A DNA stretch of 49,180 bases, taken from positions 1-49,180 of the forward strand of contig CALDHH010000075.1 of assembly GCA_937941575.1 (NCBI GenBank), read 5' to 3'. The number at the start of each line of letters is the position of its first letter. Positions within the stretch are counted from its first letter, which is position 1. A program made the position numbers and the translations under genes. The notes under the pieces are model-generated. The model was not told the DNA's origin and searched no databases. It was given only the letters and a program-made list of their open reading frames with translations. Below, piece by piece: positions 1 through 49,180 of this stretch. This DNA is from an uncultured Alphaproteobacteria bacterium (GTDB lineage: Bacteria > Pseudomonadota > Alphaproteobacteria > Micavibrionales > CSBR16-224).

Positions 1-1005
1 TTAAAAGATGCAGAAGAGCAACAACAATTAAAAGCCCTAAAAGCAATTATTGAAGAAAGAATGACTTCAACCTCTTCAGGTCCGCTAACAATCAACCAAT
101 CCGCCGCAATCACAAAGATGGTTAATGAAGGTAATTACAAAGAAGCATTAGAATTATCAAGCGTGGTAAGTCCAATTACTTCAACAATTACCAAAGAAAC
201 AACTGCAACAAACCCAGCCTCTGGTAATAACCATGCAACAACAAACGATAGATCTGCGGAAATATCATCAAGAATTACAGAATCTGTTACAAAAACCAAT
301 GATTTTATCGGCGTGATTGCTAATAAAATACAAGAACTTGAGAGCAAAGCACAGAAAGATCCTGCATCTAAGCAAGATCTAGCTGATTTAAATAATTTAA
401 GGGAATTAAACACAGTGCTGCAAGATAAACTTGCTGCGGAGAAATCTAATATAACGCCATCCATGATCCAAACTATTGAAAATAGGTTCGGAGATAGGAA
501 TTACGAGGGTGCATTAAATAGAGCAAAAGGATTGAGAAGAAATCCAAAACATGTAGTATCTCGCCAACCAGGAGAAAGAGCTAATAATTTTAATAGACCA
601 TCTCCTACTAGAGTTGAAGACATGATGGCTAAAAACTCAAAGACTATATCAGAGGCTAATCATTTTATAGTAATAGTACGTCAAAAAATACAGGGCATTG
701 AAAATTTAATAAAAAATAACGTCGCATCTGAACAAGAAAAATCAGACTTAAAAAGTCTAAGGGAATTAAATACAGTATTGCAAGACAAGCTTAATGCTAA
801 AACAGTAGATATAACTCCAGAGCAATTTAAACATGTAGAAGAGAGTTTTAGTAAAGGTAACTATGGGTCTTCCTTAACTGAAGCAAGAAAAAGCTATGAA
901 CCTTCTGTATCTAGCGATCCAAATGCAAAAGGACCTTATGATGAACGTATGAGAAATCAAACTCCTAAAATAGATAATGATCTAAATAAAGGCCCATCAA
1001 AATAA
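1..1005 (+). CDS. Hypothetical tandem-repeat protein, 5'-truncated at the window edge
   Basis: The frame of the 61..1005 ORF stays open back to nt 1 (LKDAEEQQQLKALKAIIEER-M...). There are at least three ~120-aa units, each ending in a NY-x-[EGS]-[AS]-L-like motif. Units 2 and 3 share LRELNTVLQDKL and near-identical DNA at 397-432 vs 757-792 (360-nt period). No catalytic motif or signal peptide is visible. Confidence 0.6.
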   Translation, partial: LKDAEEQQQLKALKAIIEERMTSTSSGPLTINQSAAITKMVNEGNYKEALELSSVVSPITSTITKETTATNPASGNNHATTNDRSAEISSRITESVTKTNDFIGVIANKIQELESKAQKDPASKQDLADLNNLRELNTVLQDKLAAEKSNITPSMIQTIENRFGDRNYEGALNRAKGLRRNPKHVVSRQPGERANNFNRPSPTRVEDMMAKNSKTISEANHFIVIVRQKIQGIENLIKNNVASEQEKSDLKSLRELNTVLQDKLNAKTVDITPEQFKHVEESFSKGNYGSSLTEARKSYEPSVSSDPNAKGPYDERMRNQTPKIDNDLNKGPSK

Positions 1006-1088
1006 AGATAGTAAATAAATACTAAATTACTTTTGATGTAAATAAAATACTTGGTTTTATTGGAAATTATCTATATATATTGTCACAT

Positions 1089-1790
1089 ATGGATCAGATA
1101 GAAAAAACAGAATTTAAAGCAAATATTAGTGATATTAGATATATCAATGATACAACCTGTATTTTAATTATAAATACGGATGAGGCCATGCAATTTAATT
1201 CTGGCCAATATGCGATGCTTAAATTTGCTGGTCATGATTACAAACCTTTTTCAATTGCAAGCTTCCCCAAAGAAAGAAAACTTGAATTTCATATAAAAAA
1301 TTCAGGTTACGGTATTGGAAAATTTATTCTAGAAAATCTTAAAATTAATGATGAAGTTTCAGTGCAGATTCCATTTGGAGTTGCTTGCCTTAAAGATAAT
1401 AACAGACCAATTTTAGCCATTGCAGGTGGAGTTGGAATTGGCCAGATTGGCTCAATAATTGATACAGCATTAAAAAATAACCGTAATATTGAGCTATTCT
1501 ATGGCGCATATGATTTTGACAATCTATATATGTTTGAATATTACAATAATATCTCCCAAAATAATTTTAAATTCACCCCTGCAATAGAAGCTGGTAAGCA
1601 TATTAGCTGTAAATTGGGTAAAATAGGCGATATCACATTAAAAAATATCAATAAATTAGCCGATTACGATGTCTATATCAGTGGCCCGCCCGATATGGTT
1701 AAATATACTGTAAAGCTTCTTATCGACAATTCCGTGAATGCTGATAATATATATTGCGATTTACCAATTGAAATTTGTTTGAAAGATTAA
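1089..1790 (+). CDS. Fre-like NAD(P)H-flavin/ferredoxin reductase family oxidoreductase
   Basis: Contains KPFSIASFP (RxFS-type flavin-binding motif), AGGVGIGQ (nucleotide-binding glycine motif) and YISGPPDMV near the C-terminus. Length and motif order are collinear with ~233-aa Fre-type reductases. The ORF opens at TTG 1080; ATG 1089 is preferred. Confidence 0.75.
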   Translation: MDQIEKTEFKANISDIRYINDTTCILIINTDEAMQFNSGQYAMLKFAGHDYKPFSIASFPKERKLEFHIKNSGYGIGKFILENLKINDEVSVQIPFGVACLKDNNRPILAIAGGVGIGQIGSIIDTALKNNRNIELFYGAYDFDNLYMFEYYNNISQNNFKFTPAIEAGKHISCKLGKIGDITLKNINKLADYDVYISGPPDMVKYTVKLLIDNSVNADNIYCDLPIEICLKD

Positions 1791-1792
1791 AG

Positions 1793-2389
1793 ATGGCCTC
1801 AGAAATTGAAAACTTAATAAAAGCATTGGCAAAACTACCAACCATCGGACCAAGATCGGCAAAATCAATCGCTTTGAAAATGCTCACTAAAAAACAAGAT
1901 TTAATGCACCCACTTGTAATTGCAATGGAACAAGCCATTAAGAACACAACTATTTGTAGTATTTGTAATAATTTAGATGCCATAAACCCATGCCATATTT
2001 GCCAAGATAATAGACGGGATCAATCCACAATCTGTGTTGTTGAGAAAATATCTGATTTATGGGCATTAGAAGGCACAAAATCTTATAAAGGCCTATACCA
2101 TGTTTTGGGTGGCGTATTATCTGCACTTGATGGAATTACTCCTGATGATTTGGACATTCCCAATCTTGTAACTAGATCACAAAACCCGAATGTAAAAGAA
2201 GTTATAATCGCTTTGAATACCAGCATAGATGGACAAGCAACCATGTATTACCTAACCGATTATTTAGAATTATCAAATGTTGAAATAACTGTACCATCCA
2301 GAGGAGTCCCAATGGGTGGAGAACTTGATCATTTAGATGATGGGACATTAATAACAGCCTTAAACTCACGCAAACAGATAGAGAATTAA
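1793..2389 (+). CDS. recR: Recombination protein RecR
   Basis: N-terminal helix-hairpin-helix ([17 protein letters not shown]), C4 zinc finger ([16 protein letters not shown]) and Toprim-like [17 protein letters not shown] 1793 lies just after the upstream stop; the TTG at 1775 in the ORF track is probably not used. Confidence 0.93.
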
Positions 2390-2390
2390 A

Positions 2391-3215
2391 ATGAAAGAAT
2401 ATATAGAACAAGCATTCGCTAATAAAGACAATATTGAAAATAAAGAAGAGCTAAAGCAAAAAGTATCAGAAGTGTTAAAAATGCTTGATAGTGGTAAATT
2501 AAGAGTAGCTGAGCCAAGTGCAAATGGCTGGATTGTTAATGAATGGGCTAAAAAAGCGATACTTTTATACTTCATGTTAAATGATATGGATTTGGTAAGT
2601 GGTGGCATTGGTGAGAATGGAAATTGGTATGATAAAGTTCCATCAAAATTTGAGAACTGGGGTAAATCTGATTTTGAAACTGCTGGTTTCAGAGCTGTAC
2701 CAAATTGTGTGGTAAGACATTCCGCCTTTATTGGTAAGAATACTGTGTTAATGCCCTCTTTTGTAAATATCGGTGCTTATGTTGATGAAGGCACAATGGT
2801 TGATACTTGGGCAACTATTGGTTCATGTGCACAAATAGGTAAAAACTGTCACATATCCGGCGGTACTGGAATTGGTGGGGTGTTAGAGCCATTACAAGCG
2901 AATCCGGTAGTAATTGAAGATAATTGTTTCATTGGTGCCAGATCAGAAGTTGCAGAAGGCGTAATTGTTGAGACAGGATCCGTATTATCAATGGGTGTAT
3001 ATTTAGGTGCGTCAACAAAAATTATTAATCGCGATACCGGTGAAGTACATATGGGTCGAGTACCTGCTTATTCAGTAGTTGTACCTGGTACAATGAAAGG
3101 TAAATCCTTGCCAGATGGCACCGATGGGCCAAATCTATATTGTGCAGTTATCGTAAAACAGGTTGATGAAAGAACCAGATCAAAAACATCTATAAATGAA
3201 TTATTAAGAGATTAA
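2391..3215 (+). CDS. dapD: 2,3,4,5-tetrahydropyridine-2,6-dicarboxylate N-succinyltransferase
   Basis: 274 aa, with strong collinear similarity to E. coli DapD as I recall it ([59 protein letters not shown]; hexapeptide repeats). Confidence 0.95.
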
Positions 3216-3216
3216 A

Positions 3217-4350
3217 ATGACCATTATCGATGATGTAAAACTGACCCAAGATTTAATTAGATGCCCAAGTATTACACCAATCGAAGGCGGAGCATTAAAC
3301 CTATTACAAGGAATTCTTGAGAGCTTAGAATTTAATTGTCAGCGTTTAAAATTTGAAGATGTTGATAATCTTTATGCAAGATTTGGTGATAAACAACCAA
3401 ATTTCTGTTTTGCTGGTCATACAGATGTTGTACCGGTTGGAGATGAAGAATCTTGGTCTTTTAAGCCATTCTCTGGTGATATAATTAATAATGAGATTTG
3501 TGGCCGTGGTGCAGTAGATATGAAAGGTGGCATTGCTGCTTTTATATCTGCCCTATCTAAATTCCTAAATGACAATAAGAATTTTAATGGCTCGATATCT
3601 TTATTAATCACTGGTGATGAAGAAGGTATTGCCATTAATGGCACCAAAAAAGTCCTTGAATGGATGGCAGATAATGATGAAAAAATAGATTATTGCATCG
3701 TAGGAGAGCCAACCAACCCGAATATACTGGGCGAGATGGTCAAAATTGGACGTAGAGGCAGCCTTAATGGTGAAATTACTGTTATTGGTACCCAAGGTCA
3801 TGTTGCCTACCCGCATTTGGCGGATAATCCGATTCCTAAAATAACTAAGATAATCTCAAAACTAATTGAATTTAAACTTGATAACGGATCAGAATATTTC
3901 CAACCATCTAATTTAGAAATAACTTCAATCGATGTTGGTAATCCAACTACTAATGTTATCCCAGAAACTGCCACAGCTAAATTTAACATCAGATTTAATG
4001 ATATTCATTCTGGCAATAGTTTAAGCGATAAGATTAGATCTGAATTAGATAGTTTAGATATAGATTATAGTTTAGATATTAGAATCTCTGGCGAAAGCTT
4101 CGTTACTGATGATTTGAAATTACAAAAATTAATCTCCGAAGCAATTTATGAAGTTACAGAAATCAAAACTGATTTAAGCACAACAGGTGGAACATCTGAT
4201 GCAAGATTTATAACAAATTACTGTCCAGTAATCGAATTTGGTTTAACTGGACAAACAATGCATAAGGTGGATGAGAGGATTAATATAGATGATCTTCAAA
4301 CATTAACATCTATTTATTCAAAGATATTGGATAAGTTCTTTATTAACTAG
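3217..4350 (+). CDS. dapE: Succinyl-diaminopimelate desuccinylase (M20 peptidase family)
   Basis: Contains AGHTDVVP, GRGAVDMKGG, ITGDEEG, VGEPT and GTQGHVAYPHLADNP, which are the DapE signature blocks. It is 1 nt downstream of dapD. Confidence 0.95.
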   Translation: MTIIDDVKLTQDLIRCPSITPIEGGALNLLQGILESLEFNCQRLKFEDVDNLYARFGDKQPNFCFAGHTDVVPVGDEESWSFKPFSGDIINNEICGRGAVDMKGGIAAFISALSKFLNDNKNFNGSISLLITGDEEGIAINGTKKVLEWMADNDEKIDYCIVGEPTNPNILGEMVKIGRRGSLNGEITVIGTQGHVAYPHLADNPIPKITKIISKLIEFKLDNGSEYFQPSNLEITSIDVGNPTTNVIPETATAKFNIRFNDIHSGNSLSDKIRSELDSLDIDYSLDIRISGESFVTDDLKLQKLISEAIYEVTEIKTDLSTTGGTSDARFITNYCPVIEFGLTGQTMHKVDERINIDDLQTLTSIYSKILDKFFIN

Positions 4351-4384
4351 GACTACTATTACCTTTCAAAAAGTAATAAAAAAA

Positions 4385-4408
4385 GGCCGTATCAATTAAG
4401 ATACGGCC
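4385..4408. terminator. Bidirectional Rho-independent terminator between dapE (+) and the pilin gene (-)
   Basis: GGCCGTATC-AATTAA-GATACGGCC is a perfect 9-bp stem. It is flanked by A7 (4378-4384) upstream and TTTAATTTTT downstream, so a U-tract follows the hairpin on either strand. Confidence 0.85.
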
Positions 4409-4434
4409 TTTAATTTTTAAACTATTTCTAGCTA

Positions 4435-5202
4435 CTATTGGATTTTAACTAATAAACCACAATCTTTTGTAACAAGAGTTTCGTCGTAAGTATCACCAGA
4501 AGCACCACCTGTTAGACAGCTAGCAGCAACTCCGTAACCTTGTACGAAACCAGTTGTAGATTTACCGTCATCCATTTTACGGTCAATTTGTGCCGCACGG
4601 ATTGGAGTTAAAACCTGAGAACCAGCAGTTTGGCTAATCGCAGCATTTACGTTATTCTGTAATGATAATACTAATCCACTTGGTAAAACCGCACCACCAG
4701 CAACAGTAGCACCATCACCATGACCTACGTGAAAACCACCACCAATTTTAGCAGATGGGTGTGATTCACCCCATGCTGGAACTGTTGGAGTTGTCATTAA
4801 TGCATCAGATACACCAGCGATTAAATCAGCTTTTAATAGGTGTAACCAAAACATTGATGTTTCAGCGCCTACTGAAGTAACAGCAACACCAGCCTGATCA
4901 GTACCAGCAGCACCGGCAGTACCAACGATTGAGTCACCCGCAGTAGCTGCAGCTGGATCACAGTTAGTTGCACAGTTTGGTAAACGTGTAGATGCGTTTA
5001 ACATGTCACCTGGAATTGCACTAAAAGAATCACGGAAAGTAGTTGTTGCTGCTTCGTAAGATTTTACTTGCGCAATTGTCGCTGTTACACGAGCGTTTTC
5101 CATTAATTCTTGACCTTTTAAAATACCACCGATCAATAGACCAATAATTGTCATCACGATTGCTAGTTCAACAAGCGTAAAACCTTTTTCTGTTTTTTTC
5201 AT
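4435..5202 (-). CDS. pilA: Type IV prepilin, unusually large (255 aa)
   Basis: Class III signal MKKTEKG|FTLVELAIVMTIIGLLIGG has Gly(-1), Phe(+1), Glu(+5) and a hydrophobic alpha1-N helix. There is a C-x3-C pair (NCATNC) and a C-terminal C-x18-C loop (SCLTGG...KDCGLL). SD AAGGGGA lies upstream. Confidence 0.9.
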   Translation of the reverse strand: MKKTEKGFTLVELAIVMTIIGLLIGGILKGQELMENARVTATIAQVKSYEAATTTFRDSFSAIPGDMLNASTRLPNCATNCDPAAATAGDSIVGTAGAAGTDQAGVAVTSVGAETSMFWLHLLKADLIAGVSDALMTTPTVPAWGESHPSAKIGGGFHVGHGDGATVAGGAVLPSGLVLSLQNNVNAAISQTAGSQVLTPIRAAQIDRKMDDGKSTTGFVQGYGVAASCLTGGASGDTYDETLVTKDCGLLVKIQ

Positions 5203-5286
5203 ATTTATCCCCTTTACGTTATAATAAAAAAACTTATTAAATGATTTCTATAACACATTTATAAAAACCACTTATGCATAGTTAAT

Positions 5287-5299
5287 GTGAATAATTCAC
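5287..5299 (-). promoter_or_regulatory. Candidate operator: 13-nt perfect palindrome upstream of the pilin gene
   Basis: GTGAAT-A-ATTCAC lies 85 nt upstream of the pilin ATG in the 231-bp pilin/AraC intergenic region. This is motif evidence only, in an AT-rich background. Confidence 0.3.
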
Positions 5300-5433
5300 G
5301 ACTGCATGACTAATAATGTACCATAAATAGTAAACACTTCATTAACAAAGCACTATTCGACTACTCAATATGCTAACTTGATAAGTTGATAATAGTTAAG
5401 TCATTGAAATATAATAAATTGTATAAGTTAAGA

Positions 5434-6507
5434 TTATTCTTTATTTCTATAAATAGATGGAGATATACCAGTTATATCTTTGAAAACACGGTTAAATGAA
5501 GCCAAAGAGTTAAATCCAACCTCAAATGCAACTATTTTTACAGGAATCTCTGGATTATTTAGCATTCTTTTTGCATCTTCTACCCGATATCCGTTCAATA
5601 AATTGGGTACACTTTGATTAAATGCAATATTTACGACCCTTGATAATATATTTTCTGAAATATCTAGCTCCCTTGCCAGATCTGAACGGCTAAAAGACGG
5701 CTCATGATATAGTTTATCCAAGGTCATTAAGTTATTTATCTTATTTATAAGCTCTTTCTCTTCATCGTTAAGATCTTTTACATCTGATTTCTTCTTTTGA
5801 TTCTCTAATCTTAAGGATTGAGGATAGATTCTAAATAGAACAGTGGTTGCCAAATATACAAATAGTAATGAAATGGATACTCTTAATAATTCTGTCTCTT
5901 TTATATTAAAGTAATTTGTTGAATACATTAAGTTAACAGCAATAGAATATATATTCGTTGTTATGATCGATATTATAAGCCAATATTTTTCCTTACCCAT
6001 TTTTGATTTTATTAGATTCTTAAAGAAGCTATCGTGGAAAATTAACAAAAGAAGTATAAGACTTCCCAATGTTGAGCCTAATACATAGAGCCATTGAAAG
6101 AAATCATCACAATAACTAACAGCTTCATCACACATATTTGTATTTAACTTTGCCCCATAGACAATTAAGACAACAATTATTGGCATTAGAATGGTTAGAA
6201 ATTCTTTTTTCTTCGGTATATCTCCGAATCTACCAATTTGTAATATAAATAAATAGCTAACTGGGATACTAAGCGACCATAAGAACCATGAAGATAATCT
6301 TATCTCATCGTAAAAATCATTTAAACGGAATGATACATGCGAGATAAATAATAGAGCGAGTATAAAAAAGTATAATATAGCCAAAAAAGCCTGTCGCCAT
6401 TCTTTTAGACGCGATAATATATATACAAGTATTAAAACGCATTGAAATAAACCTGTAATAGCCAGCCATTCCACCGATGAAAATGTTAAATTATATATGA
6501 ATTGCAT
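5434..6507 (-). CDS. Membrane-embedded AraC/XylS-family transcriptional regulator (about 7 TM helices plus C-terminal HTH)
   Basis: About seven hydrophobic segments in residues 1-230, then a KKKSDVKDLNDEEKE linker. The AraC-type double HTH follows (SRSDLARELDISENILSRVV ... FEVGFNSLASFNRVFKDITGISPSIYR). Confidence 0.85.
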   Translation of the reverse strand: MQFIYNLTFSSVEWLAITGLFQCVLILVYILSRLKEWRQAFLAILYFFILALLFISHVSFRLNDFYDEIRLSSWFLWSLSIPVSYLFILQIGRFGDIPKKKEFLTILMPIIVVLIVYGAKLNTNMCDEAVSYCDDFFQWLYVLGSTLGSLILLLLIFHDSFFKNLIKSKMGKEKYWLIISIITTNIYSIAVNLMYSTNYFNIKETELLRVSISLLFVYLATTVLFRIYPQSLRLENQKKKSDVKDLNDEEKELINKINNLMTLDKLYHEPSFSRSDLARELDISENILSRVVNIAFNQSVPNLLNGYRVEDAKRMLNNPEIPVKIVAFEVGFNSLASFNRVFKDITGISPSIYRNKE

Positions 6508-6600
6508 TTTGAAACAGCTTTTTAACAGAGATTATTAATTTTCAATTATAATATATCCGTTTGAATAACAAGTAAAGCAGTTGAAATTCTATAGAAGCTA

Positions 6601-7335
6601 TTATTTATCTTCCCAGGTCTCACCAAATTTATCTTCGGCTGGAGAATCTTCTTGTAATCTTTCTTCAATAAATGATTGCATGAAGTTAACTTCGTTTGGG
6701 TGAAGATTCTGAGACTCGGTTGCCAATAAAGATTCAATAATTGTTTTTGCAGCTTCTTTTTCACCCAAAGCAGTTAAAACGAATATTGGCATCTGTCTTG
6801 CCCATATCGGCATATCTGGATTTTGTAAATCTGCTAGTTTATATGCAAGTTCTAATGCATATTCAAGATCATGCATTCTATATCTTGCAAGGAATACTGC
6901 ATGGGCAAGCCATCTCCATTTTTCACCTTCAGCATTATTTCCAGCTTCTGATAAATAATCAACAATTACATTAATGTCTTCTGGAACCTGAGTTGCACCA
7001 AAATAATAAGCAGCAGCCATTGAAACATGATCTGATTTTGCATCCATTTTATGAAGCAACCAAAACCAATGTTTTAACATTTGATAATCGTAATCTTTCA
7101 ACGGTGTAACACTGCCACCTGTATCACCAAGATTTTGTAATGTTAACGCACCCATTCTATAAGAAAATTGTGGGTCGCCCAATGTCATTGCCAAAGCACC
7201 TTGATAACTTGGTACTGGTGGAACGCCTGGCCATTTTGCTCTCATATTATTACTAAAAGCCCAATATAATCCATTTATAATTAAAAAGGAGAATAATAAT
7301 ATCTTAGATATGTTTAAAGATTTGTCGCTATTCAT
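6601..7335 (-). CDS. Hypothetical N-terminally anchored helical protein, translationally coupled to the ABC-2 permease
   Basis: One N-terminal TM (ILLFSFLIINGLYWAF), then a helical, repeat-like body. Its ATG overlaps the permease stop by 1 nt (TAATG at 7333-7337). I recognise no family. Confidence 0.6.
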   Translation of the reverse strand: MNSDKSLNISKILLFSFLIINGLYWAFSNNMRAKWPGVPPVPSYQGALAMTLGDPQFSYRMGALTLQNLGDTGGSVTPLKDYDYQMLKHWFWLLHKMDAKSDHVSMAAAYYFGATQVPEDINVIVDYLSEAGNNAEGEKWRWLAHAVFLARYRMHDLEYALELAYKLADLQNPDMPIWARQMPIFVLTALGEKEAAKTIIESLLATESQNLHPNEVNFMQSFIEERLQEDSPAEDKFGETWEDK

Positions 7336-8156
7336 TAAAACTGCCTACGTATTAAATCAAAATTTGCACATATAATTGTTAAGGTAATGAATACAAAACC
7401 CTGTAAGAATACAAATATTGGTAATCCCAAACTCGCAACTGCATCTATTATAAAATCACCTGTATTTTTAGAATACTCGACACTAGACATGCCATCAACT
7501 CCATATACTAACCAGCTTGTTTGACCCATAAGATCTAATCTTGGTATAATTATAGAGATAAATTCTAAGAAACTACCTAAAATTGACATTATAAAGCCAT
7601 CACCTGGTACATCTGCTATTCCAAGCAAAGTTCCAACCATTCTTGCCAAAGCATAGAAACCTAAACAAGCCAAAGCAGAACCTGCAGCACTTGATAAAAC
7701 CATTGAGAAGAACAATGCAAGACAAGAGATCAACATAAATTCAATTAAAATTGACCATCCCCAAACAAATAAACCATACATATCTGGCTTACCCAATACA
7801 AATACAGCTAGAATAACTGCAGCAGCTACTATTGCTGATAAAACAATAAACGCAAAAGCATGGCTTATTAAATATTTAGTCTTTGATATCGGTCTTGAAA
7901 GTAAAAATTCAACTTCTTTATTATCAAAAGCACGTCTTACATAGAATGATATAAATAACACTAGCCCTAAAACACCTAAGAATCTTAGACCACCTGAACC
8001 GAATACTACTGAGAAAGTTTGCTGTTCTGTCATAGATGCACTACCTAAAAACACAGCCATACTGCTACCCAACAAGATCATTAAGATCAATGTTATTACT
8101 AATTTATCTCTGAAAGCTGCTGTCAAAACATAGCTGACTAAAGGACCTGAAATCAT
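7335..8156 (-). CDS. ABC-2-type transporter permease-like membrane protein
   Basis: 273 aa with about six hydrophobic helices and no other domains, the size and topology typical of ABC-2 permeases. SD GGAG lies upstream. The assignment rests on architecture only. Confidence 0.6.
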   Translation of the reverse strand: MISGPLVSYVLTAAFRDKLVITLILMILLGSSMAVFLGSASMTEQQTFSVVFGSGGLRFLGVLGLVLFISFYVRRAFDNKEVEFLLSRPISKTKYLISHAFAFIVLSAIVAAAVILAVFVLGKPDMYGLFVWGWSILIEFMLISCLALFFSMVLSSAAGSALACLGFYALARMVGTLLGIADVPGDGFIMSILGSFLEFISIIIPRLDLMGQTSWLVYGVDGMSSVEYSKNTGDFIIDAVASLGLPIFVFLQGFVFITLTIICANFDLIRRQF

Positions 8157-8201
8157 TTTAACTCCATTATATCTTCTTAAAAAAGGTTACTCATTTAAAT
8201 A

Positions 8202-10016
8202 TTAAAGCCTGAAAGGGCGTCTATCTGAACCAAAGGTATTATATAAGTCTTTATCTGTTTGACTAATATTACTACCCGGTAAGATCGTAGATTTTATGAA
8301 TATAACAAGTTCGTTCTTGGCAATTCTATCACCCTTACTTTTGAAAAAGTTACCCAATACTGGTAAATCACCAATCACTGGAACACCCACTGTGTCAACT
8401 TCTGTACGATCTGTCATCAATCCGCCCATTACAATTACTTGACCTGATTGCATTTTTACAATTGAATCCATTTCTTGTACTGCAAGTTCAGGAATTAAGT
8501 TCTGAACTCCAGATAAAGCCGCAGCAGTCGCTGCAGGTAGAGCCGCAATTGTAATCGCAACACCTGGATCCGCAATACTACCAACTACTCTTGTAATTGT
8601 TGGTCTTAAGAACATTGAGATTTCATCAGTATCTGTATTAACAGATGGGATAACACTTAACAATATACCTTCTGGAACAGATTGCACATCACTATCAACT
8701 GTAATTGTTGTAGCACCAGTATCTTCATCTTCTTCAACATCAACATCAACATCAAAGAAAACTCGGTTTTCAACCACATTCAATATTGCAGCTTGGTTAT
8801 TTAATACTGTTATTCTTGGACTAGATAATGCTTTTACTGTACCAAATCTACTAATTGCACTTACCGCTGCTTGGATATCATTACCCGGATTAATTGCCGC
8901 AGTAAATACGTTACCAGGAGTTAATGTTGGAGAAAATACAGGTTGAGCCAAATCAACATCAAAGTTTAATAGGCCTGTTAAATTCATGGCACCACCACCA
9001 GCAGAACCCCAATCAATACCAGCAGCGAATTCATCCAAAAGACTTACTTCTAAAATCTTTGCCTCTACTAATACTTGTGTAGTTACAGCTTTTCTAAGTT
9101 TCTTTAGATATTCTTTTAAAATCTTATGCTGTCTTGCACTTGTGAATACAGATATTATTCCAGAGCTACGACTTACAGAGAATTGTGAAGCACCTGCACC
9201 AGCAGTGGCAGCAACGGCTGCAACTGGAGCTGCGCCAGCTTGTACTGTTAAACTTGGCGGAGCATTTGGATTACTTGCATCGCCACCCGCAGCAACTCTT
9301 GGTTGAGCAATCGGGTTAGCCAATGTTGCAAGAGATGTATAATTATCTGTTGATGCAAGAATTGATTCTAATGTCGCTTCTAATTCTGTCCAGAAATCTG
9401 TTTCCATTGATGTTTCAACACCAGATGCTGATCCAACATCGGCACCTTCACCAGATACAACTGATACATCGATACTAATTGAACTTTCTGTAGTTCTACT
9501 AACGTTCACGTAGTCAATTCTGTAATTTTTCATGAAAGGTCTATCAATTTCAACTCTCAAAAGACCATTCTTATAAGTATAACGCAGACCTGACATACTA
9601 CATATTCTATGAATAATTTCGTCAAAAGGTCTGTTTCTTGCTGTAAACACGATTGAACCTGAAATTTGTGGATCCAGTTCTAAATCGATTTCTGCTTGGT
9701 CAGCAAGTTCGAATAAAATATCTCTTAATGGTACAGTTTGGTTAACTGATATTGATACCAATGGCATGCTCTCAGTTTCTCCACCTGGCTCAACAACATG
9801 AGTTGCCAATTCTGGAATACCACTATCACTATCCTGAGGTAGATCTCTTGGAGCCATTGATCTTCTGTAATCAGAAGCATCTAACGATCCACTTCTATCA
9901 TGTTTCAACTGGCTTTCAACCATTTCACATGCATTCAAGAAAAACACTGAAGATACAATCACTGCAACCTTAGTAATTTTATTAACAATTTTGAAATTAT
10001 TAAATATATTTGTCAT
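8202..10016 (-). CDS. pilQ: Secretin (PilQ/MshL/GspD family), probable lipoprotein
   Basis: C-terminal secretin signature VPVIGDLPVLGNFFKSKGDRIAKNELVIFIKSTIL. N-terminal signal ends in a lipobox-like FLNAC. An Ala/Pro-rich linker (AAGGDASNPNAPPSLTVQAGAAPVAAVAATAGAGAS) separates the N domains. Confidence 0.9.
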   Translation of the reverse strand: MTNIFNNFKIVNKITKVAVIVSSVFFLNACEMVESQLKHDRSGSLDASDYRRSMAPRDLPQDSDSGIPELATHVVEPGGETESMPLVSISVNQTVPLRDILFELADQAEIDLELDPQISGSIVFTARNRPFDEIIHRICSMSGLRYTYKNGLLRVEIDRPFMKNYRIDYVNVSRTTESSISIDVSVVSGEGADVGSASGVETSMETDFWTELEATLESILASTDNYTSLATLANPIAQPRVAAGGDASNPNAPPSLTVQAGAAPVAAVAATAGAGASQFSVSRSSGIISVFTSARQHKILKEYLKKLRKAVTTQVLVEAKILEVSLLDEFAAGIDWGSAGGGAMNLTGLLNFDVDLAQPVFSPTLTPGNVFTAAINPGNDIQAAVSAISRFGTVKALSSPRITVLNNQAAILNVVENRVFFDVDVDVEEDEDTGATTITVDSDVQSVPEGILLSVIPSVNTDTDEISMFLRPTITRVVGSIADPGVAITIAALPAATAAALSGVQNLIPELAVQEMDSIVKMQSGQVIVMGGLMTDRTEVDTVGVPVIGDLPVLGNFFKSKGDRIAKNELVIFIKSTILPGSNISQTDKDLYNTFGSDRRPFRL

Positions 10017-10132
10017 TTAAACTAAACCCTTTTACTTCCCTAAAACCGATATTCAATATGATAAAGAATATATCACAATAAAAAAACCCTTTTTTTCTTT
10101 TTTCTTCAAATAGTTCTAATATTTCTTTAAAT

Positions 10133-11263
10133 CTATAAAGAAAGCCTCGATGTATCTATCTGTGGAAGCCCAGATGATGAGTCTTTGCCCCCTAATTCGT
10201 ATTGTTGTATTTTCATCTTCATATCTGATGAAATATCCGCTTCTACAATAGCTGTTTCACTAGTTATTGTATTTTCTGTGTATAATTTGAACAAAGATTG
10301 ATCAAAAGTTACCATTCCAAGAGCATTATTCTTTGCCATTACATCTGATATACCTTTGGTCTTTCCTTTTAATATTAATTCTTTTACTAATGCTTCGTTT
10401 AGCAACACCTCTAATGCCACAACTACTCCGCCACCTTTTTTAGCAACAAGCCTTTGAGATACGATTGATCTTAAATTCATTGATAAAGCAATTCTTATTT
10501 GCATTTGTCTTTCTTCTGGGAAGAAATTAATTATACGCTCAATTGCTTGCGATGCATTATTTGTATGGATTGTACTTAAGCATAAATGCCCAGTTTCTGC
10601 AGCACTTATTGCTTGCTCCATTACTTCTTCATCTCTTACTTCACCGACCAAGATAACATCTGGCTTTTGTCTTAATGCATTTTTTAATGCAACATTATAT
10701 GAAACGGTATCAATACCAACTTCACGTTGAGTAATAATACAGCCTTTATGAGCATGATAATATTCAACCGGATCTTCAATTGTTATGATATGACCAGAAC
10801 CCTTTGTATTACGGTAATCCATCATTGATGCCAAAGATGTTGATTTACCAGATGAAGTCACACCAGAAATTAAAATAAGGCCACGTTTTTCCATAGCCAG
10901 CATTTTGAAGACTTCAGGCAGGTTTAATTCTTCAAAACTAGGTATATCAGAAGTAATACGTCTGATAACCATTCCTGGATGTTGTCTTTGCTTTAAAACA
11001 TTTATACGAAATCTACCTTGTTGTCCCATATCTAATGCTAGATTCAATTCCATATTTGCATCAAATTCACGTCTTTGACGGCTGGTTAAAACTTCACTTA
11101 ACATCCCCTCAAGATCTTCAACTTCTAGTTTTTCATCTGTAATTGTGCTAAGTTTATTATCTTTACGAATTGTTGGTGGAACCCCTACTGTTAAGTATAA
11201 ATCAGTTGAGGACTGACTAACCATCTCATCCAGATATGTATATATTGCAATCCCACTACTCAA
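10133..11263 (-). CDS. pilU: PilU-like PilT-family hexameric ATPase
   Basis: Walker A GVTSSGKST, Asp box ITIEDPVEY, Walker B DVILVGEVRD and His box GHLCLSTIHT. N-terminus resembles PilU (DLYLTVGVPPTIR) and it lacks the AIRNLIRE motif. TTG start overlaps the pilT stop (TTGA). Confidence 0.85.
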   Translation of the reverse strand: MSSGIAIYTYLDEMVSQSSTDLYLTVGVPPTIRKDNKLSTITDEKLEVEDLEGMLSEVLTSRQRREFDANMELNLALDMGQQGRFRINVLKQRQHPGMVIRRITSDIPSFEELNLPEVFKMLAMEKRGLILISGVTSSGKSTSLASMMDYRNTKGSGHIITIEDPVEYYHAHKGCIITQREVGIDTVSYNVALKNALRQKPDVILVGEVRDEEVMEQAISAAETGHLCLSTIHTNNASQAIERIINFFPEERQMQIRIALSMNLRSIVSQRLVAKKGGGVVVALEVLLNEALVKELILKGKTKGISDVMAKNNALGMVTFDQSLFKLYTENTITSETAIVEADISSDMKMKIQQYELGGKDSSSGLPQIDTSRLSL

Positions 11264-12465
11264 AACGAATATCCTCCATCCATTTCTGAATCAACTTGAC
11301 TAGCCGGTATCTCTTGGACTGGGCTAGGATTATTTGGATTATGCTGAGGTGTAGCTTGCTTCTGTGCTGTCTCTGGCTTTCTCTCATCGCTATTTTCTTC
11401 ACCATGGCCATCATCAGATGCGATATCACCCATTTCATCAGCACCATCTTTCAATGCGTCTTGAGCAACTTCTTCTGAAATAAGATCAGCATCAAGTAAA
11501 TCATTTAAAGAATCTTCCATGGTCTGCATCCCGTATCTTGCACCGGTCTGAATCATTGAATAAACTTGGGCTAACTGATTTTCTCTAATCAAGTTACGAA
11601 CAGCATTTGTTCCAACCATGATCTCATGCGCGGCTACACGGCCACCAGTTTTTCTTTTTAATAGTTTCTGAGCAATTACACCCTGAACAGAACTTGATAA
11701 CATGGCCCGAACCATACCTTTTTCTGCAGCAGGGAAAACGTCAATAATACGGTCAATAGTCTTTGCAGCAGAACTTGAGTGAAGAGTTCCAAAAACCAAG
11801 TGACCTGTCTCAGCAGCAGTTAGAGCAAGTGATATTGTTTCATAATCACGCATCTCACCAACTAGAATAACATCTGGATCTTCACGCAAGGCACTTTTCA
11901 AAGCTTTAGAGAATGATTTGGTATCCGTACCGACTTCTCTGTGATTAACCAAGCTTTTATTTGATTGGTGATAAAATTCAACCGGATCTTCAATTGTTAG
12001 AATATGTTCATTTCTTGTATCATTAATATAATCGATCATTGATGCCAATGTAGTTGATTTACCACTACCCGTTGGACCAGTTACCAATACGATACCCTGT
12101 TTCACTTCCGATAAATGGCGCATAATCGGTGGAAGACCTAAATCTGCCATTTTGGGGATTTTAGTTGGAATCACACGAAATACTGCCGCGGCCCCCACTC
12201 TATTTGTAAAAGCATTCACACGAAAACGAGCATTCTCTCCAAATGAAATCGCAAAATCTATTTCTTGCTCTTTCTCATATTCGGCTCTTTGCTCATCGGT
12301 CATGATTGAATATAACATCGATTTAATACTATCGCTTGTTAACTCTTCTGACTTAATTTTACGAAGTTCACCATCTACTCTTATTATCGCGGGGTTTGAA
12401 CCACTCAAATGTAAATCTGATGCATCGTTTTTCATTGTAAACGAAAGTAATTGTGTAATATCCAA
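11260..12465 (-). CDS. pilT: PilT twitching-motility (retraction-type) ATPase with a ~60-aa acidic C-terminal extension
   Basis: Starts MDITQLLSF...ASDLHLS like canonical PilT. Walker A GPTGSGKST, LTIEDPVEF, DVILVGEMRD, GHLVFGTLHS and the PilT-specific AVRNLIRE are present. TTG start is preceded by a strong SD AGGGGGA. Residues ~341-401 are an extra low-complexity acidic/Pro tail. Confidence 0.92.
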   Translation of the reverse strand: MDITQLLSFTMKNDASDLHLSGSNPAIIRVDGELRKIKSEELTSDSIKSMLYSIMTDEQRAEYEKEQEIDFAISFGENARFRVNAFTNRVGAAAVFRVIPTKIPKMADLGLPPIMRHLSEVKQGIVLVTGPTGSGKSTTLASMIDYINDTRNEHILTIEDPVEFYHQSNKSLVNHREVGTDTKSFSKALKSALREDPDVILVGEMRDYETISLALTAAETGHLVFGTLHSSSAAKTIDRIIDVFPAAEKGMVRAMLSSSVQGVIAQKLLKRKTGGRVAAHEIMVGTNAVRNLIRENQLAQVYSMIQTGARYGMQTMEDSLNDLLDADLISEEVAQDALKDGADEMGDIASDDGHGEENSDERKPETAQKQATPQHNPNNPSPVQEIPASQVDSEMDGGYSF

Positions 12466-12603
12466 TCTTTTATCCCCCTTGAAAGATTTAGAAAATTTAT
12501 AGCTAAGCCTAAAAATAATCCATATAAGTTAATAAATTATTATCATATAAAAAAAACATTATAGCTATGTCTAAATAAACTATTTAAGCTTATTTTAAAT
12601 AAG

Positions 12604-13431
12604 CTACATTCCCATTTTGTAAAAAACTCCACCATCGAAGATTAAGCAAATTAAAAATGCCAATATCAAAGATGGCCCGAATGGAAATTCTTCTCTACCT
12701 GTAATTTTTTTCCAGAATAAAGATATAAAGATACCACTTAGACCAGAGATTAATAAGAACATCGGTGAAGATAAATTACCGATCCATAAACCAGCTACAA
12801 AGAAAAACTTAACATCACCAAGTCCCATTGGCTCTCGTTTCATTATCTTCATAAATATTGCTCTTAATAAAAATGATCCTATCCCGAAAGTTAGAGCACT
12901 TATTAGCGCGTATTTACCTGTATCTTTTAAATAATAAACAAATTCACCGCTATAACATGCTTCAATCAAGAGCATGATTAAACCCAATATAAATAAAGAT
13001 AAATTAAGTCTATTTGGTATAATTTGAAATTCAAAATCAATTGCAATTATTGCAACCATTATGAAAGACATTAAGAATAATGGGATTAATCTATAATCTA
13101 ATGGAAAGATAAGAAAGAATATAAGGCATAATAACGCAGTAGATAGTTCAATCACTGGGTATCTGATGCTAATTTTTTTCTTACAATATCTACATTTTCC
13201 GCCTGAGAATAACCAAGAGAACACTGGAAATAAATCCAATATACCCAGAACATGGTTACAACTTGGGCAATGCGAACGGCTTATTTTTTCTTTATCTAGC
13301 TTCTTCTTTGGAGATATCATAGATATTCCCCTTGGCATGCGATAGCTAAGCGCTGTCGCGAAGCTACCTAAACACATACCAATTACGAATACCGTTATTA
13401 CTTCTAACGCAAAGATAATTTCTGAATACAT
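12604..13431 (-). CDS. pilD: Prepilin peptidase / N-methyltransferase (A24 family)
   Basis: Cytoplasmic CPSC...CRYC tetracysteine motif, multiple TM helices, and catalytic Asp motifs IAIDFEFQIIPN and MGLGDVKFF. Confidence 0.92.
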   Translation of the reverse strand: MYSEIIFALEVITVFVIGMCLGSFATALSYRMPRGISMISPKKKLDKEKISRSHCPSCNHVLGILDLFPVFSWLFSGGKCRYCKKKISIRYPVIELSTALLCLIFFLIFPLDYRLIPLFLMSFIMVAIIAIDFEFQIIPNRLNLSLFILGLIMLLIEACYSGEFVYYLKDTGKYALISALTFGIGSFLLRAIFMKIMKREPMGLGDVKFFFVAGLWIGNLSSPMFLLISGLSGIFISLFWKKITGREEFPFGPSLILAFLICLIFDGGVFYKMGM

Positions 13432-13455
13432 TTATAGTTATTTCCAAAAATTATA

Positions 13456-15015
13456 CTATTGAATAGCAATAAGGCGTTTTTTAATCTGTTTCACTGGAAT
13501 TACACCTTTGTAATCGCCTGCGTAATACAGATTTAAAGCTTCTCTATAAAGATGAGCAGCTGAACTCTTTTTGCCCATACGATCATAGATAACAGCTCTA
13601 TTAAATATATATCCAACATTCTTATCATCTAAGCTAGATGCAATATTTAGATATTTTATCGCTTTACCATACTCATTTAAATCACCATATGCGCTCCCCA
13701 ATTGACCAGCAACTCCGGCATTACCTGGGTAAGAGCCTCTTAATTGTTGTAATTTATCCGCTGCAAATCTTGGAGATTCTTTTCTTAGAACACCCAACAT
13801 ATTTGTTAGAGCATCAAGATTTTTTGGATCTCTTTTTAAAGTTTTCTCATATGTTTTTAAAGCTGAAGCTGTATCACCACTTCTTTGATAAGCAATAGCA
13901 AGACCCATAAGAACTCTTGAATCTTTTGGTTTATCTGATCTTAAATCTTGGAACATTTCCAATGCAGTTGCGTATCTTCCTTCTGATAAAGCACGTCTTG
14001 CCGCAGATAGTCTTGCATCAACGCTATTTGACCCTCTACTTCTTTTTAATACAAAATATTTAGGATTTAAGTCACGAATTACAGCCGGCTTTTCTAATTC
14101 ATTTAAAGTACTGCTTCTATTTGGACCTTGACCAAGTGGTGCGATCGGGGCATCGCCATCAATAACACCTAATGTTTGTGCTTGTTCTAAAGATTCTGCT
14201 GGCGGTGCCATTTCTTTTAAAGTATCAGTATTCGCAATTAATGCTTTCTCTGCATCAGTTGGCTCTGTAATATTTTCAATTGCTTCCATTGGTATATCTT
14301 GCACAACATCAATATTCTCAACTGGTATTCCACCCATCATTTGATTAGGGTCCATAGCCATTTGCTCTAAACCAGCATCCATTGACATCATTTGATCTGG
14401 CACAGGAATTCCCTCTGGCATATTCTTTATATCTGTTATTTCTCCATCAGCAAATTCCGATAGCTCTGACATTGCATCAGAGGTCTTTTCTTCTGCACCA
14501 GACAATATTTGGCCTGTTGTATCTGCTAATTTTTGAGCACTACCTTCTGTAATTTCAACGATATCTCCAGTTGTCTCGTTAATTGATGAAATAGTACCAT
14601 CAAGCTCGGTAGTAAATTCACCACTATCCAAAGCAGAGACAGTTTCTTCTATCACACCATCTTCTGCAGGAATCGGTGGGAAATCAACATCTGATATTTC
14701 ATTTAAATCACCTAGACCTGATAAATCTGAATCTACTGCAACATTATCCATGCCAGTATTCATTGGATCAATTTGATTATCCATTCCTGTGTTCATTGGA
14801 TCCATATTACCTTGGGCAACTATTCCATTATTTGGAGCAGGTTTATCACCAGATGTAAAAAAGTAATATGCGCCACCAAGTGCCAGAGCCAAAGATACAA
14901 AGCCACCTAATACTAAGGCTTTCTTCTTTCCTTTTCCGCCTGATCTTTCTCCATCAAACTCAATTTCGTCACCAAGGTTAAAATCAACTTCTTCTGTCAT
15001 GTTATCGTCACTCAT
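13456..15015 (-). CDS. TM-anchored acidic-linker plus TPR protein (MshN/PilF-like pilus assembly factor)
   Basis: KGKKK followed by a TM (ALVLGGFVSLALALGGAYYFF), then a ~270-aa highly acidic region with a DPMNTGMDN tandem repeat. The C-terminal ~190 aa have TPR-like periodicity (GRYATALEMFQDL, GDTASALKTYEKTLKRDPKN, YGKAIKYLNIASSLD). Confidence 0.7.
   Translation of the reverse strand: MSDDNMTEEVDFNLGDEIEFDGERSGGKGKKKALVLGGFVSLALALGGAYYFFTSGDKPAPNNGIVAQGNMDPMNTGMDNQIDPMNTGMDNVAVDSDLSGLGDLNEISDVDFPPIPAEDGVIEETVSALDSGEFTTELDGTISSINETTGDIVEITEGSAQKLADTTGQILSGAEEKTSDAMSELSEFADGEITDIKNMPEGIPVPDQMMSMDAGLEQMAMDPNQMMGGIPVENIDVVQDIPMEAIENITEPTDAEKALIANTDTLKEMAPPAESLEQAQTLGVIDGDAPIAPLGQGPNRSSTLNELEKPAVIRDLNPKYFVLKRSRGSNSVDARLSAARRALSEGRYATALEMFQDLRSDKPKDSRVLMGLAIAYQRSGDTASALKTYEKTLKRDPKNLDALTNMLGVLRKESPRFAADKLQQLRGSYPGNAGVAGQLGSAYGDLNEYGKAIKYLNIASSLDDKNVGYIFNRAVIYDRMGKKSSAAHLYREALNLYYAGDYKGVIPVKQIKKRLIAIQ
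14743..14802 (-). repeat. Tandem 33-nt coding repeat (2 copies) inside the TPR-protein gene
   Basis: attatccatgccagtattcattggatc (14743-14769) vs attatccattcctgtgttcattggatc (14776-14802). They encode DPMNTGMDN twice. Confidence 0.8.
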
Positions 15016-15048
15016 TTTACTTTTCTTTCAATAAATATATTTATAAAT

Positions 15049-15786
15049 TTATGCTGCTTTTTGACTATCTATAGTCTCCAAGAACGCTCTCTCAAGATAT
15101 TCCTGCCCTGATTGCTTCTTTAACTCTGCTGGAGTTCCAACAAATAAAAGATCGCCGCCATGAATTACACTTACTCTGTCACAAATTTCATCCATATCCG
15201 CTAAAATATGTGAGCTCATAAACACTGTGATACCTTCTTTTTTACATTTCAATATCTCATCTTTAACATTTGCTCTAGCTCTTGGATCTAGACCACTCAT
15301 CGGCTCATCTAAAATCAGCAAAGGACATTTTGTTAATAGAGTTCCTAATAATCCAACTTTTTGGCGCATACCTTTTGAGTAAGTATTTACTCTGCGTCTT
15401 AAAGCTTTCTCATCTAAAGATACTCTTTCTGCAGCTTCAATAATCTCTTTTTCATCAATCTCTCTATTATATAACTTTAACGAGAATTTAATGAACTCTA
15501 TACCAGATAAAAAATTTGGTGGCTCAAAACGCTCTGGTAAGTAAGCAAGTTTCTCTTTGCTAGATTTATCCAAATCATTGCCACCGAAAAACTTAATTGA
15601 TCCAGAGCTTGAAGCCATTAAGCCAAGCAATACTTTAATAAATGTTGTTTTACCAACACCGTTAAGCCCCATAAGCCCAAAAATCTCTCCTGCACCTACT
15701 TCAAAATTAATGTCTCTTATTACGTCATCACCGCCGTAATTCGCAGCAATATCCTTTACTAATAAAACACTATCTTTTTTAACCAT
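15049..15786 (-). CDS. ABC transporter ATP-binding protein (ABC-2/DrrA-like single NBD)
   Basis: Walker A GLNGVGKTT, signature-like YSKGMRQKVGL, Walker B LLILDEPMSGLD and H-loop SSHIL. 245 aa with no fused TM domain. Confidence 0.9.
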   Translation of the reverse strand: MVKKDSVLLVKDIAANYGGDDVIRDINFEVGAGEIFGLMGLNGVGKTTFIKVLLGLMASSSGSIKFFGGNDLDKSSKEKLAYLPERFEPPNFLSGIEFIKFSLKLYNREIDEKEIIEAAERVSLDEKALRRRVNTYSKGMRQKVGLLGTLLTKCPLLILDEPMSGLDPRARANVKDEILKCKKEGITVFMSSHILADMDEICDRVSVIHGGDLLFVGTPAELKKQSGQEYLERAFLETIDSQKAA

Positions 15787-15815
15787 TATTTCTTTTCCTA
15801 ATTTTATATTATTAA

Positions 15816-16478
15816 TTAACCTGGCAGTAAAATACCACTTTGAATATCATATACTTGATGTGGTCTCATATTGATTGTGATAATTTTATTAAACACAGAA
15901 TCAAACCATTCCAAATATACACTATCTCTTTTTACATGTATTCCAACGATCTCTGGCAATAAATAACCTGGGGTTAGTCTTTTACCATTAATCCATACAA
16001 TCCAATTATTTGAAGAATTATAAAGCAATCCATCAACATCAATTATACGCTTAGGAGCTTCTTCACCTTCTCCACCAAGTGTCGCATCTTTACCAGATAA
16101 GGCTCTTTCTAATGTCAGAACCTCTAAAGGAGTTAAGAATAGAGATGAAGAGAAGCCTGGTGTATTATTCGTATAAATTCTTGCTTTAACCTCTGCCAAT
16201 AGTTTTGCAGCTGTTTCTTTTCTTTTTGCTTCTTTTTCTTCCGGTGTCTCTTCTGTTACAGATTCAGCAACCTCTACTGGTGCAGACTGCCCCGGAGGTA
16301 CAGATGGATCAATCATATCATCTGGGTTGGAAGCCTGCATATCCATTTGTTGCATCTGTTGTTCCATTTGCAATTGCTCAGCAGTTTGCGCATTAACCGA
16401 CTGATTTACAAATATGAAACATATTGTAAGCAGAGCTGCAAATCCTGATAATCTTTTAATTTTATTTAAAAATAACAT
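15816..16478 (-). CDS. Secreted PilP/MshK-like pilus alignment protein
   Basis: Signal peptide (ALLTICFIFVNQSVNA|QT), Q/M/E-rich linker and a C-terminal small beta domain (WIVWINGKRLTPGYLLPEIVGIHVKRDSVYLEW). The domain is reminiscent of PilP/MshK/GspC-HR, and the gene sits after the pilO-like gene. Confidence 0.55.
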   Translation of the reverse strand: MLFLNKIKRLSGFAALLTICFIFVNQSVNAQTAEQLQMEQQMQQMDMQASNPDDMIDPSVPPGQSAPVEVAESVTEETPEEKEAKRKETAAKLLAEVKARIYTNNTPGFSSSLFLTPLEVLTLERALSGKDATLGGEGEEAPKRIIDVDGLLYNSSNNWIVWINGKRLTPGYLLPEIVGIHVKRDSVYLEWFDSVFNKIITINMRPHQVYDIQSGILLPG

Positions 16479-16497
16479 TCTATTTAAACCTTATAAA

Positions 16498-17151
16498 CTA
16501 TTTAACAAAGCCAGATTGACCGTTTTTATCACCTGGTGTCGCCTGCAAACTTTGCCAATCGAAAACAAGTTTTCCCTCCATTATTGGCTCAGCTTCACCA
16601 TCTACAATCTTATTAAGAAGGTCATTATCAACTTTACCTACTTTTTCAAGCTTGAACATATGTATTCTTGTATGGCCAGGAAAAGATTTATCTATCCATT
16701 CAATAAATTGATAAATATCCGTGTCTAAAAATGCATTTAATCTGTTTAGCTCAATTCTACTATTGATTAACTTATATCCTGCAATTTTGGCATCTTTATT
16801 TTCAATTTCTTGTAGCGCACTAATTTTATATTCAAAACCTGATACTCCTGATGCACGTCTTATTTCTTCTAATACGTCACCCACCATAAATCTATCTTGA
16901 TTAATAAAGAAACCATCTTGTTCCATATTTTCAAAATCACCCAAGCTGGCTCTTAATGCTTTCAGTTCTTCCTTAATATTCAAAATTTTACTTCTAAATC
17001 CAGATATATCCGTTTTCAATGTGCTTAATTCTTTTTCTGTATCTTTTCTAAGTGGTTCAACCCATAAGAAGAAGGCACCTGCTAAGGATACAGCAATGAA
17101 TATTAATACCGATATAATAGCTAATCTTCGTACACCAATTAATTTTATCAT
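16498..17151 (-). CDS. PilO/GspM/MshJ-like bitopic inner-membrane protein
   Basis: Short N-terminus, one TM (LAIISVLIFIAVSLAGAFFLW), a coiled-coil (EKELSTLKTDISGFRSKILNIKEELKALR) and a ~100-aa periplasmic domain. ATGA overlap with the upstream gene. Confidence 0.65.
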   Translation of the reverse strand: MIKLIGVRRLAIISVLIFIAVSLAGAFFLWVEPLRKDTEKELSTLKTDISGFRSKILNIKEELKALRASLGDFENMEQDGFFINQDRFMVGDVLEEIRRASGVSGFEYKISALQEIENKDAKIAGYKLINSRIELNRLNAFLDTDIYQFIEWIDKSFPGHTRIHMFKLEKVGKVDNDLLNKIVDGEAEPIMEGKLVFDWQSLQATPGDKNGQSGFVK

Positions 17152-18824
17152 AACGGCACTCCTATGACTTTAAATCTTGCCATTTCTTCATCTTTAGCAC
17201 TAGATCCTCCACCGACAGAAGATCCTCCACCATCCGACGCAGTACCAATTTTAGCCGAGAAAACACCCGTTCTAGATACACCACCGAATTGCTTCTCCAT
17301 TGTTATTTCATGATCTGGCAAAGCACCTCTTAATCTTTTTAAGAAAGATTCAGTTTCAGCAACTTTTTCTTCCAAAGGCATATCATTCGGTAAAGAATAA
17401 GAGAAGAATAGTTCAAAATAACCGTTATCAGCAAGCTTCTTTGAACCCTTACCGGTCATTTTAGCCATAATTTTCTTTAACACATCTGATTGTTTTTTAG
17501 CGCCACCATTTTTATCCGGAAGATCAATTTTTGCATTTGGAACATGTCTATAACTCATATCTGCTAAAAACACTTCTGATCCTAAATTATCTCTAACCAC
17601 TTTTAAAACAGGCTCTGGACTTATTGAGTTCTCTACCAATAAACCCTTCACTGCAAGCGACCCCCTAACCACATCTGGTTTTACAGGGACAGCAGCAAAT
17701 ATAGCTGCCTCTTGATCATATTCTCTTTTTAAAAGATTATATTGTGTCTTATTTTGGGCGATTTCTGAGTGAACTTCTCTATATTCAGCAAAGCTACTAT
17801 AAAGCATGTAAGACAGACCGATTGCAGCAAGAAGCAACAATATACTTCCGAATTTAACAGCCATCCTTGGCAATACAATTTTTGAGATCTCTTCAATTTT
17901 TAAATTTAAAGAAGGACCGCCTTTTTTACCAATCCAACCTGCATGAACTGCATCTGAATATTTTGGTTTAACACCTTTGCCGTATTTAAAGCCAATTAAC
18001 TTTCCGGCTTCATGAACCGTCATTGGATAAAAATTACTTACAGGCAAACCAACAGATTGCATTGCTTCTTTTTCAGCCGCACCGGATACAACAAAAACAT
18101 CCAATCCTTCAGATGGGTTATAACCAAATCTTGCAACATAACTTAGAGTAGCTTTAAATTCTTTGGCAACCTCTTCTGCCCATGCAGTACCGCTTGATAC
18201 ATTTTCTGCCATTGGCGTCAGCCTTGTCAAAGCAAGGTCACCATCTTTAATTACAACTTGCCTTAAACCACCTGTTTCATGTTGACCTATAAATACGATC
18301 CATCTAGACGCCATCTCATTAGTGCTGTTTAAATTCTTCTTTGCTAATTCTTGTAACATGCTTGCAGATTCTACTGGTAATAGACAAACACCCGATACAT
18401 GGACACCAGCTTCGAAAATGGCATTAATAATCTTGTTAATGTTTTCAGTCTCTGGCAAACCAGCCAATAAATAAGAATCCGGTGAATCTACCTTCATCAG
18501 TTTATCACGTTTCTTCTTACCTTTAAGCTCTAAAGCTCCGCGGATCTTCGTATTTGAAAAAGCAGAATCAATCTTTCTCTTAAGAATTTTAGGTTTATCC
18601 AATGAACTTACTTTTGGTAATGTTTCCTTACGATAATGCTGTTCAACAACATCAAAAACAAGCCTTACAGATTTACCGCTATTTTTTTCGGTAAATACAT
18701 TTATCAGCTGCTCTTCAAAATCCGGAACAGACCAAGGAATTGAACATTCATGTTCAACATTCTTACCTGATGATAAGTATAAAACTACACCTTCATCTCC
18801 AATTAAAAGTACTCTTTTAGCCAC
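17148..18824 (-). CDS. PilM-PilN fusion (MshI/GspL-like) inner-membrane assembly protein
   Basis: A ~320-aa cytoplasmic actin-like/GspL-like domain (VLLIGDEGVVLY..., VSGVCLLPVESASML, LRQVVIKDGDLALTRL). A single TM (FGSILLLLAAIGLSYMLYSSF) and a ~210-aa periplasmic part with a Gly/Ser tail follow. GTG start. Confidence 0.7.
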   Translation of the reverse strand: MAKRVLLIGDEGVVLYLSSGKNVEHECSIPWSVPDFEEQLINVFTEKNSGKSVRLVFDVVEQHYRKETLPKVSSLDKPKILKRKIDSAFSNTKIRGALELKGKKKRDKLMKVDSPDSYLLAGLPETENINKIINAIFEAGVHVSGVCLLPVESASMLQELAKKNLNSTNEMASRWIVFIGQHETGGLRQVVIKDGDLALTRLTPMAENVSSGTAWAEEVAKEFKATLSYVARFGYNPSEGLDVFVVSGAAEKEAMQSVGLPVSNFYPMTVHEAGKLIGFKYGKGVKPKYSDAVHAGWIGKKGGPSLNLKIEEISKIVLPRMAVKFGSILLLLAAIGLSYMLYSSFAEYREVHSEIAQNKTQYNLLKREYDQEAAIFAAVPVKPDVVRGSLAVKGLLVENSISPEPVLKVVRDNLGSEVFLADMSYRHVPNAKIDLPDKNGGAKKQSDVLKKIMAKMTGKGSKKLADNGYFELFFSYSLPNDMPLEEKVAETESFLKRLRGALPDHEITMEKQFGGVSRTGVFSAKIGTASDGGGSSVGGGSSAKDEEMARFKVIGVPL

Positions 18825-18859
18825 GAGAACCCCACTTATTTATAAAATATAATTTCAAT

Positions 18860-20068
18860 TTATATCCCCATATTCGAAAAGCTATTGTAAATTGGACCAA
18901 ATACAGCAGCCGCAATCCATAACATAATACCACCAAGAATAACCGTCATCATTGGCTCAATCATCTGAATCATTGAATCGACCGCTTCGTTCACATCTTT
19001 ATCATAAAATTCTGCAACTTGTTCTAAAACTCCAGTCAAGTTACCAGATTCCTCACCAATCTTCACCATTCTTACCACCAATGATGGAAACTCACCTGAG
19101 TTATTTAAGGCTGTTGATATTGGGTTACCTTCTTTTACCTGTTCTCTTACACGCTCTAACGCCTCTTGCATCACAAGATTACCGGCAGTTTTCTGAGCAG
19201 ATTCTAGACATCTCAAGATCTCCAAACCACTACTAAACAATACACCAAATGTTTGGGCAAATCTTGATAATGAAATCTTTCTTATCAAAATCCCCATTAC
19301 CGGCATATTCAGAGCAAGCTTATCAGTTTGATATCTAAAACCTGTTGAAACTGCGCGTCCAATTTTTATACTGGCGATAAACACCACTATTCCGATACCC
19401 ACATATAGACCATTAGCAACGAAGAAGTCCGAAGTTGCGATCAATGAAGTGGTTATCATACCTAATTCCTGATCCATACTTTCTAAGAATCCTAAAACCT
19501 GCGGTACAACATATGCCATCATCAAAGTTACAACACCGAACATAACCACACCCAGTATTTTTGGATATTTTGTGGCCTGTTTAACTTTTGAATCCATCGC
19601 ATCAGTCCATTTAAGGTGATGGATAAGCTGAGTAAATGAATTGGATAAGTTACCGGTTTCTTCACCAGCACCAATTAATGAGATAAATATATTAGTAAAT
19701 ACAGATGGGTGATTTGACATCGCCTCAGATAATGAATTACCCTCTGATACATCTCTGTATACTTCGGTCATGATATCTCTAAGCTTGGCTGATTCAGTTG
19801 TGTCACGGATATCAGACAAACCATCCATTAATGGTACACCAGCTTTCTGTAGCTGTTCTAGATGTACGAATAATTGCACCATGTCACGAGTTTTAATTTT
19901 TGCTTTAAATGCCGCTTTTTTCTTTTTGGTTTCCATGGATTTTGCTTCGATAAGCTCCATGCCACGTTCAGATAATTGTTGGGCTAAATCTTTTTCGTTC
20001 GCCGCAGATATAGAGCCTCTAACGGCCCTACCTTGGTTATCAATCGCGCGATAATTATATTTATTCAT
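18860..20068 (-). CDS. pilC: Type IV pilus / T2SS platform protein (PilC/GspF family)
   Basis: 402 aa with a duplicated GspF-type cytoplasmic domain (LSEAMSNHPSVFTNIFISLIGAGEETGNL and ISTALNNSGEFPSLVVRMVKIGEESGNL) and three TM segments. Confidence 0.92.
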   Translation of the reverse strand: MNKYNYRAIDNQGRAVRGSISAANEKDLAQQLSERGMELIEAKSMETKKKKAAFKAKIKTRDMVQLFVHLEQLQKAGVPLMDGLSDIRDTTESAKLRDIMTEVYRDVSEGNSLSEAMSNHPSVFTNIFISLIGAGEETGNLSNSFTQLIHHLKWTDAMDSKVKQATKYPKILGVVMFGVVTLMMAYVVPQVLGFLESMDQELGMITTSLIATSDFFVANGLYVGIGIVVFIASIKIGRAVSTGFRYQTDKLALNMPVMGILIRKISLSRFAQTFGVLFSSGLEILRCLESAQKTAGNLVMQEALERVREQVKEGNPISTALNNSGEFPSLVVRMVKIGEESGNLTGVLEQVAEFYDKDVNEAVDSMIQMIEPMMTVILGGIMLWIAAAVFGPIYNSFSNMGI

Positions 20069-20253
20069 TCCCTAAATTTCCCCGTAAGATAATATAATTT
20101 AACAATAATACACTAACTAATTTAAGATAATGACAAAACTTTACCAATTAGTTACCGTTTTAAAAATTTATTATATTAATAGTCATTTATTGAAATATAA
20201 ATAACATATTTTCATTCTATAATTAAATAACACCTTTGGTAAAGGGTAAAAAA

Positions 20254-20276
20254 GCCATTAATTAGTAATTAATGGC
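20254..20276 (-). terminator. Rho-independent terminator after fadE, upstream boundary of the pilus island
   Basis: GCCATTAATTA-g-TAATTAATGGC is a perfect 11-bp stem. It is flanked by A6 (20248-20253) and T6 (20277-20282), so a U-tract follows on either strand. Confidence 0.8.
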
Positions 20277-20303
20277 TTTTTTATTTAATACTGATTCTAA
20301 AAA

Positions 20304-22592
20304 TTATTTAGAAGCAACTGCTTTCACCTTTACAGACTTAGCTTTTTTAGGCTTACCATTGCTATAGTTAGAGTTTTTAGATGGGAAAGAATCAACTTTC
20401 ACAACTTCGTCTCTAGCAGCATTGGCGATCTCGATCATATCAGCTTCATCCTGAGTAATTATATTTGCTTTAACCGCATCAGCCAAAGACGAGCTATCCA
20501 GCTCACCTTTTTTAACTGCTGATTTAATTTTAGCTTCCAATGGCTCTGCTGCAATCACCTTATTAAACGCATCTTCTAAGATTGCAATCTGCTCACCTTC
20601 TCTATCCGTCAGATAAATACCATCAGTTAATCTATCTCTTGCTCCACCTGCTTCCATTACCGATTGAACAACTTGGCGGTCAAGTACATCGGATGGAGCT
20701 TTATTTGCGTATCTAGCAGAGAAAGGTAATAAGCTTCTTGGGAATACAATTATCTTCATAACGCTTGCAAAGAATTTATTTGGATAATTATCAATTAAAT
20801 CATGCAAAGCTACCTCCGCATCATGCAAAGCTTGCTCTGCTGCCCATTTTGCCAATGGTAAGTCTTCCTTTTGACGGCCTTGGTTCTCAAATTTCTTAAG
20901 AACCATTGATGCCATATATAGATTACTTAAAACATCACCAAGTCTTGCACTTACTCTTTCCTTACGTTTTAATCCACCACCAAGATGAGCCAATGCCATC
21001 GCTGATGAGAAATTGAAAGAAGCACTTAAGCGGTTTATTTGTCTGTAATATTTAGCCATATCTTTATCATCAACTGGCACATGGCTTCCACGTCCATTTG
21101 TCAAACCAAAGAAAAAGCTTCTACCTTTATTTAACAAAACATTCGCAATCATTTTAAATGTTTCTTTTGAACATTCCTTTGCATCACCTGAACTTGCTGC
21201 TTTATATATAGGCAAGATATTTGGATGCGAGCTGAATATACCCTTACCAAAAATAATTAAATTTCTGGTCATGATATTTGCACCTTCAACAGTTATTCCA
21301 ACTGGAATACCTTTATAGATGTCTTGGAATAAATTTCTTGGCCCATCAATAATCGCCTTACCACCATGAATATCCATCGCATCATTAACCGCAGTTCTCA
21401 TGCTTTCAGTTGTATGATATTTTAAAATTGCAGATGGAATATCTGGTTTTTGTCCCTGATCAACCATTTGCAAAGTATTTTTCATTGCAGCATCGATCAT
21501 ATAAGTTTTACCAGCAATTCTTGCCAATGGTTCTTCGATACCTTCGAATTTACCGATTGGTAAGTTAAATTGACGTCTAATTCTTGCATATGCACCAGTT
21601 AATCTGGTTGATAATTTACCACAAGCAACTGACATCGAAGGCAATGATACAGAACGCCCAACAGATAATGACTCCATCAACATTTTCCAACCTTGACCAG
21701 CCATCTCTTGTCCACCAATGATTTTATCGAGTGGGATAAATACATCATGACCGTAATTTGGACCATTTTGGAATGGGATACCCATTGGTCTATGCCTATC
21801 ACCGATTTCAACTCCTGGAGTTTCCCTTGGGATCAAAGCAGCAGTTATTCCAATTTCTTTTTTATCGCCTAACAAACCATCTGGATCTTTCATATCGAAA
21901 GCAACACCGATTAAGGTTGCAACTGGGCCAAGTGTTATATAACGCTTGCTCCAATTCATTTTAATTCCAATTTCACCTTTGTCATTTTTACAAACAACAC
22001 CAGTATCCGGCATTGCACCAGCATCTGATCCATTATCTGGACCAGTTAGAGCGAAACATGGGATTTCTAATCCATTTGCCAATCTTGGTAGGTAATAATC
22101 TTTTTGCTCTTGTGTGCCATATTCGTGGATAAGCTCCGCAGGGCCCAATGAATTTGGAACCATTACTGTTACAGCAGCTGTTACACTTCTACTCGCAATT
22201 TTCATTACCACCGCAGAATGACCAAGAGCTGTAAAGCCTAAACCATCATATTCTTTTGGCACAACCATACCTAAGAATTTATTTCTTTTCATGAAATCCC
22301 AAACTTCATCAGGTAGATCACCCATGCCATCAGCACTATCTTTGGCGCTATTATTAATTTCCCATGCGTTTAGCATGTCACATAATTCTTGAGTTGGCCC
22401 ATCTAAAAAAGCCTGTTCTTCTTCGGTTAATTTTGGCTCTGGCATATCAAGTAATTTTTTCCAATCAACTTTACCGCTAAAGAAATCGCCTTCAAACCCA
22501 ACATCACCAGCCTCCAAAGCTTCCAATTCTGTTTTTGAAATTGGTGGCAACATTTTTTGAACTATTTTTAATATCTTTTTATCTAACATCAA
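20304..22592 (-). CDS. fadE: Large FadE-type acyl-CoA dehydrogenase
   Basis: 762 aa. It has acyl-CoA dehydrogenase N/middle/C blocks (CFALTGPDNGSDAGAM, GQGWKMLMESLSVGR, TVEGANIMTRNLIIFG) and the long C-terminal extension typical of E. coli FadE-like enzymes. Confidence 0.88.
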   Translation of the reverse strand: MMLDKKILKIVQKMLPPISKTELEALEAGDVGFEGDFFSGKVDWKKLLDMPEPKLTEEEQAFLDGPTQELCDMLNAWEINNSAKDSADGMGDLPDEVWDFMKRNKFLGMVVPKEYDGLGFTALGHSAVVMKIASRSVTAAVTVMVPNSLGPAELIHEYGTQEQKDYYLPRLANGLEIPCFALTGPDNGSDAGAMPDTGVVCKNDKGEIGIKMNWSKRYITLGPVATLIGVAFDMKDPDGLLGDKKEIGITAALIPRETPGVEIGDRHRPMGIPFQNGPNYGHDVFIPLDKIIGGQEMAGQGWKMLMESLSVGRSVSLPSMSVACGKLSTRLTGAYARIRRQFNLPIGKFEGIEEPLARIAGKTYMIDAAMKNTLQMVDQGQKPDIPSAILKYHTTESMRTAVNDAMDIHGGKAIIDGPRNLFQDIYKGIPVGITVEGANIMTRNLIIFGKGIFSSHPNILPIYKAASSGDAKECSKETFKMIANVLLNKGRSFFFGLTNGRGSHVPVDDKDMAKYYRQINRLSASFNFSSAMALAHLGGGLKRKERVSARLGDVLSNLYMASMVLKKFENQGRQKEDLPLAKWAAEQALHDAEVALHDLIDNYPNKFFASVMKIIVFPRSLLPFSARYANKAPSDVLDRQVVQSVMEAGGARDRLTDGIYLTDREGEQIAILEDAFNKVIAAEPLEAKIKSAVKKGELDSSSLADAVKANIITQDEADMIEIANAARDEVVKVDSFPSKNSNYSNGKPKKAKSVKVKAVASK

Positions 22593-22717
22593 TTACTCTC
22601 CAGATTAATTATATACTTGCATATAATATATTTACACAAAGCTTAAAAGTCAATGATAACTCAAAATATACTGCATGGTACAATTATAGCCCAAATGCAT
22701 GAATTAAAAATTAAACT

Positions 22718-22746
22718 TTGATTTTATTTCTTAACATCTGTAATAT
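22718..22746 (+). promoter_or_regulatory. Candidate sigma70-like promoter for the ORFan operon
   Basis: TTGATT-N17-TAATAT lies ~65 nt upstream of ATG 22812. This is a motif match only; AT-rich DNA makes chance matches likely. Confidence 0.3.
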
Positions 22747-22811
22747 ATTTTTAATCAATTACGGTTATTATTATCTTTTTATAGAAGATTATTTAATTTA
22801 GGAGAATAAAA

Positions 22812-22994
22812 ATGGATATGGATATGAATTTACCAGCAATTGCAAGACTGACTGAGGCTAATGCCCCTGGTCTATTAAAATCTTACATTGATACTCATCC
22901 AGTTAAAGCTCATGAAAACACAATTGCACCCGAAGTTGTTGCACAAGCAACTCCAAAAATGGATAGCAATCCTGGTGGATCTCAAGGTAAATAA
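22812..22994 (+). CDS. Small hypothetical protein (60 aa)
   Basis: AGGAG lies 7 nt upstream of the ATG. Composition is non-repetitive and it ends in PGGSQGK. No known motif. Confidence 0.5.
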   Translation: MDMDMNLPAIARLTEANAPGLLKSYIDTHPVKAHENTIAPEVVAQATPKMDSNPGGSQGK

Positions 22995-23024
22995 TTTTAG
23001 AATAAAGTTTTTAAGGATAAAGAA

Positions 23025-23333
23025 ATGTCAGAGAACACTCTTCCACTTGCATCAGAATATGAAGTATTTGTAAATAAACAGAATGCTTTGGCATTTTTTA
23101 TGCATCGTCACCCATCATTGGATGGCGCAGAAGATGCAGGCCCATTTTGGTTTGCCATTCATAATGATGATACTCTGGTTGCTGGTACTGAAGAAAATTA
23201 CGCAATCTTTCCGAATGTATCAAAGGAAGTAATTGATATTGCAAAACAAAGAAAGATTGTAATGATTGTTGAATTTGAGAATCAGAAAGCAATACGTTGC
23301 ACACCTTGTTATTTATCAAGTGTATCTGCATAA
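23025..23333 (+). CDS. Hypothetical protein (102 aa) sharing a WFA..N.DT motif with the neighbouring giant protein
   Basis: AAGGA lies 7 nt upstream of the ATG. Residues 42-52 WFAIHNDDTLV match residues 707-717 WFAENNGDTAV of the 1174-aa protein at 7 of 11 positions. Confidence 0.6.
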   Translation: MSENTLPLASEYEVFVNKQNALAFFMHRHPSLDGAEDAGPFWFAIHNDDTLVAGTEENYAIFPNVSKEVIDIAKQRKIVMIVEFENQKAIRCTPCYLSSVSA

Positions 23334-23409
23334 AAAAATATATAATAGATTCAAGTAAATAGAGATTATTTCAATTTTTAACATAAAATTGTTTGCATAA
23401 ATAATTATT

Positions 23410-23429
23410 TGTGATATGTTATTATCACA
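23410..23429 (+). promoter_or_regulatory. Candidate operator: TGTGATA-N6-TATCACA inverted repeat upstream of the 1174-aa gene
   Basis: Perfect 7-bp arms that end 39 nt before ATG 23468. Confidence 0.35.
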
Positions 23430-23467
23430 TGAATACATATTTAGGTAATATACAGATTGGTTAAAAC

Positions 23468-26400
23468 ATGAGCTTTTTTGATAAATTAAAAGAAATTGAA
23501 AATCTAGAATCCAAAGGTAAATTAAACTTTTGGAAGGAAATTAAGGCACAGCTTGAACATAAACTGTCCAAATTAGAGGCTCAGACGCATTCTGTATCCG
23601 AATGGATTGATGCAAGCGAAAAAGATATTGTTATTGCATATAATGAATTATATAGCAGCCTAAGCCAAAGAGACGAAGAAGCAATAAAAACCCAATTATC
23701 TAATATGGGTGATATTGCTGGAATTGTATTACAAATACCGATTAGACAAGCCGGCGTTAATATGAGCTTTTCTCATTTAATTACCATTAATTTTGGCCCA
23801 GAATCAGAGGTTAGCAAGTTAGCAGCAGATGTAAAACTTGGAATTCCAGAGACCGTTTATACTAACCTACTCGGCTTTGAAGATGAAGAGCTTGAAAAGG
23901 AAGCGCCTAGCGAAGAGAAAACTAGTTTCTGGGGTAAAATATCTGGTAAAGATCAAGAAAGAATTGAAAATGAGCTAGAGCTTGCGAAAAAAGAGCTGTT
24001 ATCATTACAAACAGAAGTACCATATTATGTTGATTCCTTCTGTGACTGGTTAGAATCCGGTCTTGACATGCATAATGATTTTGACACTTCTGATGAAGAA
24101 AATGAAAAAAGACTTAAATCTTACCAAGATCCTGATTACATGATTAATGCTGCTGAACAAGATTTCAATGAAACAATCTCAACATTTTCTGAGAGAGTTT
24201 TTGATATCTCGCAAGATTATGCTCAGATATTAAGAAATGTAGAGAGCAAAAACCCATCTAAGATTATTGATTCACTAACCAAAATAAAATCTACGAAATA
24301 TGCTGATAAAGCTTTATCTTGGGTATTTGAAGAGCTTAATGTAACTAGCTTACATGAATTAGCCTTGGATAAATTCGAAGATAATCAAATTAGATCTAAA
24401 CTATTTGAAGAAGCAATGAGCGGAGATGTATTAGCAACTCCGATTGAATTTCAAGATAGCAAAAGAATGGCTAAACTATTTGATGAAATATTCAATGAAT
24501 GCCTAAAAACTGATGACCCAATGCCGTTATCAACTTTATTTATCATGATCAATAATAATTCCTTTGTGGAGAGCTTTGATGATGATAAAGAAAAAGTATT
24601 ACAAAATTTACTGCTTAAACTAGATGATAAAACTGGCAAATCTTACTTTGAGATTGTGGATAATTTAGAAGATAAAGAATTAAAAACTAAATTATTTGAA
24701 TTATTTAGTGCATCACTTGGCTTTACAGGAATAACAAATTCATCCTTCGATAACAAAAGCATCCCTAAATTATATATTGATTTAAAAGAAGCTATTGCTA
24801 ATAAAGATTCTAAATCATTACAAGATATAATCATACTTGCCAAAGAACTAAATGTTCAAGACGAAGTAATTGCTTTTTATGGGTTACTAAATAAAGAACA
24901 ATCAATCCCTATGCATGCCCTATCTAGTTTTGATAACAAAGAAGGCTGTCAGATATTTAACAATATGGCTTATCATGGATATGAAATATTCTTAAAAAAT
25001 GATACTGATGAGTATAAGATAGAGGCATTAGAAAAAGCGATGTTAAATGTGGGTACTGGTATTAGTACCTCTATATTAACACCTGAACTAGAAGCTTTAA
25101 AGAATATCTTACAATATATCCAAGAAGAAAAAGGCAGTGAATTTATCAAAGACATCATAATATCTAGCAATATTATCGAGCACAGCTTCAAGAAATTTGA
25201 AATGGATGATCGGAATAGCTTTTTATCAGTAATATTAAACTCTTTTAATAATATCGAAAAATCAAATATATTATCTAGAGCAAGCCTTGATATACAAGAT
25301 ACCGATCTTAAGAAAAACATCCAAGATGTTGCAAATCTATATTCTGGCTATTACCAAAGCTTAAACGATCGCCTGATTATTAACCCTGAAAATCTAGGTA
25401 ATATCTGGCACGCAAACCAAAATCTTATGAATGCATCAAAATATAGCTCTTTTAACCAAAAAATTGGTGAAGAAGAAATGGATATCAATATTGCTGCTGA
25501 ATATTTAAGTGCTTTATACAAAAATGATGATTTCGTAGTTTTTGGAACTGATGAGATAACAAATAAAAACCACATAAAATATGCTTGGTTTGCTGAGAAT
25601 AATGGTGATACCGCAGTTCACTTTATTGTTGGTGATAATAAAACATCAACATCAATGGATGCGGGAGATGCCGAGCTAACTATAGGTGGATTAATAGAGT
25701 GTAATAGCTATGTTTATGTTGGTGGCTATGCCATTAATCTTGATAATATTGGCTATCTGAATATTGATAAGCAATCTGATCAGTTGAATATATTAGATAA
25801 TGCAGATGAAATTGAAACTATCGATGTATCACCAGAAGAAATATCCTATTTATTAGAAATAATCAAAAATCATCCTGATTTTATAATCAACGAAGGTAAC
25901 GACCAAGCGGTTAATACAAGCAAAGTAGATCTATTAATTAATAACGAGCACACCGATGAAGTTTCTTTCGTAATAGAGAATAATTACTTTGGTTCCGAGT
26001 TTGCGGAAATTGATGAAGATGGTCTAAAGACAGAATATATTGATGGTTTTATGAATAGCGATAAATCTAACCTATTAGAAGAATTCGAAAATTCCAACCA
26101 ACATATCAAAATTGGCGATAAATGCATAAATATTGATAATCTTAGCTATACAAATTATGATGAAGAAAGTGATACCTTAGAATTAATAATTAGTAATGAG
26201 AGAGTATTAATTCATGTTGAAGATTTCGCAGCAGTTGAAGAAATAAATGCCAAATTAAAAGATCACGGCTTCATCACTAATGAAATCCAAGCAATTAAAC
26301 CAGAAAAAACAGCAAATATCTGGTTTACATCAAATGATGATGGTGAATTCATTGCTTGTTTAATGCCGAATAAAAGCGATAAAAGCGATCAAATAGTCTA

Positions 26401-26992
26401 TATGCAGATTGATGATATAGAAGAGACTAGTAATAAAATCCTTGCCGTTGGTAAAAAAGAGGGATTCTTTATTGTTAATAATGAATTACTAAACTTTAAC
26501 AAACTATCTTCTATTGCGCTTAACAAAGATGTTAACTTGCTTGCTCAAACTATAAAATTACAAATATCTGCCGGTAGCTCAAAAACTGAGCTAGCGATGA
26601 GCTATGATGATTATCAAGATCTAATTAAAGGCATAGCAGATTTAGGTAGCATTAAGAATGGTAATTCACATGAGAAAATTTCAGACCTTCATGACACCTT
26701 ATCAGCAATTGGTAATAATACCCTTAAAAAAGCAAGCAATACTGGTAGAAAAACTTTATTGAAGACTTTGAGAGAGAATAACCAAGAAGATCCACATCGT
26801 ACATTTAGGATTTGCCTTGATAATCTGCGTCAAAGTGATGTTACAAATGATTTTACCGCATATAAAGACGATTTAGTTCATTCAAATGATAACCGAACCA
26901 AGCCTGAAGCTAGCCTTCATTCTAATTTCTTATCCGAGAATTCAGTTAAAGCTAGAACTACTGCAAAGAAGAACAAAGGTTTTAAGCTCTAA
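23468..26992 (+). CDS. Giant acidic hypothetical protein (1174 aa) with three C-terminal ~120-aa modules and a basic tail
   Basis: Long uninterrupted ORF. I found no Walker A, HExxH or other catalytic motif. Residues ~703-1062 form three divergent repeats (WF..N.D ... INLDN/INIDN/LNFNK ... HPDFI/DHGFI/ADLGSI). The C-terminus is Lys/Arg-rich. Confidence 0.8.
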   Translation: MSFFDKLKEIENLESKGKLNFWKEIKAQLEHKLSKLEAQTHSVSEWIDASEKDIVIAYNELYSSLSQRDEEAIKTQLSNMGDIAGIVLQIPIRQAGVNMSFSHLITINFGPESEVSKLAADVKLGIPETVYTNLLGFEDEELEKEAPSEEKTSFWGKISGKDQERIENELELAKKELLSLQTEVPYYVDSFCDWLESGLDMHNDFDTSDEENEKRLKSYQDPDYMINAAEQDFNETISTFSERVFDISQDYAQILRNVESKNPSKIIDSLTKIKSTKYADKALSWVFEELNVTSLHELALDKFEDNQIRSKLFEEAMSGDVLATPIEFQDSKRMAKLFDEIFNECLKTDDPMPLSTLFIMINNNSFVESFDDDKEKVLQNLLLKLDDKTGKSYFEIVDNLEDKELKTKLFELFSASLGFTGITNSSFDNKSIPKLYIDLKEAIANKDSKSLQDIIILAKELNVQDEVIAFYGLLNKEQSIPMHALSSFDNKEGCQIFNNMAYHGYEIFLKNDTDEYKIEALEKAMLNVGTGISTSILTPELEALKNILQYIQEEKGSEFIKDIIISSNIIEHSFKKFEMDDRNSFLSVILNSFNNIEKSNILSRASLDIQDTDLKKNIQDVANLYSGYYQSLNDRLIINPENLGNIWHANQNLMNASKYSSFNQKIGEEEMDINIAAEYLSALYKNDDFVVFGTDEITNKNHIKYAWFAENNGDTAVHFIVGDNKTSTSMDAGDAELTIGGLIECNSYVYVGGYAINLDNIGYLNIDKQSDQLNILDNADEIETIDVSPEEISYLLEIIKNHPDFIINEGNDQAVNTSKVDLLINNEHTDEVSFVIENNYFGSEFAEIDEDGLKTEYIDGFMNSDKSNLLEEFENSNQHIKIGDKCINIDNLSYTNYDEESDTLELIISNERVLIHVEDFAAVEEINAKLKDHGFITNEIQAIKPEKTANIWFTSNDDGEFIACLMPNKSDKSDQIVYMQIDDIEETSNKILAVGKKEGFFIVNNELLNFNKLSSIALNKDVNLLAQTIKLQISAGSSKTELAMSYDDYQDLIKGIADLGSIKNGNSHEKISDLHDTLSAIGNNTLKKASNTGRKTLLKTLRENNQEDPHRTFRICLDNLRQSDVTNDFTAYKDDLVHSNDNRTKPEASLHSNFLSENSVKARTTAKKNKGFKL

Positions 26993-26994
26993 AT

Positions 26995-27453
26995 CTAACC
27001 CAATAATTCAGTTGGAATAAGAAATTCGATCTTATCACGATTGGGGAATAATAATTTCCTAACGTAAATTGCTTTTTTATGCAGAGATCGTAATGATTTT
27101 GTATCAAATGAATTTTTTAGCATTATGCTTTTTAAAAAATCTTGATTGATCTCTAATCTACTTAAGAAGTCTTGATTTCTTTTATGTTTTTCTAAAACTT
27201 CTAACCTGGCATATATCCTTGGATTATGGGCTCCCTCGACCATGAATTTTGATCCCCATTTCAGGTAATCTCCATTGCCATCGCCAATGAAATCAAGCAA
27301 TGCTGCAAAATCAATTTCATCTACATCGCCATTTAATGGCTTTGATATTTGATCTTTATCGACACCAATATCTTTTATTATTTTTTCCAGCACATCATCT
27401 GATGCAACCACTTGCTGGTAATCTTCCGATTGAAATTTTGATATTTCTGACAT
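26995..27453 (-). CDS. Hypothetical protein (152 aa), convergent with the giant ORF
   Basis: Acidic N-terminal half and basic helical C-terminal half. Its stop is 2 nt from the stop of the 1174-aa gene. No known motif. Confidence 0.55.
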   Translation of the reverse strand: MSEISKFQSEDYQQVVASDDVLEKIIKDIGVDKDQISKPLNGDVDEIDFAALLDFIGDGNGDYLKWGSKFMVEGAHNPRIYARLEVLEKHKRNQDFLSRLEINQDFLKSIMLKNSFDTKSLRSLHKKAIYVRKLLFPNRDKIEFLIPTELLG

Positions 27454-27552
27454 CTCTATTTATATATCCAATGTTAATTTGATAATTGATAATAACATAT
27501 ATTATAAGCGTTTCCAAATATACTGGGTAAATATTATCAATCAATATAAAAA

Positions 27553-27582
27553 AAGAGCTCACCTAAAGATAGGCAAGCTCTT
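27553..27582 (-). terminator. Rho-independent terminator of groES-groEL
   Basis: AAGAGCT ... AGCTCTT is a 7-bp stem with inner CCT/AGG pairs. On the minus strand it is followed by a T-run (complement of the A-run at 27548-27552). It lies ~50 nt after the groEL stop. Confidence 0.7.
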
Positions 27583-27633
27583 TAATTTATATTTGCAATC
27601 TATAGGCTAGATTGGCTGAAATATAGAATGATA

Positions 27634-29301
<1,668 letters not shown>

Positions 29302-29355
29302 TTATATTTATTAAGTTAAAATAATTTTGTATTAATTAAAGCTCTTATTAATCTA

Positions 29356-29664
29356 TTAAGCTGCTTTTTTTACAAAACCTTCAATAACACCCATGATATC
29401 AGATTCTTTCATTACCAAAAGCTCTTCACCATCGATTGTAACCTCGGTGCCTGACCATTTTGTGAAAAGAACTACATCGCCTTCACGAACATCAAGAGCA
29501 ACCAAGTTACCGCCTTCATCGCGAGTTCCTGTACCAACTGATACTATTTCGCCTTGCATTGGCTTTTCTTTTGCCGTATCTGGAATAATAATCCCACCAG
29601 CAGTTTTTTCATCATTATCTAAACGACGTATTAGTACACGATCATGTAACGGACGTAATTTCAT
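29356..29664 (-). CDS. groS: Co-chaperonin GroES
   Basis: [14 protein letters not shown]..., the [13 protein letters not shown] mobile loop, and SD AGGAG upstream. Confidence 0.97.
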
Positions 29665-29696
29665 ATCTTTAGTCTCCTAAAAAATTAATTTAACCA

Positions 29697-29719
29697 ATTG
29701 CCCAAACCATAAGGGCAAT
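29697..29719 (-). promoter_or_regulatory. Inverted repeat ATTGCCC-N9-GGGCAAT in the groES leader
   Basis: Perfect 7-bp arms with a 9-nt spacer, 33-55 nt upstream of the groES ATG. The N9 spacing matches CIRCE geometry, but the arm sequence is not the CIRCE consensus TTAGCACTC/GAGTGCTAA. Confidence 0.4.
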
Positions 29720-29971
29720 ATCTCTGTTCGCAAAGCCTTCAAACTTAAGCACAAATTAAACAGAACTGATAAATATATAGTATAAGAAGGTAGTATTTTC
29801 AATCTTTAAGCATAATTTTTGTTTAAAAATATTACCAGCTAAAGATATAGGCTAATCCACTGTTATTAAAGGATTTATTACCCATAATGGTAATTTAATT
29901 ACAAAAACTTAACTAATTATGATATAATATAAATATATTCCATGAGTTAATATTAAGAAAGGAATAATTAT

Positions 29972-30235
29972 ATGGCAAATTTAGAGTTACAATTAAATAA
30001 TTACAGGCTAACAACAGCCGAGATATTATACCATATGCCAGATCACCCGAATCTATTGCAGAGCTTTCTTTGGCAGCAATATGACATATCCCCTAAATTC
30101 CCCGAGCTTAAAAAGTTTATTAATTTCTGGATAAGTGATATAGAAGGTAAATTACATTCAGTAAATGTAGCGGGTAAATCCCTTATATCGGAAGAAGATA
30201 TTGGCTTTGGCAAGTTTGAGCTGGAAATATCTTGA
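29972..30235 (+). CDS. Usg-like family protein
   Basis: LTTAEILYHMPDHPNLLQSFLWQQYDISPKFPELKKFINFW...KLHSVNVA matches my recollection of the alphaproteobacterial Usg-like family signature. SD AAGGA upstream. Confidence 0.75.
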   Translation: MANLELQLNNYRLTTAEILYHMPDHPNLLQSFLWQQYDISPKFPELKKFINFWISDIEGKLHSVNVAGKSLISEEDIGFGKFELEIS

Positions 30236-30301
30236 CATAAAGGACTTGGGCTGTTACAATTTTCTAACTGTTAAATTTAACATCTTAAGGATAATAAAAA
30301 A

Positions 30302-31333
30302 ATGTCTGATAATAACAACCAAACTCCTCCTGAAAATTCTACTAGCCAAGCTGCTAATGAACCAGTTAATCATGGTGCCCAAAACTCTGATTTAAAACCA
30401 GAAAAACGCGGCGGTTTATCTACTACATTTAATAGATTTAGAGGCAGTAAATTTGGTAAATTCCTACTACCATTGATTGTTATTATTATTCCTTTGGGTA
30501 TTATTGGTCATTTCTCAGGAGATCGTACAGCTGATGAAATTAAAATCACCAATACAGGCGAAACTGATTATTTATCTAATCGACCTGATGGGCTACAATC
30601 TACTCCTTTCCCTGGTACAATATTCAATACTGGAAAAACTACCTATTCTGAATGTACATTCGTAACGGATGGTTCAATATCAATGAATTTAGGCTGTACT
30701 GAAAGCGAAGAGTTTTCTCCAACTACAAAACAAATTAAATCTGGTAATTTACTATCAAATATGGATGATGGATTTAACTTCATTGAAGTATCAAAAAAAG
30801 CATTTAAAGATGGCTTTAATAGAGCATGTTATGCATTTAAATCAGATGAAATATTCATAGATATGGGTTGTGATATTTCAAACGAAACTGACCCTAGCTT
30901 AGATACAGAAATATTTAGAAGCACATTCATAAATGAATCTCCACATTTAGATAGAATCCCTAATGGTATTTTAGATATCAATACCAAGATTTCAGATGAT
31001 GAAAATGAATTTAGAAGATGTGTAATTATAAAAGATGAAAGATCCTTTTTCAAAGACTTCTTTCACCTTCCAGTAAGTCTTCCTTTCGTACCAAAAACGC
31101 CTATAAATATAACTTATGACTGTAAAACAGTTGAATCTACGACTTTAAAAGATCATGTTTTATATTTGGCTAAATCTAATAAAACTTTGTCTAGCACTAA
31201 ATTAAATAGCAGACAAGATATTAGAGTTGATAAAACTATCCATAACCAAGCATCAGCAATTGGTCTTGAAGTATTTACTGGTGAAAAAGATCAGATAATG
31301 AAGATCAAGGGTAAAAGAAACAGCATGCTTTAA
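30302..31333 (+). CDS. Hypothetical single-pass membrane protein with repeated Cys-x13-Cys modules
   Basis: Disordered N-terminus, a TM (FLLPLIVIIIPLGIIGHF), then CTFVTDGSISMNLGC and CYAFKSDEIFIDMGC (C118/C132, C176/C190) plus a third Cys pair (C240/C274). SD AAGGA upstream. Confidence 0.65.
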   Translation: MSDNNNQTPPENSTSQAANEPVNHGAQNSDLKPEKRGGLSTTFNRFRGSKFGKFLLPLIVIIIPLGIIGHFSGDRTADEIKITNTGETDYLSNRPDGLQSTPFPGTIFNTGKTTYSECTFVTDGSISMNLGCTESEEFSPTTKQIKSGNLLSNMDDGFNFIEVSKKAFKDGFNRACYAFKSDEIFIDMGCDISNETDPSLDTEIFRSTFINESPHLDRIPNGILDINTKISDDENEFRRCVIIKDERSFFKDFFHLPVSLPFVPKTPINITYDCKTVESTTLKDHVLYLAKSNKTLSSTKLNSRQDIRVDKTIHNQASAIGLEVFTGEKDQIMKIKGKRNSML

Positions 31334-31409
31334 AAATAAAAACTTTATCAAATTAAAGAATCACTATAAAAAGAACATATAGAGAACTTTTATTTTTAAG
31401 GTTATTAAA

Positions 31410-32933
31410 TTGGTTTCAAGAGTAAAGACGGTTGCATTTCAGGGTGTTGATGTCTTGGACATTGATGTTCAAGTACAGTTATCTAGTGGACTCCCTGCTT
31501 TTAATATTGTTGGATTGCCTGATAAAGCCGTGGCGGAAAGTCGTGAGCGAGTAAGAAGTGCGATTAATGCCATTGGTCTATCCCTACCTGCAAAAAGAAT
31601 CACAATTAATTTAGCTCCAGCTGACGTCCTAAAAGAAGGAAGTCACTTTGACTTACCGATTGCCCTTGGTCTATTGGCAGAAATGGGAGTATTCCCTAAA
31701 GAAGAATTGGATAGATATGCGGCTTTGGGTGAACTTGCCCTTGATGGTAAAATTACCAAAGTATCTGGTGTATTGCCAGCTGCCATTAATGCAAGTTCAA
31801 ATAATCTTGGGATAATTTGTCCAGACGCATGTGGGAATGAAGCATCATGGGCTGGGGATTTAGATATATTACCAGCTGATAACTTAATATCACTTATCAA
31901 TCATATAAAAGGTACGCAATTACTAGCTGAGCCATCTCAATTAGTCGAAGATATTGAATCAAACTTACTTGACTTTAAAGATGTTAAAGGTCAAGAAACT
32001 GCAAAAAGAGCCTTGGAAGTAGCCGCCGCTGGTGGCCATAATATCTTAATGTATGGACCGCCAGGATCAGGTAAATCTATGTTGGCCACAAGAATGCCCT
32101 CAATCTTACCAAGTTTAGAGCCTAAACAAGCATTAGATGTTTCAATGATCCATAGTATTGCTGGCAATTTAGAAGGCGGGAAATTATTAAAGAAGCGACC
32201 ATTCAGAGCGCCCCATCATTCCGCATCCCTACCATCAATTGTTGGTGGCGGTAATAAAGCCAAACCAGGTGAAATATCGCTTGCCCATCATGGGGTTTTA
32301 TTTTTGGACGAGCTACCTGAATTCTCCAGACAATCATTAGAAGCATTAAGACAACCTATAGAAACTGGTACAGTCTTAATCTCAAGAGCGAATTATCATG
32401 TAAATTTTCCAGCCGATTTTCAATTAATTGCTGCCATGAACCCATGTAGATGTGGATATTTAGATGATCCAGAAATGGCTTGTTCAAAAGCACCCAAATG
32501 TGCAACAGATTATCAGTCTAAAATCTCTGGTCCAATATTTGATCGGATTGATATTCATATTGATGTACCATCAGTAAAAGTATCCGATCTGGCCTTACCG
32601 CCACCAAGTGAGGGTAGTTCTGAGATTTTACAAAGAGTTAAAATTGCCCGAGATATCCAAAGACAAAGATTTGAGAAATTAGGTCATCCTAATATCTTAA
32701 CCAATTCTCACGCTAATGGAGAGTTATTAGAAAAAATTGCACCGCTTGATGATAAAGGTCGGGAGTTATTAATCGGAGCAGCAGAAAGAATGAAATTATC
32801 GGCACGTGGATATCACCGCGTTTTAAAGCTATCTAGAACCCTTGCCGATTTAAATGCCTCAGAAAACATCAAACAAGAACATATTGCAGAAGCTCTTGCT
32901 TATCGGAAGATAAGAGCGGGAAGTAAATTTTAA
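31410..32933 (+). CDS. comM: YifB/ComM family Mg-chelatase-like AAA+ ATPase
   Basis: N-terminal Lon-protease-like domain (VQLSSGLPAFNIVGLPD), Walker A YGPPGSGKSM, Walker B GVLFLDELPEF, and a Cys cluster NPCRCGY...C..APKC. TTG start. Confidence 0.92.
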   Translation: MVSRVKTVAFQGVDVLDIDVQVQLSSGLPAFNIVGLPDKAVAESRERVRSAINAIGLSLPAKRITINLAPADVLKEGSHFDLPIALGLLAEMGVFPKEELDRYAALGELALDGKITKVSGVLPAAINASSNNLGIICPDACGNEASWAGDLDILPADNLISLINHIKGTQLLAEPSQLVEDIESNLLDFKDVKGQETAKRALEVAAAGGHNILMYGPPGSGKSMLATRMPSILPSLEPKQALDVSMIHSIAGNLEGGKLLKKRPFRAPHHSASLPSIVGGGNKAKPGEISLAHHGVLFLDELPEFSRQSLEALRQPIETGTVLISRANYHVNFPADFQLIAAMNPCRCGYLDDPEMACSKAPKCATDYQSKISGPIFDRIDIHIDVPSVKVSDLALPPPSEGSSEILQRVKIARDIQRQRFEKLGHPNILTNSHANGELLEKIAPLDDKGRELLIGAAERMKLSARGYHRVLKLSRTLADLNASENIKQEHIAEALAYRKIRAGSKF

Positions 32934-32968
32934 CAATATTTTAAATATAATAAATACGGAGAAATATA

Positions 32969-33814
32969 ATGCCTGAATTACCAGAAGTTGAAACAGTTGC
33001 CAGAGGAATGGCAGAATCGTTAACTAATGAAAAAATTATTGAGTTAGAGCAAAGACGAGCTGGTTTGCGTTTTCCTTTTCCTGAGAATCTGAAGAGAGAT
33101 GTTGAAAATAATAAAGTCATTGATGTAAAACGTCGGGCCAAATATATTTGGATGGAATTATCCAATAATAAAACGGTTATTATCCATCTTGGTATGTCGG
33201 GTAAAGTTTTAATTCACCCAAAAGGATCAAATCTGGAGATCCAAAAACATGATCATCTGATTTTCCGTACCGAGTCAGGAATCGTGACTGTATTAAATGA
33301 TACAAGACGTTTCGGAGTAGTTGACATCGAAGATACTAATAAGATTAACCAACATAAATTCTTCAATAATCTTGGCCCAGAACCTTTATCAGATGATTTT
33401 AACCCTGATTATTTAGCCCAGAAATTAAAGGGTAAAAACTCATCAATAAAAAATGCATTAATGGATCAATCAATCTCAGCCGGTATGGGTAATATTTATG
33501 TATGTGATAGCCTATATTATACTGGCGTTCATCCAGCAAGAACAGCGAGCAGCTTAACAAAAAAAGAAATCAAAGAATTAGTCCAAAATATAAAAACAGT
33601 TCTTACCGATTCAATTAAAGCGGGTGGCAGCTCTCTGCGTGATTACGTGCAATCCACGGGAGAGATGGGATATTTCCAAAAGCAATGGGCAGTTTACGGT
33701 AAAGATGGTGATCAATGTATCAATTGTGATTGCGATATAGAAAAAACTGGCGGAGTCCAAAAGATTAAACAATCCGGACGTGCCAGTTTCTATTGTGATA
33801 AAAAACAGAAGTAA
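32969..33814 (+). CDS. mutM: Formamidopyrimidine-DNA glycosylase
   Basis: Catalytic N-terminus MPELPEVE, H2TH region, and a C-terminal zinc finger C..C...16 residues...C. Confidence 0.95.
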   Translation: MPELPEVETVARGMAESLTNEKIIELEQRRAGLRFPFPENLKRDVENNKVIDVKRRAKYIWMELSNNKTVIIHLGMSGKVLIHPKGSNLEIQKHDHLIFRTESGIVTVLNDTRRFGVVDIEDTNKINQHKFFNNLGPEPLSDDFNPDYLAQKLKGKNSSIKNALMDQSISAGMGNIYVCDSLYYTGVHPARTASSLTKKEIKELVQNIKTVLTDSIKAGGSSLRDYVQSTGEMGYFQKQWAVYGKDGDQCINCDCDIEKTGGVQKIKQSGRASFYCDKKQK

Positions 33815-33817
33815 TTA

Positions 33818-34393
33818 TTAAAACTTATTCGTCTTCTTGAAAGTTTTAATAGATGTAATCTTGCTATTACCCAAAGGCAGAATTCTATTTTTCTGCCTGA
33901 TTCTTGCTTCATTAAATTTTTTGCCAGCACTCTTATCCATTAAACTTACAGGTTTGTTTTTATTATCTAAAATTAGAAAACGTACATTTGTCTGACTTGG
34001 CTTGGCTTTAGATATAGGAGTGGATTCTCTATATCTTTCTAATAAAGAGCCATTTTTTATATCAATTGCCATTGTTCTACCTGCTTTATAGCTTAAGCTT
34101 TCTTTGACTTTGTCGAATGCTCTGACGCCTGTTGAAAGAGTTGCAATCACACCTAATATTGCAACAGCTGGTGCAAATAGAATAGCCGATGCCAACCCAA
34201 TTACAGCAGTCGTGGCCACTAATTTACCATTATGCTTATCGCATAAATCATGATAGATCCCAGAAACTTTATTATATTTTTTAGCACCTTCAAAATATTC
34301 AGCGTGGTATTTAGCAACCAGCTTTGCACTCATTGCTTGCTTACTTATACCTTCTGGCAGCATATTACTCTTCATTGCGACTTTATTTTTCAT
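33818..34393 (-). CDS. Hypothetical basic membrane protein (191 aa)
   Basis: Central hydrophobic hairpin (LVATTAVIGLASAILFAPAVAILGVIATLSTGV) and Lys-rich tails. No known motif. It is the only minus-strand gene in a plus-strand housekeeping run. Confidence 0.5.
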   Translation of the reverse strand: MKNKVAMKSNMLPEGISKQAMSAKLVAKYHAEYFEGAKKYNKVSGIYHDLCDKHNGKLVATTAVIGLASAILFAPAVAILGVIATLSTGVRAFDKVKESLSYKAGRTMAIDIKNGSLLERYRESTPISKAKPSQTNVRFLILDNKNKPVSLMDKSAGKKFNEARIRQKNRILPLGNSKITSIKTFKKTNKF

Positions 34394-34528
34394 TATATTT
34401 CTTTCATATAAAAATTAATCTACTATAATAATTAACATATACTAGCAATTCTGTCAATAATATAATTATAGAAAATTTAATAATATCTGCTATTATGTTT
34501 ATCAAAGAAAATTTAAAAGGATTAAAAA

Positions 34529-35305
34529 ATGAATTACGAATATATAATTACCCAAAAAGAAGGCAATATCGAGATCATTACCTTAAATAGACCAAAAGCT
34601 TTAAATGCTTTATGTGGGGATTTAATGAAAGAGCTCGCTTGCGCTTTAAATGGAGCAGAGAATGATGATAATATTGGTTGTATAATCCTAACGGGTAGCG
34701 AGAAAGCATTTGCCGCAGGTGCGGATATCAGCGAAATGGCACCTAAAAGCTTCATGGATGTTTATCAAGAAGATTTCATCACTACCGATTGGGAAGATGT
34801 TACAAAATGTAGGAAGCCAGTAATTGCAGCGGTATCAGGTTACGCTTTGGGTGGTGGATGCGAGCTTGCGATGATGTGTGATTTCATATTGGCATCAGAT
34901 ACAGCAAAATTTGGCCAGCCAGAGATCACTATCGGTACAATACCGGGCGCAGGTGGAACTCAAAGATTAACTCGTCTAATCGGTAAATCTAAGGCAATGG
35001 AGATGTGTTTAACTGGTCGCATGATGGATGCAGACGAGGCCGAGAGATCCGGTTTAGTGAGTCGCATAATAGAATCAGATAAATTTATGGATGAAGTTAA
35101 GAAAACAGCATCAAAAATTGCATCAATGTCGAAGCCAATTGCAATGATGGCAAAAGAATCGGTAAATAAAGCCTATGAAACGACATTAAAAGAAGGTTTA
35201 AGCTTTGAGAGAAGATTATTCCATGCTAGTTTTGCCACAGAAGATCAAAAAGAGGGAATGCAAGCATTCACCGAGAAAAGAGAAGCTAAATTTAAAGATA
35301 AATAA
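34529..35305 (+). CDS. Enoyl-CoA hydratase (crotonase family, short-chain type)
   Basis: 258 aa with ILTGSEKAFAAGADI, AAVSGYALGGGCELAMMCD, FGQPEITIGTIPGAGGTQRL and EGMQAFTEKR. Confidence 0.93.
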   Translation: MNYEYIITQKEGNIEIITLNRPKALNALCGDLMKELACALNGAENDDNIGCIILTGSEKAFAAGADISEMAPKSFMDVYQEDFITTDWEDVTKCRKPVIAAVSGYALGGGCELAMMCDFILASDTAKFGQPEITIGTIPGAGGTQRLTRLIGKSKAMEMCLTGRMMDADEAERSGLVSRIIESDKFMDEVKKTASKIASMSKPIAMMAKESVNKAYETTLKEGLSFERRLFHASFATEDQKEGMQAFTEKREAKFKDK

Positions 35306-35327
35306 ATCAAAGAACTATATAAAATAG

Positions 35328-35354
35328 TTGACTTTGAATATGAATCGATATAAA
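35328..35354 (+). promoter_or_regulatory. Candidate sigma70-like promoter of rpsT
   Basis: TTGACT-N15-TATAAA (or N16-ATAAAA) lies ~65 nt upstream of the rpsT ATG. Motif evidence only. Confidence 0.3.
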
Positions 35355-35419
35355 AGCTTTAAATCTATGGTTAGTATCAGAACTATAAAAGAATTTAAGA
35401 TTTAGAAAGAGATAATTAA

Positions 35420-35686
35420 ATGGCACATCATAAATCAGCAAAAAAACGTATTCTTCGTAACGAAAAACGTCGCTTAATCAATAAAGATCGCGTTTCACTA
35501 ATTCGTACATGCGTTAAAAGAGTAAAAGAAGCAATTGAAGCTGGTGATTACACACTTGCAAGGACTGCTTTAAAAGATGCTCAACCTCAATTACACCGTG
35601 GTGTAACAAAAGGTATCATGCATAAAAATACAGTTGCAAGAACATTATCAAGATTATCTGCAAGTATCAAAAAACTAGCTGCTTAA
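35420..35686 (+). CDS. rpsT: 30S ribosomal protein S20
   Basis: MAHHKSAKKRILRNEKRRLINK... is the canonical S20 N-terminus; 88 aa. Confidence 0.97.
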   Translation: MAHHKSAKKRILRNEKRRLINKDRVSLIRTCVKRVKEAIEAGDYTLARTALKDAQPQLHRGVTKGIMHKNTVARTLSRLSASIKKLAA

Positions 35687-35725
35687 TTAATAACCGCTTA
35701 TCAATAAGCAAAGGGGTTATCAGAT

Positions 35726-35950
35726 ATGGGTTACAATATTAATATCGTGAGTGATATTTTTAATAAAGCATCAGAATTATTTGATGGTAATGAAAAAAAA
35801 GTAAGCAAATGGATGAACACATCAAATACAAACTTTGGTGGAAGTTCTCCTCTATCTGCTTGTAAACCATATGATGGTGCAGTAAAAGTTGAAGAATATC
35901 TTGATAGAAAATTGCAAGAAAAGAAAAATATACAAACCAATACGAAATAA
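35726..35950 (+). CDS. Small protein resembling the Xre/MbcA/ParS antitoxin C-terminal toxin-binding domain (DUF2384-like)
   Basis: A..LF.G.....S.WM...N..FGG.SPL......DG...V..YL fits my recollection of the DUF2384 consensus (W-[LM]-x3-N-x2-[LF]-G-G-x-[ST]-P). SD AAGGGG upstream. No HTH domain and no adjacent toxin gene. Confidence 0.5.
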   Translation: MGYNINIVSDIFNKASELFDGNEKKVSKWMNTSNTNFGGSSPLSACKPYDGAVKVEEYLDRKLQEKKNIQTNTK

Positions 35951-36061
35951 GAACTATTACAAATTTAAACATCTTTATGTTACCAATCTGTATTAAATTT
36001 TGAAGAATATATTTTCCCAAAAAAGTGATTATTTTTAATTTACGTTTAAGGATTTTAATGC

Positions 36062-37468
36062 ATGTTGCATAATGGCGATGAAAATAACTTTGTAGAAGAT
36101 GCTAAAGCTATCGCTAATAAAAATAATATTGAAATCTCAAATAATGAATGGTCTATTTTATGCGCTAAGATTACTGATGAAATTGGTGATGTTGCTTATA
36201 AAAACTGGATAATGCCTCTACAATATTCCAAATTTGAAAATGGTAAGCTAGAGATCTTAGCTCCAACTAAATTTATGGCTAATTGGGTATCTGCCCATTA
36301 TTCTGATTTAATCCGCAGTATTTGGGCATCGCTTTCTGGTAATGTAGAATATTTGGATATCCAAGTTTCTGATAAGATCAAAGCAGATAATATTAAAACA
36401 AAATCTACTAAAACTGATTCCTCTGCTCCTAAAAAAATGGATGATTTAACATCCAGATTAAACCCAAAATTTACATTTCAAAATTTTATTGTTGGTAAAC
36501 CGAATGAACTTGCTTATGCAGCGGCTAAAAAAGTTGTTGAGAATTCAAAGAAGGTTACTTTCAATCCATTATTCTTCCATGGCGGAGTTGGGCTAGGTAA
36601 AACCCATCTAATGCATTCGATTGCTTGGGCAATTAAAGAACAGAATCCAGATCGTAATGTTGTGTATTTATCAGCAGAAAAATTCATGTATCAATTTATC
36701 CAAGCTCTGCGTTACAAAGATACTATGGCATTCAAAGAAATGTTTAGATCCGTTGATGTTTTAATGATTGATGATGTTCAATTTATTAGCAGTAAAAACG
36801 CCACTCAAGAAGAATTCTTCCATACATTTAATGCTTTGGTTGATCAGAATAGACAGATAATAATTTCTGCCGATAAAAGCCCATCTGATTTAGATGGGAT
36901 AGAAGAGCGTTTAAGGTCAAGGCTTGGTTGTGGACTGGTTGCAGATTTACACCCGACTACTTTCGAACTTCGTCTTGGAATATTAGAGGCTAAAAGAGAT
37001 GAGCTAGAAGTTGATATTCCTAAGGAAGTATTAGAATTTTTAAGCCATAAAGTAACATCAAATATCCGTGAATTAGAAGGTGCTTTAAACAGAGTTGCCG
37101 CCCATGCGGATTTAATCGGGCATAGAATTACAATTGAAACGACCAAAGACGTGCTTAGAGATTTATTAAGATCTAATCAAAAATATATCACAATTGATGA
37201 TATTCAGAAGAAAGTTGCCGAGCATTACAATATTAGGATTGCTGACATGCATTCAGCCAAACGTTCAAGGAATGTTGCAAGACCTAGACAGGTTGCGATG
37301 TATCTATCTAAAAAGCTAACTAGCTCTTCCTTACCAGAGATTGGGCGTAAATTTGGTGGGCGTGATCATACGACTGTTATGCATGCTGTTAAAAAAATAA
37401 ATGAATTAATTGTAACCGATCGTGAATTAATGGAGAATATAACTGTACTTACTCGTGCAATCTCTTAA
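36062..37468 (+). CDS. dnaA: Chromosomal replication initiator DnaA
   Basis: AAA+ Walker A GGVGLGKTHL, Walker B VLMIDDVQF, sensor SADKSP, and C-terminal DNA-binding helix (RPRQVAMYLSKKLT...IGRKFGGRDHTTVMHA). SD AAGGA 9 nt upstream. Confidence 0.97.
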   Translation: MLHNGDENNFVEDAKAIANKNNIEISNNEWSILCAKITDEIGDVAYKNWIMPLQYSKFENGKLEILAPTKFMANWVSAHYSDLIRSIWASLSGNVEYLDIQVSDKIKADNIKTKSTKTDSSAPKKMDDLTSRLNPKFTFQNFIVGKPNELAYAAAKKVVENSKKVTFNPLFFHGGVGLGKTHLMHSIAWAIKEQNPDRNVVYLSAEKFMYQFIQALRYKDTMAFKEMFRSVDVLMIDDVQFISSKNATQEEFFHTFNALVDQNRQIIISADKSPSDLDGIEERLRSRLGCGLVADLHPTTFELRLGILEAKRDELEVDIPKEVLEFLSHKVTSNIRELEGALNRVAAHADLIGHRITIETTKDVLRDLLRSNQKYITIDDIQKKVAEHYNIRIADMHSAKRSRNVARPRQVAMYLSKKLTSSSLPEIGRKFGGRDHTTVMHAVKKINELIVTDRELMENITVLTRAIS

Positions 37469-37485
37469 TTAATAGGCGTTTTTTT

Positions 37486-39423
37486 ATGCATAAACTATTT
37501 TTATCTATCCTAACTGTAATCTTTATCAGTTTCACAAGCTTTGCCTATGCAAGCTCAACCCCTCAAATATCAGATTATTCAGAAACTAGAATCCTAAGCT
37601 CGGTTAATTCAATTGCAGTAGATAGCGATGAGATATTATTAGGGGTAGAAGTTAAATTAAAAGATGGTTGGAAGACATATTGGCGGATGCCTGGTGATGC
37701 CGGATATCCACCTGAATTTGATTGGTCTGAATCAAAGAATCTAAAATCAGCTAAAATATTATATCCAGCACCTAATCGCTATATCCTACAAGGCCTAGAC
37801 AATTTTGGTTATAGCAAAAGAGTAATCTTTCCAATAATTGTAAAATTAGAAAATACGGGACAAGCTTTAGAATTAAATCTAAAATCAAATATCTTAGTTT
37901 GTGAAGATCTATGTATTCCACAGAATTCTGAACATAGCTTAATAATCAATGCAGGTAATGGCGAAACATCTGAATATGCAGCAGATATACAAGAATTCAA
38001 AGATAAGCTACCCAAATCTGGAAAAAATGACGATTTTGCATTTGGAAGTTTTAAAATAGACAATGCCAATCAAACTCTAGAAATTCAAGCTTTCATGGCT
38101 GTTGAGCCTAAAAATCCTGATTTATTTATTGAGAATAAGGAAGCTTTTGGCTTTGATAAGCCCAGCTACAAATATAATAACAAAACTCAAGAAGCTATTT
38201 TTACCTTAAAATCACAAACTAGATTGTTAAATAATGAAACCCTTAGTGGATTAATAAAAGACCAAGATATATTACTTACCTATAAAGACGATAATATTGC
38301 CTATGAAGCAATGGTCGAAGAGAAGATCATAATTACAGAAGGTAATAGCATCCCAGTATCCGTTTCAGATGAAGAAGAAACAAGTATTCTGATTATTATC
38401 CTAACTGCCCTAATTGGTGGATTCATATTAAATTTAATGCCCTGTGTTCTACCCGTATTATCATTAAAGATATTATCAGTAATTGGTCATGGCAATTCCG
38501 GATTAAAGGAAATCCGCAAAGGCTTCTTTATTTCTGCCCTTGGAATAATCTCGTCATTCTTAGCAATTGCTTTATTTATAATAGTCTTAAAATCCACAGG
38601 CTCAACCATAGGTTGGGGTATACAATTCCAAAGTCCTTTATTCTTAAATTTCCTAATTATTATTCTGGTTCTATTTGCATTAAATCTATTTGGCTTATTT
38701 GAAATCCCAATTCCAAAGATCATTGCCAAAACCACTAATAAAACCCATGAGCATGAGCCTACGATGATTGGGCATTTCATGACTGGTGCATTTGCAACCT
38801 TATTGGCAACACCCTGTTCTGCTCCATTTTTAGGCACCGCAATCGGCTTTGGTCTATCGCAAGGGACTCCTGAAATTCTAATGATATTTACATCACTTGG
38901 TATTGGTATGGCTATACCTTATTTGGCAATTGCAATCTTCCCAAAATCCGCAACTCTATTACCAAAACCAGGTAAATGGATGAATGGGTTAAAGAAAATA
39001 TTGGCAATAGCTTTATTAATAACAGCCCTATGGTTGATAAAAGTTGAAATAGCAATCCTTAACCCAAGCAATGATATATCTAGTAGCCAAACTTGGATAA
39101 AATTTGATGAGGCTAAGATTGACGAATATTTAAAAGAAGATAAAATAATTTTCGTTGATGTGACGGCTGATTGGTGCATAACTTGTAAAGCGAATAAATC
39201 CTTAGTCTTAGATACTGATGAAATAGAGAAATTACTATCTCAAGAAAATATAATTGCAATGCGGGCTGATTGGACAAGACCAAGTGATGATATTGCCAAT
39301 TACCTAAAGAAATACAATAGATTTGGGATACCGTTTAACATCGTATATAAAAGCGGATCAGCACCAATAGTGCTACCTGAATTACTTACGAAAGATAAAG
39401 TTATTAACGCAATTAAAAATTAA
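37486..39423 (+). CDS. dsbD: DsbD/ScsB-family transmembrane thiol:disulfide reductase
   Basis: Signal peptide, periplasmic N domain with LVCEDLCIP, and a CcdA-like TM core with LNLMPCVLPVL and ATPCSAPFLG. C-terminal thioredoxin domain has DWCITCK. Confidence 0.88.
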   Translation: MHKLFLSILTVIFISFTSFAYASSTPQISDYSETRILSSVNSIAVDSDEILLGVEVKLKDGWKTYWRMPGDAGYPPEFDWSESKNLKSAKILYPAPNRYILQGLDNFGYSKRVIFPIIVKLENTGQALELNLKSNILVCEDLCIPQNSEHSLIINAGNGETSEYAADIQEFKDKLPKSGKNDDFAFGSFKIDNANQTLEIQAFMAVEPKNPDLFIENKEAFGFDKPSYKYNNKTQEAIFTLKSQTRLLNNETLSGLIKDQDILLTYKDDNIAYEAMVEEKIIITEGNSIPVSVSDEEETSILIIILTALIGGFILNLMPCVLPVLSLKILSVIGHGNSGLKEIRKGFFISALGIISSFLAIALFIIVLKSTGSTIGWGIQFQSPLFLNFLIIILVLFALNLFGLFEIPIPKIIAKTTNKTHEHEPTMIGHFMTGAFATLLATPCSAPFLGTAIGFGLSQGTPEILMIFTSLGIGMAIPYLAIAIFPKSATLLPKPGKWMNGLKKILAIALLITALWLIKVEIAILNPSNDISSSQTWIKFDEAKIDEYLKEDKIIFVDVTADWCITCKANKSLVLDTDEIEKLLSQENIIAMRADWTRPSDDIANYLKKYNRFGIPFNIVYKSGSAPIVLPELLTKDKVINAIKN

Positions 39424-40328
39424 AAAGCCGGAATAGTTTTACTAAAACCTCGGCCTTTAATGGCTTGTGATATTCTAGCAATTTCCTGCTCATTACTTTT
39501 GCTAAAATTGCCAATAAATTGTGAATCTTGGCTTAGATCAATTGGAATGTTTTTTAGGTAATTGCCTTGCTCTATTACTTCACCAATTGAGGTAAATGTT
39601 TTGAAATCTTTAATTCCTATCCCAGATTTTCTATCAACCTCATATTCAAGATTTGCTGCCATATATTCTGTGCCAGAATTAATAATTGTAGGTTTTTCTT
39701 GTAAGACATCTAATAATAATGCTGAATTATATATACATCTACTATCGTAGTAATCTTTAGCATTCGAATCAGAATAGAAGCCACAAAAACCACCCCATAA
39801 AACTTCATGGCCTTTTAAATAATCCGGAGATTGCTTTAATGATTGGTCAGCAATTTTTAAATATTTTTTCTGCCTTGGATTCAAATCAATTTTTATACCC
39901 TGATTTAAAAGTTCAAAGATTATAAGGGTTTCAATAGCAGCTGCATCCGCCTCAATTAGCCTTATTTTATTCGCATAGTCTTTAATATTATCTAGAACAG
40001 TCGGTATAAACCCATTAAAATCCTGCCAAGCGTGTCTTAATTCATGCCCAAGTGCAATTGCCAATTTCTCATTTTGAACATGAGCCGATAAGGCAATAAA
40101 CCCTGATCTTGGAACATAATAAGCAATATTATTTTCAGATTGATTATCTAGCAAGATTTCAACTGAATTATCATCAGCCCATTCAAGTAAATCTGAACCA
40201 GTTTGAGATAATGATAAAATATCTTTTATCTGATTAACCCTAGAATTATCAAATTCTATTCTCTCCGATGTTTGAACCGATATAATTCCAGATATAGCAT
40301 TCAGCCATTCTTCTTTTTTTATAAACAT
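39420..40328 (-). CDS. Hypothetical HExxH-motif protein (putative zinc metallopeptidase-like)
   Basis: The only motif is ALGHELRHAWQD (HExxH), with acidic candidate third ligands ~25-30 aa downstream (IEADAAAIE). No signal peptide or TM. Its stop overlaps the dsbD stop (TTAA, 39420-39423). Confidence 0.6.
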   Translation of the reverse strand: MFIKKEEWLNAISGIISVQTSERIEFDNSRVNQIKDILSLSQTGSDLLEWADDNSVEILLDNQSENNIAYYVPRSGFIALSAHVQNEKLAIALGHELRHAWQDFNGFIPTVLDNIKDYANKIRLIEADAAAIETLIIFELLNQGIKIDLNPRQKKYLKIADQSLKQSPDYLKGHEVLWGGFCGFYSDSNAKDYYDSRCIYNSALLLDVLQEKPTIINSGTEYMAANLEYEVDRKSGIGIKDFKTFTSIGEVIEQGNYLKNIPIDLSQDSQFIGNFSKSNEQEIARISQAIKGRGFSKTIPAF

Positions 40329-40397
40329 TATTATGCTCTATTGTTAATTTCTATTCAATAACACATAATACATCATAGCTTAACTTATGTCAACATA

Positions 40398-40733
40398 TTA
40401 TAGTGATAATCTGCCTTCAAAGAAGCTCTCATCACGGTTAAATTGCCAAGGCCTATTAGTAGCGCATTTATTGATCTCTATTTTTTCCCAAACTTTGCCT
40501 GTTACATATGGTTCAATATCCAACCATTCTTGTAATTCTTTTTCGGATTTAAAATCCATGAATAAAGATGAGCCCTTCATCTTACCATTATCATCTAATA
40601 TAGCTGCTCCGTACCACATATTACCTGAGGCTACTAATTTATCTCCTAAATCTATATGATTTTGTCTAACTGCTAATCTTCGCTCCAAAGCTTTATCATC
40701 AGTGTAATCGAAAGCTACTATTAAAAACTGCAT
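40398..40733 (-). CDS. YciI-like family protein
   Basis: MQFLIVAFDYTDD...R..H......L..SG..W.GAAILDD.G...GS..F.DF.S..E...W...DPY..... matches the YciI-type pattern as I recall it. SD AAGGA upstream. Confidence 0.7.
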   Translation of the reverse strand: MQFLIVAFDYTDDKALERRLAVRQNHIDLGDKLVASGNMWYGAAILDDNGKMKGSSLFMDFKSEKELQEWLDIEPYVTGKVWEKIEINKCATNRPWQFNRDESFFEGRLSL

Positions 40734-40751
40734 AGATTTTATCCTTTTATA

Positions 40752-43337
40752 TTAATATAGGCCACCAGTACCTAGAGTTACGCTTGAAGACCCCGAAGAT
40801 GACCCACTTGAACCTTGGTCATTACCGTAATCTAATATTGGGCTTAGCCCATCATCAAACATTACTGGATTTGCACTTGGCTCTGTACCAGCGGTGAACG
40901 CTTCCCAAATTACTTTTGTATCGCCAGGCATTGCCCTCGTTCCATCATTTGCATCAACTTGTACTAATCTTATCCCATAAGGTTGACGAAATGGGGTTGC
41001 TGGTACATCTTTTAATGCTTCTTTCATAAATTGTTTAAATACTGGAACGGCTAATCTACCACCTGTTTCGCCCTTACCCATCGGTTTTGGATCATCAAAA
41101 CCGATATAAACTCCTACTACTAAATCTGGGGTAAACCCTATAAACCAAGCATCTTTTTCTTCATTAGTTGTACCTGTTTTACCAGCGATAGGTCTCTTTA
41201 ATGATTTTAACCCCACTCCTGTACCTCTTTGGATCACACCTTCCATGATTGATGTCATTTGATAGGCATATCTTGGGTCAATTACATTTTCTCTAGTATC
41301 TGGTATCTGTGGAACCGATTTACTTTGTGCCCATGGGATTAAAGGCCCACATCCATAACATGGTCTTTTATCATGCACATATAAACCCTTACCATGTCTA
41401 TCTTGTATTCTATCTATCACTGATGGCTCAACTTTTTTACCGCCATTTACGATCATTGAATATGCAGTTACCATCTTCATTAATGTAGTTTCACCTGCAC
41501 CTAAGGACATTGATAATACTTCTGGCATATTCTCTGTAATGCCTAATCTTTCTGCCAGTTCTTTTACTTTATCCATACCAATTTTATTGGCCAGACGTAC
41601 AGTCATTAAGTTCCTAGATTTTTCAATTCCGATACGTAATGGGGTTGGACCATAGAAATTATTACTGTAATTTGATGGTTTCCATTTTCCAAGTCTACCA
41701 CCTTGGTCAATCACAAAAGGTGCATCAAGAACAAGAGTTGCCGGAGTATAACCTTCGTATAGAGCAGTTAAATATACGATTGGTTTAAAGGCAGAACCTG
41801 GTTGACGTTTGGCTTGGGTAGCACGATTAAACTCACTAATCTCATAAGAGAAACCACCAACCATCGATAAAACGCGACCAGTATGTGGATCCATTGCAAC
41901 CAGAGCGCCCTGAACTTTTGGTATTTGTCTGAAGTAATAAACTTTTACACCATCTACATCTTCTTTTGCATCTTCGGTCAAAACAACATCACCAATTTTT
42001 AAAACATCTGATACTCGTTTTACTGCAGGTCCTAAATAACCTTTTTTCTTTTGTTTTCTAGCCCATTTCATTTTATTAAACGTAATTATACCTTTGCTAC
42101 CATCAGCAAAACCAATATCAGCTTTTTTATTGTCTGATGTTAAAATTACCGCCATTTTCCAATCTTCAGCACCATCTGGAATCTCAACATTTATAAGCTC
42201 TTTTTGCCATTCTTTTAAATTCGTAATCTTTGTAATTGGCTTGGAATGCAATCCATGTCTGGTATCATAATCTACTAAACCCTTACGTAATGCTCTGGCT
42301 GCTATTTCTTGCATAAATGGATTAACTGTTGATCTTACTAATAACCCACCTTCATAAAGGCTTTTATCGCCATAAATCTCAGCAATCTTACGTCTAATTT
42401 CTTCTGCAAAATATGACGCTTTGAAATATTTTCCGCCATCATCGAGCACTATCTTCAATGGCTTTGCTTTTGCAATATCTGCTTGCGCTTCTTCGATATG
42501 CTTATTAATCAACATTCGATCAATCACCCAGTTTCTTCTACCAAATGCTGCTTTATATTTTTTAACAGGATGGTAGTTATTTGGCGCTTTTGGCAAAGCT
42601 GCTAGGAAAGCGGCCTCTTCGATTGATAATTCATTCAAGGATTTATTAAAATAATGCAATGATGCTGCAACAACACCATAAGCACCACCACCAAGATATA
42701 TTTCATTCATGTATAATTCTAAGATTTGATCTTTTGTGAATGCCTTTTCTAGGCGAAAAGCCAATAAGGCTTCTTTAATTTTTCTTTCATATGATGCTTC
42801 ATTGCTAAGCAGGAAGTTTTTTGCAACTTGCTGAGTGATAGTTGATGCACCGACTAATCTTCTACCTTTACCAATATTCTGTATATTTACAACAATCGCT
42901 CTTGCAACACCAGTTAAGTCAACACCTGAATGAGTATAAAAATTCTTATCTTCTGCCGATAAGAAAGCATCAATCACTTGTTTTGGAATTACTTTTATTG
43001 GAGTAAACACTCTTTTTTCAGTTGCAAATTCCGCCAGCAATCTACCATCACCAGAATAAACTCTGGTAACAATTGGTGGTTCATATTTTTTTAAATGACT
43101 ATGACTTGGTAAATCTTTACCAAAATACATTAATACAAAGACAATTCCCGCGATTCCCGTAATACCTGCCAAGATCCCCATTGATATAAACATCAAGAAT
43201 ATTTTTGAAAATATACTACTAGATTTCTTCTTTTTTACAGGTTTAACGACCACCACTTCATCAGCATCATTTTCAGAATTTGAGTTTTCTGGTTTTGGTC
43301 TTAAATTTCTTTTCTCTGCGCGTAGATCTTCGGTCAT
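40752..43337 (-). CDS. mrcA: Class A penicillin-binding protein 1A (bifunctional transglycosylase/transpeptidase)
   Basis: N-terminal TM. GT51 motifs EDKNFYTHSGVD, GASTITQQVAKN and RKIKEALLA. Transpeptidase motifs SAFKP (SxxK), SRN and KTGTT. Ser/Gly-rich C-terminal tail. Confidence 0.95.
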   Translation of the reverse strand: MTEDLRAEKRNLRPKPENSNSENDADEVVVVKPVKKKKSSSIFSKIFLMFISMGILAGITGIAGIVFVLMYFGKDLPSHSHLKKYEPPIVTRVYSGDGRLLAEFATEKRVFTPIKVIPKQVIDAFLSAEDKNFYTHSGVDLTGVARAIVVNIQNIGKGRRLVGASTITQQVAKNFLLSNEASYERKIKEALLAFRLEKAFTKDQILELYMNEIYLGGGAYGVVAASLHYFNKSLNELSIEEAAFLAALPKAPNNYHPVKKYKAAFGRRNWVIDRMLINKHIEEAQADIAKAKPLKIVLDDGGKYFKASYFAEEIRRKIAEIYGDKSLYEGGLLVRSTVNPFMQEIAARALRKGLVDYDTRHGLHSKPITKITNLKEWQKELINVEIPDGAEDWKMAVILTSDNKKADIGFADGSKGIITFNKMKWARKQKKKGYLGPAVKRVSDVLKIGDVVLTEDAKEDVDGVKVYYFRQIPKVQGALVAMDPHTGRVLSMVGGFSYEISEFNRATQAKRQPGSAFKPIVYLTALYEGYTPATLVLDAPFVIDQGGRLGKWKPSNYSNNFYGPTPLRIGIEKSRNLMTVRLANKIGMDKVKELAERLGITENMPEVLSMSLGAGETTLMKMVTAYSMIVNGGKKVEPSVIDRIQDRHGKGLYVHDKRPCYGCGPLIPWAQSKSVPQIPDTRENVIDPRYAYQMTSIMEGVIQRGTGVGLKSLKRPIAGKTGTTNEEKDAWFIGFTPDLVVGVYIGFDDPKPMGKGETGGRLAVPVFKQFMKEALKDVPATPFRQPYGIRLVQVDANDGTRAMPGDTKVIWEAFTAGTEPSANPVMFDDGLSPILDYGNDQGSSGSSSGSSSVTLGTGGLY

Positions 43338-43362
43338 TTTTATTTCTTCTTATTATTTTTTA

Positions 43363-44139
43363 TTATAATTGCATCTCAATTGGTCCAGTAGCACGACCAT
43401 TAATAAATTGATCCACATATTCATTCCCAGAATTCTCAATTTTATCGACACTATCATGCCAGATAATTTTTCCTTCAAATATCATTGCCACATTATCAGC
43501 AATCTTTTTAGCACTCGCCATATCATGGGTAATTGTTAAAGTTGTTGCTCCTAAATCTTTAGTACATTTCACAATTAAATCATTAATCACATCCGCCATA
43601 ATTGGGTCAAGCCCAGTTGTTGGCTCATCAAAGAATATAATCTCTGGATCTTCTGCGATTGCACGTGCCAATGATACGCGTTTTTGCATTCCGCCTGATA
43701 ATTCGGCTGGATATCTGGTGGCAACATCGCTTTTTAAGCCAACGGCTCTTAATTTTTCAATTGCCAAATCATAAGCATCTGATTTCGACATTTTACCTTT
43801 TTGCATTAAAGCAAAAGCGATGTTTTCCCAAACAAGTAAACTATCGAATAAAGCGCCACCTTGGAATAACATTCCAAATTTGCGCATTAGGTTATCTTGC
43901 TCTTTATTCGATATATTATTTACCTCTTGTCCATCGACCTTAATTACACCTTTATCTGGTTTAATTAGGCCTAGAACTGTTTTTAACATTACTGATTTAC
44001 CGCTACCTGATCCACCAATAACTACCAATGATTTTCCTTTATTCACGGATAAATCAATACCGTTTAAAACATGGTTATTACCAAAGCTTTTGTAAACTCC
44101 GCTTAAAGAAATCTTTGTTTGTTTATTATCATTAGTCAT
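43363..44139 (-). CDS. mlaF: MlaF-like ABC transporter ATP-binding protein
   Basis: Walker A GGSGSGKS, LSGGMQKRVSLARA and IIFFDEPTTGLDP. Start overlaps the mlaE stop by 1 nt (TAATG). Confidence 0.85.
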   Translation of the reverse strand: MTNDNKQTKISLSGVYKSFGNNHVLNGIDLSVNKGKSLVVIGGSGSGKSVMLKTVLGLIKPDKGVIKVDGQEVNNISNKEQDNLMRKFGMLFQGGALFDSLLVWENIAFALMQKGKMSKSDAYDLAIEKLRAVGLKSDVATRYPAELSGGMQKRVSLARAIAEDPEIIFFDEPTTGLDPIMADVINDLIVKCTKDLGATTLTITHDMASAKKIADNVAMIFEGKIIWHDSVDKIENSGNEYVDQFINGRATGPIEMQL

Positions 44140-44954
44140 TATGAGAAAAATACCTGCGTTAGAACATAGTTAAATATTAAGATTAAAATTGATGAAGAAA
44201 CAACCGCATTCGTAGTTGCAGCACCAACACCTTGAGCGCCTCGTCCAGAATTAAAGCCGCTATAACAACCCATTAATGTAACGATAAATCCAAAAACTGA
44301 GGCCTTAATCAAACCAGACATTACATCATCATATTCCAAGAATTCCCAAGTTTTATGAATGTAATTCTCTGGACGAAAATCAAGTGAATAAACGCTTACT
44401 AAATAACCACCAAATACACCAATAATATCACCAACGAATACCAAAGCAGGTAACATTAGAACCCCTGCGATAATTCTAGGGGCAATTAAATATTTAAATG
44501 GATTGGTTGATAATGTTACCAAAGCATCAATCTGTTCAGTCACTCGCATGGTTGCAATCTCGGCTGCAATTGAGGCACCGATGCGACCTGCTACCATTAA
44601 ACCTGCTAAAACAGGAGCTAGCTCTCTGGTGATAGATAAAACAACAACCGTTGCAACTGCACTCTCAGCATTAAATCTTGAAAATCCAGTATAGCTTTGT
44701 AATGCTAAAACCATCCCTGTAAATAAAGCGGTCAAACCAACAACGGGTAGTGAATAATAACCAATATTGATAATTTGACGCATGATTAGGGCTGGATAAA
44801 ATGGTGGAGTGAAGCTGTGATAAATTGCTTTACCTGCAAAAATTGCAATGCGACCAATTCCACCAAGGAAGGCTGTAATTGTTGTACCGATTGCTTCACA
44901 GACATCAAGAACCCAAGTAATTGGATTGAATTTTGTTTTTTCTTTAATGCTCAT
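44139..44954 (-). CDS. mlaE: MlaE-like ABC transporter permease
   Basis: 271 aa, multi-TM, with the conserved MlaE-type block ESAVATVVVLSITRELAPVLAGLMVAGRIGASIAAEIATMRVTEQIDAL. Confidence 0.85.
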   Translation of the reverse strand: MSIKEKTKFNPITWVLDVCEAIGTTITAFLGGIGRIAIFAGKAIYHSFTPPFYPALIMRQIINIGYYSLPVVGLTALFTGMVLALQSYTGFSRFNAESAVATVVVLSITRELAPVLAGLMVAGRIGASIAAEIATMRVTEQIDALVTLSTNPFKYLIAPRIIAGVLMLPALVFVGDIIGVFGGYLVSVYSLDFRPENYIHKTWEFLEYDDVMSGLIKASVFGFIVTLMGCYSGFNSGRGAQGVGAATTNAVVSSSILILIFNYVLTQVFFS

Positions 44955-44975
44955 TTTATAAAACTCTATTTTTCT

Positions 44976-46037
44976 TCAAGAATCAGAATAATTTCTATTA
45001 AATCTTGTACCAAAATTTGTGAGTATTTCATAGCTTATTGTTCCAGCATCACCTGCAAGATCATCTATTTTTTGGTTTTCTCCCAATATCTCAACCTTAC
45101 ATTGTAAAGATATATCTAAATCAGTTATATCAATTGCAGTTAAATCCATCGATATTCGGCCTAATATTCTACATTTTTGATTATCTATAAATACAGATGA
45201 TTTATTGCTCAAATATCTAAAAAAACCATCCGCATAACCAATAGGTAGAATTGCAACATCAAGATCCTTTTCTGCCATAAAGCTTCCACCATAACCAATA
45301 ATTTCGCCTTTTTTAACTTGCCTAATTTGAATTATATCGGAAGTTAGCTTCACAACATCCTGCATCGGATTATCAGCATAGGGAGTTGGATTTCCACCAT
45401 ATAAAGCAATACCCGGACGGATAATATCAAAATGATAATCTTTGCCTAAAAATACCCCAGATGAATTAGCAAAGGATTTTTTATAATTATTAGATTTTAT
45501 TGCATTGAAATTATTAAGCTGTCTTTGATTGTGAATATTATTTTTATCATCAGCACAAGCAAGATGGCTAATTATCGATAGGACTTCTATATTATCTGGC
45601 ATATCCAAATCATTAAATTCTTCTACCCTTAATCCCAATCTATTCATGCCTGTATCAATGTGAATCATTGCTGGTAATTTTTTACCTTGTTTATTTGCAA
45701 ATTCTGAATATCTTTTAATTTGCTCTAAGCTATTCAATACTGGAATAATTTTATTTAAAGCAAACTCATCTTCAAATCTTTCTTCGAAGCCTGATAAAAC
45801 TAATATTTCTATATCATAATTACTTATTTCTAATGCTTCTTTAACATTTGCCACGAAGAAATATTTACAATTTTCTTTTATCAAGGTTTTAACCACTTGA
45901 TGTACGCCTAAACCGTACGCATTTGCCTTAACCGCAGCCCCGCAAACAACCTTATCACTTAGTTTTGATTTAATAATATTATAATTATTCGCAATTGCTG
46001 TTAAATTAATATCTAGGGTTACATTACCTGTCATCAT
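44976..46037 (-). CDS. alr: Alanine racemase
   Basis: PLP-lysine motif AAVKANAYGLG and C-terminal beta-domain motifs (GYADG, ISMD). The preferred start is ATG 46037 (or 46034), giving MMTGNVTLDINL. The upstream 29 codons of the ORF overlap dnaB and look non-coding. Confidence 0.88.
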   Translation of the reverse strand: MMTGNVTLDINLTAIANNYNIIKSKLSDKVVCGAAVKANAYGLGVHQVVKTLIKENCKYFFVANVKEALEISNYDIEILVLSGFEERFEDEFALNKIIPVLNSLEQIKRYSEFANKQGKKLPAMIHIDTGMNRLGLRVEEFNDLDMPDNIEVLSIISHLACADDKNNIHNQRQLNNFNAIKSNNYKKSFANSSGVFLGKDYHFDIIRPGIALYGGNPTPYADNPMQDVVKLTSDIIQIRQVKKGEIIGYGGSFMAEKDLDVAILPIGYADGFFRYLSNKSSVFIDNQKCRILGRISMDLTAIDITDLDISLQCKVEILGENQKIDDLAGDAGTISYEILTNFGTRFNRNYSDS

Positions 46038-47496
46038 GACTAATTGCCAAATCCGAGAATCTAGTAAATGGACCATAAAAGGCCATACGCACAGGACCAA
46101 TCGGACCATGTCTTTGTTTACCAATTATACATTCAGCCGTGCCATGGACTTCTTGTAATCTTTGCTGCCATTCCGAATATCTCTGATTAAATTTATCATC
46201 ATTTTCTTCTGGTTTACGACCTGGTTCATCTCGTTCTAAATAATATTCTTCCCGATATACAAACATAACCGCATCCGCATCCTGCTCAATCGATCCAGAT
46301 TCACGCAGATCGGATAATTGTGGACGTTTATTATCACGATTTTCAACCTGACGACTTAACTGAGATAGAGCCAAAACTGGAATTGCCAATTCTTTTGCCA
46401 AAGCTTTTAATCCACGAGTAATTTCTGATACTTCATTCACACGATTTGCAGTCGGCATACTACCTTGTAGCAATTGTAAATAATCGATCACAACCATGCC
46501 TAAATTTTCTGTACGTTGCAAACGTCTGGCACGCGTACGTACAGCACCGATTGTTAGAGCTGGTGTGTCGTCAATAAATAGCGGCAAATTGGCTAACACA
46601 TTACTAGCCTCTACAAATTTGTGGAAATCAGTATCTTTTACTTCACCACGTCTAATCTGATCTGATGGTACTTCGGCTACATCGGCCAAGATTCTGGCTG
46701 CTAACTGATCGGCTGACATCTCCAATGAGAAGAAACCAACCACAGCCCCACTTTGACCATCAGTATCCGAATAAGCTTTAGCCGCATTATATGCAATATT
46801 TGTAGCAAGGGCAGTTTTACCCATTGATGGACGACCAGCCAAGATTAATAAGTCGGATTTTTGTAATCCACCTAATTTTTTATCTAAATCAGTTAAACCA
46901 GTTGTAACACCTGTAACACTACCCACATTTTTAAAGGCGGTTTCCGCCAAAGATATCGCCGTTGTTAATGAAGTATGGAATGGAATAAATCCACCTTTAA
47001 AATCACCCAAAGTTGCTAGATCAAATAATTGTTTCTCAGCTTTTTCAATTTGTCTACTTGGTGAAACATCCAAATCATGCTCATAAGCATCATTAACAAT
47101 CTCTTCACCTAAATCAATTAATGAGCGTCTTAAATGTAATTCATGAACAGTTTTTCCGTAATCTTCGACATTAACTGTGCTAATTACATTCGCGGCAAGA
47201 TCCGTTAGGTAATCTCCGCCACCAACAGCATCTAAATCTTCATCTTTGCTGAAATAATGTTTTAGAGTTGCAGGGCTTGCGTCTTGACCACGTTCAACCA
47301 TCTTAATAATGGCATCATAAATACGACCATGGGATGCAACATAGAAATGTTCTGACTTTAAAAATTCAGATACTTTTTCCAATGCCCGATTATTAATTAA
47401 CAAAGCTCCTAATAAAGCTTGTTCAATTTCGATGTTATTCGGGCTTATTCTATAACTTGGGTCAGAACCATCGCTAATATTTGCAATCTCACTCAT
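46024..47496 (-). CDS. dnaB: Replicative DNA helicase DnaB
   Basis: IEIEQALLGALL N-terminus, Walker A GRPSMGKTA, Walker B VVIDYLQLL, SQLSR and RESGSIEQDAD. No intein is present. Confidence 0.97.
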   Translation of the reverse strand: MSEIANISDGSDPSYRISPNNIEIEQALLGALLINNRALEKVSEFLKSEHFYVASHGRIYDAIIKMVERGQDASPATLKHYFSKDEDLDAVGGGDYLTDLAANVISTVNVEDYGKTVHELHLRRSLIDLGEEIVNDAYEHDLDVSPSRQIEKAEKQLFDLATLGDFKGGFIPFHTSLTTAISLAETAFKNVGSVTGVTTGLTDLDKKLGGLQKSDLLILAGRPSMGKTALATNIAYNAAKAYSDTDGQSGAVVGFFSLEMSADQLAARILADVAEVPSDQIRRGEVKDTDFHKFVEASNVLANLPLFIDDTPALTIGAVRTRARRLQRTENLGMVVIDYLQLLQGSMPTANRVNEVSEITRGLKALAKELAIPVLALSQLSRQVENRDNKRPQLSDLRESGSIEQDADAVMFVYREEYYLERDEPGRKPEENDDKFNQRYSEWQQRLQEVHGTAECIIGKQRHGPIGPVRMAFYGPFTRFSDLAISHDDR

Positions 47497-47566
47497 TGGC
47501 TTTATACACTTTCAAAGAATCATATTTATAAATTTGAATTTTTATCAATATAGATTAATTAGCAAT

Positions 47567-47582
47567 TATTTTCTATAGAAAA
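47567..47582. promoter_or_regulatory. 16-nt perfect palindrome in the dnaB/leuB divergent intergenic region
   Basis: ATTTTCTATAGAAAAT lies 55 nt upstream of the leuB ATG. AT-rich palindromes can arise by chance. Confidence 0.2.
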
Positions 47583-47636
47583 TCTTTATCTATTAAGATA
47601 ACATTAGCTAATCGAAATTTTTTCAAGGATTTTAAA

Positions 47637-48734
47637 ATGACAAAGAAAATAATGATATTACCTGGCGACGGCATTGGCCCAGAAATTGTTAGCCAAGTAT
47701 CCAAACTTATTAAATGGTATAATGAAAACACTGATTTAAATTTTGAAACAGAAAACGGTTTAATTGGTGGTGCTTCTATTGATGCATATGGTCATCCATT
47801 TACTGATGAAACCTTGGAGAAATGTAGATCCGCTGATGCCATATTAATGGGAGCAGTTGGTGGACCAAAATGGGATGATGTTGATTTTGATATTCGCCCA
47901 GAAGCAGGCCTTTTAAAATTAAGAAAAGAATTAGAATTATTTGCAAATCTACGTCCAGCCTTAGTCTTCGATGCATTAATCGATGCATCAAGCTTAAAGC
48001 CAGAGATCGTTAAAGGCTTGGACATTATGATAGTGCGTGAGCTTACAGGTGGCATATATTTCGGTGAGCCACGTGGAATTGAAACTCTGAAAAATGGTGA
48101 GAGACGTGGATTTAACACTCAAACCTATACAACATCAGAGATTACAAGAATTGGTGAAGTTGCATTTGAGCTTGCTAAGAAACGATCAAATAAAGTCCAT
48201 TCTTGTGAAAAAGCGAATGTAATGGAATCTGGTAAATTATGGCGTGAAGAAATGACTATATTGCATGCTGATAAATTTAAAGATGTTGAGTTAGAACATA
48301 TGTATGCTGATAATTGTGCCATGCAATTGCTACGTAACCCCAAACAATTTGATGTAATTGTAACTGATAATCTATTCGGTGATATTTTATCTGATGAAGC
48401 TGCAATGTTAACAGGATCACTTGGAATGTTACCATCAGCATCATTAGGTGCAATTAACACAGATGGTAAGATGCACGCATTATACGAACCAGTCCATGGA
48501 TCAGCCCCAGATATCGCAGATCAAGGTATCGCCAATCCACTTGCAACAATATTAAGCTTTTCCATGATGTTAAGATATTCATTCGGATATAAAGAACATG
48601 CCGATAGATTAGATAATGCCGTTCAAACCATCCTGAATAGAGGGCTTAGAACCAAAGATGTCATGGCAAAAAACTGCACAGAAATTTCAACCATGCAAAT
48701 GGGTGATGAGATAATCTCGGAATTGAGCTCTTAA
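47637..48734 (+). CDS. leuB: 3-isopropylmalate dehydrogenase
   Basis: [26 protein letters not shown], the [27 protein letters not shown] signature, and [11 protein letters not shown]. Confidence 0.96.
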
Positions 48735-48756
48735 ACTGGATTCTTTTATCTAGCTA

Positions 48757-49107
48757 TTAATGATTAGTGACACTAAGTATTTTTTGGAATCTAAAATCTG
48801 TATCATCAGGCTTGCGGCCGATAACTTCTTCACAAGCATCAAGAAATTGTTGTTTCTGCTCATCAGAAATTTCATTATGATGCATACAAACAACTGCGAA
48901 TATATTTCTTAAGTAATAGCCATTTTGATCGTCATTTAAACTATGATCATTAAGCATCGCACTATATTTATCTTTATTATTCTCATCATCCATGCCAATA
49001 CATAAACCAGTTAAATCTACGCCAGTTTGGCTTCTCTTCGCCACTTCGTTGAATTTAGGATAAATCTTCTCAATAATATCTATTGCTTGTTTATGGGTTA
49101 GTGACAT
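48757..49107 (-). CDS. Hypothetical protein (116 aa)
   Basis: Non-repetitive acidic ORF convergent with leuB (22-nt gap). No recognisable motif. Confidence 0.45.
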   Translation of the reverse strand: MSLTHKQAIDIIEKIYPKFNEVAKRSQTGVDLTGLCIGMDDENNKDKYSAMLNDHSLNDDQNGYYLRNIFAVVCMHHNEISDEQKQQFLDACEEVIGRKPDDTDFRFQKILSVTNH

Positions 49108-49180
49108 CTTAATTTTACCTTCAAAATGAGTGAATTATTCTGTCAATCTAACCCATCTTTTTATATTTGTCAATTAGCCA

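Follow-up and report, generated by a model that had tools for sequence, protein, structure and literature searches.

The window analysed here, 49,180 nt of contig CALDHH010000075.1 from an uncultured alphaproteobacterium, carries a set of type IVa pilus (T4aP)-like genes that seems to lack its extension motor and to have ABC transporter genes inserted into it. This raises the question of whether the locus encodes an incomplete pilus, a type II secretion system (T2SS), or a pilus machine of its own kind. We favor the last option, and give a probability of roughly 0.78 to the reading that the genes form an intact copy of a type IVa-like pilus system, one encoded at a single chromosomal locus, inherited vertically and characteristic of Micavibrio-related alphaproteobacteria. 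The system appears to be a variant of the type IVa pilus machine that is conserved but uncharacterised.

Extent and boundaries of the cluster

Open reading frames at 4435-20068 of the window form a co-oriented block on the minus strand, with 14 intact genes between two hairpin terminators, in the order PilC, PilM-PilN, O, P, ABCa, TPR, PilD, PilT, PilU, secretin, ABCp, X, AraC and prepilin (Table 1). The first-pass annotation had counted sixteen co-oriented genes; the co-orientation stands, but the number is 14, as in that annotation's own list of the gene order. The two bidirectional terminators that it described are real. The one next to the prepilin gene has a 12-bp stem with 6 GC pairs and T-runs on either strand, and folds with dG -20.6 and -19.9 (z -7.5 and -8.1). 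The other, the terminator of the upstream acyl-CoA dehydrogenase (ACDH) gene, has folding z of -6.1 and -6.5, and a promoter-like site lies at 20243-20214, upstream of pilC. The word "island" is not borne out in composition, as the GC content of the block is that of the housekeeping flanks.

Table 1. Cluster genes and bordering features, in window coordinates
Feature	Position	Strand	Evidence or remark
Bidirectional intrinsic terminator	4382..4411	.	Between convergent dapE and prepilin genes; cluster 3' boundary
Prepilin, 255 aa	4435..5202	-	N_methyl 2e-7; TIGR02532 above cutoff
AT-rich 231-bp region upstream of pilin gene	5203..5433	-	Presumed pilin promoter location
Membrane-embedded AraC-family regulator	5434..6507	-	HTH_18 1.4e-17 at residues 277-355
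Protein X	6601..7335	-	N-terminal TM helix and all-alpha TPR-like repeat domain (AF2 pLDDT 88)
Divergent six-TM ABC-2-type permease (ABCp)	7335..8156	-	ABC2_membrane_4 E 0.008; hydropathy
Lipoprotein secretin, 604 aa	8202..10016	-	Secretin (PF00263) 2.3e-30; Secretin_N_2
PilU-type retraction ATPase	10133..11263	-	TIGR01420 424 bits
PilT retraction ATPase	11260..12465	-	TIGR01420 484 bits; T2SSE 2.8e-54
PilD bifunctional prepilin peptidase/N-methyltransferase	12604..13431	-	A24_N_bact 2.4e-27; Peptidase_A24 1e-14
Bitopic TPR protein	13456..15015	-	Multiple TPR families E 1e-13; TPR repeats ~330-500
ABC ATPase (ABCa), DrrA/GldA/Pmt ABC-2 exporter type	15049..15786	-	ABC_tran 1.1e-24
'P' secreted protein	15816..16478	-	Signal peptide, low-complexity linker, Trp-rich C-terminal domain
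'O' bitopic protein	16498..17151	-	N-terminal TM, coiled coil, C-terminal domain (hydropathy)
PilM-PilN fusion, GspL-like architecture	17148..18824	-	AF2 and Foldseek
PilC/GspF inner-membrane platform protein	18860..20068	-	T2SSF 1.3e-57, two stretches; first gene here
Intergenic region	20069..20303	.	Terminator hairpin ~20249-20285 and promoter-like site

Components and their closest counterparts

Profile-HMM annotation gave domain matches for PilC, the TPR protein, PilD, PilT, PilU, the secretin, the prepilin, the ABC ATPase and the AraC HTH, in agreement with the earlier assignments. The best NCBIfam match of PilC is GspF (334 bits), with the GspF and PilC models all under their equivalog cutoffs. 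The proposed PilM-PilN fusion has no Pfam or PDB sequence match and is instead backed by structure prediction: its AF2 model (pLDDT 78) has PilM as the top Foldseek matches (5eou, 2ych and 3jc8_Ma, E 5e-9 to 6e-7) and also matches the GspL/EpsL cytoplasmic domain (E 5e-6 to 7e-5), the layout being a cytoplasmic actin-like domain (residues 1-300), a TM helix and coiled coil (311-376) and then a periplasmic alpha/beta domain. The labels "PilO-like" and "PilP-like" found no sequence or profile support. 'O' has no Pfam or NCBIfam match and no similarity to PilO detectable by sequence and profile searches, and hhalign aligned it with the PilN part of the MN family in the coiled coil alone (probability 20%); 'P' has no Pfam, NCBIfam or PDB-profile match and no detectable similarity to PilP, and its Trp-rich domain of ~90 aa is conserved in the family alignment. 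By position and topology only, 'O' may be PilO/GspM-like, and 'P', by position only, may be PilP-like.

The secretin, judged by its matches, is MshL/GspD-like rather than PilQ-like. Its best NCBIfam match is MshL (TIGR02519, 209.6 bits against a cutoff of 250), versus 77 bits for PilQ, and among solved structures GspD is closest (60 bits; PilQ 40 bits). The lipobox Cys and a C-(D/E)-L-x-K-N-Q motif are kept in 58 of 60 family members. In the TPR protein, hydropathy places a single TM (34-52) behind a short N-terminus, and a long, acidic linker of low complexity leads from there to the TPRs at the C-terminus; its partial matches to PilW, Tgl and GltE are all below cutoff, and it could be a periplasmic scaffold or a secretin-assembly factor. 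Both motor ATPases exceed the TIGR01420 cutoff (319 bits), as ordinary members of the PilT/PilU family, and neither has an MshEN domain at its N-terminus; PilT has the AVRNLIRE motif and a C-terminal tail of ~55 aa, and PilU has intact Walker A and B and is without the AIRNLIRE motif. PilD shows GLGDVK and CxxC...CxxC. The locus is not a textbook T4aP, because its secretin is MshL/GspD-like rather than PilQ-like and its PilM and PilN are fused as in GspL; compared with a T2SS, it has the GspL-like PilM-PilN, but with PilT and PilU in the cluster.

The prepilin has a short T4a-type leader (MKKTEKG|FTLVELAIV, with F+1 and E+5) and two C-terminal cysteines, and is the only one that a six-frame motif scan found in the window, so the reported lack of minor pilins holds there. 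An AraC regulator lies beside the pilin gene and may take over the part of PilS/PilR-sigma54. As reported, domain searches found no PilS/PilR-type domains in the window, and the minus strand of the AT-rich region upstream of the pilin gene holds no sigma-54 site (GG-N10-GC; scan pattern TGGCAC-N5-TTGCW, up to 2 mismatches). The regulator has ~5-7 TM segments in its N-terminal 230 aa and a HTH_18/HTH_AraC C-terminus; the seven TMs first described are approximate, since a strict hydropathy threshold is passed by five segments, to which inspection by eye adds two weaker ones. We suggest that it acts on the adjacent pilin gene as a one-component regulator.

An ABC ATPase, a permease and a coupled protein are indeed interleaved with the pilus genes, as first noted, while the ABC-2 permease call is weak: in addition to its domain match (Table 1), the profile of the ABCp family aligns with the PmtD permease over 170 residues (E 0.007). 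ABCa matches TIGR01188 drrA (1.6e-47) and GldA (1.7e-39) and has intact Walker A, signature, Walker B and H-loop motifs. ABCp is probably its partner. X has no Pfam or NCBIfam match, its model finds generic TPR or YfgM-like Foldseek matches alone (E > 0.04), and all 1003 proteins of its family are annotated 'hypothetical'; it may be an accessory factor of the ABC module. The presence of such genes, taken at first as a deviation from described T4aP loci, has a precedent in the Myxococcus T4aP cluster, which holds the ABC trio PilH/PilI/PilG needed for piliation (PMC3546991, PMC3724824, PMC6060248). The parallel is one of parts list and cluster location.

Conservation among relatives and the place of pilB

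Relatives of PilM-PilN occur in at least 193 species-level genomes, and loci were fetched from 80 of these and from many metagenome contigs. The relatives are all alphaproteobacterial MAGs or isolates of the predatory, Micavibrio-like kind, in keeping with the original description of an envelope-spanning, T4aP-like pilus locus in an alphaproteobacterium. In the synteny comparison the order is pilB-pilC-MN-O-P-ABCa-TPR-pilD-pilT-pilU-Q-ABCp-X, then AraC-pilin, wherever the fetched loci cover these positions; X-AraC-pilin is found in 27 of 36 metagenome loci. The order had been thought to match no known arrangement, but the cultured M. aeruginosavorus ARL-13 has it too, as an identical 15-gene series (GMV_1530-1544; AraC is GMV_1531) that is transcribed. 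Its pilin gene, GMV_1530, is among the most expressed genes (GEI 34.5 in attack, 196.5 in attachment). This described relative thus has the same order, but its locus is uncharacterised and its annotation poor, with four genes labelled 'hypothetical' and one labelled 'putative membrane protein'.

In the window, the slot of pilB is taken by the terminator and the ACDH gene, pilC is the first cluster gene, and tblastn found no PilB or pilB remnant in the 49 kb. The claim that there is no extension ATPase is therefore correct for the window; it does not describe the system, because a PilB/MshE-type ATPase directly precedes pilC in 64 of 68 relatives. Most likely the claim reflects gene location, the cluster being unusual only in that pilB does not adjoin pilC. 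The gene is unlinked also in the L019/L025-27 lineage, where rpoZ immediately precedes pilC, and in L023, and P0241 is a lone family-type pilB amid housekeeping genes. Family PilB proteins score ~500 bits on TIGR02538, pass the MshE-type c-di-GMP motif NF053729 and, among solved structures, match T4aP PilB better (396-425 bits) than they match GspE (337 bits). We think it most likely that the pilB of this genome is encoded on another contig. A plausible but unproven candidate, on circumstantial grounds, is P0188, which has the most AT-biased amino-acid composition among eight PilB matches compared full-length, while no family member has a lower GC content than the window. P0188 and the PilB of L003 have a long acidic N-terminal extension in common, and that PilB is the closest to P0188 (69%), which mirrors the nearest relative of the window PilMN.

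A working model and its alternatives

We suggest that the membrane AraC-type regulator would control the pilin gene, and that PilD would cleave and methylate the prepilin. PilC, PilM-PilN, 'O' and 'P' would form the inner-membrane/periplasmic assembly platform and the MshL-like secretin the outer-membrane pore, which the TPR protein probably helps to assemble or anchor. Extension would be powered by a PilB-type ATPase with a MshE-type c-di-GMP-binding N-terminus, most likely from another contig, and retraction by PilT and PilU. By analogy with PilH/PilI/PilG, ABCa, the ABC-2-like permease and X may be a dedicated exporter module needed for pilus biogenesis. The likely role is retractile adhesion to prey or surfaces.

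A genome truly without PilB, with extension by a PilT/PilU paralogue working both ways or by the ABC ATPase, would fit the missing gene, a pilC behind a terminator and promoter-like site, the retention of two hexameric ATPases and the ABC ATPase, all intact, and the recurrence of pilB-unlinked clusters; a single bifunctional motor has been discussed for Caulobacter Tad (PMC6668835). We consider it highly improbable in view of the relatives' linked pilB, the stand-alone family-type genes, the compositionally matching P0188 and the ordinary PilT and PilU, all the more as the search covered 49 kb of the genome. The loss of pilB could also have left a decaying remnant that no longer works as a pilus machine, in line with an AT-richness that may indicate genome reduction and with two AT-rich relatives (L156 and L162) whose clusters have lost pilT and pilU. 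This we scarcely credit, as all 14 reading frames are full length compared with relatives, without frameshift or internal stop and with catalytic motifs present, and identity to L003 (PilT 83%, PilC 70%, ABCa 71%) is as high as that of other group members.

A T2SS-like pseudopilus system exporting hydrolytic proteins is suggested by the GspD-like secretin, the GspL architecture and GspF as the best match of PilC, and Wang et al. 2011 credited M. aeruginosavorus with a 'functional type II secretion system' without GspC/G/H/K, probably meaning these genes. It is nonetheless very unlikely, since PilT and PilU, markers of T4aP that T2SS has lost (PMC6668835), lie inside the cluster, family PilB is nearer to T4aP PilB, domain and profile searches and the six-frame prepilin scan found no GspC/H/I/J/K homologues in the window, and the 255-aa pilin has its T4a-type leader and C-terminal cysteines and very high expression in ARL-13. 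That the ABC genes and X are unrelated passengers is unlikely as well. Searches detected no similarity between them and any pilus protein, and five genes lie between those of ATPase and permease; against this, Myxococcus requires its trio for piliation, no other TMD/NBD partner is close by, and X, whose start overlaps the stop of ABCp by 1 nt, is translationally coupled to it. Even across divergence at which PilMN identity is only 30-46%, the genes for 'P' and the TPR protein directly flank ABCa in 71/71 loci, ABCp directly follows the secretin in 42/42 and X follows ABCp in 31/31.

Conservation of the cluster in Micavibrio-like bacteria

The most fitting description of the pilus cluster is a variant of the T4aP machine that is distinct, uncharacterised and typical of Micavibrio-like alphaproteobacteria; the window holds a member of this family in which pilB is unlinked. 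Homologues of MN, the PilM-PilN fusion, are 33–47% identical and are hosted by Micavibrio and by unclassified alphaproteobacterial MAGs. A scan of species-representative genomes returned at least 193 with a relative of MN; 80 of those loci were fetched and the window proteins mapped onto them. Essentially everywhere among the 80, the order is pilB-pilC-MN-O-P-ABCa-TPR-pilD-pilT-pilU-Q-ABCp-X, where O and P are small proteins encoded 3′ of MN, Q is a lipoprotein secretin, ABCa an ABC ATPase, ABCp an ABC-2-like permease and X a membrane-anchored TPR-like protein. A second scan, of metagenomes and anchored on X, showed that the order X-AraC-pilin is also conserved (27 of 36 loci, with X directly followed by the pilin gene in 5 of the 36). 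The window has the order pilC-MN-O-P-ABCa-TPR-pilD-pilT-pilU-Q-ABCp-X-AraC-pilin, with orthologous MN and X. The first-pass annotation, made from the sequence alone, had held that this gene order matches no known arrangement and had proposed a comparison of synteny across relatives; that comparison, run here, shows the order to be shared by the fetched relatives and kept in the cultured Micavibrio aeruginosavorus ARL-13.

According to the RNA-seq supplement of the ARL-13 genome paper, GMV_1530-GMV_1544 stand in exactly the cluster order (Wang et al., 2011, PMC3189940), and the genes (pilin, AraC, X, permease, secretin, PilU, PilT, PilD, TPR, ABC, P, O, MN, PilC) are of similar sizes to those of the window. 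After pilC, however, ARL-13 has a 1929-bp PilB-type gene (GMV_1544) where the window has an acyl-CoA dehydrogenase gene, and identity between the Micavibrio group and the window's group is about 30–35% for PilMN and 55–75% for PilC and PilT. The ARL-13 pilin, which is singled out in the text of the genome paper, is among the most highly expressed genes, with a GEI of 34.5 in attack phase and 196.5 in attachment phase; otherwise the paper names only "dispersed pil genes" and an incomplete type II secretion system (PMC3189940). No paper characterising the locus was found in the literature searched. More prepilin operons lie elsewhere in the ARL-13 genome.

The cluster is a conserved pilus machine of Micavibrio-like bacteria, represented by its MN in those species-level genomes and transcribed in culture. 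These bacteria are obligate epibiotic predators and have been proposed as living antibiotics, and we know of no established mechanism for their attachment to prey.

Downstream of AraC, relatives carry one to seven prepilin paralogues in tandem, and the window has one. Some relatives also encode giant prepilin-like proteins of 414, 529 and 738 aa, which could serve as tip adhesins or as minor pilins. In two AT-rich relatives (GC 31–35%) the secretin gene directly follows pilD, and pilT and pilU are therefore gone from their usual place, which suggests a breaking-up of the cluster where GC is low, of which the window's pilB would be another case. Probably the nearest long relative of the window is L085, a locus on a 621-kb metagenome contig (GC 41%), which has the downstream synteny in common with it: the pilin gene is convergent with dapE, followed by ORFs like dapD and recR in size and order. 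The fetched flank of L085 stops short of the pilC/pilB end.

Coordinates of features in the window and in fetched relative loci (L numbers)
Feature	Sequence	Coordinates	Strand	Remark
Pilus gene cluster	window	4435-20068	-	14 ORFs
Boundary hairpin	window	4382-4411
dnaA	window	36062-37468
dnaB	window	46024-47496
1174-aa ORF	window	23468-26992	+	no Pfam match; in most AT-rich part, GC 29–33%
102-aa ORF	window	23025-23333		upstream of 1174-aa ORF; no Pfam match
314-aa ORF	window	61-1005	+	no NCBIfam match; AT skew unusually high (0.30 over 1-1000)
Downstream synteny	window	1775-5202		common with L085
Downstream synteny	L085	12001-16235		common with window
Prepilin-type genes downstream of AraC	L095	13317-18465
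Prepilin-type genes downstream of AraC	L099	11896-20693
Prepilin-type genes downstream of AraC	L113/L114
Secretin gene directly after pilD	L156	223-4356
Secretin gene directly after pilD	L162	205-4180
GGDEF-EAL protein gene directly upstream of pilB	L165	5757-9872
GGDEF-EAL protein gene directly upstream of pilB	L166	3143-7258
rpoZ next to pilC	L019	420-845
rpoZ next to pilC	L025	8079-8552		preceded by NYN-domain gene
rpoZ next to pilC	L027	8084-8548
Second, ordinary ABC ATPase gene followed by ABC2_membrane permease gene	L001	1720-3305		upstream of pilB

Gaps between the closely spaced genes of the cluster are -4 to 138 bp, and only the pilin gene has a longer one, of 231 bp, in front of it. 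The genes are co-oriented, as first reported, but they number 14 and not the reported sixteen; the earlier list itself also amounts to 14. The two hairpins said to bound the cluster are real: one was picked up by the terminator scan, and both fold much better than shuffled sequence (z -6.1 to -8.1). The GC content of 30–39% equals that of the flanks, which consist of the housekeeping genes recR, dapD and dapE on one side and of acyl-CoA dehydrogenase, groES/EL, fpg, dnaA, dsbD, PBP1A, mlaFE, alr, dnaB and leuB on the other. We therefore regard the locus as a chromosomal operon cluster and not as the "island" it had been called; a mobile or horizontally acquired element is rejected on the same grounds. 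The Rfam scan of the whole 49 kb (1-49180) gave no family above threshold, and therefore no tRNA, rRNA or riboswitch at threshold.

Proteins of the cluster and its place among type IV filament systems

Profile annotation, also proposed as a check, identified PilC, the ABC ATPase, the TPR protein, PilD, PilT, PilU, the secretin, the AraC HTH and the prepilin. The platform protein PilC matches T2SSF (1.3e-57, two repeats), with GspF as its best NCBIfam match, and PilD is a bifunctional prepilin peptidase (A24_N_bact 2.4e-27, Peptidase_A24 1e-14). PilT and PilU score 484 and 424 bits on TIGR01420, both over the curated cutoff of 319, and PilT carries the AVRNLIRE motif; a PilU paralogue marks one T4aP clade. 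The ABC ATPase is of the DrrA/GldA/Pmt exporter type, and the AraC-family HTH is preceded by about 230 hydrophobic residues. The 255-aa prepilin has a class III signal peptide with a short T4a-type leader (MKKTEKG|FTLVE; G-1, F+1, E+5), matches N_methyl at 2e-7 and is over the cutoff of TIGR02532. It is the only prepilin of the window, where no minor pilins, no PilY1 priming complex and no PilS/PilR-type protein were found, so that in this respect the first description stands. The secretin has a secretin domain (2.3e-30), a best family match to MshL (TIGR02519, 209.6 bits, under the cutoff of 250.2), only 77 bits on the PilQ model against a cutoff of 284, and GspD as its nearest solved structures; its lipobox and the adjoining downstream motif are kept in 58 of 60 family members.

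For the 558-aa MN protein encoded after PilC, sequence and profile searches, PDB included, gave no match at the sequence level. Its AlphaFold model, built from 21 homologues (pLDDT 78), matches PilM structures in Foldseek with E ~5e-9 and GspL/EpsL cytoplasmic domains with E ~1e-5, and the PilM-like part is followed by a long TM helix/coiled coil and an alpha/beta domain. The predicted structure thus bears out the PilM-PilN fusion proposed earlier, with a GspL-like architecture. The labels PilO-like and PilP-like fit O and P in position and topology, but Pfam, NCBIfam, PDB profiles and hhalign gave nothing in their support; when O was aligned with the PilN part of MN by hhalign, the coiled coil alone aligned. 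The family profiles of MN, O, P and X had no significant match among PDB sequences. ABCp, a 273-aa membrane protein, is weakly ABC-2-like (Pfam E 0.008), and its family profile matches the PmtD permease at E 0.007; no NCBIfam model matches ABCp or X. None of the 1003 homologues of X is annotated. Its model (pLDDT 88) has one TM helix and a TPR-like helical repeat, for which Foldseek returned generic helical repeats and no specific structural neighbour. The exact sequence of X is also present on an 8.5-kb Logan contig from ERR9287630, and exact matches to the window's PilMN and PilC were absent from the indexed contigs.

The cluster resembles that of Myxococcus xanthus (pilB-pilT-pilC-pilS-pilR-pilA-pilG-pilH-pilI-pilD-pilMNOPQ) in that a nearly complete T4aP machine of a predatory organism is encoded in one chromosomal locus, with PilB (in the relatives' loci), PilT, PilC, PilD, PilM/N-type alignment proteins and a secretin. 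Compared with M. xanthus PilB (3jc8_Ba), the family PilB reaches 396 bits. It differs in its gene order, in the fusion of PilM to PilN, in the presence of PilU, in having an MshL/GspD-like lipoprotein secretin for PilQ and a multi-TM AraC regulator for PilS/PilR, in the separation of the ABC ATPase gene from the permease and accessory genes, and in the unlinked pilB of the window.

With the MSHA locus of Vibrio cholerae (mshI-Q) the cluster shares the single-locus organisation, MshL as the best family match of its secretin, an MshE-type c-di-GMP-binding N-terminal motif in the relatives' ATPase, and a TPR protein, which may be the equivalent of MshN. An MshE ATPase with a c-di-GMP-binding MshEN domain was not found in the window. 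The MSH model makes MshM (ExeA-like AAA) mandatory and has neither a prepilin peptidase nor PilT in the locus (PMC6668835). Here the locus has PilD, PilT and PilU but no MshM, and the MshL score is under its curated cutoff; we therefore reject membership of MSHA. By the criteria of the same paper, a locus with PilD and the PilT/PilU pair belongs with T4aP. Likeness to T2SS is found in the fused actin-like cytoplasmic domain, TM and periplasmic domain predicted for MN, as in GspL, in the secretin closest to solved GspD, and in PilC. Retraction ATPases and a long pilin speak against a T2SS, as does the failure to detect GspC, GspH/I/J/K or a short GspG, and the family ATPase is nearer to PilB than to GspE. 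Two traits are foreign to T4aP, the MshL/GspD-like lipoprotein secretin and the GspL-like fusion, and their mixture with T4aP motors makes the cluster informative on how type IV filament machines diversified.

The extension ATPase

The absence of a PilB/GspE/MshE ATPase, to which the first-pass annotation drew attention, is correct for the 49-kb window: tblastn found neither PilB nor a pilB remnant there, and the slot upstream of pilC holds a terminator, a promoter-like site and the acyl-CoA dehydrogenase gene. It is not correct for the system. Among the genome loci with enough upstream sequence, 64 of 68 have a pilB-type gene directly upstream of pilC, including ARL-13 and L003, the window's closest relative. 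Its product of 585–750 aa has MshEN and T2SSE domains, reaches about 500 bits with the T4aP PilB model, is above cutoff for NF053729, the curated motif of MshE-type c-di-GMP binding, and is nearer to solved T4aP PilB than to GspE. In two relatives a gene for a GGDEF-EAL protein lies directly upstream of the gene for this MshE-motif PilB, pointing to a possible local control of pilus extension by c-di-GMP.

The linkage of pilB to pilC is also lost in L019 and L025-27, where rpoZ (RNA polymerase omega) is directly upstream of pilC, and L023 likewise has no pilB there. The window is closer to the pilB-linked L003 and L004 than to these loci, so unlinking probably occurred more than once. We put the probability that pilB is present elsewhere in the window's genome at 0.8–0.85. 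One PilB homologue, P0241, is 65% identical to the PilB of L003 and is encoded alone amid housekeeping genes. Among the 120 PilB homologues gathered, P0188, a 726-aa protein encoded on a 32,211-bp contig, stands out. It has the most AT-biased amino-acid composition among the eight PilB matches compared over full length, and no member of the family is as AT-rich as the window. P0188 is closest to the PilB of L003, mirroring the window's PilMN, and has in common with it a long acidic N-terminal extension; for P0188 and the window's proteins alike the NCBI+ENA assembly is absent from the contig index, where three other NCBI+ENA proteins are indexed. A divergence-consistency test was compatible with the window genome but non-discriminating. 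On this circumstantial evidence P0188 is a candidate, and a fairly probable one, for the window genome's PilB. P0147 and P0140, two further AT-leaning NCBI+ENA matches, were rejected, being linked to pilC in other organisms.

Alternatively, the AT-rich lineage, and possibly other pilB-unlinked ones, could have lost PilB and yet build a retractile pilus, with extension by a PilT/PilU-family motor or aided by the ABC module. If so, it would be the first T4aP-like machine to work without a PilB-type motor. The lack of pilB in the window would agree with such a loss, which we consider very improbable given the linked gene in nearly all relatives; most likely, a pilus machine without an extension ATPase is an artefact of viewing one contig. 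The earlier observation was thus largely right and its interpretation partly so: both features behind the apparent exceptionality fail at the system level, where the order is shared and relatives have the ATPase. Of lasting interest is a pilus variant of bacterial predators that is widespread and expressed yet unstudied, and in which an ABC/TPR module is obligatory.

The ABC module and the AraC regulator

The ABC ATPase, permease and coupled protein reported as interleaved with the pilus genes are present, and their positions are invariant: P and the TPR gene flank ABCa in 71 of 71 loci, ABCp comes after the secretin gene in 42 of 42, and X after ABCp in 31 of 31. The cluster never lacks its ABC exporter and TPR-like accessory protein. 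Two things speak strongly against these genes being passengers: their place does not vary over deep divergence, and X is translationally coupled to the permease.

In M. xanthus, pilA-pilG-pilH-pilI form one operon, and the annotations are ABC ATPase for PilH, permease for PilI and accessory factor for PilG. Piliation depends on each of the three, and similar genes are found in other deltaproteobacterial T4aP clusters (PMC3546991, PMC3724824, PMC6060248). This architecture of an ABC ATPase, a polytopic permease and an accessory factor inside a T4aP cluster is present and invariant in the family, and we suggest, by analogy of architecture and context, that the trio may parallel PilGHI (MXAN_5780-5782). 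To our knowledge, the role of the Myxococcus module has been unclear since 1998. A second, independent and strictly syntenic case in a cultivable organism makes it testable.

The AraC regulator seen beside the pilin gene is likewise kept there in most loci, and no sigma-54 promoter was found upstream of the window's pilin gene. Together these fit a one-component membrane sensor in place of PilS/PilR.

Apart from the cluster's own module, several group-1 relatives have, at a distance of a few kb upstream of pilB, a second, ordinary ABC ATPase gene, followed in one of them by a permease gene (L001 in the table).

Follow-up and report, generated by a model that had tools for sequence, protein, structure and literature searches.

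The window, by which we mean the whole stretch of DNA that was analysed (49,180 bp), has a low GC content of 34.6% and carries a cluster of 14 type IV pilus genes. Table 1 collects these genes, together with the features of the junction upstream of pilC. All 14 cluster genes are intact, and their conservation is similar to that observed between other relatives. The clade is one of Micavibrio-like Alphaproteobacteria, probably predators, with a machine that is probably a hybrid of the MSH and T4aP types.

Table 1. Features of the pilus cluster and of the junction upstream of pilC (window coordinates).
Feature	Coordinates	Strand	Remarks
Prepilin	4435..5202	-	255 aa, MKKTEKGFTLVELAIV...; Pfam N_methyl
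AraC-family regulator	5434..6507	-	Pfam HTH_18; at cluster end; syntenic in L001 and L002
Two conserved membrane proteins	6601..8156	-	273 and 244 aa; conserved in relatives
Secretin	8202..10016	-	Pfam Secretin; closest model MshL
PilU orthologue	10133..11263	-	376 aa; start overlaps pilT stop by 4 nt
PilT orthologue	11260..12465	-	401 aa; TTG start; N-terminus MDITQLLSF
PilT tail, residues 341-401	11263..11445	-	predicted disordered linker, conserved acidic start, DGGYSF tip
Prepilin peptidase PilD	12604..13431	-	Pfam A24_N_bact + Peptidase_A24
TPR protein	13456..15015	-	N-terminal transmembrane segment; TPR families; MshN-like position
ABC-transporter ATPase	15049..15786	-	within pilus operon; Pfam ABC_tran 1.1e-24
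Two conserved proteins	15816..17151	-	217 and 220 aa; at positions expected for PilO/PilP-like partners
PilM-like actin-fold + transmembrane helix + PilN/GspL-like domain fusion	17148..18824	-	558 aa
PilC/GspF-type platform protein	18860..20068	-	Pfam T2SSF 1.3e-57; first operon gene here
Junction at relatives' mshE position	20069..20303	.	AT-rich spacer, 235 bp
FadE-type acyl-CoA dehydrogenase	20304..22592	-	Pfam ACDH_C 1.4e-85; fills relatives' mshE position

The components of the machine are recognizable to different degrees. The platform protein, the single T2SSF protein that Pfam finds in the window, scores 334 bits with the GspF model, under its cutoff of 424, and the secretin scores 209.6 bits with the MshL model (TIGR02519) vs. 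a cutoff of 250.2. The 558-aa fusion protein has no Pfam, NCBIfam, or solved-structure profile match, and its PilM-like fold is known only from structure prediction: for the AF2 model (mean pLDDT 86), Foldseek reports PilM structures 5EOU and 2YCH at the top (E ~2e-9) and, below them, FtsA and the cytoplasmic domain of GspL. The 217- and 220-aa proteins match no Pfam or NCBIfam family and are conserved in every relative, and all relatives whose loci extend to the ABC ATPase have it, with 59-71% identity. The 273-aa membrane protein is weakly ABC-2-permease-like (ABC2_membrane_4, E=0.008, and a weak ABC2_membrane_2 match on the orthologue in L002). The TPR part of the TPR protein is probably periplasmic, because a positively charged N-terminus (KGKKK) precedes the hydrophobic transmembrane segment. 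A six-frame motif scan of the window finds no second prepilin.

Both ATPases of the cluster are short PilT-family proteins, as the original prediction proposed, and both score above the curated whole-protein cutoff of 319.1 bits of the NCBIfam PilT/PilU model TIGR01420 (PilT 484.3 bits, PilU 424.3 bits). PilT has the Walker A motif GPTGSGKS at residues 130-137 and the family motif AVRNLIRE at 288-295, and in a search of solved structures its residues 1-339 align with P. aeruginosa PilT (3JVU, 437 bits). Homology to PilT residues 1-10 backs the TTG at 12465 as the start of pilT; in the database the gene is called shorter, with 391 aa beginning at M11. The 376-aa protein has PilU 9N32 as its top solved-structure match (366 bits), a motif scan finds no AIRNLIRE-like motif in it, and its C-terminus, IDTSRLSL, belongs to a motif, IDTS[KR]LSL, kept in all 22 of 22 relatives' loci.

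The prediction also stated that neither ATPase has a GSPII/MshEN-type domain or the tetracysteine motif of extension motors, and this holds as well. Pfam places no MshEN or other N-terminal domain in either protein, and both begin at the N2D-equivalent region; PilT has no cysteines, and PilU has two, C175 and C228, which do not form a CxxC. With the PilB and GspE models both proteins score 112-166 bits, far under the cutoffs (675 and 630, respectively); with the TadA-family model they score 55-57 bits vs. a cutoff of 373, and with the TfpB model they are also far under the cutoff. Neither PilT nor PilU of the window has distinctive substitutions. At columns conserved to at least 97%, window PilT shows 3 private changes, which lies within the range of 0 to 5 for relatives that have mshE.

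What sets this PilT apart is its C-terminus. The protein exceeds the canonical length of ~345 aa by ~60 residues, with no clash with catalytic or family-defining motifs, and 106 residues follow the AIRNLIRE-type motif vs. 49-60 in most canonical-length PilT representatives. The description of residues 341-401 as an acidic, proline-containing segment absent from canonical PilT was accurate: the 61 residues include 14 D/E, 3 K/R, and 6 P. In the AF2 model the PilT core is confidently predicted, pLDDT falls below 50 at residues 346-363 and 383-401, and the GYSF tip is undocked in the monomer.

The tail is present in all 120 closest PilT homologues, where it is 28-103 aa long counted from window PilT residue 335. 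Its composition tracks genomic GC, being rich in Ala/Pro/Gly in high-GC relatives and in Asp/Glu/Asn/Ser in the window, and among the 120 homologues its net charge lies between -19 and +2. Strong acidity is a property of this lineage; what is kept clade-wide is the acidic start, ALKDSxDD, which is conserved among the homologues. The last residues are conserved as well: GYSF in 99/120 homologues, GYSF or GYTF in 110, and [YFI][ST]F in all 120, with the same ending in the 22 of 22 complete pilT genes in the relatives' loci. A motif [SPA]PP[VM] occurs in 49 of the 120 tails vs. 5.7 in shuffles, a ~9-fold enrichment. A more distant PilT (P0297, 49% identical) likewise ends in GYSF, on a short contig that is uninformative about neighbours. 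A search of representatives at 50% identity returned chiefly long fusions, odd sequences, and canonical PilTs, and added little on the distribution of the tail.

The question of the extension motor can be addressed by looking at what precedes pilC in other genomes. For this we used 25 syntenic relatives, all on different contigs that extend past pilC on its upstream side. The loci were retrieved via the PilM/N-like protein, PilC, or PilT, never with MshE as the query, so that the selection is unbiased towards mshE. In 24 of the 25, an ATPase with MshEN and T2SSE domains (590-730 aa) lies directly upstream of pilC, and two CxxC motifs are found in the MshE of 23 of 24 extracted loci, some of which duplicate one contig. 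Among them, L038 and L039 are the nearest relatives (the PilT of L038 is 83% identical over 245 aa), and in both mshE adjoins pilC. P0122 and P0124, which are among the MshE proteins most similar to that of L001, are linked to pilC as usual. Of the 26 loci, only the window and one other are exceptions. The second lineage without an adjacent mshE, L026, has rpoZ upstream of pilC, which implies that displacement of mshE occurred more than once.

Within the 49-kb contig there is no further T2SSE-type ATPase, either by Pfam on the 37 ORFs that are 120 aa or longer or by tblastn (E<=10) with two MshE queries. As MshE adjoins pilC in the relatives, the extension motor is, by this comparison of gene order, co-conserved with the pilus island, and in this genome it is most likely unlinked and located on another contig. 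A bona fide extension ATPase conserved with the island, which the original prediction had named as evidence against extension by a PilT paralogue, is observed in 24 of 25 relatives, and for this genome we infer it. Counted for co-conservation, the longest contig is of equal size for many MshE and PilT homologues. The amino-acid composition of 120 MshE homologues did not discriminate one that comes from a low-GC genome.

At the junction itself, the relatives' mshE position is occupied by fadE, a gene outside the pilus system for which no match is found in any relative's locus. The arrangement is clean: a complete fadE stop, a terminator-like hairpin formed by a perfect 18-nt inverted repeat at 20247-20283, the spacer, and then an intact pilC start. 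The hairpin is not called by a promoter/terminator consensus scan because it has few G-C pairs. Neither tblastn nor inspection of the sequence finds an mshE remnant at the junction, and no IS element, long repeat, truncated gene, or gene fragment was found there. Base composition is alike on both sides, and the tetranucleotide correlation across the junction (r=0.98) is as high as that within a side. In relatives, mshE is preceded by housekeeping genes (sspB, an ABC-2 transporter, a cobT-like gene); the window has none of these, and an inversion partner can therefore not be traced.

How does this system compare with known pili? The T4aP of P. aeruginosa, V. cholerae, and A. baylyi likewise have adjacent pilT and pilU, with a PilT that has the AIRNLIRE-type motif and a PilU that lacks it but has a C-terminal extension of its own (bioRxiv 10.1101/2025.10.30.685630). 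In V. cholerae, PilT-PilU contacts are mediated by the PilU C-terminus, and the extended C-terminus is presented as unique to PilU (bioRxiv 10.1101/2025.10.30.685630), whereas window PilT itself carries a ~60-aa disordered tail ending in GYSF. A further difference is that the machine operon here includes the motor genes, which follow pilD and precede the gene for the secretin. A parallel to the tail is M. xanthus PilU, for which the accessible part of the report describes a clade-specific C-terminal disordered region of ~112 aa that is proposed to be regulatory or to bind a partner (PMC13584747). Both are clade-specific disordered extensions on PilT-family retraction ATPases; in M. xanthus, however, the extension is on PilU and the lineage is unrelated, and that part of the report mentions no conserved terminal motif (PMC13584747).

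V. cholerae MSHA, with its MshE extension ATPase, MshL secretin, MshN TPR protein, and retraction by an unlinked PilT, also resembles the present machine in the MshEN-domain ATPase of the relatives, in the secretin whose nearest model is MshL, and in the TPR protein of the operon. MSHA pili have PilT-dependent dynamics (PMC11656802). MSHA differs in that the window secretin and platform protein score under the MshL and GspF cutoffs, that pilT and pilU are within the cluster here, that the cluster also contains an ABC ATPase and two membrane proteins, and that mshE is unlinked in the window, though present in the loci of 24/25 relatives. Our search of the literature found no account of such a PilT tail or of the motor set in this system.

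Putting these observations together, we consider it probable that this is the main part of a type IV pilus operon of Micavibrio-like Alphaproteobacteria with a displaced mshE, with retraction by PilT and PilU, and with a tail that tethers PilT via its tip. The ancestral order would have been mshE, pilC, the pilM/N fusion, the two small proteins, the ABC ATPase, the TPR protein, and pilD, continuing with pilT, pilU, the secretin, the two membrane proteins, araC, and the pilin. Extension would be powered by an ATPase of the MshE type, which combines an MshEN domain with a tetracysteine motif of the zinc type, and PilT would retract with PilU assisting, like the motor pairs of other PilT/PilU systems. 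A rearrangement in this genome would have split mshE from pilC, and it is because of that separation that only two retraction motors would remain in the cluster. The PilT tail would be a clade-wide disordered linker of varying length and composition that presents an acidic start and the GYSF tip, and the tip would most likely dock onto a partner in the cytoplasm, at the machine's base, holding or regulating PilT there. The PilM-like domain, PilC, PilU, and MshE are the candidate partners that we infer. The operon's TPR protein, by its nature an obvious candidate for binding the PilT C-terminal peptide, was ruled out, as its TPR domain appears periplasmic from the sequence.

Several other explanations of the motor set have to be weighed against displacement of mshE. 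The original prediction left a choice between an unlinked pilB and a paralogue that powers extension, and it is the former that the neighbourhood of pilC in the relatives favours. A bifunctional PilT or PilU, driving both extension and retraction like CpaF in Tad pili, has in its favour that PilT-family ATPases alone are linked to the machine genes here, and CpaF provides a precedent in the superfamily for one ATPase doing both jobs (PMC12019362). But relatives with PilT 66-83% identical all retain a dedicated MshE, the window proteins lack distinctive substitutions and PilT retains its AIRNLIRE-type motif, TadA/CpaF-type models score far under their cutoffs, and the window has one platform protein where Tad systems have two (TadB, TadC). 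We find this explanation hardly credible, and the same applies to its stricter form, in which the MshE-type motor is truly lost and the tailed PilT drives both directions, alone or with PilU. Somewhat easier to entertain, although still quite unlikely, is that the extension ATPase was lost from the lineage and that the cluster, recently orphaned, no longer assembles pili. The absence of mshE both from its conserved position and from the whole contig would fit, as would a low-GC genome that may be undergoing reduction; yet 14 of 14 cluster genes are intact and as conserved as between other relatives, PilT shows no relaxed or unusual evolution, and the case of L026 makes simple relocation a recurrent event.

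It could also be that the contig is chimeric, the pilC-fadE junction having arisen in assembly, and that mshE is truly adjacent in the genome. In favour of this, the window is a single metagenome-type contig and one of so few exceptions, but the equal GC and tetranucleotide signature on both sides and the undisturbed sequence of stop, hairpin, spacer, and start, with no repeat or truncated gene, make this very improbable. For the tail, the alternative is that it has no function and is a low-complexity extension that the C-terminus tolerates. Poor conservation and low complexity do characterise most of it, and its spread in length and charge and its dependence on genomic GC speak for this reading. 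The ending, in contrast, persists despite a freely varying linker, the acidic start is conserved, and the PPV motif stands well above shuffles, so we regard a functionless tail as unlikely. The proposal of a module for interaction or regulation is plausible; the acidic start and the GYSF tip are conserved across the clade, and the tail as a whole looks, from its pattern of conservation, like a linker bearing a candidate docking motif.

If PilT drove extension as well as retraction, it would be the first bifunctional PilT, and a PilT that polymerises pili would have been important, but the comparison with relatives speaks against it. What looks like an absence of PilB is, as gene order across the relatives suggests, a local change in gene order. 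The pilus system is otherwise ordinary, and the disordered PilT tail tipped with GYSF is its sole mildly new feature. All three motors of the clade have conserved C-terminal tips, and that of PilT sits on a long disordered tether. If GYSF docks on the PilM-like ring, on PilC, or on the other motors, it would give a way to study how extension and retraction motors are exchanged at the base of the machine.

The pilus cluster is contiguous on the minus strand (window 4435-20068) and all of its genes are intact; they are listed below in transcription order, together with the tail of PilT and the gene upstream of pilC. Every relative keeps, within the pilus operon, an ABC-transporter ATPase together with two membrane proteins, a set that may resemble PilGHI, the ABC transporter in the pil cluster of Myxococcus xanthus. 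Pilins here are of unusual size (255-279 aa, in some cases above 470 aa), and one relative's locus has four prepilin-type genes in tandem (L002, 17409-21212), against one in the window.

Features of the pilus cluster and its upstream neighbor
Feature	Window coordinates	Strand	Remarks
FadE-type acyl-CoA dehydrogenase	20304-22592	-	holds the mshE position
PilC, platform protein	18860-20068	-	first in transcription order
558-aa protein	17148-18824	-	second in cluster
Two proteins, 217 and 220 aa		-	after the 558-aa protein
ABC-type ATPase	15049-15786	-	
TPR protein	13456-15015	-	
Prepilin peptidase	12604-13431	-	
PilT, 401-aa ATPase	11260-12465	-	
PilT tail	11263-11445	-	residues 341-401, following the final PilT-fold helix
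PilU, 376-aa ATPase	10133-11263	-	
Secretin	8202-10016	-	
Two membrane proteins	7335-8156, 6601-7335	-	one weakly ABC-2-permease-like
AraC-type regulator		-	between the membrane proteins and the prepilin gene
Prepilin, 255 aa	4435-5202	-	sole prepilin of the window

Both ATPases belong to the PilT family, as the original prediction held, and no extension-type motor accompanies them. PilT and PilU score 484 and 424 bits against NCBIfam TIGR01420 (PilT/PilU family, curated cutoff 319 bits); with the PilB, GspE, and TfpB models, which have cutoffs of 630-850 bits, both reach only 94-166 bits. PilT has no cysteines, and PilU has two, neither within a CxxC. Pfam scans of the ORFs and a tblastn search with MshE (E ≤ 10) find no further T2SSE-type gene or fragment in the 49 kb. 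Positions 1-339 of PilT align residue for residue to P. aeruginosa PilT (437 bits), with the expected AVRNLIRE at residues 288-295. The expected N-terminus, MDITQLLSF, follows from a TTG start at 12465, which homology to PilT residues 1-10 leads us to take as the true one; the database gene call uses an internal ATG, giving 391 aa, 10 residues shorter (window 12436-12465). The 376-aa protein is PilU-like, also as anticipated: its nearest solved structure is a PilU (366 bits), and it has no AVRNLIRE-type motif.

Where, then, is the extension motor? Syntenic loci were gathered via PilT homologues and by scanning a genome collection with the 558-aa protein, which is specific to the cluster. Further ones came from a metagenome scan with the window PilC and, separately, from the loci of the nearest homologues of that 558-aa protein. 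Gene order is identical in all of them. Of the 25 distinct contigs reaching past pilC on its upstream side, 24 have directly upstream of it a gene for an ATPase of 590-730 aa with Pfam MshEN and T2SSE domains, a standard MshE/PilB-type extension motor (PMC11656802). Two CxxC motifs are found in 23 of the 24 loci from which this ATPase was extracted, some loci being the same contig twice. mshE also adjoins pilC in the window's nearest relatives, L038 and L039 (L038 PilT is 83% identical to that of the window over the 245 residues present on its contig), as do the genes of two more directly examined MshE proteins. The only exception among the 25 is L026 (Ga0206918_1243), with rpoZ upstream of pilC. 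Because neither the window nor L026 has mshE there, the mshE-pilC link has been broken at least twice. On L026 (1-4814), a 232-aa ORF is also found upstream of pilC, and one 776-aa ORF spans both pilC and the PilM/N-like gene, probably due to a frameshift or sequencing error. In one lineage, a GGDEF-EAL protein gene lies directly upstream of mshE (L034 3885-6065, L035 2479-4659), an arrangement consistent with an MshEN-domain motor under the control of c-di-GMP.

In the window, itself an entire contig, the fadE stop is directly followed by a perfect 18-nt inverted repeat (20247-20283) with runs of A and T on its flanks, and an AT-rich spacer separates it from pilC. The hairpin has too few G-C pairs to be called by a consensus terminator scan; it is probably a bidirectional terminator parting fadE from the pilC operon. 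A tblastn search finds no mshE remnant at the junction, and the window also lacks the housekeeping genes located upstream of mshE in relatives. Two small ORFs (~22812-23330) lie between fadE and a plus-strand 1174-aa ORF (23468-26992) with no Pfam match at E ≤ 1 × 10^-5, and dnaA is at 36062-37468.

The simplest interpretation places mshE at another site in the window's genome. A misassembled pilC-fadE junction is a minor alternative, as the flanks have the same GC content and the same tetranucleotide signature, which argues against a chimeric join. Loss of mshE from the lineage is less probable than displacement, given the intact cluster. The original prediction left a choice between an unlinked pilB and a PilT paralogue that powers extension; the gene order in relatives favors the former, and the latter is unsupported. 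A PilT performing both extension and retraction is a minor possibility. At columns with at least 97% conservation in an 85-sequence alignment, the window PilT differs by three private changes, all conservative, inside the range of 0-5 for relatives with mshE, and identities to the relative L001 are similar gene to gene (PilT 71%, PilU 68%, PilC 68%, ABC ATPase 64%). There is one platform protein, compared with two in Tad systems, where CpaF is bifunctional, and the window ATPases stay far under the cutoff of TadA-type models. Judged by its sequence, the window PilT does not appear repurposed.

The tail predicted beyond canonical PilT is real: 106 residues follow the AIRNLIRE-type motif, versus 49-60 in most canonical-length PilT representatives. 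AlphaFold2 (85-sequence alignment) gives a confident PilT core, and pLDDT <50 for residues 346-363 and 383-401. An extension is present in all 120 closest PilT homologues (64-77% identity), ranging from 28 to 103 residues as counted from window residue 335. Its composition is Ala/Pro/Gly-rich in high-GC relatives and Asp/Glu/Asn/Ser/Pro-rich in the window. Net charge spans -19 to +2, with a median of -2 versus -12 in the window, so strong acidity is a feature of the lineage and not of the family. The window has 34.6% GC, compared with 41-62% in every cluster-bearing relative, and its closest PilT in a collection of 5.8 billion proteins is 74-77% identical, which together indicate a distinct, poorly sampled low-GC lineage.

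The concern that the tail might be poorly conserved low-complexity sequence applies to its variable linker, but not to its two ends. The start is acidic: its consensus reads ALKDSxDDxxD, and the first 22 residues have a median charge of -4. The C-terminus is GYSF in 99 and GYTF in 11 of the 120 homologues, and [YFI][ST]F in all; 22/22 complete pilT genes of the relatives' loci have this ending right before the stop codon, and a 49%-identical PilT from elsewhere ends in RGYSF too. About 12 residues before the tail end, 49 of 120 homologues have a [SPA]PP[VM] motif (5.7 expected from shuffled tails); the motif is semi-conserved, and the window site (11290-11330) reads SPV. Conserved tips are carried by all three motors: PilU has a short linker of variable sequence and then a terminal [IV]DTS[KR]LSL (22/22 loci, L001-L030; window 10133-10160), and MshE ends in LNF[AS]DRM in most relatives.

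The motor pair matches the PilT/PilU pair of T4aP, in which PilT connects PilU with PilC and only PilU is considered to have an extended C-terminus (bioRxiv 10.1101/2025.10.30.685630); here PilT also carries one. A clade-specific disordered C-terminal region described for M. xanthus PilU is a precedent on a PilT-family motor (PMC13584747). For the rest of the machine, MSHA-type systems are closest (the MshEN-type motor of relatives, a secretin nearest the MshL model, the TPR protein), although the secretin and platform protein fall below curated cutoffs and the cluster includes the ABC ATPase and two membrane proteins. In the Micavibrio aeruginosavorus genome paper, the pil genes are described as dispersed and the type II secretion system as incomplete, with no discussion of the motors considered here (PMC3189940).

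The tail pattern suggests a disordered linker with a short docking motif, which would tether PilT to the machine's cytoplasmic face or regulate it there. A candidate partner is the 558-aa protein, which has no match in Pfam, NCBIfam, or solved-structure sequences. Its structure (mean pLDDT 86) is predicted with high confidence to join a PilM-like actin-fold domain (best structural matches the P. aeruginosa and T. thermophilus PilM proteins, E ~2 × 10^-9) via a long transmembrane/coiled helix to a PilN/GspL-like domain. The operon TPR protein is an unlikely partner, as its TPR domain appears periplasmic. The interaction or regulatory module originally proposed is plausible: the acidic start and the GYSF tip are conserved, but the strong acidity is lineage-specific and the linker variable. 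Relatives conserve the extension motor along with the island, and in the window's genome it is most likely displaced, with loss less probable. The tail is a genuine PilT variant shared across the clade, and its conserved terminal motif may serve in docking.

Follow-up and report, generated by a model that had tools for sequence, protein, structure and literature searches.

A probable PilGHI-like ABC-2 module inherited with type IV pilus genes in Micavibrio-like Alphaproteobacteria

In Myxococcus xanthus, the genes pilG, pilH and pilI sit in the pil cluster, and their deletion abolishes S motility (PMC5544727). The three proteins have been described as essential for the translocation of pilin across the inner membrane (PMC3724824), and a comparative study found PilGHI across the former Deltaproteobacteria (PMC6060248). 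The need for PilG, PilH and PilI in the production of Myxococcus pili is credited to Wu et al. (1998), as cited in PMC3724824 and PMC6060248. The mechanism of PilGHI is left unexplained in PMC3724824, PMC6060248 and PMC5544727. The Micavibrio genome paper describes dispersed pil genes and mentions no ABC transporter. In the part of the literature that we covered, we found no published description of the module presented here in Alphaproteobacteria.

Two further systems bear comparison. The MSHA locus of Vibrio (mshI-J-K-L-M-N) contains a fused PilM-N-like gene, two small single-pass genes, an MshL-type secretin and a TPR protein. To our knowledge, MshM is not an ABC ATPase, and we know of no ABC-2 permease in that locus. 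ABC ATPases of the class considered here dock on the coupling helix of an ABC-2 permease. In NosDFY of Pseudomonas stutzeri (PDB 7o0y, 7o17 and 7qba), such an ABC-2 core works with a periplasmic protein partner.

The window, which is the whole 49,180-nt stretch of DNA that we analysed, contains a type IV pilus cluster with an ABC ATPase gene inside it. All of the genes from 20068 down to 4435 lie on the minus strand, in the order PilC, PilM-N-like, two single-pass proteins, ATPase, TPR protein, PilD, PilT, PilU-like, secretin, a 273-aa protein, a 244-aa protein, an AraC-type regulator and a pilin-like protein. The PilC platform protein (18860–20068; PF00482 T2SSF, 1.3e-57) is followed by a 558-aa PilM-N-like fusion (17148–18824), a marker of this pilus type that gave no Pfam or NCBIfam match. 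The PilO-like protein (16498–17151) and the 220-aa PilP-like protein (15816–16478) have no family match and are named from their position and one predicted transmembrane segment each. Directly downstream of the ATPase gene is a 519-aa TPR protein (13456–15015; TPR families at about 1e-13), and then come the PilD prepilin peptidase (12604–13431; PF06750, 2.4e-27; PF01478, 1e-14) and the retraction ATPases PilT (11260–12465) and PilU-like (10133–11263), which match TIGR01420 with 484 and 424 bits, both over the cut-off. The secretin (8202–10016; PF00263, 2.3e-30) has MshL as its best NCBIfam match, with 209.6 bits, under the cut-off of that model. Next are the 273-aa protein (7335–8156) and the 244-aa protein (6601–7335), which we refer to as the permease and the helper. 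A membrane-embedded AraC-type regulator (5434–6507), which may belong to the same unit as the helper gene, lies directly after it, and the pilin-like gene (4435–5202) is the last of the cluster.

A two-way hairpin terminator with a 12-bp stem, 6 G-C pairs and T-runs on both strands was found at 4382–4411. The promoter and terminator scan gave nothing informative within the cluster, and no intergenic site comparable to this terminator was seen among the genes from 20068 down to 4435. PilB, which heads the operon in the related loci L016, L025, L197, L199 and L201, is missing from that spot in the window. Elsewhere in the host genome, PilT/PilB-superfamily matches at C142:30796–31842 and C157:13637–14437 (in open frames of 443 and 754 aa) are candidates for the extension ATPase. 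We also observed an ORF of a size similar to that of the AraC-type regulator gene (369 aa, L016:18879–19988) after the helper gene in a relative from another family. A second ABC pair in the window (43363–44954), formed by a 258-aa ATPase adjoining a 271-aa five-helix protein, is unrelated to the pilus module.

The ATPase gene at 15049–15786 had been described in an earlier note on this DNA as encoding a stand-alone 245-aa nucleotide-binding domain. We found the open frame, on the minus strand, with a PF00005 ABC_tran match of 1.1e-24 and the full motif set: Walker A GLNGVGKTT (residues 40–48), the signature YSKGMRQK (136–143), Walker B LLILDEP (156–162) with the catalytic E161, the D-loop SGLD (164–167) and the H-loop SSHIL (191–195). 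The flanking gaps are as short as had been stated: 29 nt separate the ATPase gene from the PilP-like ORF, and 33 nt separate it from the TPR ORF. Orthologues with 48–68% identity are uninterrupted in 25 related genomes, and the ORF is therefore not a chance one. The 26th match (G004:C1:355917–356609) contains a single in-frame TAA, as does one helper orthologue (G002:C40:9563–10231); these stops could reflect decay or assembly errors. The host had been called alphaproteobacterium-like, which agrees with the nearest homologues of the ATPase, the permease and the helper, all from Alphaproteobacteria MAGs and Micavibrio sp. One ‘Bdellovibrionales’ label among the homologues arises because NCBI taxonomy files Micavibrio under Bdellovibrionota, and hit labels such as ‘Bdellovibrionales bacterium’ are to be read with this placement in mind.

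Among solved structures, the closest relatives of the ATPase were ABCA ATPase domains, Thermotoga TM0544 and NosF (1e-37). Its best NCBIfam matches were to generic ABC-2-type ATPases (drrA, RbbA, lantibiotic protection and GldA), all far under the cut-off. Such sub-threshold matches, and the sheer number of ABC ATPases (18 in the host genome, which comprises 1.96 Mb in 196 contigs at about 34.5% G+C), are what might be expected of an unrelated housekeeping or resistance ABC ATPase that ended up in the pilus operon fortuitously, its true partner being elsewhere in the genome. However, the nearest paralogues of the pilus ATPase in the host are only 28–33% identical to it, and most stand-alone ABC ATPases there have adjacent permeases of their own (six of the eight others that we examined adjoin a polytopic membrane protein). 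In the host genome, we found no polytopic protein adjacent to the pilus ATPase and no ATPase adjacent to the 273-aa permease.

To follow these genes across genomes, we used the ATPase, the permease, the helper and the PilM-N-like protein as queries against 41 related genomes. Matches were obtained in 26, 27, 27 and 27 genomes, respectively, and these were the same genomes save for three exceptions. In G006, a fragmented assembly of 300 contigs, the ATPase was missing; in G002, likewise a fragmented assembly, the contig begins at the ATPase and PilM-N was missing; and in G014, the trio was absent and the PilM-N matches were weak (E 1.9e-15), indicating a different PilM-N. Besides G006, the ATPase was absent from 14 genomes, namely 13 that lacked all four proteins and G014. 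Fisher's test for co-occurrence in the 41 relatives gave p = 4e-10, a value that is too favourable, since it makes no correction for kinship among the genomes. The distribution does not set one clade apart from another: families f3 and f5, and even the single genus g7 (G010 versus G016), each include genomes with the entire gene set and genomes with none of it. A helper profile run against 401 sampled genomes of the class matched 17 of them, spread over no fewer than a dozen additional families. Outside the order, an ATPase orthologue (37–50% identity) was found once in each of 14 helper-positive genomes out of 14, and in none of the eight helper-negative control genomes.

The earlier note had singled out the permease at 7335–8156 as the only plausible membrane partner of the ATPase in the window and had proposed following the two across genomes. 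We found that their patterns of presence and absence agree in the 41 relatives everywhere but in G006, and that both are orphans in their own genome. No cognate permease was found elsewhere, and co-occurrence with the pilus genes was strict.

We rebuilt the synteny in other genomes from match coordinates and ORF lists. A relative in family f8 has the same order as the window, except that its operon starts with PilB. The family f3 operon consists of PilB-PilC-PilMN-PilO-PilP-ATPase and ends there, and the permease and helper genes lie upstream. Three genomes of other families have secretin-permease-helper, then two to four genes, then PilB-PilC-PilMN-PilO-PilP-ATPase. Two adjacencies are thus conserved. 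The ATPase gene comes immediately after the PilP-like gene (in L016, L025, L197 and L201; in L199, a gap of about 440 nt that contains no ORF of at least 150 aa precedes the ATPase), and the order secretin-permease-helper recurs in L016, L197, L199 and L201, with one-base overlaps throughout these three genes in one genome. The helper start overlaps the permease stop by 1 nt in the window as well. The gene after the ATPase is variable and encodes a TPR protein, a GGDEF protein or an RTX protein, or else the operon ends. In G202, the following gene (L199:14432–15994) encodes a PAS-GGDEF diguanylate cyclase (GGDEF, 1.4e-42) with a one-base overlap, and a c-di-GMP link to the pilus operon is possible in that genome. 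The position of the ATPase gene after the PilP-like gene is kept across at least six families of the class, and the gene is absent wherever the pilus set is absent. On these synteny and co-occurrence data, we rejected the insertion of a generic ABC ATPase by chance, which we regard as hardly credible.

The split arrangement itself, which the earlier note had taken to be undescribed in an alphaproteobacterium-like genome, is not peculiar to this one and turned out to be the rule in every alphaproteobacterial locus examined. Nor did contiguity, which had been taken as a trait of the PilGHI genes, hold throughout. In Myxococcota, the PilG, PilH and PilI genes are often contiguous and their order varies; in distant Myxococcota relatives (for example, G075, G076, G081 and G074), the PilG and PilI genes are directly adjacent, leaving no room for PilH between them.

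The permease is a 273-aa protein with six helices, encoded on the minus strand, and we describe it as PilI-like and of the ABC-2 (type V) class on the basis of a PilI profile match, its fold model and its co-occurrence with the ATPase. No Pfam or NCBIfam model matched it above threshold, the Pfam matches to ABC-2 families being weak (ABC2_membrane_4, E 0.008), and a profile search against PDB sequences matched no chain. The AlphaFold2 model has a pLDDT of 77. A Foldseek search with this model placed the NosY chains of NosDFY on top (TM-scores of 0.60–0.67), followed by ABCG and PmtCD transmembrane domains. Between helices 2 and 3 is the stretch KEVEFLLSRPISR, the most strongly conserved motif of the permease. 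Because the known type V architecture puts the ATPase contact there, this stretch may be the ATPase docking site in this fold. We infer the physical pairing of the ATPase with the permease; the ATPase gene is never adjacent to that of its presumed permease.

This separation of the genes also bears on a different arrangement, in which the ATPase would act directly on the alignment complex (PilM-N, PilO-like and PilP-like) or on PilC, and the permease and helper, lacking an ATPase, would make up a unit of their own associated with the secretin. The ATPase gene invariably lies beside the PilP-like gene and never beside the permease gene, and the permease and helper genes are always beside the secretin gene, as such an arrangement would predict. 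Yet the motif that is best conserved in the permease is the very stretch expected to serve as the coupling helix for ATPase docking, the ATPase and the permease have identical presence in every genome but the 300-contig G006, and the three genes are often contiguous in Myxococcota. We therefore consider two separate units very unlikely.

The helper, encoded at 6601–7335 on the minus strand, is a PilG-like accessory protein of 244 aa with an N-terminal membrane anchor and an all-helical TPR-like domain. It gave no Pfam or NCBIfam match above threshold, and a profile search against PDB sequences was also empty. Its AlphaFold2 model (pLDDT of 89.8) shows one N-terminal membrane helix and 12 further helices, and Foldseek returned weak, generic TPR matches (best E 0.04), PilF among them. 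The positive-inside rule favours an N-in orientation in 32 of the 34 helper family members, placing the N-terminus in the cytoplasm, so the helical domain probably faces the periplasm. The helper family is compact, with 573 clusters at 50% identity worldwide.

To compare the three proteins with their Myxococcota counterparts, we retrieved Myxococcota genomes with an MglA query and used PilD and the ATPase to find the pil locus of Cystobacter fuscus. This locus encodes PilD, PilA (PF14245), PilG (an anchor and a weak TPR match), PilH, PilI (PF12679, 8e-13), PilR and PilS. PilG and PilI sequences were gathered from about 40 Myxococcota genomes, made into profiles and compared with the profiles of the window families. 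The permease profile matched the PilI profile end to end over 239 columns (hhalign probability of 97%, E 1.3e-10), in a comparison that included PilI as its sole NosY-like family. The permease and PilI have R16/R18 in common, as well as P-x-S-R following helix 2, an invariant Pro at about residue 205 and RRxF at the C-terminus. The helper profile (35 sequences) matched the Myxococcota PilG profile (21 sequences) over 193 columns (probability of 95.5%, E 1.3e-8), and the sole invariant residue of Myxococcota PilG (D97, in ‘DLDP’) aligned with D98, which is invariant among the helper proteins. The link to PilG is more specific evidence than the link to PilI. Both relationships are visible by profiles only: identity of the permease and the helper to PilI and PilG is about 15–16%, and single-sequence hhalign against C. 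fuscus gave probabilities of 11% for PilI and 5% for PilG.

The ATPase is 36% identical to C. fuscus PilH (E 7e-46), which is its third-best match in that genome. In an Anaeromyxobacteraceae genome, its best match is an ABC ATPase adjoining pilD, which we take to be PilH. In an ATPase tree that included paralogues from both lineages, the alphaproteobacterial clade (100/100) emerged from a three-way fork, the other two branches of which were a PilH clade, including the best Geobacter and Geomonas matches, and a pair of C. fuscus paralogues. An AU test did not reject a joint clade of the ATPase with PilH (p = 0.44, delta lnL 0.93). These sequence comparisons are compatible with orthology of the ATPase to PilH. 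The sequence check suggested in the earlier note, against PilH and NBDs of the NosF and GldA type, thus yielded the PilH identity, the NosF match and a GldA match under the cut-off, and did not single out PilH. The PilG/H/I precedent cited there is strengthened to homology for the permease and the 244-aa protein, and for the ATPase it is compatible with the identity to PilH and the fork in the tree.

Two features of the Myxococcota proteins were observed alongside these comparisons. In G074, G076, G077, G080 and G081, the open frame at PilI is 570–780 aa long, which could represent a fused permease-ATPase or merely a long frame in high-GC DNA. Myxococcota PilG contains a conserved C-terminal P-x-DP-x-GG ... 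DGRA-S module (at residues of about 238–298 in C. fuscus PilG and columns of about 285–320 in the Myxococcota PilG alignment), which is missing from the window helper and gave no match to Pfam. We take this module to resemble the heads of GspG-type pseudopilins.

Taken as a whole, these observations are probably best explained by a PilH-like ATPase that belongs to a pilus-dedicated ABC-2 (type V) module. In this module, two ATPase and two permease subunits would form the usual ABC-2 core. Binding and hydrolysis of ATP in the cytoplasm would move the permease, and this motion would be passed to the periplasmic TPR arm formed by the helper. The arm might then act on a protein step of pilus assembly, either the handling of pilins at the inner membrane or the assembly of the secretin or a periplasmic ring. 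The module would work as NosFY does on NosD and not as a pump for small solutes. That it transmits force rather than exporting a substrate is a tentative proposal from our analysis, to which we give somewhat less than an even chance.

The main alternative is that the trio is a true exporter, which would carry a substrate needed for pilus function across the inner membrane, with the TPR protein serving as a scaffold only. The substrate would be small or linked to a lipid, such as a glycan, a peptide or a lipid itself. Most type V ABC relatives of the ATPase are exporters (of the ABCA, DrrA and lantibiotic-protection types), the ABCG and PmtCD exporters also match the fold of the permease, and the M. 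xanthus literature links the system to the passage of pilin through the membrane (PMC3724824). By contrast, the best fold match of the permease is NosY, which has a periplasmic protein partner; the third component is strictly co-inherited, translationally coupled and built on a protein-binding type of domain; and Pfam and NCBIfam annotation revealed no biosynthetic or glycosylation genes in the cluster. On balance, we consider an exporter unlikely, if still worth keeping in mind.

A bolder reading of the pilus-dedicated module, which we offer as speculation and consider rather improbable, is that the type IV pilus has in it a second machine powered by ATP, one that transports nothing and whose split gene layout reflects where its parts sit in the apparatus. 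Production and assembly of the ATPase would go together with the alignment complex (PilM-N, PilO-like and PilP-like), and production of the permease and the TPR arm with the secretin. Through ATP turnover, the platform at the inner membrane would be linked to the channel in the outer membrane. The module might do so by gating the secretin or periplasmic ring, by helping to assemble them, or by passing pilins on to the fibre as it grows.

These results suggest that, in Micavibrio-like and other Alphaproteobacteria, a trimmed, three-part PilGHI-like module is passed on as one block together with the pilus genes. Because the module is co-inherited and its genes are embedded in the operons of the alignment complex and the secretin, a chance association is very unlikely. 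The alphaproteobacterial module offers a second, smaller system for asking what PilGHI does, and its NosFY-like fold and periplasmic TPR arm turn this into a concrete question, that is, whether force is transmitted or a substrate is pumped. Type IV pili are thought to matter for the attachment of Micavibrio-like predators to their prey (PMC3189940), and the module may for this reason be part of the predation apparatus.

Compared with the systems described above, the module shares with NosDFY an ABC-2 core that would work with a periplasmic protein partner, a NosY-like permease fold and a NosF-like ATPase. It differs in that its partner is all-helical and TPR-like with a membrane anchor of its own, whereas NosD is a beta-helix protein, and in that its neighbours are pilus genes, with no nos genes in the cluster. 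Given this type of partner and gene context, we rejected membership in NosDFY; at most, the module works in a NosDFY-like manner. The window cluster resembles the MSHA locus in its fused PilM-N-like gene, two single-pass genes, TPR protein and secretin with MshL as the best NCBIfam match; unlike that locus, it has an MshL match that remains under the cut-off and a PilM-N-like protein without a family match.

The closest likeness is to PilGHI. Both systems combine an ABC-2 ATPase, a NosY-like permease of about 260 aa (PF12679 in C. fuscus PilI) and a TPR-like protein with a membrane anchor, and in both, all three genes lie in a type IV pilus cluster. The window genes occupy two conserved sites, whereas pilA-pilG-pilH-pilI of C. 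fuscus lie beside pilD. PilH is 318–329 aa long and carries a C-terminal extension of about 80 aa (with a weak DrrA1-3_C match) that the 245-aa window ATPase lacks, and the window helper lacks the last 60 or so residues of PilG. The surrounding pilus cluster also differs from that of PilGHI, with a PilM-N fusion and an MshL-like secretin in the window. PilGHI belongs to Myxococcota and the window module to Alphaproteobacteria; a requirement for pili is known only for M. xanthus, and the pilus role of the window module is a predicted one. Together, these comparisons indicate that the ATPase, the permease and the helper probably constitute a pilus accessory of the PilGHI type, found here in a new lineage, in which the proteins are trimmed and the genes are split between two sites.

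Follow-up and report, generated by a model that had tools for sequence, protein, structure and literature searches.

Gene content and surroundings of the locus

Between the genes for an acyl-CoA dehydrogenase (762 aa) and GroEL, the window (the whole 49,180-nt stretch of DNA analyzed here, from a Micavibrio-type alphaproteobacterium) carries three plus-strand ORFs of 60, 102, and 1174 aa, the last referred to below as the giant gene, and a convergent ORF of 152 aa (Table 1). Codon-usage log-odds for the four ORFs were 0.25–0.43 and thus coding-like, judged against a reference of 0.30 ± 0.08 for true genes and a mean of 0.03 (95th percentile 0.17) for antisense ORFs. The 60-aa gene scored 0.43, and the 152-aa gene, at 0.25, still exceeded the 95th percentile for antisense ORFs. 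All four genes are real. For the two small upstream genes, which the original prediction had called probably real on the strength of their Shine-Dalgarno sequences (AGGAG and AAGGA, each 7 nt 5′ of the ATG), codon usage added to that support. Gene positions, the 2-nt gap between the convergent stops (TAA of the giant gene at 26990–26992, CTA/TAG of the 152-aa gene at 26995–26997), and the acidic body and basic tail of the giant protein were likewise borne out on re-reading the sequence.

The four proteins had been described as lacking any assignable motif, and none of them matched a model in Pfam, NCBIfam, PHROG, or PADLOC. As also predicted, the giant protein contains no transmembrane segment (no 19-mer has a KD hydrophobicity above 1.07) and no nucleotide-binding motif of the Walker A type; it has no Sec signal either, and the check for remote homology to a housekeeping family found none. 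The description of the region as an ORFan locus did not hold, since all but one of the genes have relatives, the 152-aa gene being the only true orphan.

Table 1. Features of the four-gene stretch and its flanks (positions in the window).
Feature	Position	Strand	Remarks
60-aa ORF	22812-22994	+	Small partner of 102-aa gene
102-aa ORF	23025-23333	+	Strongly conserved small-protein family
Promoter-like site TTAACA-16-AATAAT ahead of giant gene	23378-23405	+	10/12 consensus positions; consensus match only
Palindrome TGTGATA-N6-TATCACA, between promoter-like site and giant ATG	23410-23429	.	Read from sequence
Giant 1174-aa ORF	23468-26992	+	
Giant residues 1-360, conserved helical N-domain	23468-24547	+	W46, P127, YYxDSFxDW 186-194, D232, Y251
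Giant residues 361-626, helical repeat (solenoid) region	24548-25345	+	AF2 helices, pLDDT ~55-82
Giant residues 627-1025, seven tandem ~59-aa beta5+helix LytTR-like modules	25346-26542	+	
Giant residues 1026-1174 + stop, basic tail ending ...KARTTAKKNKGFKL	26543-26992	+	pLDDT <50, pI 9.2
152-aa ORF	26995-27453	-	Orphan, convergent with giant gene
Promoter-like sites of 152-aa gene	27544-27489	-	
Terminator-like hairpin after groEL, 14-bp stem + T run	27552-27583	-	

No relatives of the 152-aa protein were found in 40 genomes or 96 fetched loci; it matched no protein family, and a phmmer search against the PDB gave chance matches only. We regard this gene as an orphan at the species level that has a promoter-like site of its own. 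The terminator-like hairpin after groEL separates the gene from the groESL transcript. At the promoter-like site of the giant gene, a block running TTTTAACATAAAAT..TTTGCATAA is kept in the nearest relative (locus L056). The palindrome downstream of that site was considered as an operator; its right arm is not conserved in the same relative, leaving such a role unsupported.

The 60-aa and 102-aa gene pair

Every inspected homologue of the 102-aa gene has a gene of 55–62 aa located 20–45 nt upstream. Identity of these small partners to the 60-aa protein was 64% in the nearest relative, about 50% in two further loci (L057 and L059), and 28–35% in Micavibrio-type loci, with six invariant residues (A9, R12, A18, T28, P30, and P54). 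The 102-aa family comprises 121 homologues, all named “hypothetical,” which share 27 invariant columns, the motifs EYEVF..N..A..FF, GPF, EFE, and RCTPCY, and an invariant C-terminal CxxC. It occurs in 7 of 8 genomes of family f1 and 40 of 42 of family f8, and in none of 250 genomes elsewhere in the order. The AF2 model of the 102-aa protein was of high quality (pLDDT 90.7, b5-a-b2 layout) and had no fold neighbor in the PDB (best match E 0.15, TM 0.24), so that a small, strongly conserved protein is here joined to a confident model for which there is no solved structural counterpart.

The original prediction allowed for a single lineage-specific system at this locus. Read in that way, the four genes would act together, with the small proteins perhaps assisting the giant protein as chaperones or adaptors. 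In favor of this, the nearest relative retains the order 59 aa–102 aa–giant gene, f1 and f8 are the families in which both the pair and the giant family occur, and both small proteins are acidic, like secretion chaperones. We nevertheless hold such a system to be very improbable: in all other relatives the giant gene is distant from the pair or on another contig, in five genomes of genus g26 (93–100% complete) the pair persists and the giant gene is missing, the common distribution may reflect shared ancestry only, and the 152-aa gene has no relatives at all. Kinship of the 102-aa family to the giant protein or its repeat motif was also rejected, profile comparison (hhalign) giving a probability of 0.1%. 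The 60- and 102-aa genes form a unit of their own, which is strongly conserved and adjoins the giant gene in this genus only, and the locus as a whole consists of three unrelated units side by side in this genus, namely the giant gene, the pair, and the 152-aa gene.

Distribution and predicted architecture of the giant-protein family

A search of 40 relatives recovered homologues of the giant protein, 1074–1314 aa long, in 7 of 8 f1 and 6 of 6 f8 genomes. By profile, the family was present in all eight f1 genomes and in 34 of 42 f8 genomes, with no full matches elsewhere, and among 1.84 billion proteins it formed 58 clusters, nearly all of them 1070–1260 aa. The family is confined to these two sister families of the Micavibrio-like order and carries no annotation; literature searches on Micavibrio type IV secretion and ankyrin proteins and on the Micavibrionaceae type IVB secretion system (T4BSS) yielded nothing on it. 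An unannotated protein of 1100–1300 aa that is single-copy and nearly universal offers a concrete candidate for knock-out or tagging in cultured species.

In this genome the giant gene is single-copy. Sequence identity within its family falls to 18–25% between f1 and f8, compared with 50–59% for the neighboring 102-aa gene, and no match was found in 8 of the 12 g26 genomes, five of these eight being the 93–100% complete ones named above. Among f1 genomes the giant gene showed no synteny, and no other gene of the window accompanies it in relatives. Throughout f8 and in locus L045 it does stand in stable synteny, with mscL upstream and an operon of ECF-sigma, anti-sigma, and Metal_resist genes downstream. 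It was never adjacent to dot/icm genes.

The giant protein has an excess of D, E, N, and S and a low R content (1.6% vs. 4.1% genome-wide), with a pI of 4.2–4.7 for the body and 9.2 for the last 149 aa. Its family has a fixed architecture: a helical N-domain followed by an alpha-solenoid (together ∼620 aa), seven LytTR-like modules (∼400 aa), and a tail that is predicted to be disordered and is basic in every case. The N-domain, all-helical in the AF2 model, is the best-conserved part (mean pairwise identity 0.25) and is found alone in genus g23 as a paralogue of ∼420 aa, the gene context of which was not informative. For the solenoid, Foldseek returned weak matches to repeat proteins of the ARM/HEAT type. 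Residues 1–626 resemble such alpha-solenoids (importin-alpha and others) in being predicted all-helical, and the best Foldseek matches of the whole model were helical repeat proteins; the values (E just 0.02–0.1, TM 0.1–0.27) indicate a generic fold class rather than homology, and no counterpart of the conserved YYxDSFxDW motif was identified in these proteins. Searches of PDB sequences with profiles of the giant family, its repeat region, and the 102-aa family produced no significant matches.

Across residues 627–1025 the AF2 model shows a repeating strand/helix pattern (pLDDT about 65–85), and self-comparison with hhalign gave off-diagonal matches at E 1.7e-5 to 1e-3 with shifts of about 60, 118, 177, and 248. 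No further proteins with the repeat module were found in this genome. In the tail, charge is conserved and sequence is not: across the family its median pI is 9.6 and the median net charge of the last 40 aa is +5, at an identity of only 14%. For the giant protein itself the corresponding net charge is +4, which in this Lys-rich genome amounts to the 77th percentile only.

Foldseek superposed the module region on the LytTR domains of AgrA (4g4k_B; probability 1.00, TM 0.63 normalized on AgrA, rmsd 4.5 over 116 columns) and ComE (4cbv_A; probability 1.00), and in the model residues 627–1025 show a LytTR-like fold. Module-only proteins occur in family f6 of the same order, and one of these, an 804-aa protein (genome G199), may link the giant family to LytTR at the sequence level: the giant-family profile matched it at E 6e-8, and it passed the Pfam LytTR model (PF04397) at E 5e-8 and 33 bits, the overlap between the two matched stretches being only partial. 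The LytTR fold, as in AgrA and ComE, is known as DNA-binding. The structural matches and the transitive link through the f6 protein would suit a LytTR-type transcription regulator with multiple DNA-binding domains, a reading that we consider extremely improbable for several reasons. None of 20 family repeat regions matched Pfam LytTR even at E ≤ 5, nor did the whole protein; Pfam detected no receiver, sensor, or other domain in the giant protein; and DNA binding by the modules is made less likely by the strong acidity of the repeat region, which has a pI of 4.2 in this protein and a median of 5.2 in the family. Compared with LytTR proteins such as AgrA, ComE, and AlgR, the giant protein also has seven tandem units of ∼59 aa in place of one domain of ∼100 aa, and its modules are acidic rather than basic. 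No LytTR regulator of comparable size or with a solenoid is known. A LytTR-like fold deployed as a seven-fold acidic tandem repeat lies outside the known use of the domain.

Candidate roles of the giant protein

Known for a predatory way of life, Micavibrio-type bacteria attach to other bacteria; the 2011 Micavibrio genome paper reported no type IV secretion. In the present genome we found parts of a T4BSS, namely DotM (DotM_C), a DotL-like coupling protein (TraG-D_C), DotH/IcmK, DotI/IcmL, and DotD, and the same parts were found in every genome with the giant gene that was checked. Because the T4BSS is order-wide (37 of 41 genomes) and the giant family is limited to two families, this co-occurrence is uninformative.

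The C-terminus of the giant protein was compared with those of other proteins of the genome. About 60 ORFs, mostly for ankyrin-repeat proteins, have termini of the form ...[KR]xx[KR]x[IP][KR]IxG-hydrophobic-K[ILKR], typically ...KKPKIxGLKI, and all eight of these that were scanned contain ankyrin repeats. The giant-protein terminus, ...AKKNKGFKL, resembles the ...AKKPKIxGLKI end of this ankyrin family as a moderate match, without the PKI core and with spacing two residues shorter. A loose terminal pattern that the giant protein fits, composed after its end had been seen, was present in 43 ORFs where 3.1 were expected, and 29 of the 43 belong to one ankyrin superfamily. With an end-anchored matrix the giant protein ranked 46th of 3167 (top 1.5%), and a 27-column tail HMM did not retrieve it. 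Two members of the giant family, both g4 homologues, carry ankyrin inserts; the giant protein itself (P0001) has no ankyrin match.

Our preferred reading, to which we assign a probability of roughly 40%, is that the giant protein may be a clade-specific translocated interaction scaffold, most plausibly a Dot/Icm-type cargo. The steps inferred here are that a protein-binding scaffold would leave the cell via the Dot/Icm-type type IVB secretion system of the bacterium, that the machine would recognize it by the basic tail, which has a hydrophobic residue at −3 (...KKNKGFKL), and that, once in the recipient cell, it would bind its targets through the acidic solenoid and repeat array. The earlier guess that the protein is a scaffold, or a secreted effector such as host-associated bacteria have, survives in this form, with indirect support from the Dot/Icm parts, the basic ends of the ankyrin family, and the two members with ankyrin inserts. 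Fast divergence, the gaps in g26, and the lack of f1 synteny are effector-like features of the family’s evolution. Counting against export, the family is single-copy, constant in length, and placed among housekeeping genes in f8 and L045, as would be expected rather of a core component of the cell. The lack of dot/icm neighbors, the only moderate match to the ankyrin ends, the modest net charge of the last 40 aa, and the missing Glu-rich block weigh on the same side.

Like the Dot/Icm effectors of Legionella and Coxiella, including those with ankyrin repeats, the giant protein is large, modular, lineage-specific, and devoid of a Sec signal, ends in a disordered segment whose −3 residue is hydrophobic (F, in GFKL; −3 or −4 in Dot/Icm signals), and is encoded in a genome with Dot/Icm parts and an expanded ankyrin family. 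It differs from them in its strongly basic tail, the last 30 aa of which hold no Glu-rich block as in Legionella signals, in being single-copy, syntenic, and more widely conserved than most effectors, and in that its host is an alphaproteobacterium of the Micavibrio type and its translocation only a prediction. The substrates of VirB/D4 (type IVA) systems, such as Agrobacterium VirE2 and VirF and the Bartonella Beps, have positively charged C-terminal signals, and the coupling protein DotL is a relative of VirD4. The giant protein is similar to these substrates in joining an acidic body to a net-positive, unstructured C-terminal end; neither a BID domain nor an R-x7-R-x-R-x-R pattern was seen, however, and the machine here is type IVB.

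The main rival to a translocated scaffold is a protein that is never exported, a cytoplasmic scaffold or regulator whose solenoid and LytTR-like array would organize partners or nucleic acid and whose tail would have affinity for DNA, RNA, polyphosphate, or acidic membrane lipids. Its constant length and architecture, its occurrence as a single copy almost throughout two families, and the stable setting beside mscL and the ECF-sigma operon all point this way, as do the absence of an export signal of a validated type and the DNA-binding tradition of the LytTR fold. The strong acidity of the repeat region, the several near-complete g26 genomes in which the gene is unmatched, its fast evolution with no fixed partner gene, and the ankyrin inserts in two members fit this role less well, and we regard it as possible though on balance unlikely.

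We think it decidedly unlikely that the giant protein is surface-associated or released by another route (type I secretion or lysis) as an adhesin or attachment-site structure. Type I secretion signals are unlike Lys/Pro-rich basic ends such as that of the giant protein, no transporter genes are adjacent, and the predicted folds (solenoid and LytTR-like modules) are of intracellular type. A large, acidic, repeat-containing protein with no Sec signal would be in keeping with release of this kind, and Micavibrio is reported to possess type I secretion as well as large RTX-like proteins (PMC3189940). RTX and other calcium-binding repeats are absent from the giant protein, and Pfam gave no match for it.

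Returning to Dot/Icm-type export, a more specific version, which we put forward as doubtful speculation, is that the family could be a conserved “core” substrate of the machine in Micavibrio-type bacteria, recognized by its basic tail and delivering an acidic, LytTR-derived array to prey or host, with the adjacent 60- and 102-aa pair providing a second conserved clade function. If this were true, a DNA-binding LytTR fold would have been re-used as a protein- or ligand-binding repeat. The basic end of the giant protein is similar in kind to the ends of the large ankyrin repertoire of the lineage, in genomes that encode Dot/Icm. Each relative has 93–159 Ank_2 matches, with basic Pro/Gly tails likewise at the ends of the ankyrin proteins.

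Layout and coding potential of the locus

The source genome assembly (1.96 Mb in 196 contigs, ∼33% GC, with the window as contig C75) carries four ORFs flanked by an acyl-CoA dehydrogenase gene (762 aa) on one side and groEL/groES on the other, and none of the four products matched Pfam, NCBIfam, PHROGs, or PADLOC. All four lie exactly where the original prediction had placed them, and its Shine-Dalgarno sequences for the two small plus-strand genes (AGGAG and AAGGA, each 7 nt ahead of the ATG) were found as described. Log-odds of codon usage, with 572 long ORFs from this genome as the training set, were 0.43 (60 aa), 0.26 (102 aa), 0.28, and 0.25 in the order of the table. Windows of true genes score 0.30 ± 0.08 and antisense ORFs far lower (mean 0.03, 95th percentile 0.17), so all four look like real genes. 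Public annotation lists the 60-, 152-, and 1174-aa proteins as called genes; the searched collection contains the 102-aa protein.

The 2-nt gap between convergent stop codons was also confirmed, with the TAA of the giant gene (encoding the 1174-aa product) at 26990–26992 and the stop of the 152-aa gene at 26995–26997. With so short a gap and no terminator where the genes meet (26990–26997), the 3′ ends of the two predicted transcripts must overlap. The 152-aa gene is probably transcribed independently, given the hairpin behind groEL and the promoter-like sites ahead of its start. Its product had no family or PDB match, and no relatives in 40 genomes or 878 kb of fetched loci. The promoter-like site ahead of the giant gene is kept in the nearest relative (locus L056), where the right arm of the palindrome is not conserved.

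Coordinates of features in the window, the giant protein, and other loci
Feature	Position	Strand	Remark
60-aa gene	22812–22994	+	
102-aa gene	23025–23333	+	
Palindrome TGTGATA-N6-TATCACA	23410–23429		Perfect; between promoter-like site and giant-gene ATG
Giant gene, 1174 aa	23468–26992	+	
152-aa gene	26995–27453	−	
Terminator-like hairpin	27583–27552	−	Strong; after groEL
Giant protein, all-helical part	residues 1–626		AlphaFold2 model
Giant protein, seven successive units	residues 627–1025		AlphaFold2 model; each ∼five strands plus one helix
Giant protein, tail	residues 1026–1174		AlphaFold2 model; low confidence, pLDDT <50
N-domain-only gene	L070:4403–5623	−	
Module-only genes, family f6	L068:4280–5707 (P0181); L067:3199–5613; L069:3515–4933		
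T4BSS genes, source genome	contigs C13 (L071:6502–10797), C132, C142		
Basic-ended ORFs, source genome	contigs C115, C122, C159 (L072–L074), C137, C157, C33, C134, C179, C49		

Family and architecture of the giant protein

The giant protein had been taken for an ORFan product, a status it loses here, as relatives occur across the genome's own family (f1) and a sister family (f8). Searched exhaustively with HMMER, 1.84 billion cluster representatives yielded 58 clusters, nearly all with lengths of 1070–1260 aa. When 40 relatives were searched in six frames, open frames of 1074–1314 aa turned up in 7/8 f1 and 6/6 f8 genomes and none in six other families. The family profile, run against 300 genomes of the order, matched 8/8 f1 and 34/42 f8 genomes, with just three weak, repeat-only matches elsewhere, all in another family, f6. 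Matches came from just 4 of the 12 genomes in genus g26, and five of those without one are 93–100% complete, which indicates that loss of the gene does occur. The source genome holds a single copy. Relatives are 15–27% identical to the giant protein. Mean pairwise identity within the family falls from 0.25 over residues 1–360 to 0.18–0.19 across the middle and the repeats, and is lowest in the tail (0.14). Among the conserved residues are W46, P127, YYxDSFxDW (186–194), D232, and Y251.

In the protein D, E, N, and S are abundant and R is scarce. Its body is acidic (pI 4.2–4.7) and its end basic (pI 9.2 over the last 149 residues), and it has neither a Walker A motif nor a hydrophobic segment (the highest Kyte-Doolittle mean over 19 residues is 1.07). 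An AlphaFold2 model built with 25 family members as input (mean pLDDT 64.5, pTM 0.41) divides it into three parts (see table). Comparing the repeat-region profile with itself gave off-diagonal alignments at shifts of ∼60, 118, 177, and 248 residues (E 1.7e-5 to 1e-3), which indicates a tandem repeat with a predicted unit of ∼59 aa; single-module HMMs match the other modules in register, weakly. In Foldseek searches of the PDB, the N-terminal half drew generic helical-repeat matches and nothing more specific. The repeats matched the LytTR domains of ComE (4cbv_A) and AgrA (4g4k_B, TM 0.63 on target), both at probability 1.00. None of 20 family members matched Pfam LytTR. The family profile does match two module-only f6 proteins, P0181 (475 aa) and an 804-aa protein (L067), the latter of which passes Pfam LytTR (E 5e-8). 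With a modeled fold match and an indirect sequence link, we describe the modules as LytTR-like in fold without assigning the giant protein to the LytTR family. The acidity of the repeat region (pI 4.2; family median 5.2) speaks against DNA binding, and a LytTR transcription factor is an unlikely reading.

The f6 module-only proteins span 470–800 aa and carry the ∼59-aa module as F..I.D..[IV]N...[VL]..W...; those other than the 804-aa protein match no Pfam model. Two giant-family homologues in genus g4 contain an ankyrin-repeat insert. Genus g23 also encodes a ∼420-aa paralogue corresponding to the N-domain alone, and such a gene occurs at L070 and in four other g23/g26 genomes; its neighbors (HbpS-like, AAA_33 kinase, hybrid histidine kinase) give no hint to function.

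Genomic setting of the giant gene and the small-gene pair

In f8 and in a metagenome locus (L045, 40% GC), the giant gene has a divergent mscL on one side and a convergent ECF-sigma/anti-sigma/Metal_resist operon on the other, a setting from which we conclude that it is chromosomal DNA passed on vertically, not an island.

The 102-aa protein has 121 homologues (39–83% identity), all unnamed, with 27 invariant columns that include EYEVF.N, GPF, EFE, and a C-terminal RCTPCY. Its gene was found in 7/8 f1 and 40/42 f8 genomes and in 0/250 elsewhere, usually with a paralogue 25–30% identical. In every locus inspected, a 55–62-aa gene homologous to the 60-aa gene lies 20–45 nt upstream, so that, on comparative grounds, the 60-aa ORF is a genuine gene that forms a conserved pair with the 102-aa gene. 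The upstream product shares 64% identity with the 60-aa protein in the nearest relative, ∼50% in the next closest, and 28–35% in loci of Micavibrio type; six residues are invariant. In genomes of that type the pair is found downstream of nrdA/nrdB, with variable genes between (ankyrin genes in one locus). After the pair come phoH, in most cases a hydrolase gene as well, and, ∼10 kb off on the opposite strand, dotL/dotM. The confident AlphaFold2 model of the 102-aa protein (pLDDT 90.7, b5-a-b2 layout) has no PDB fold neighbor (top match E 0.15, TM 0.24).

Other genes of the window do not accompany the giant gene in relatives, the order of pair then giant gene occurring only in the source genome and L056, where the giant N-terminus is 51% identical. 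Given this restricted adjacency, the original proposal that the four genes form one system is unlikely; profile comparison likewise found no relation between the 102-aa and giant families (probability 0.1%).

Basic tails and Dot/Icm-type secretion genes

The source genome encodes parts of a Dot/Icm-type type IVB secretion system (T4BSS), namely DotM, a DotL-like coupling protein, DotH/IcmK, DotI/IcmL, and DotD. DotM_C was detected in 37/41 genomes of the order, and the four f1/f8 genomes without a match retain DotH and DotI. A type IV secretion system was reported absent in the 2011 genome paper on M. aeruginosavorus (PMC3189940).

All 48 full-length giant-family representatives have a basic tail behind the repeats (median pI 9.6; median net charge of the last 40 residues +5), and this tail is the least conserved part in sequence. 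Screening the source genome's ORFs for acidic proteins with basic ends returned a large set of ∼200–320-aa ORFs ending in ...AKKPKIxGLKI or near variants, many of them in tandem arrays that sit on short contigs and break the assembly. About 60 ORFs end in ...[KR]xx[KR]x[IP][KR]IxG-hydrophobic-K[ILKR]-COOH, and all eight scanned proteins with this basic end contain ankyrin repeats. The end of the giant protein reads ...KARTTAKKNKGFKL. A terminal pattern spanning both ends, defined after both had been seen, matched 43 ORF ends against 3.1 expected, 29 of the 43 coming from one ankyrin superfamily and few thus being independent; scored with a strict end-anchored matrix, the giant protein came 46th of 3167. 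The resemblance of its end to those of the ankyrin proteins is therefore suggestive, not decisive. Three relatives' genomes (G003, G031, and G035) have 93–159 Ank_2 matches each, and their ankyrin proteins carry basic Pro/Gly-rich tails, as do giant-family members of those lineages.

The best-supported reading, to which we assign a probability of 0.4, takes the giant protein to be a clade-specific Dot/Icm-type substrate, in which the acidic solenoid and repeats would serve as an interaction scaffold and the basic C-terminal tail would be recognized by the secretion machine. That its gene is single-copy, syntenic, and near-universal favors the main rival, a scaffold that is not exported, which we regard as possible but somewhat doubtful. 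Export as a type I-secreted adhesin is unlikely.

On contig C13, GTA-like or phage-like terminase, tail-tube-chaperone-like, and portal genes (L071:120–3975) lie a few kb from dotL/dotM, with an integrase and a DUF6387 gene on the other side.
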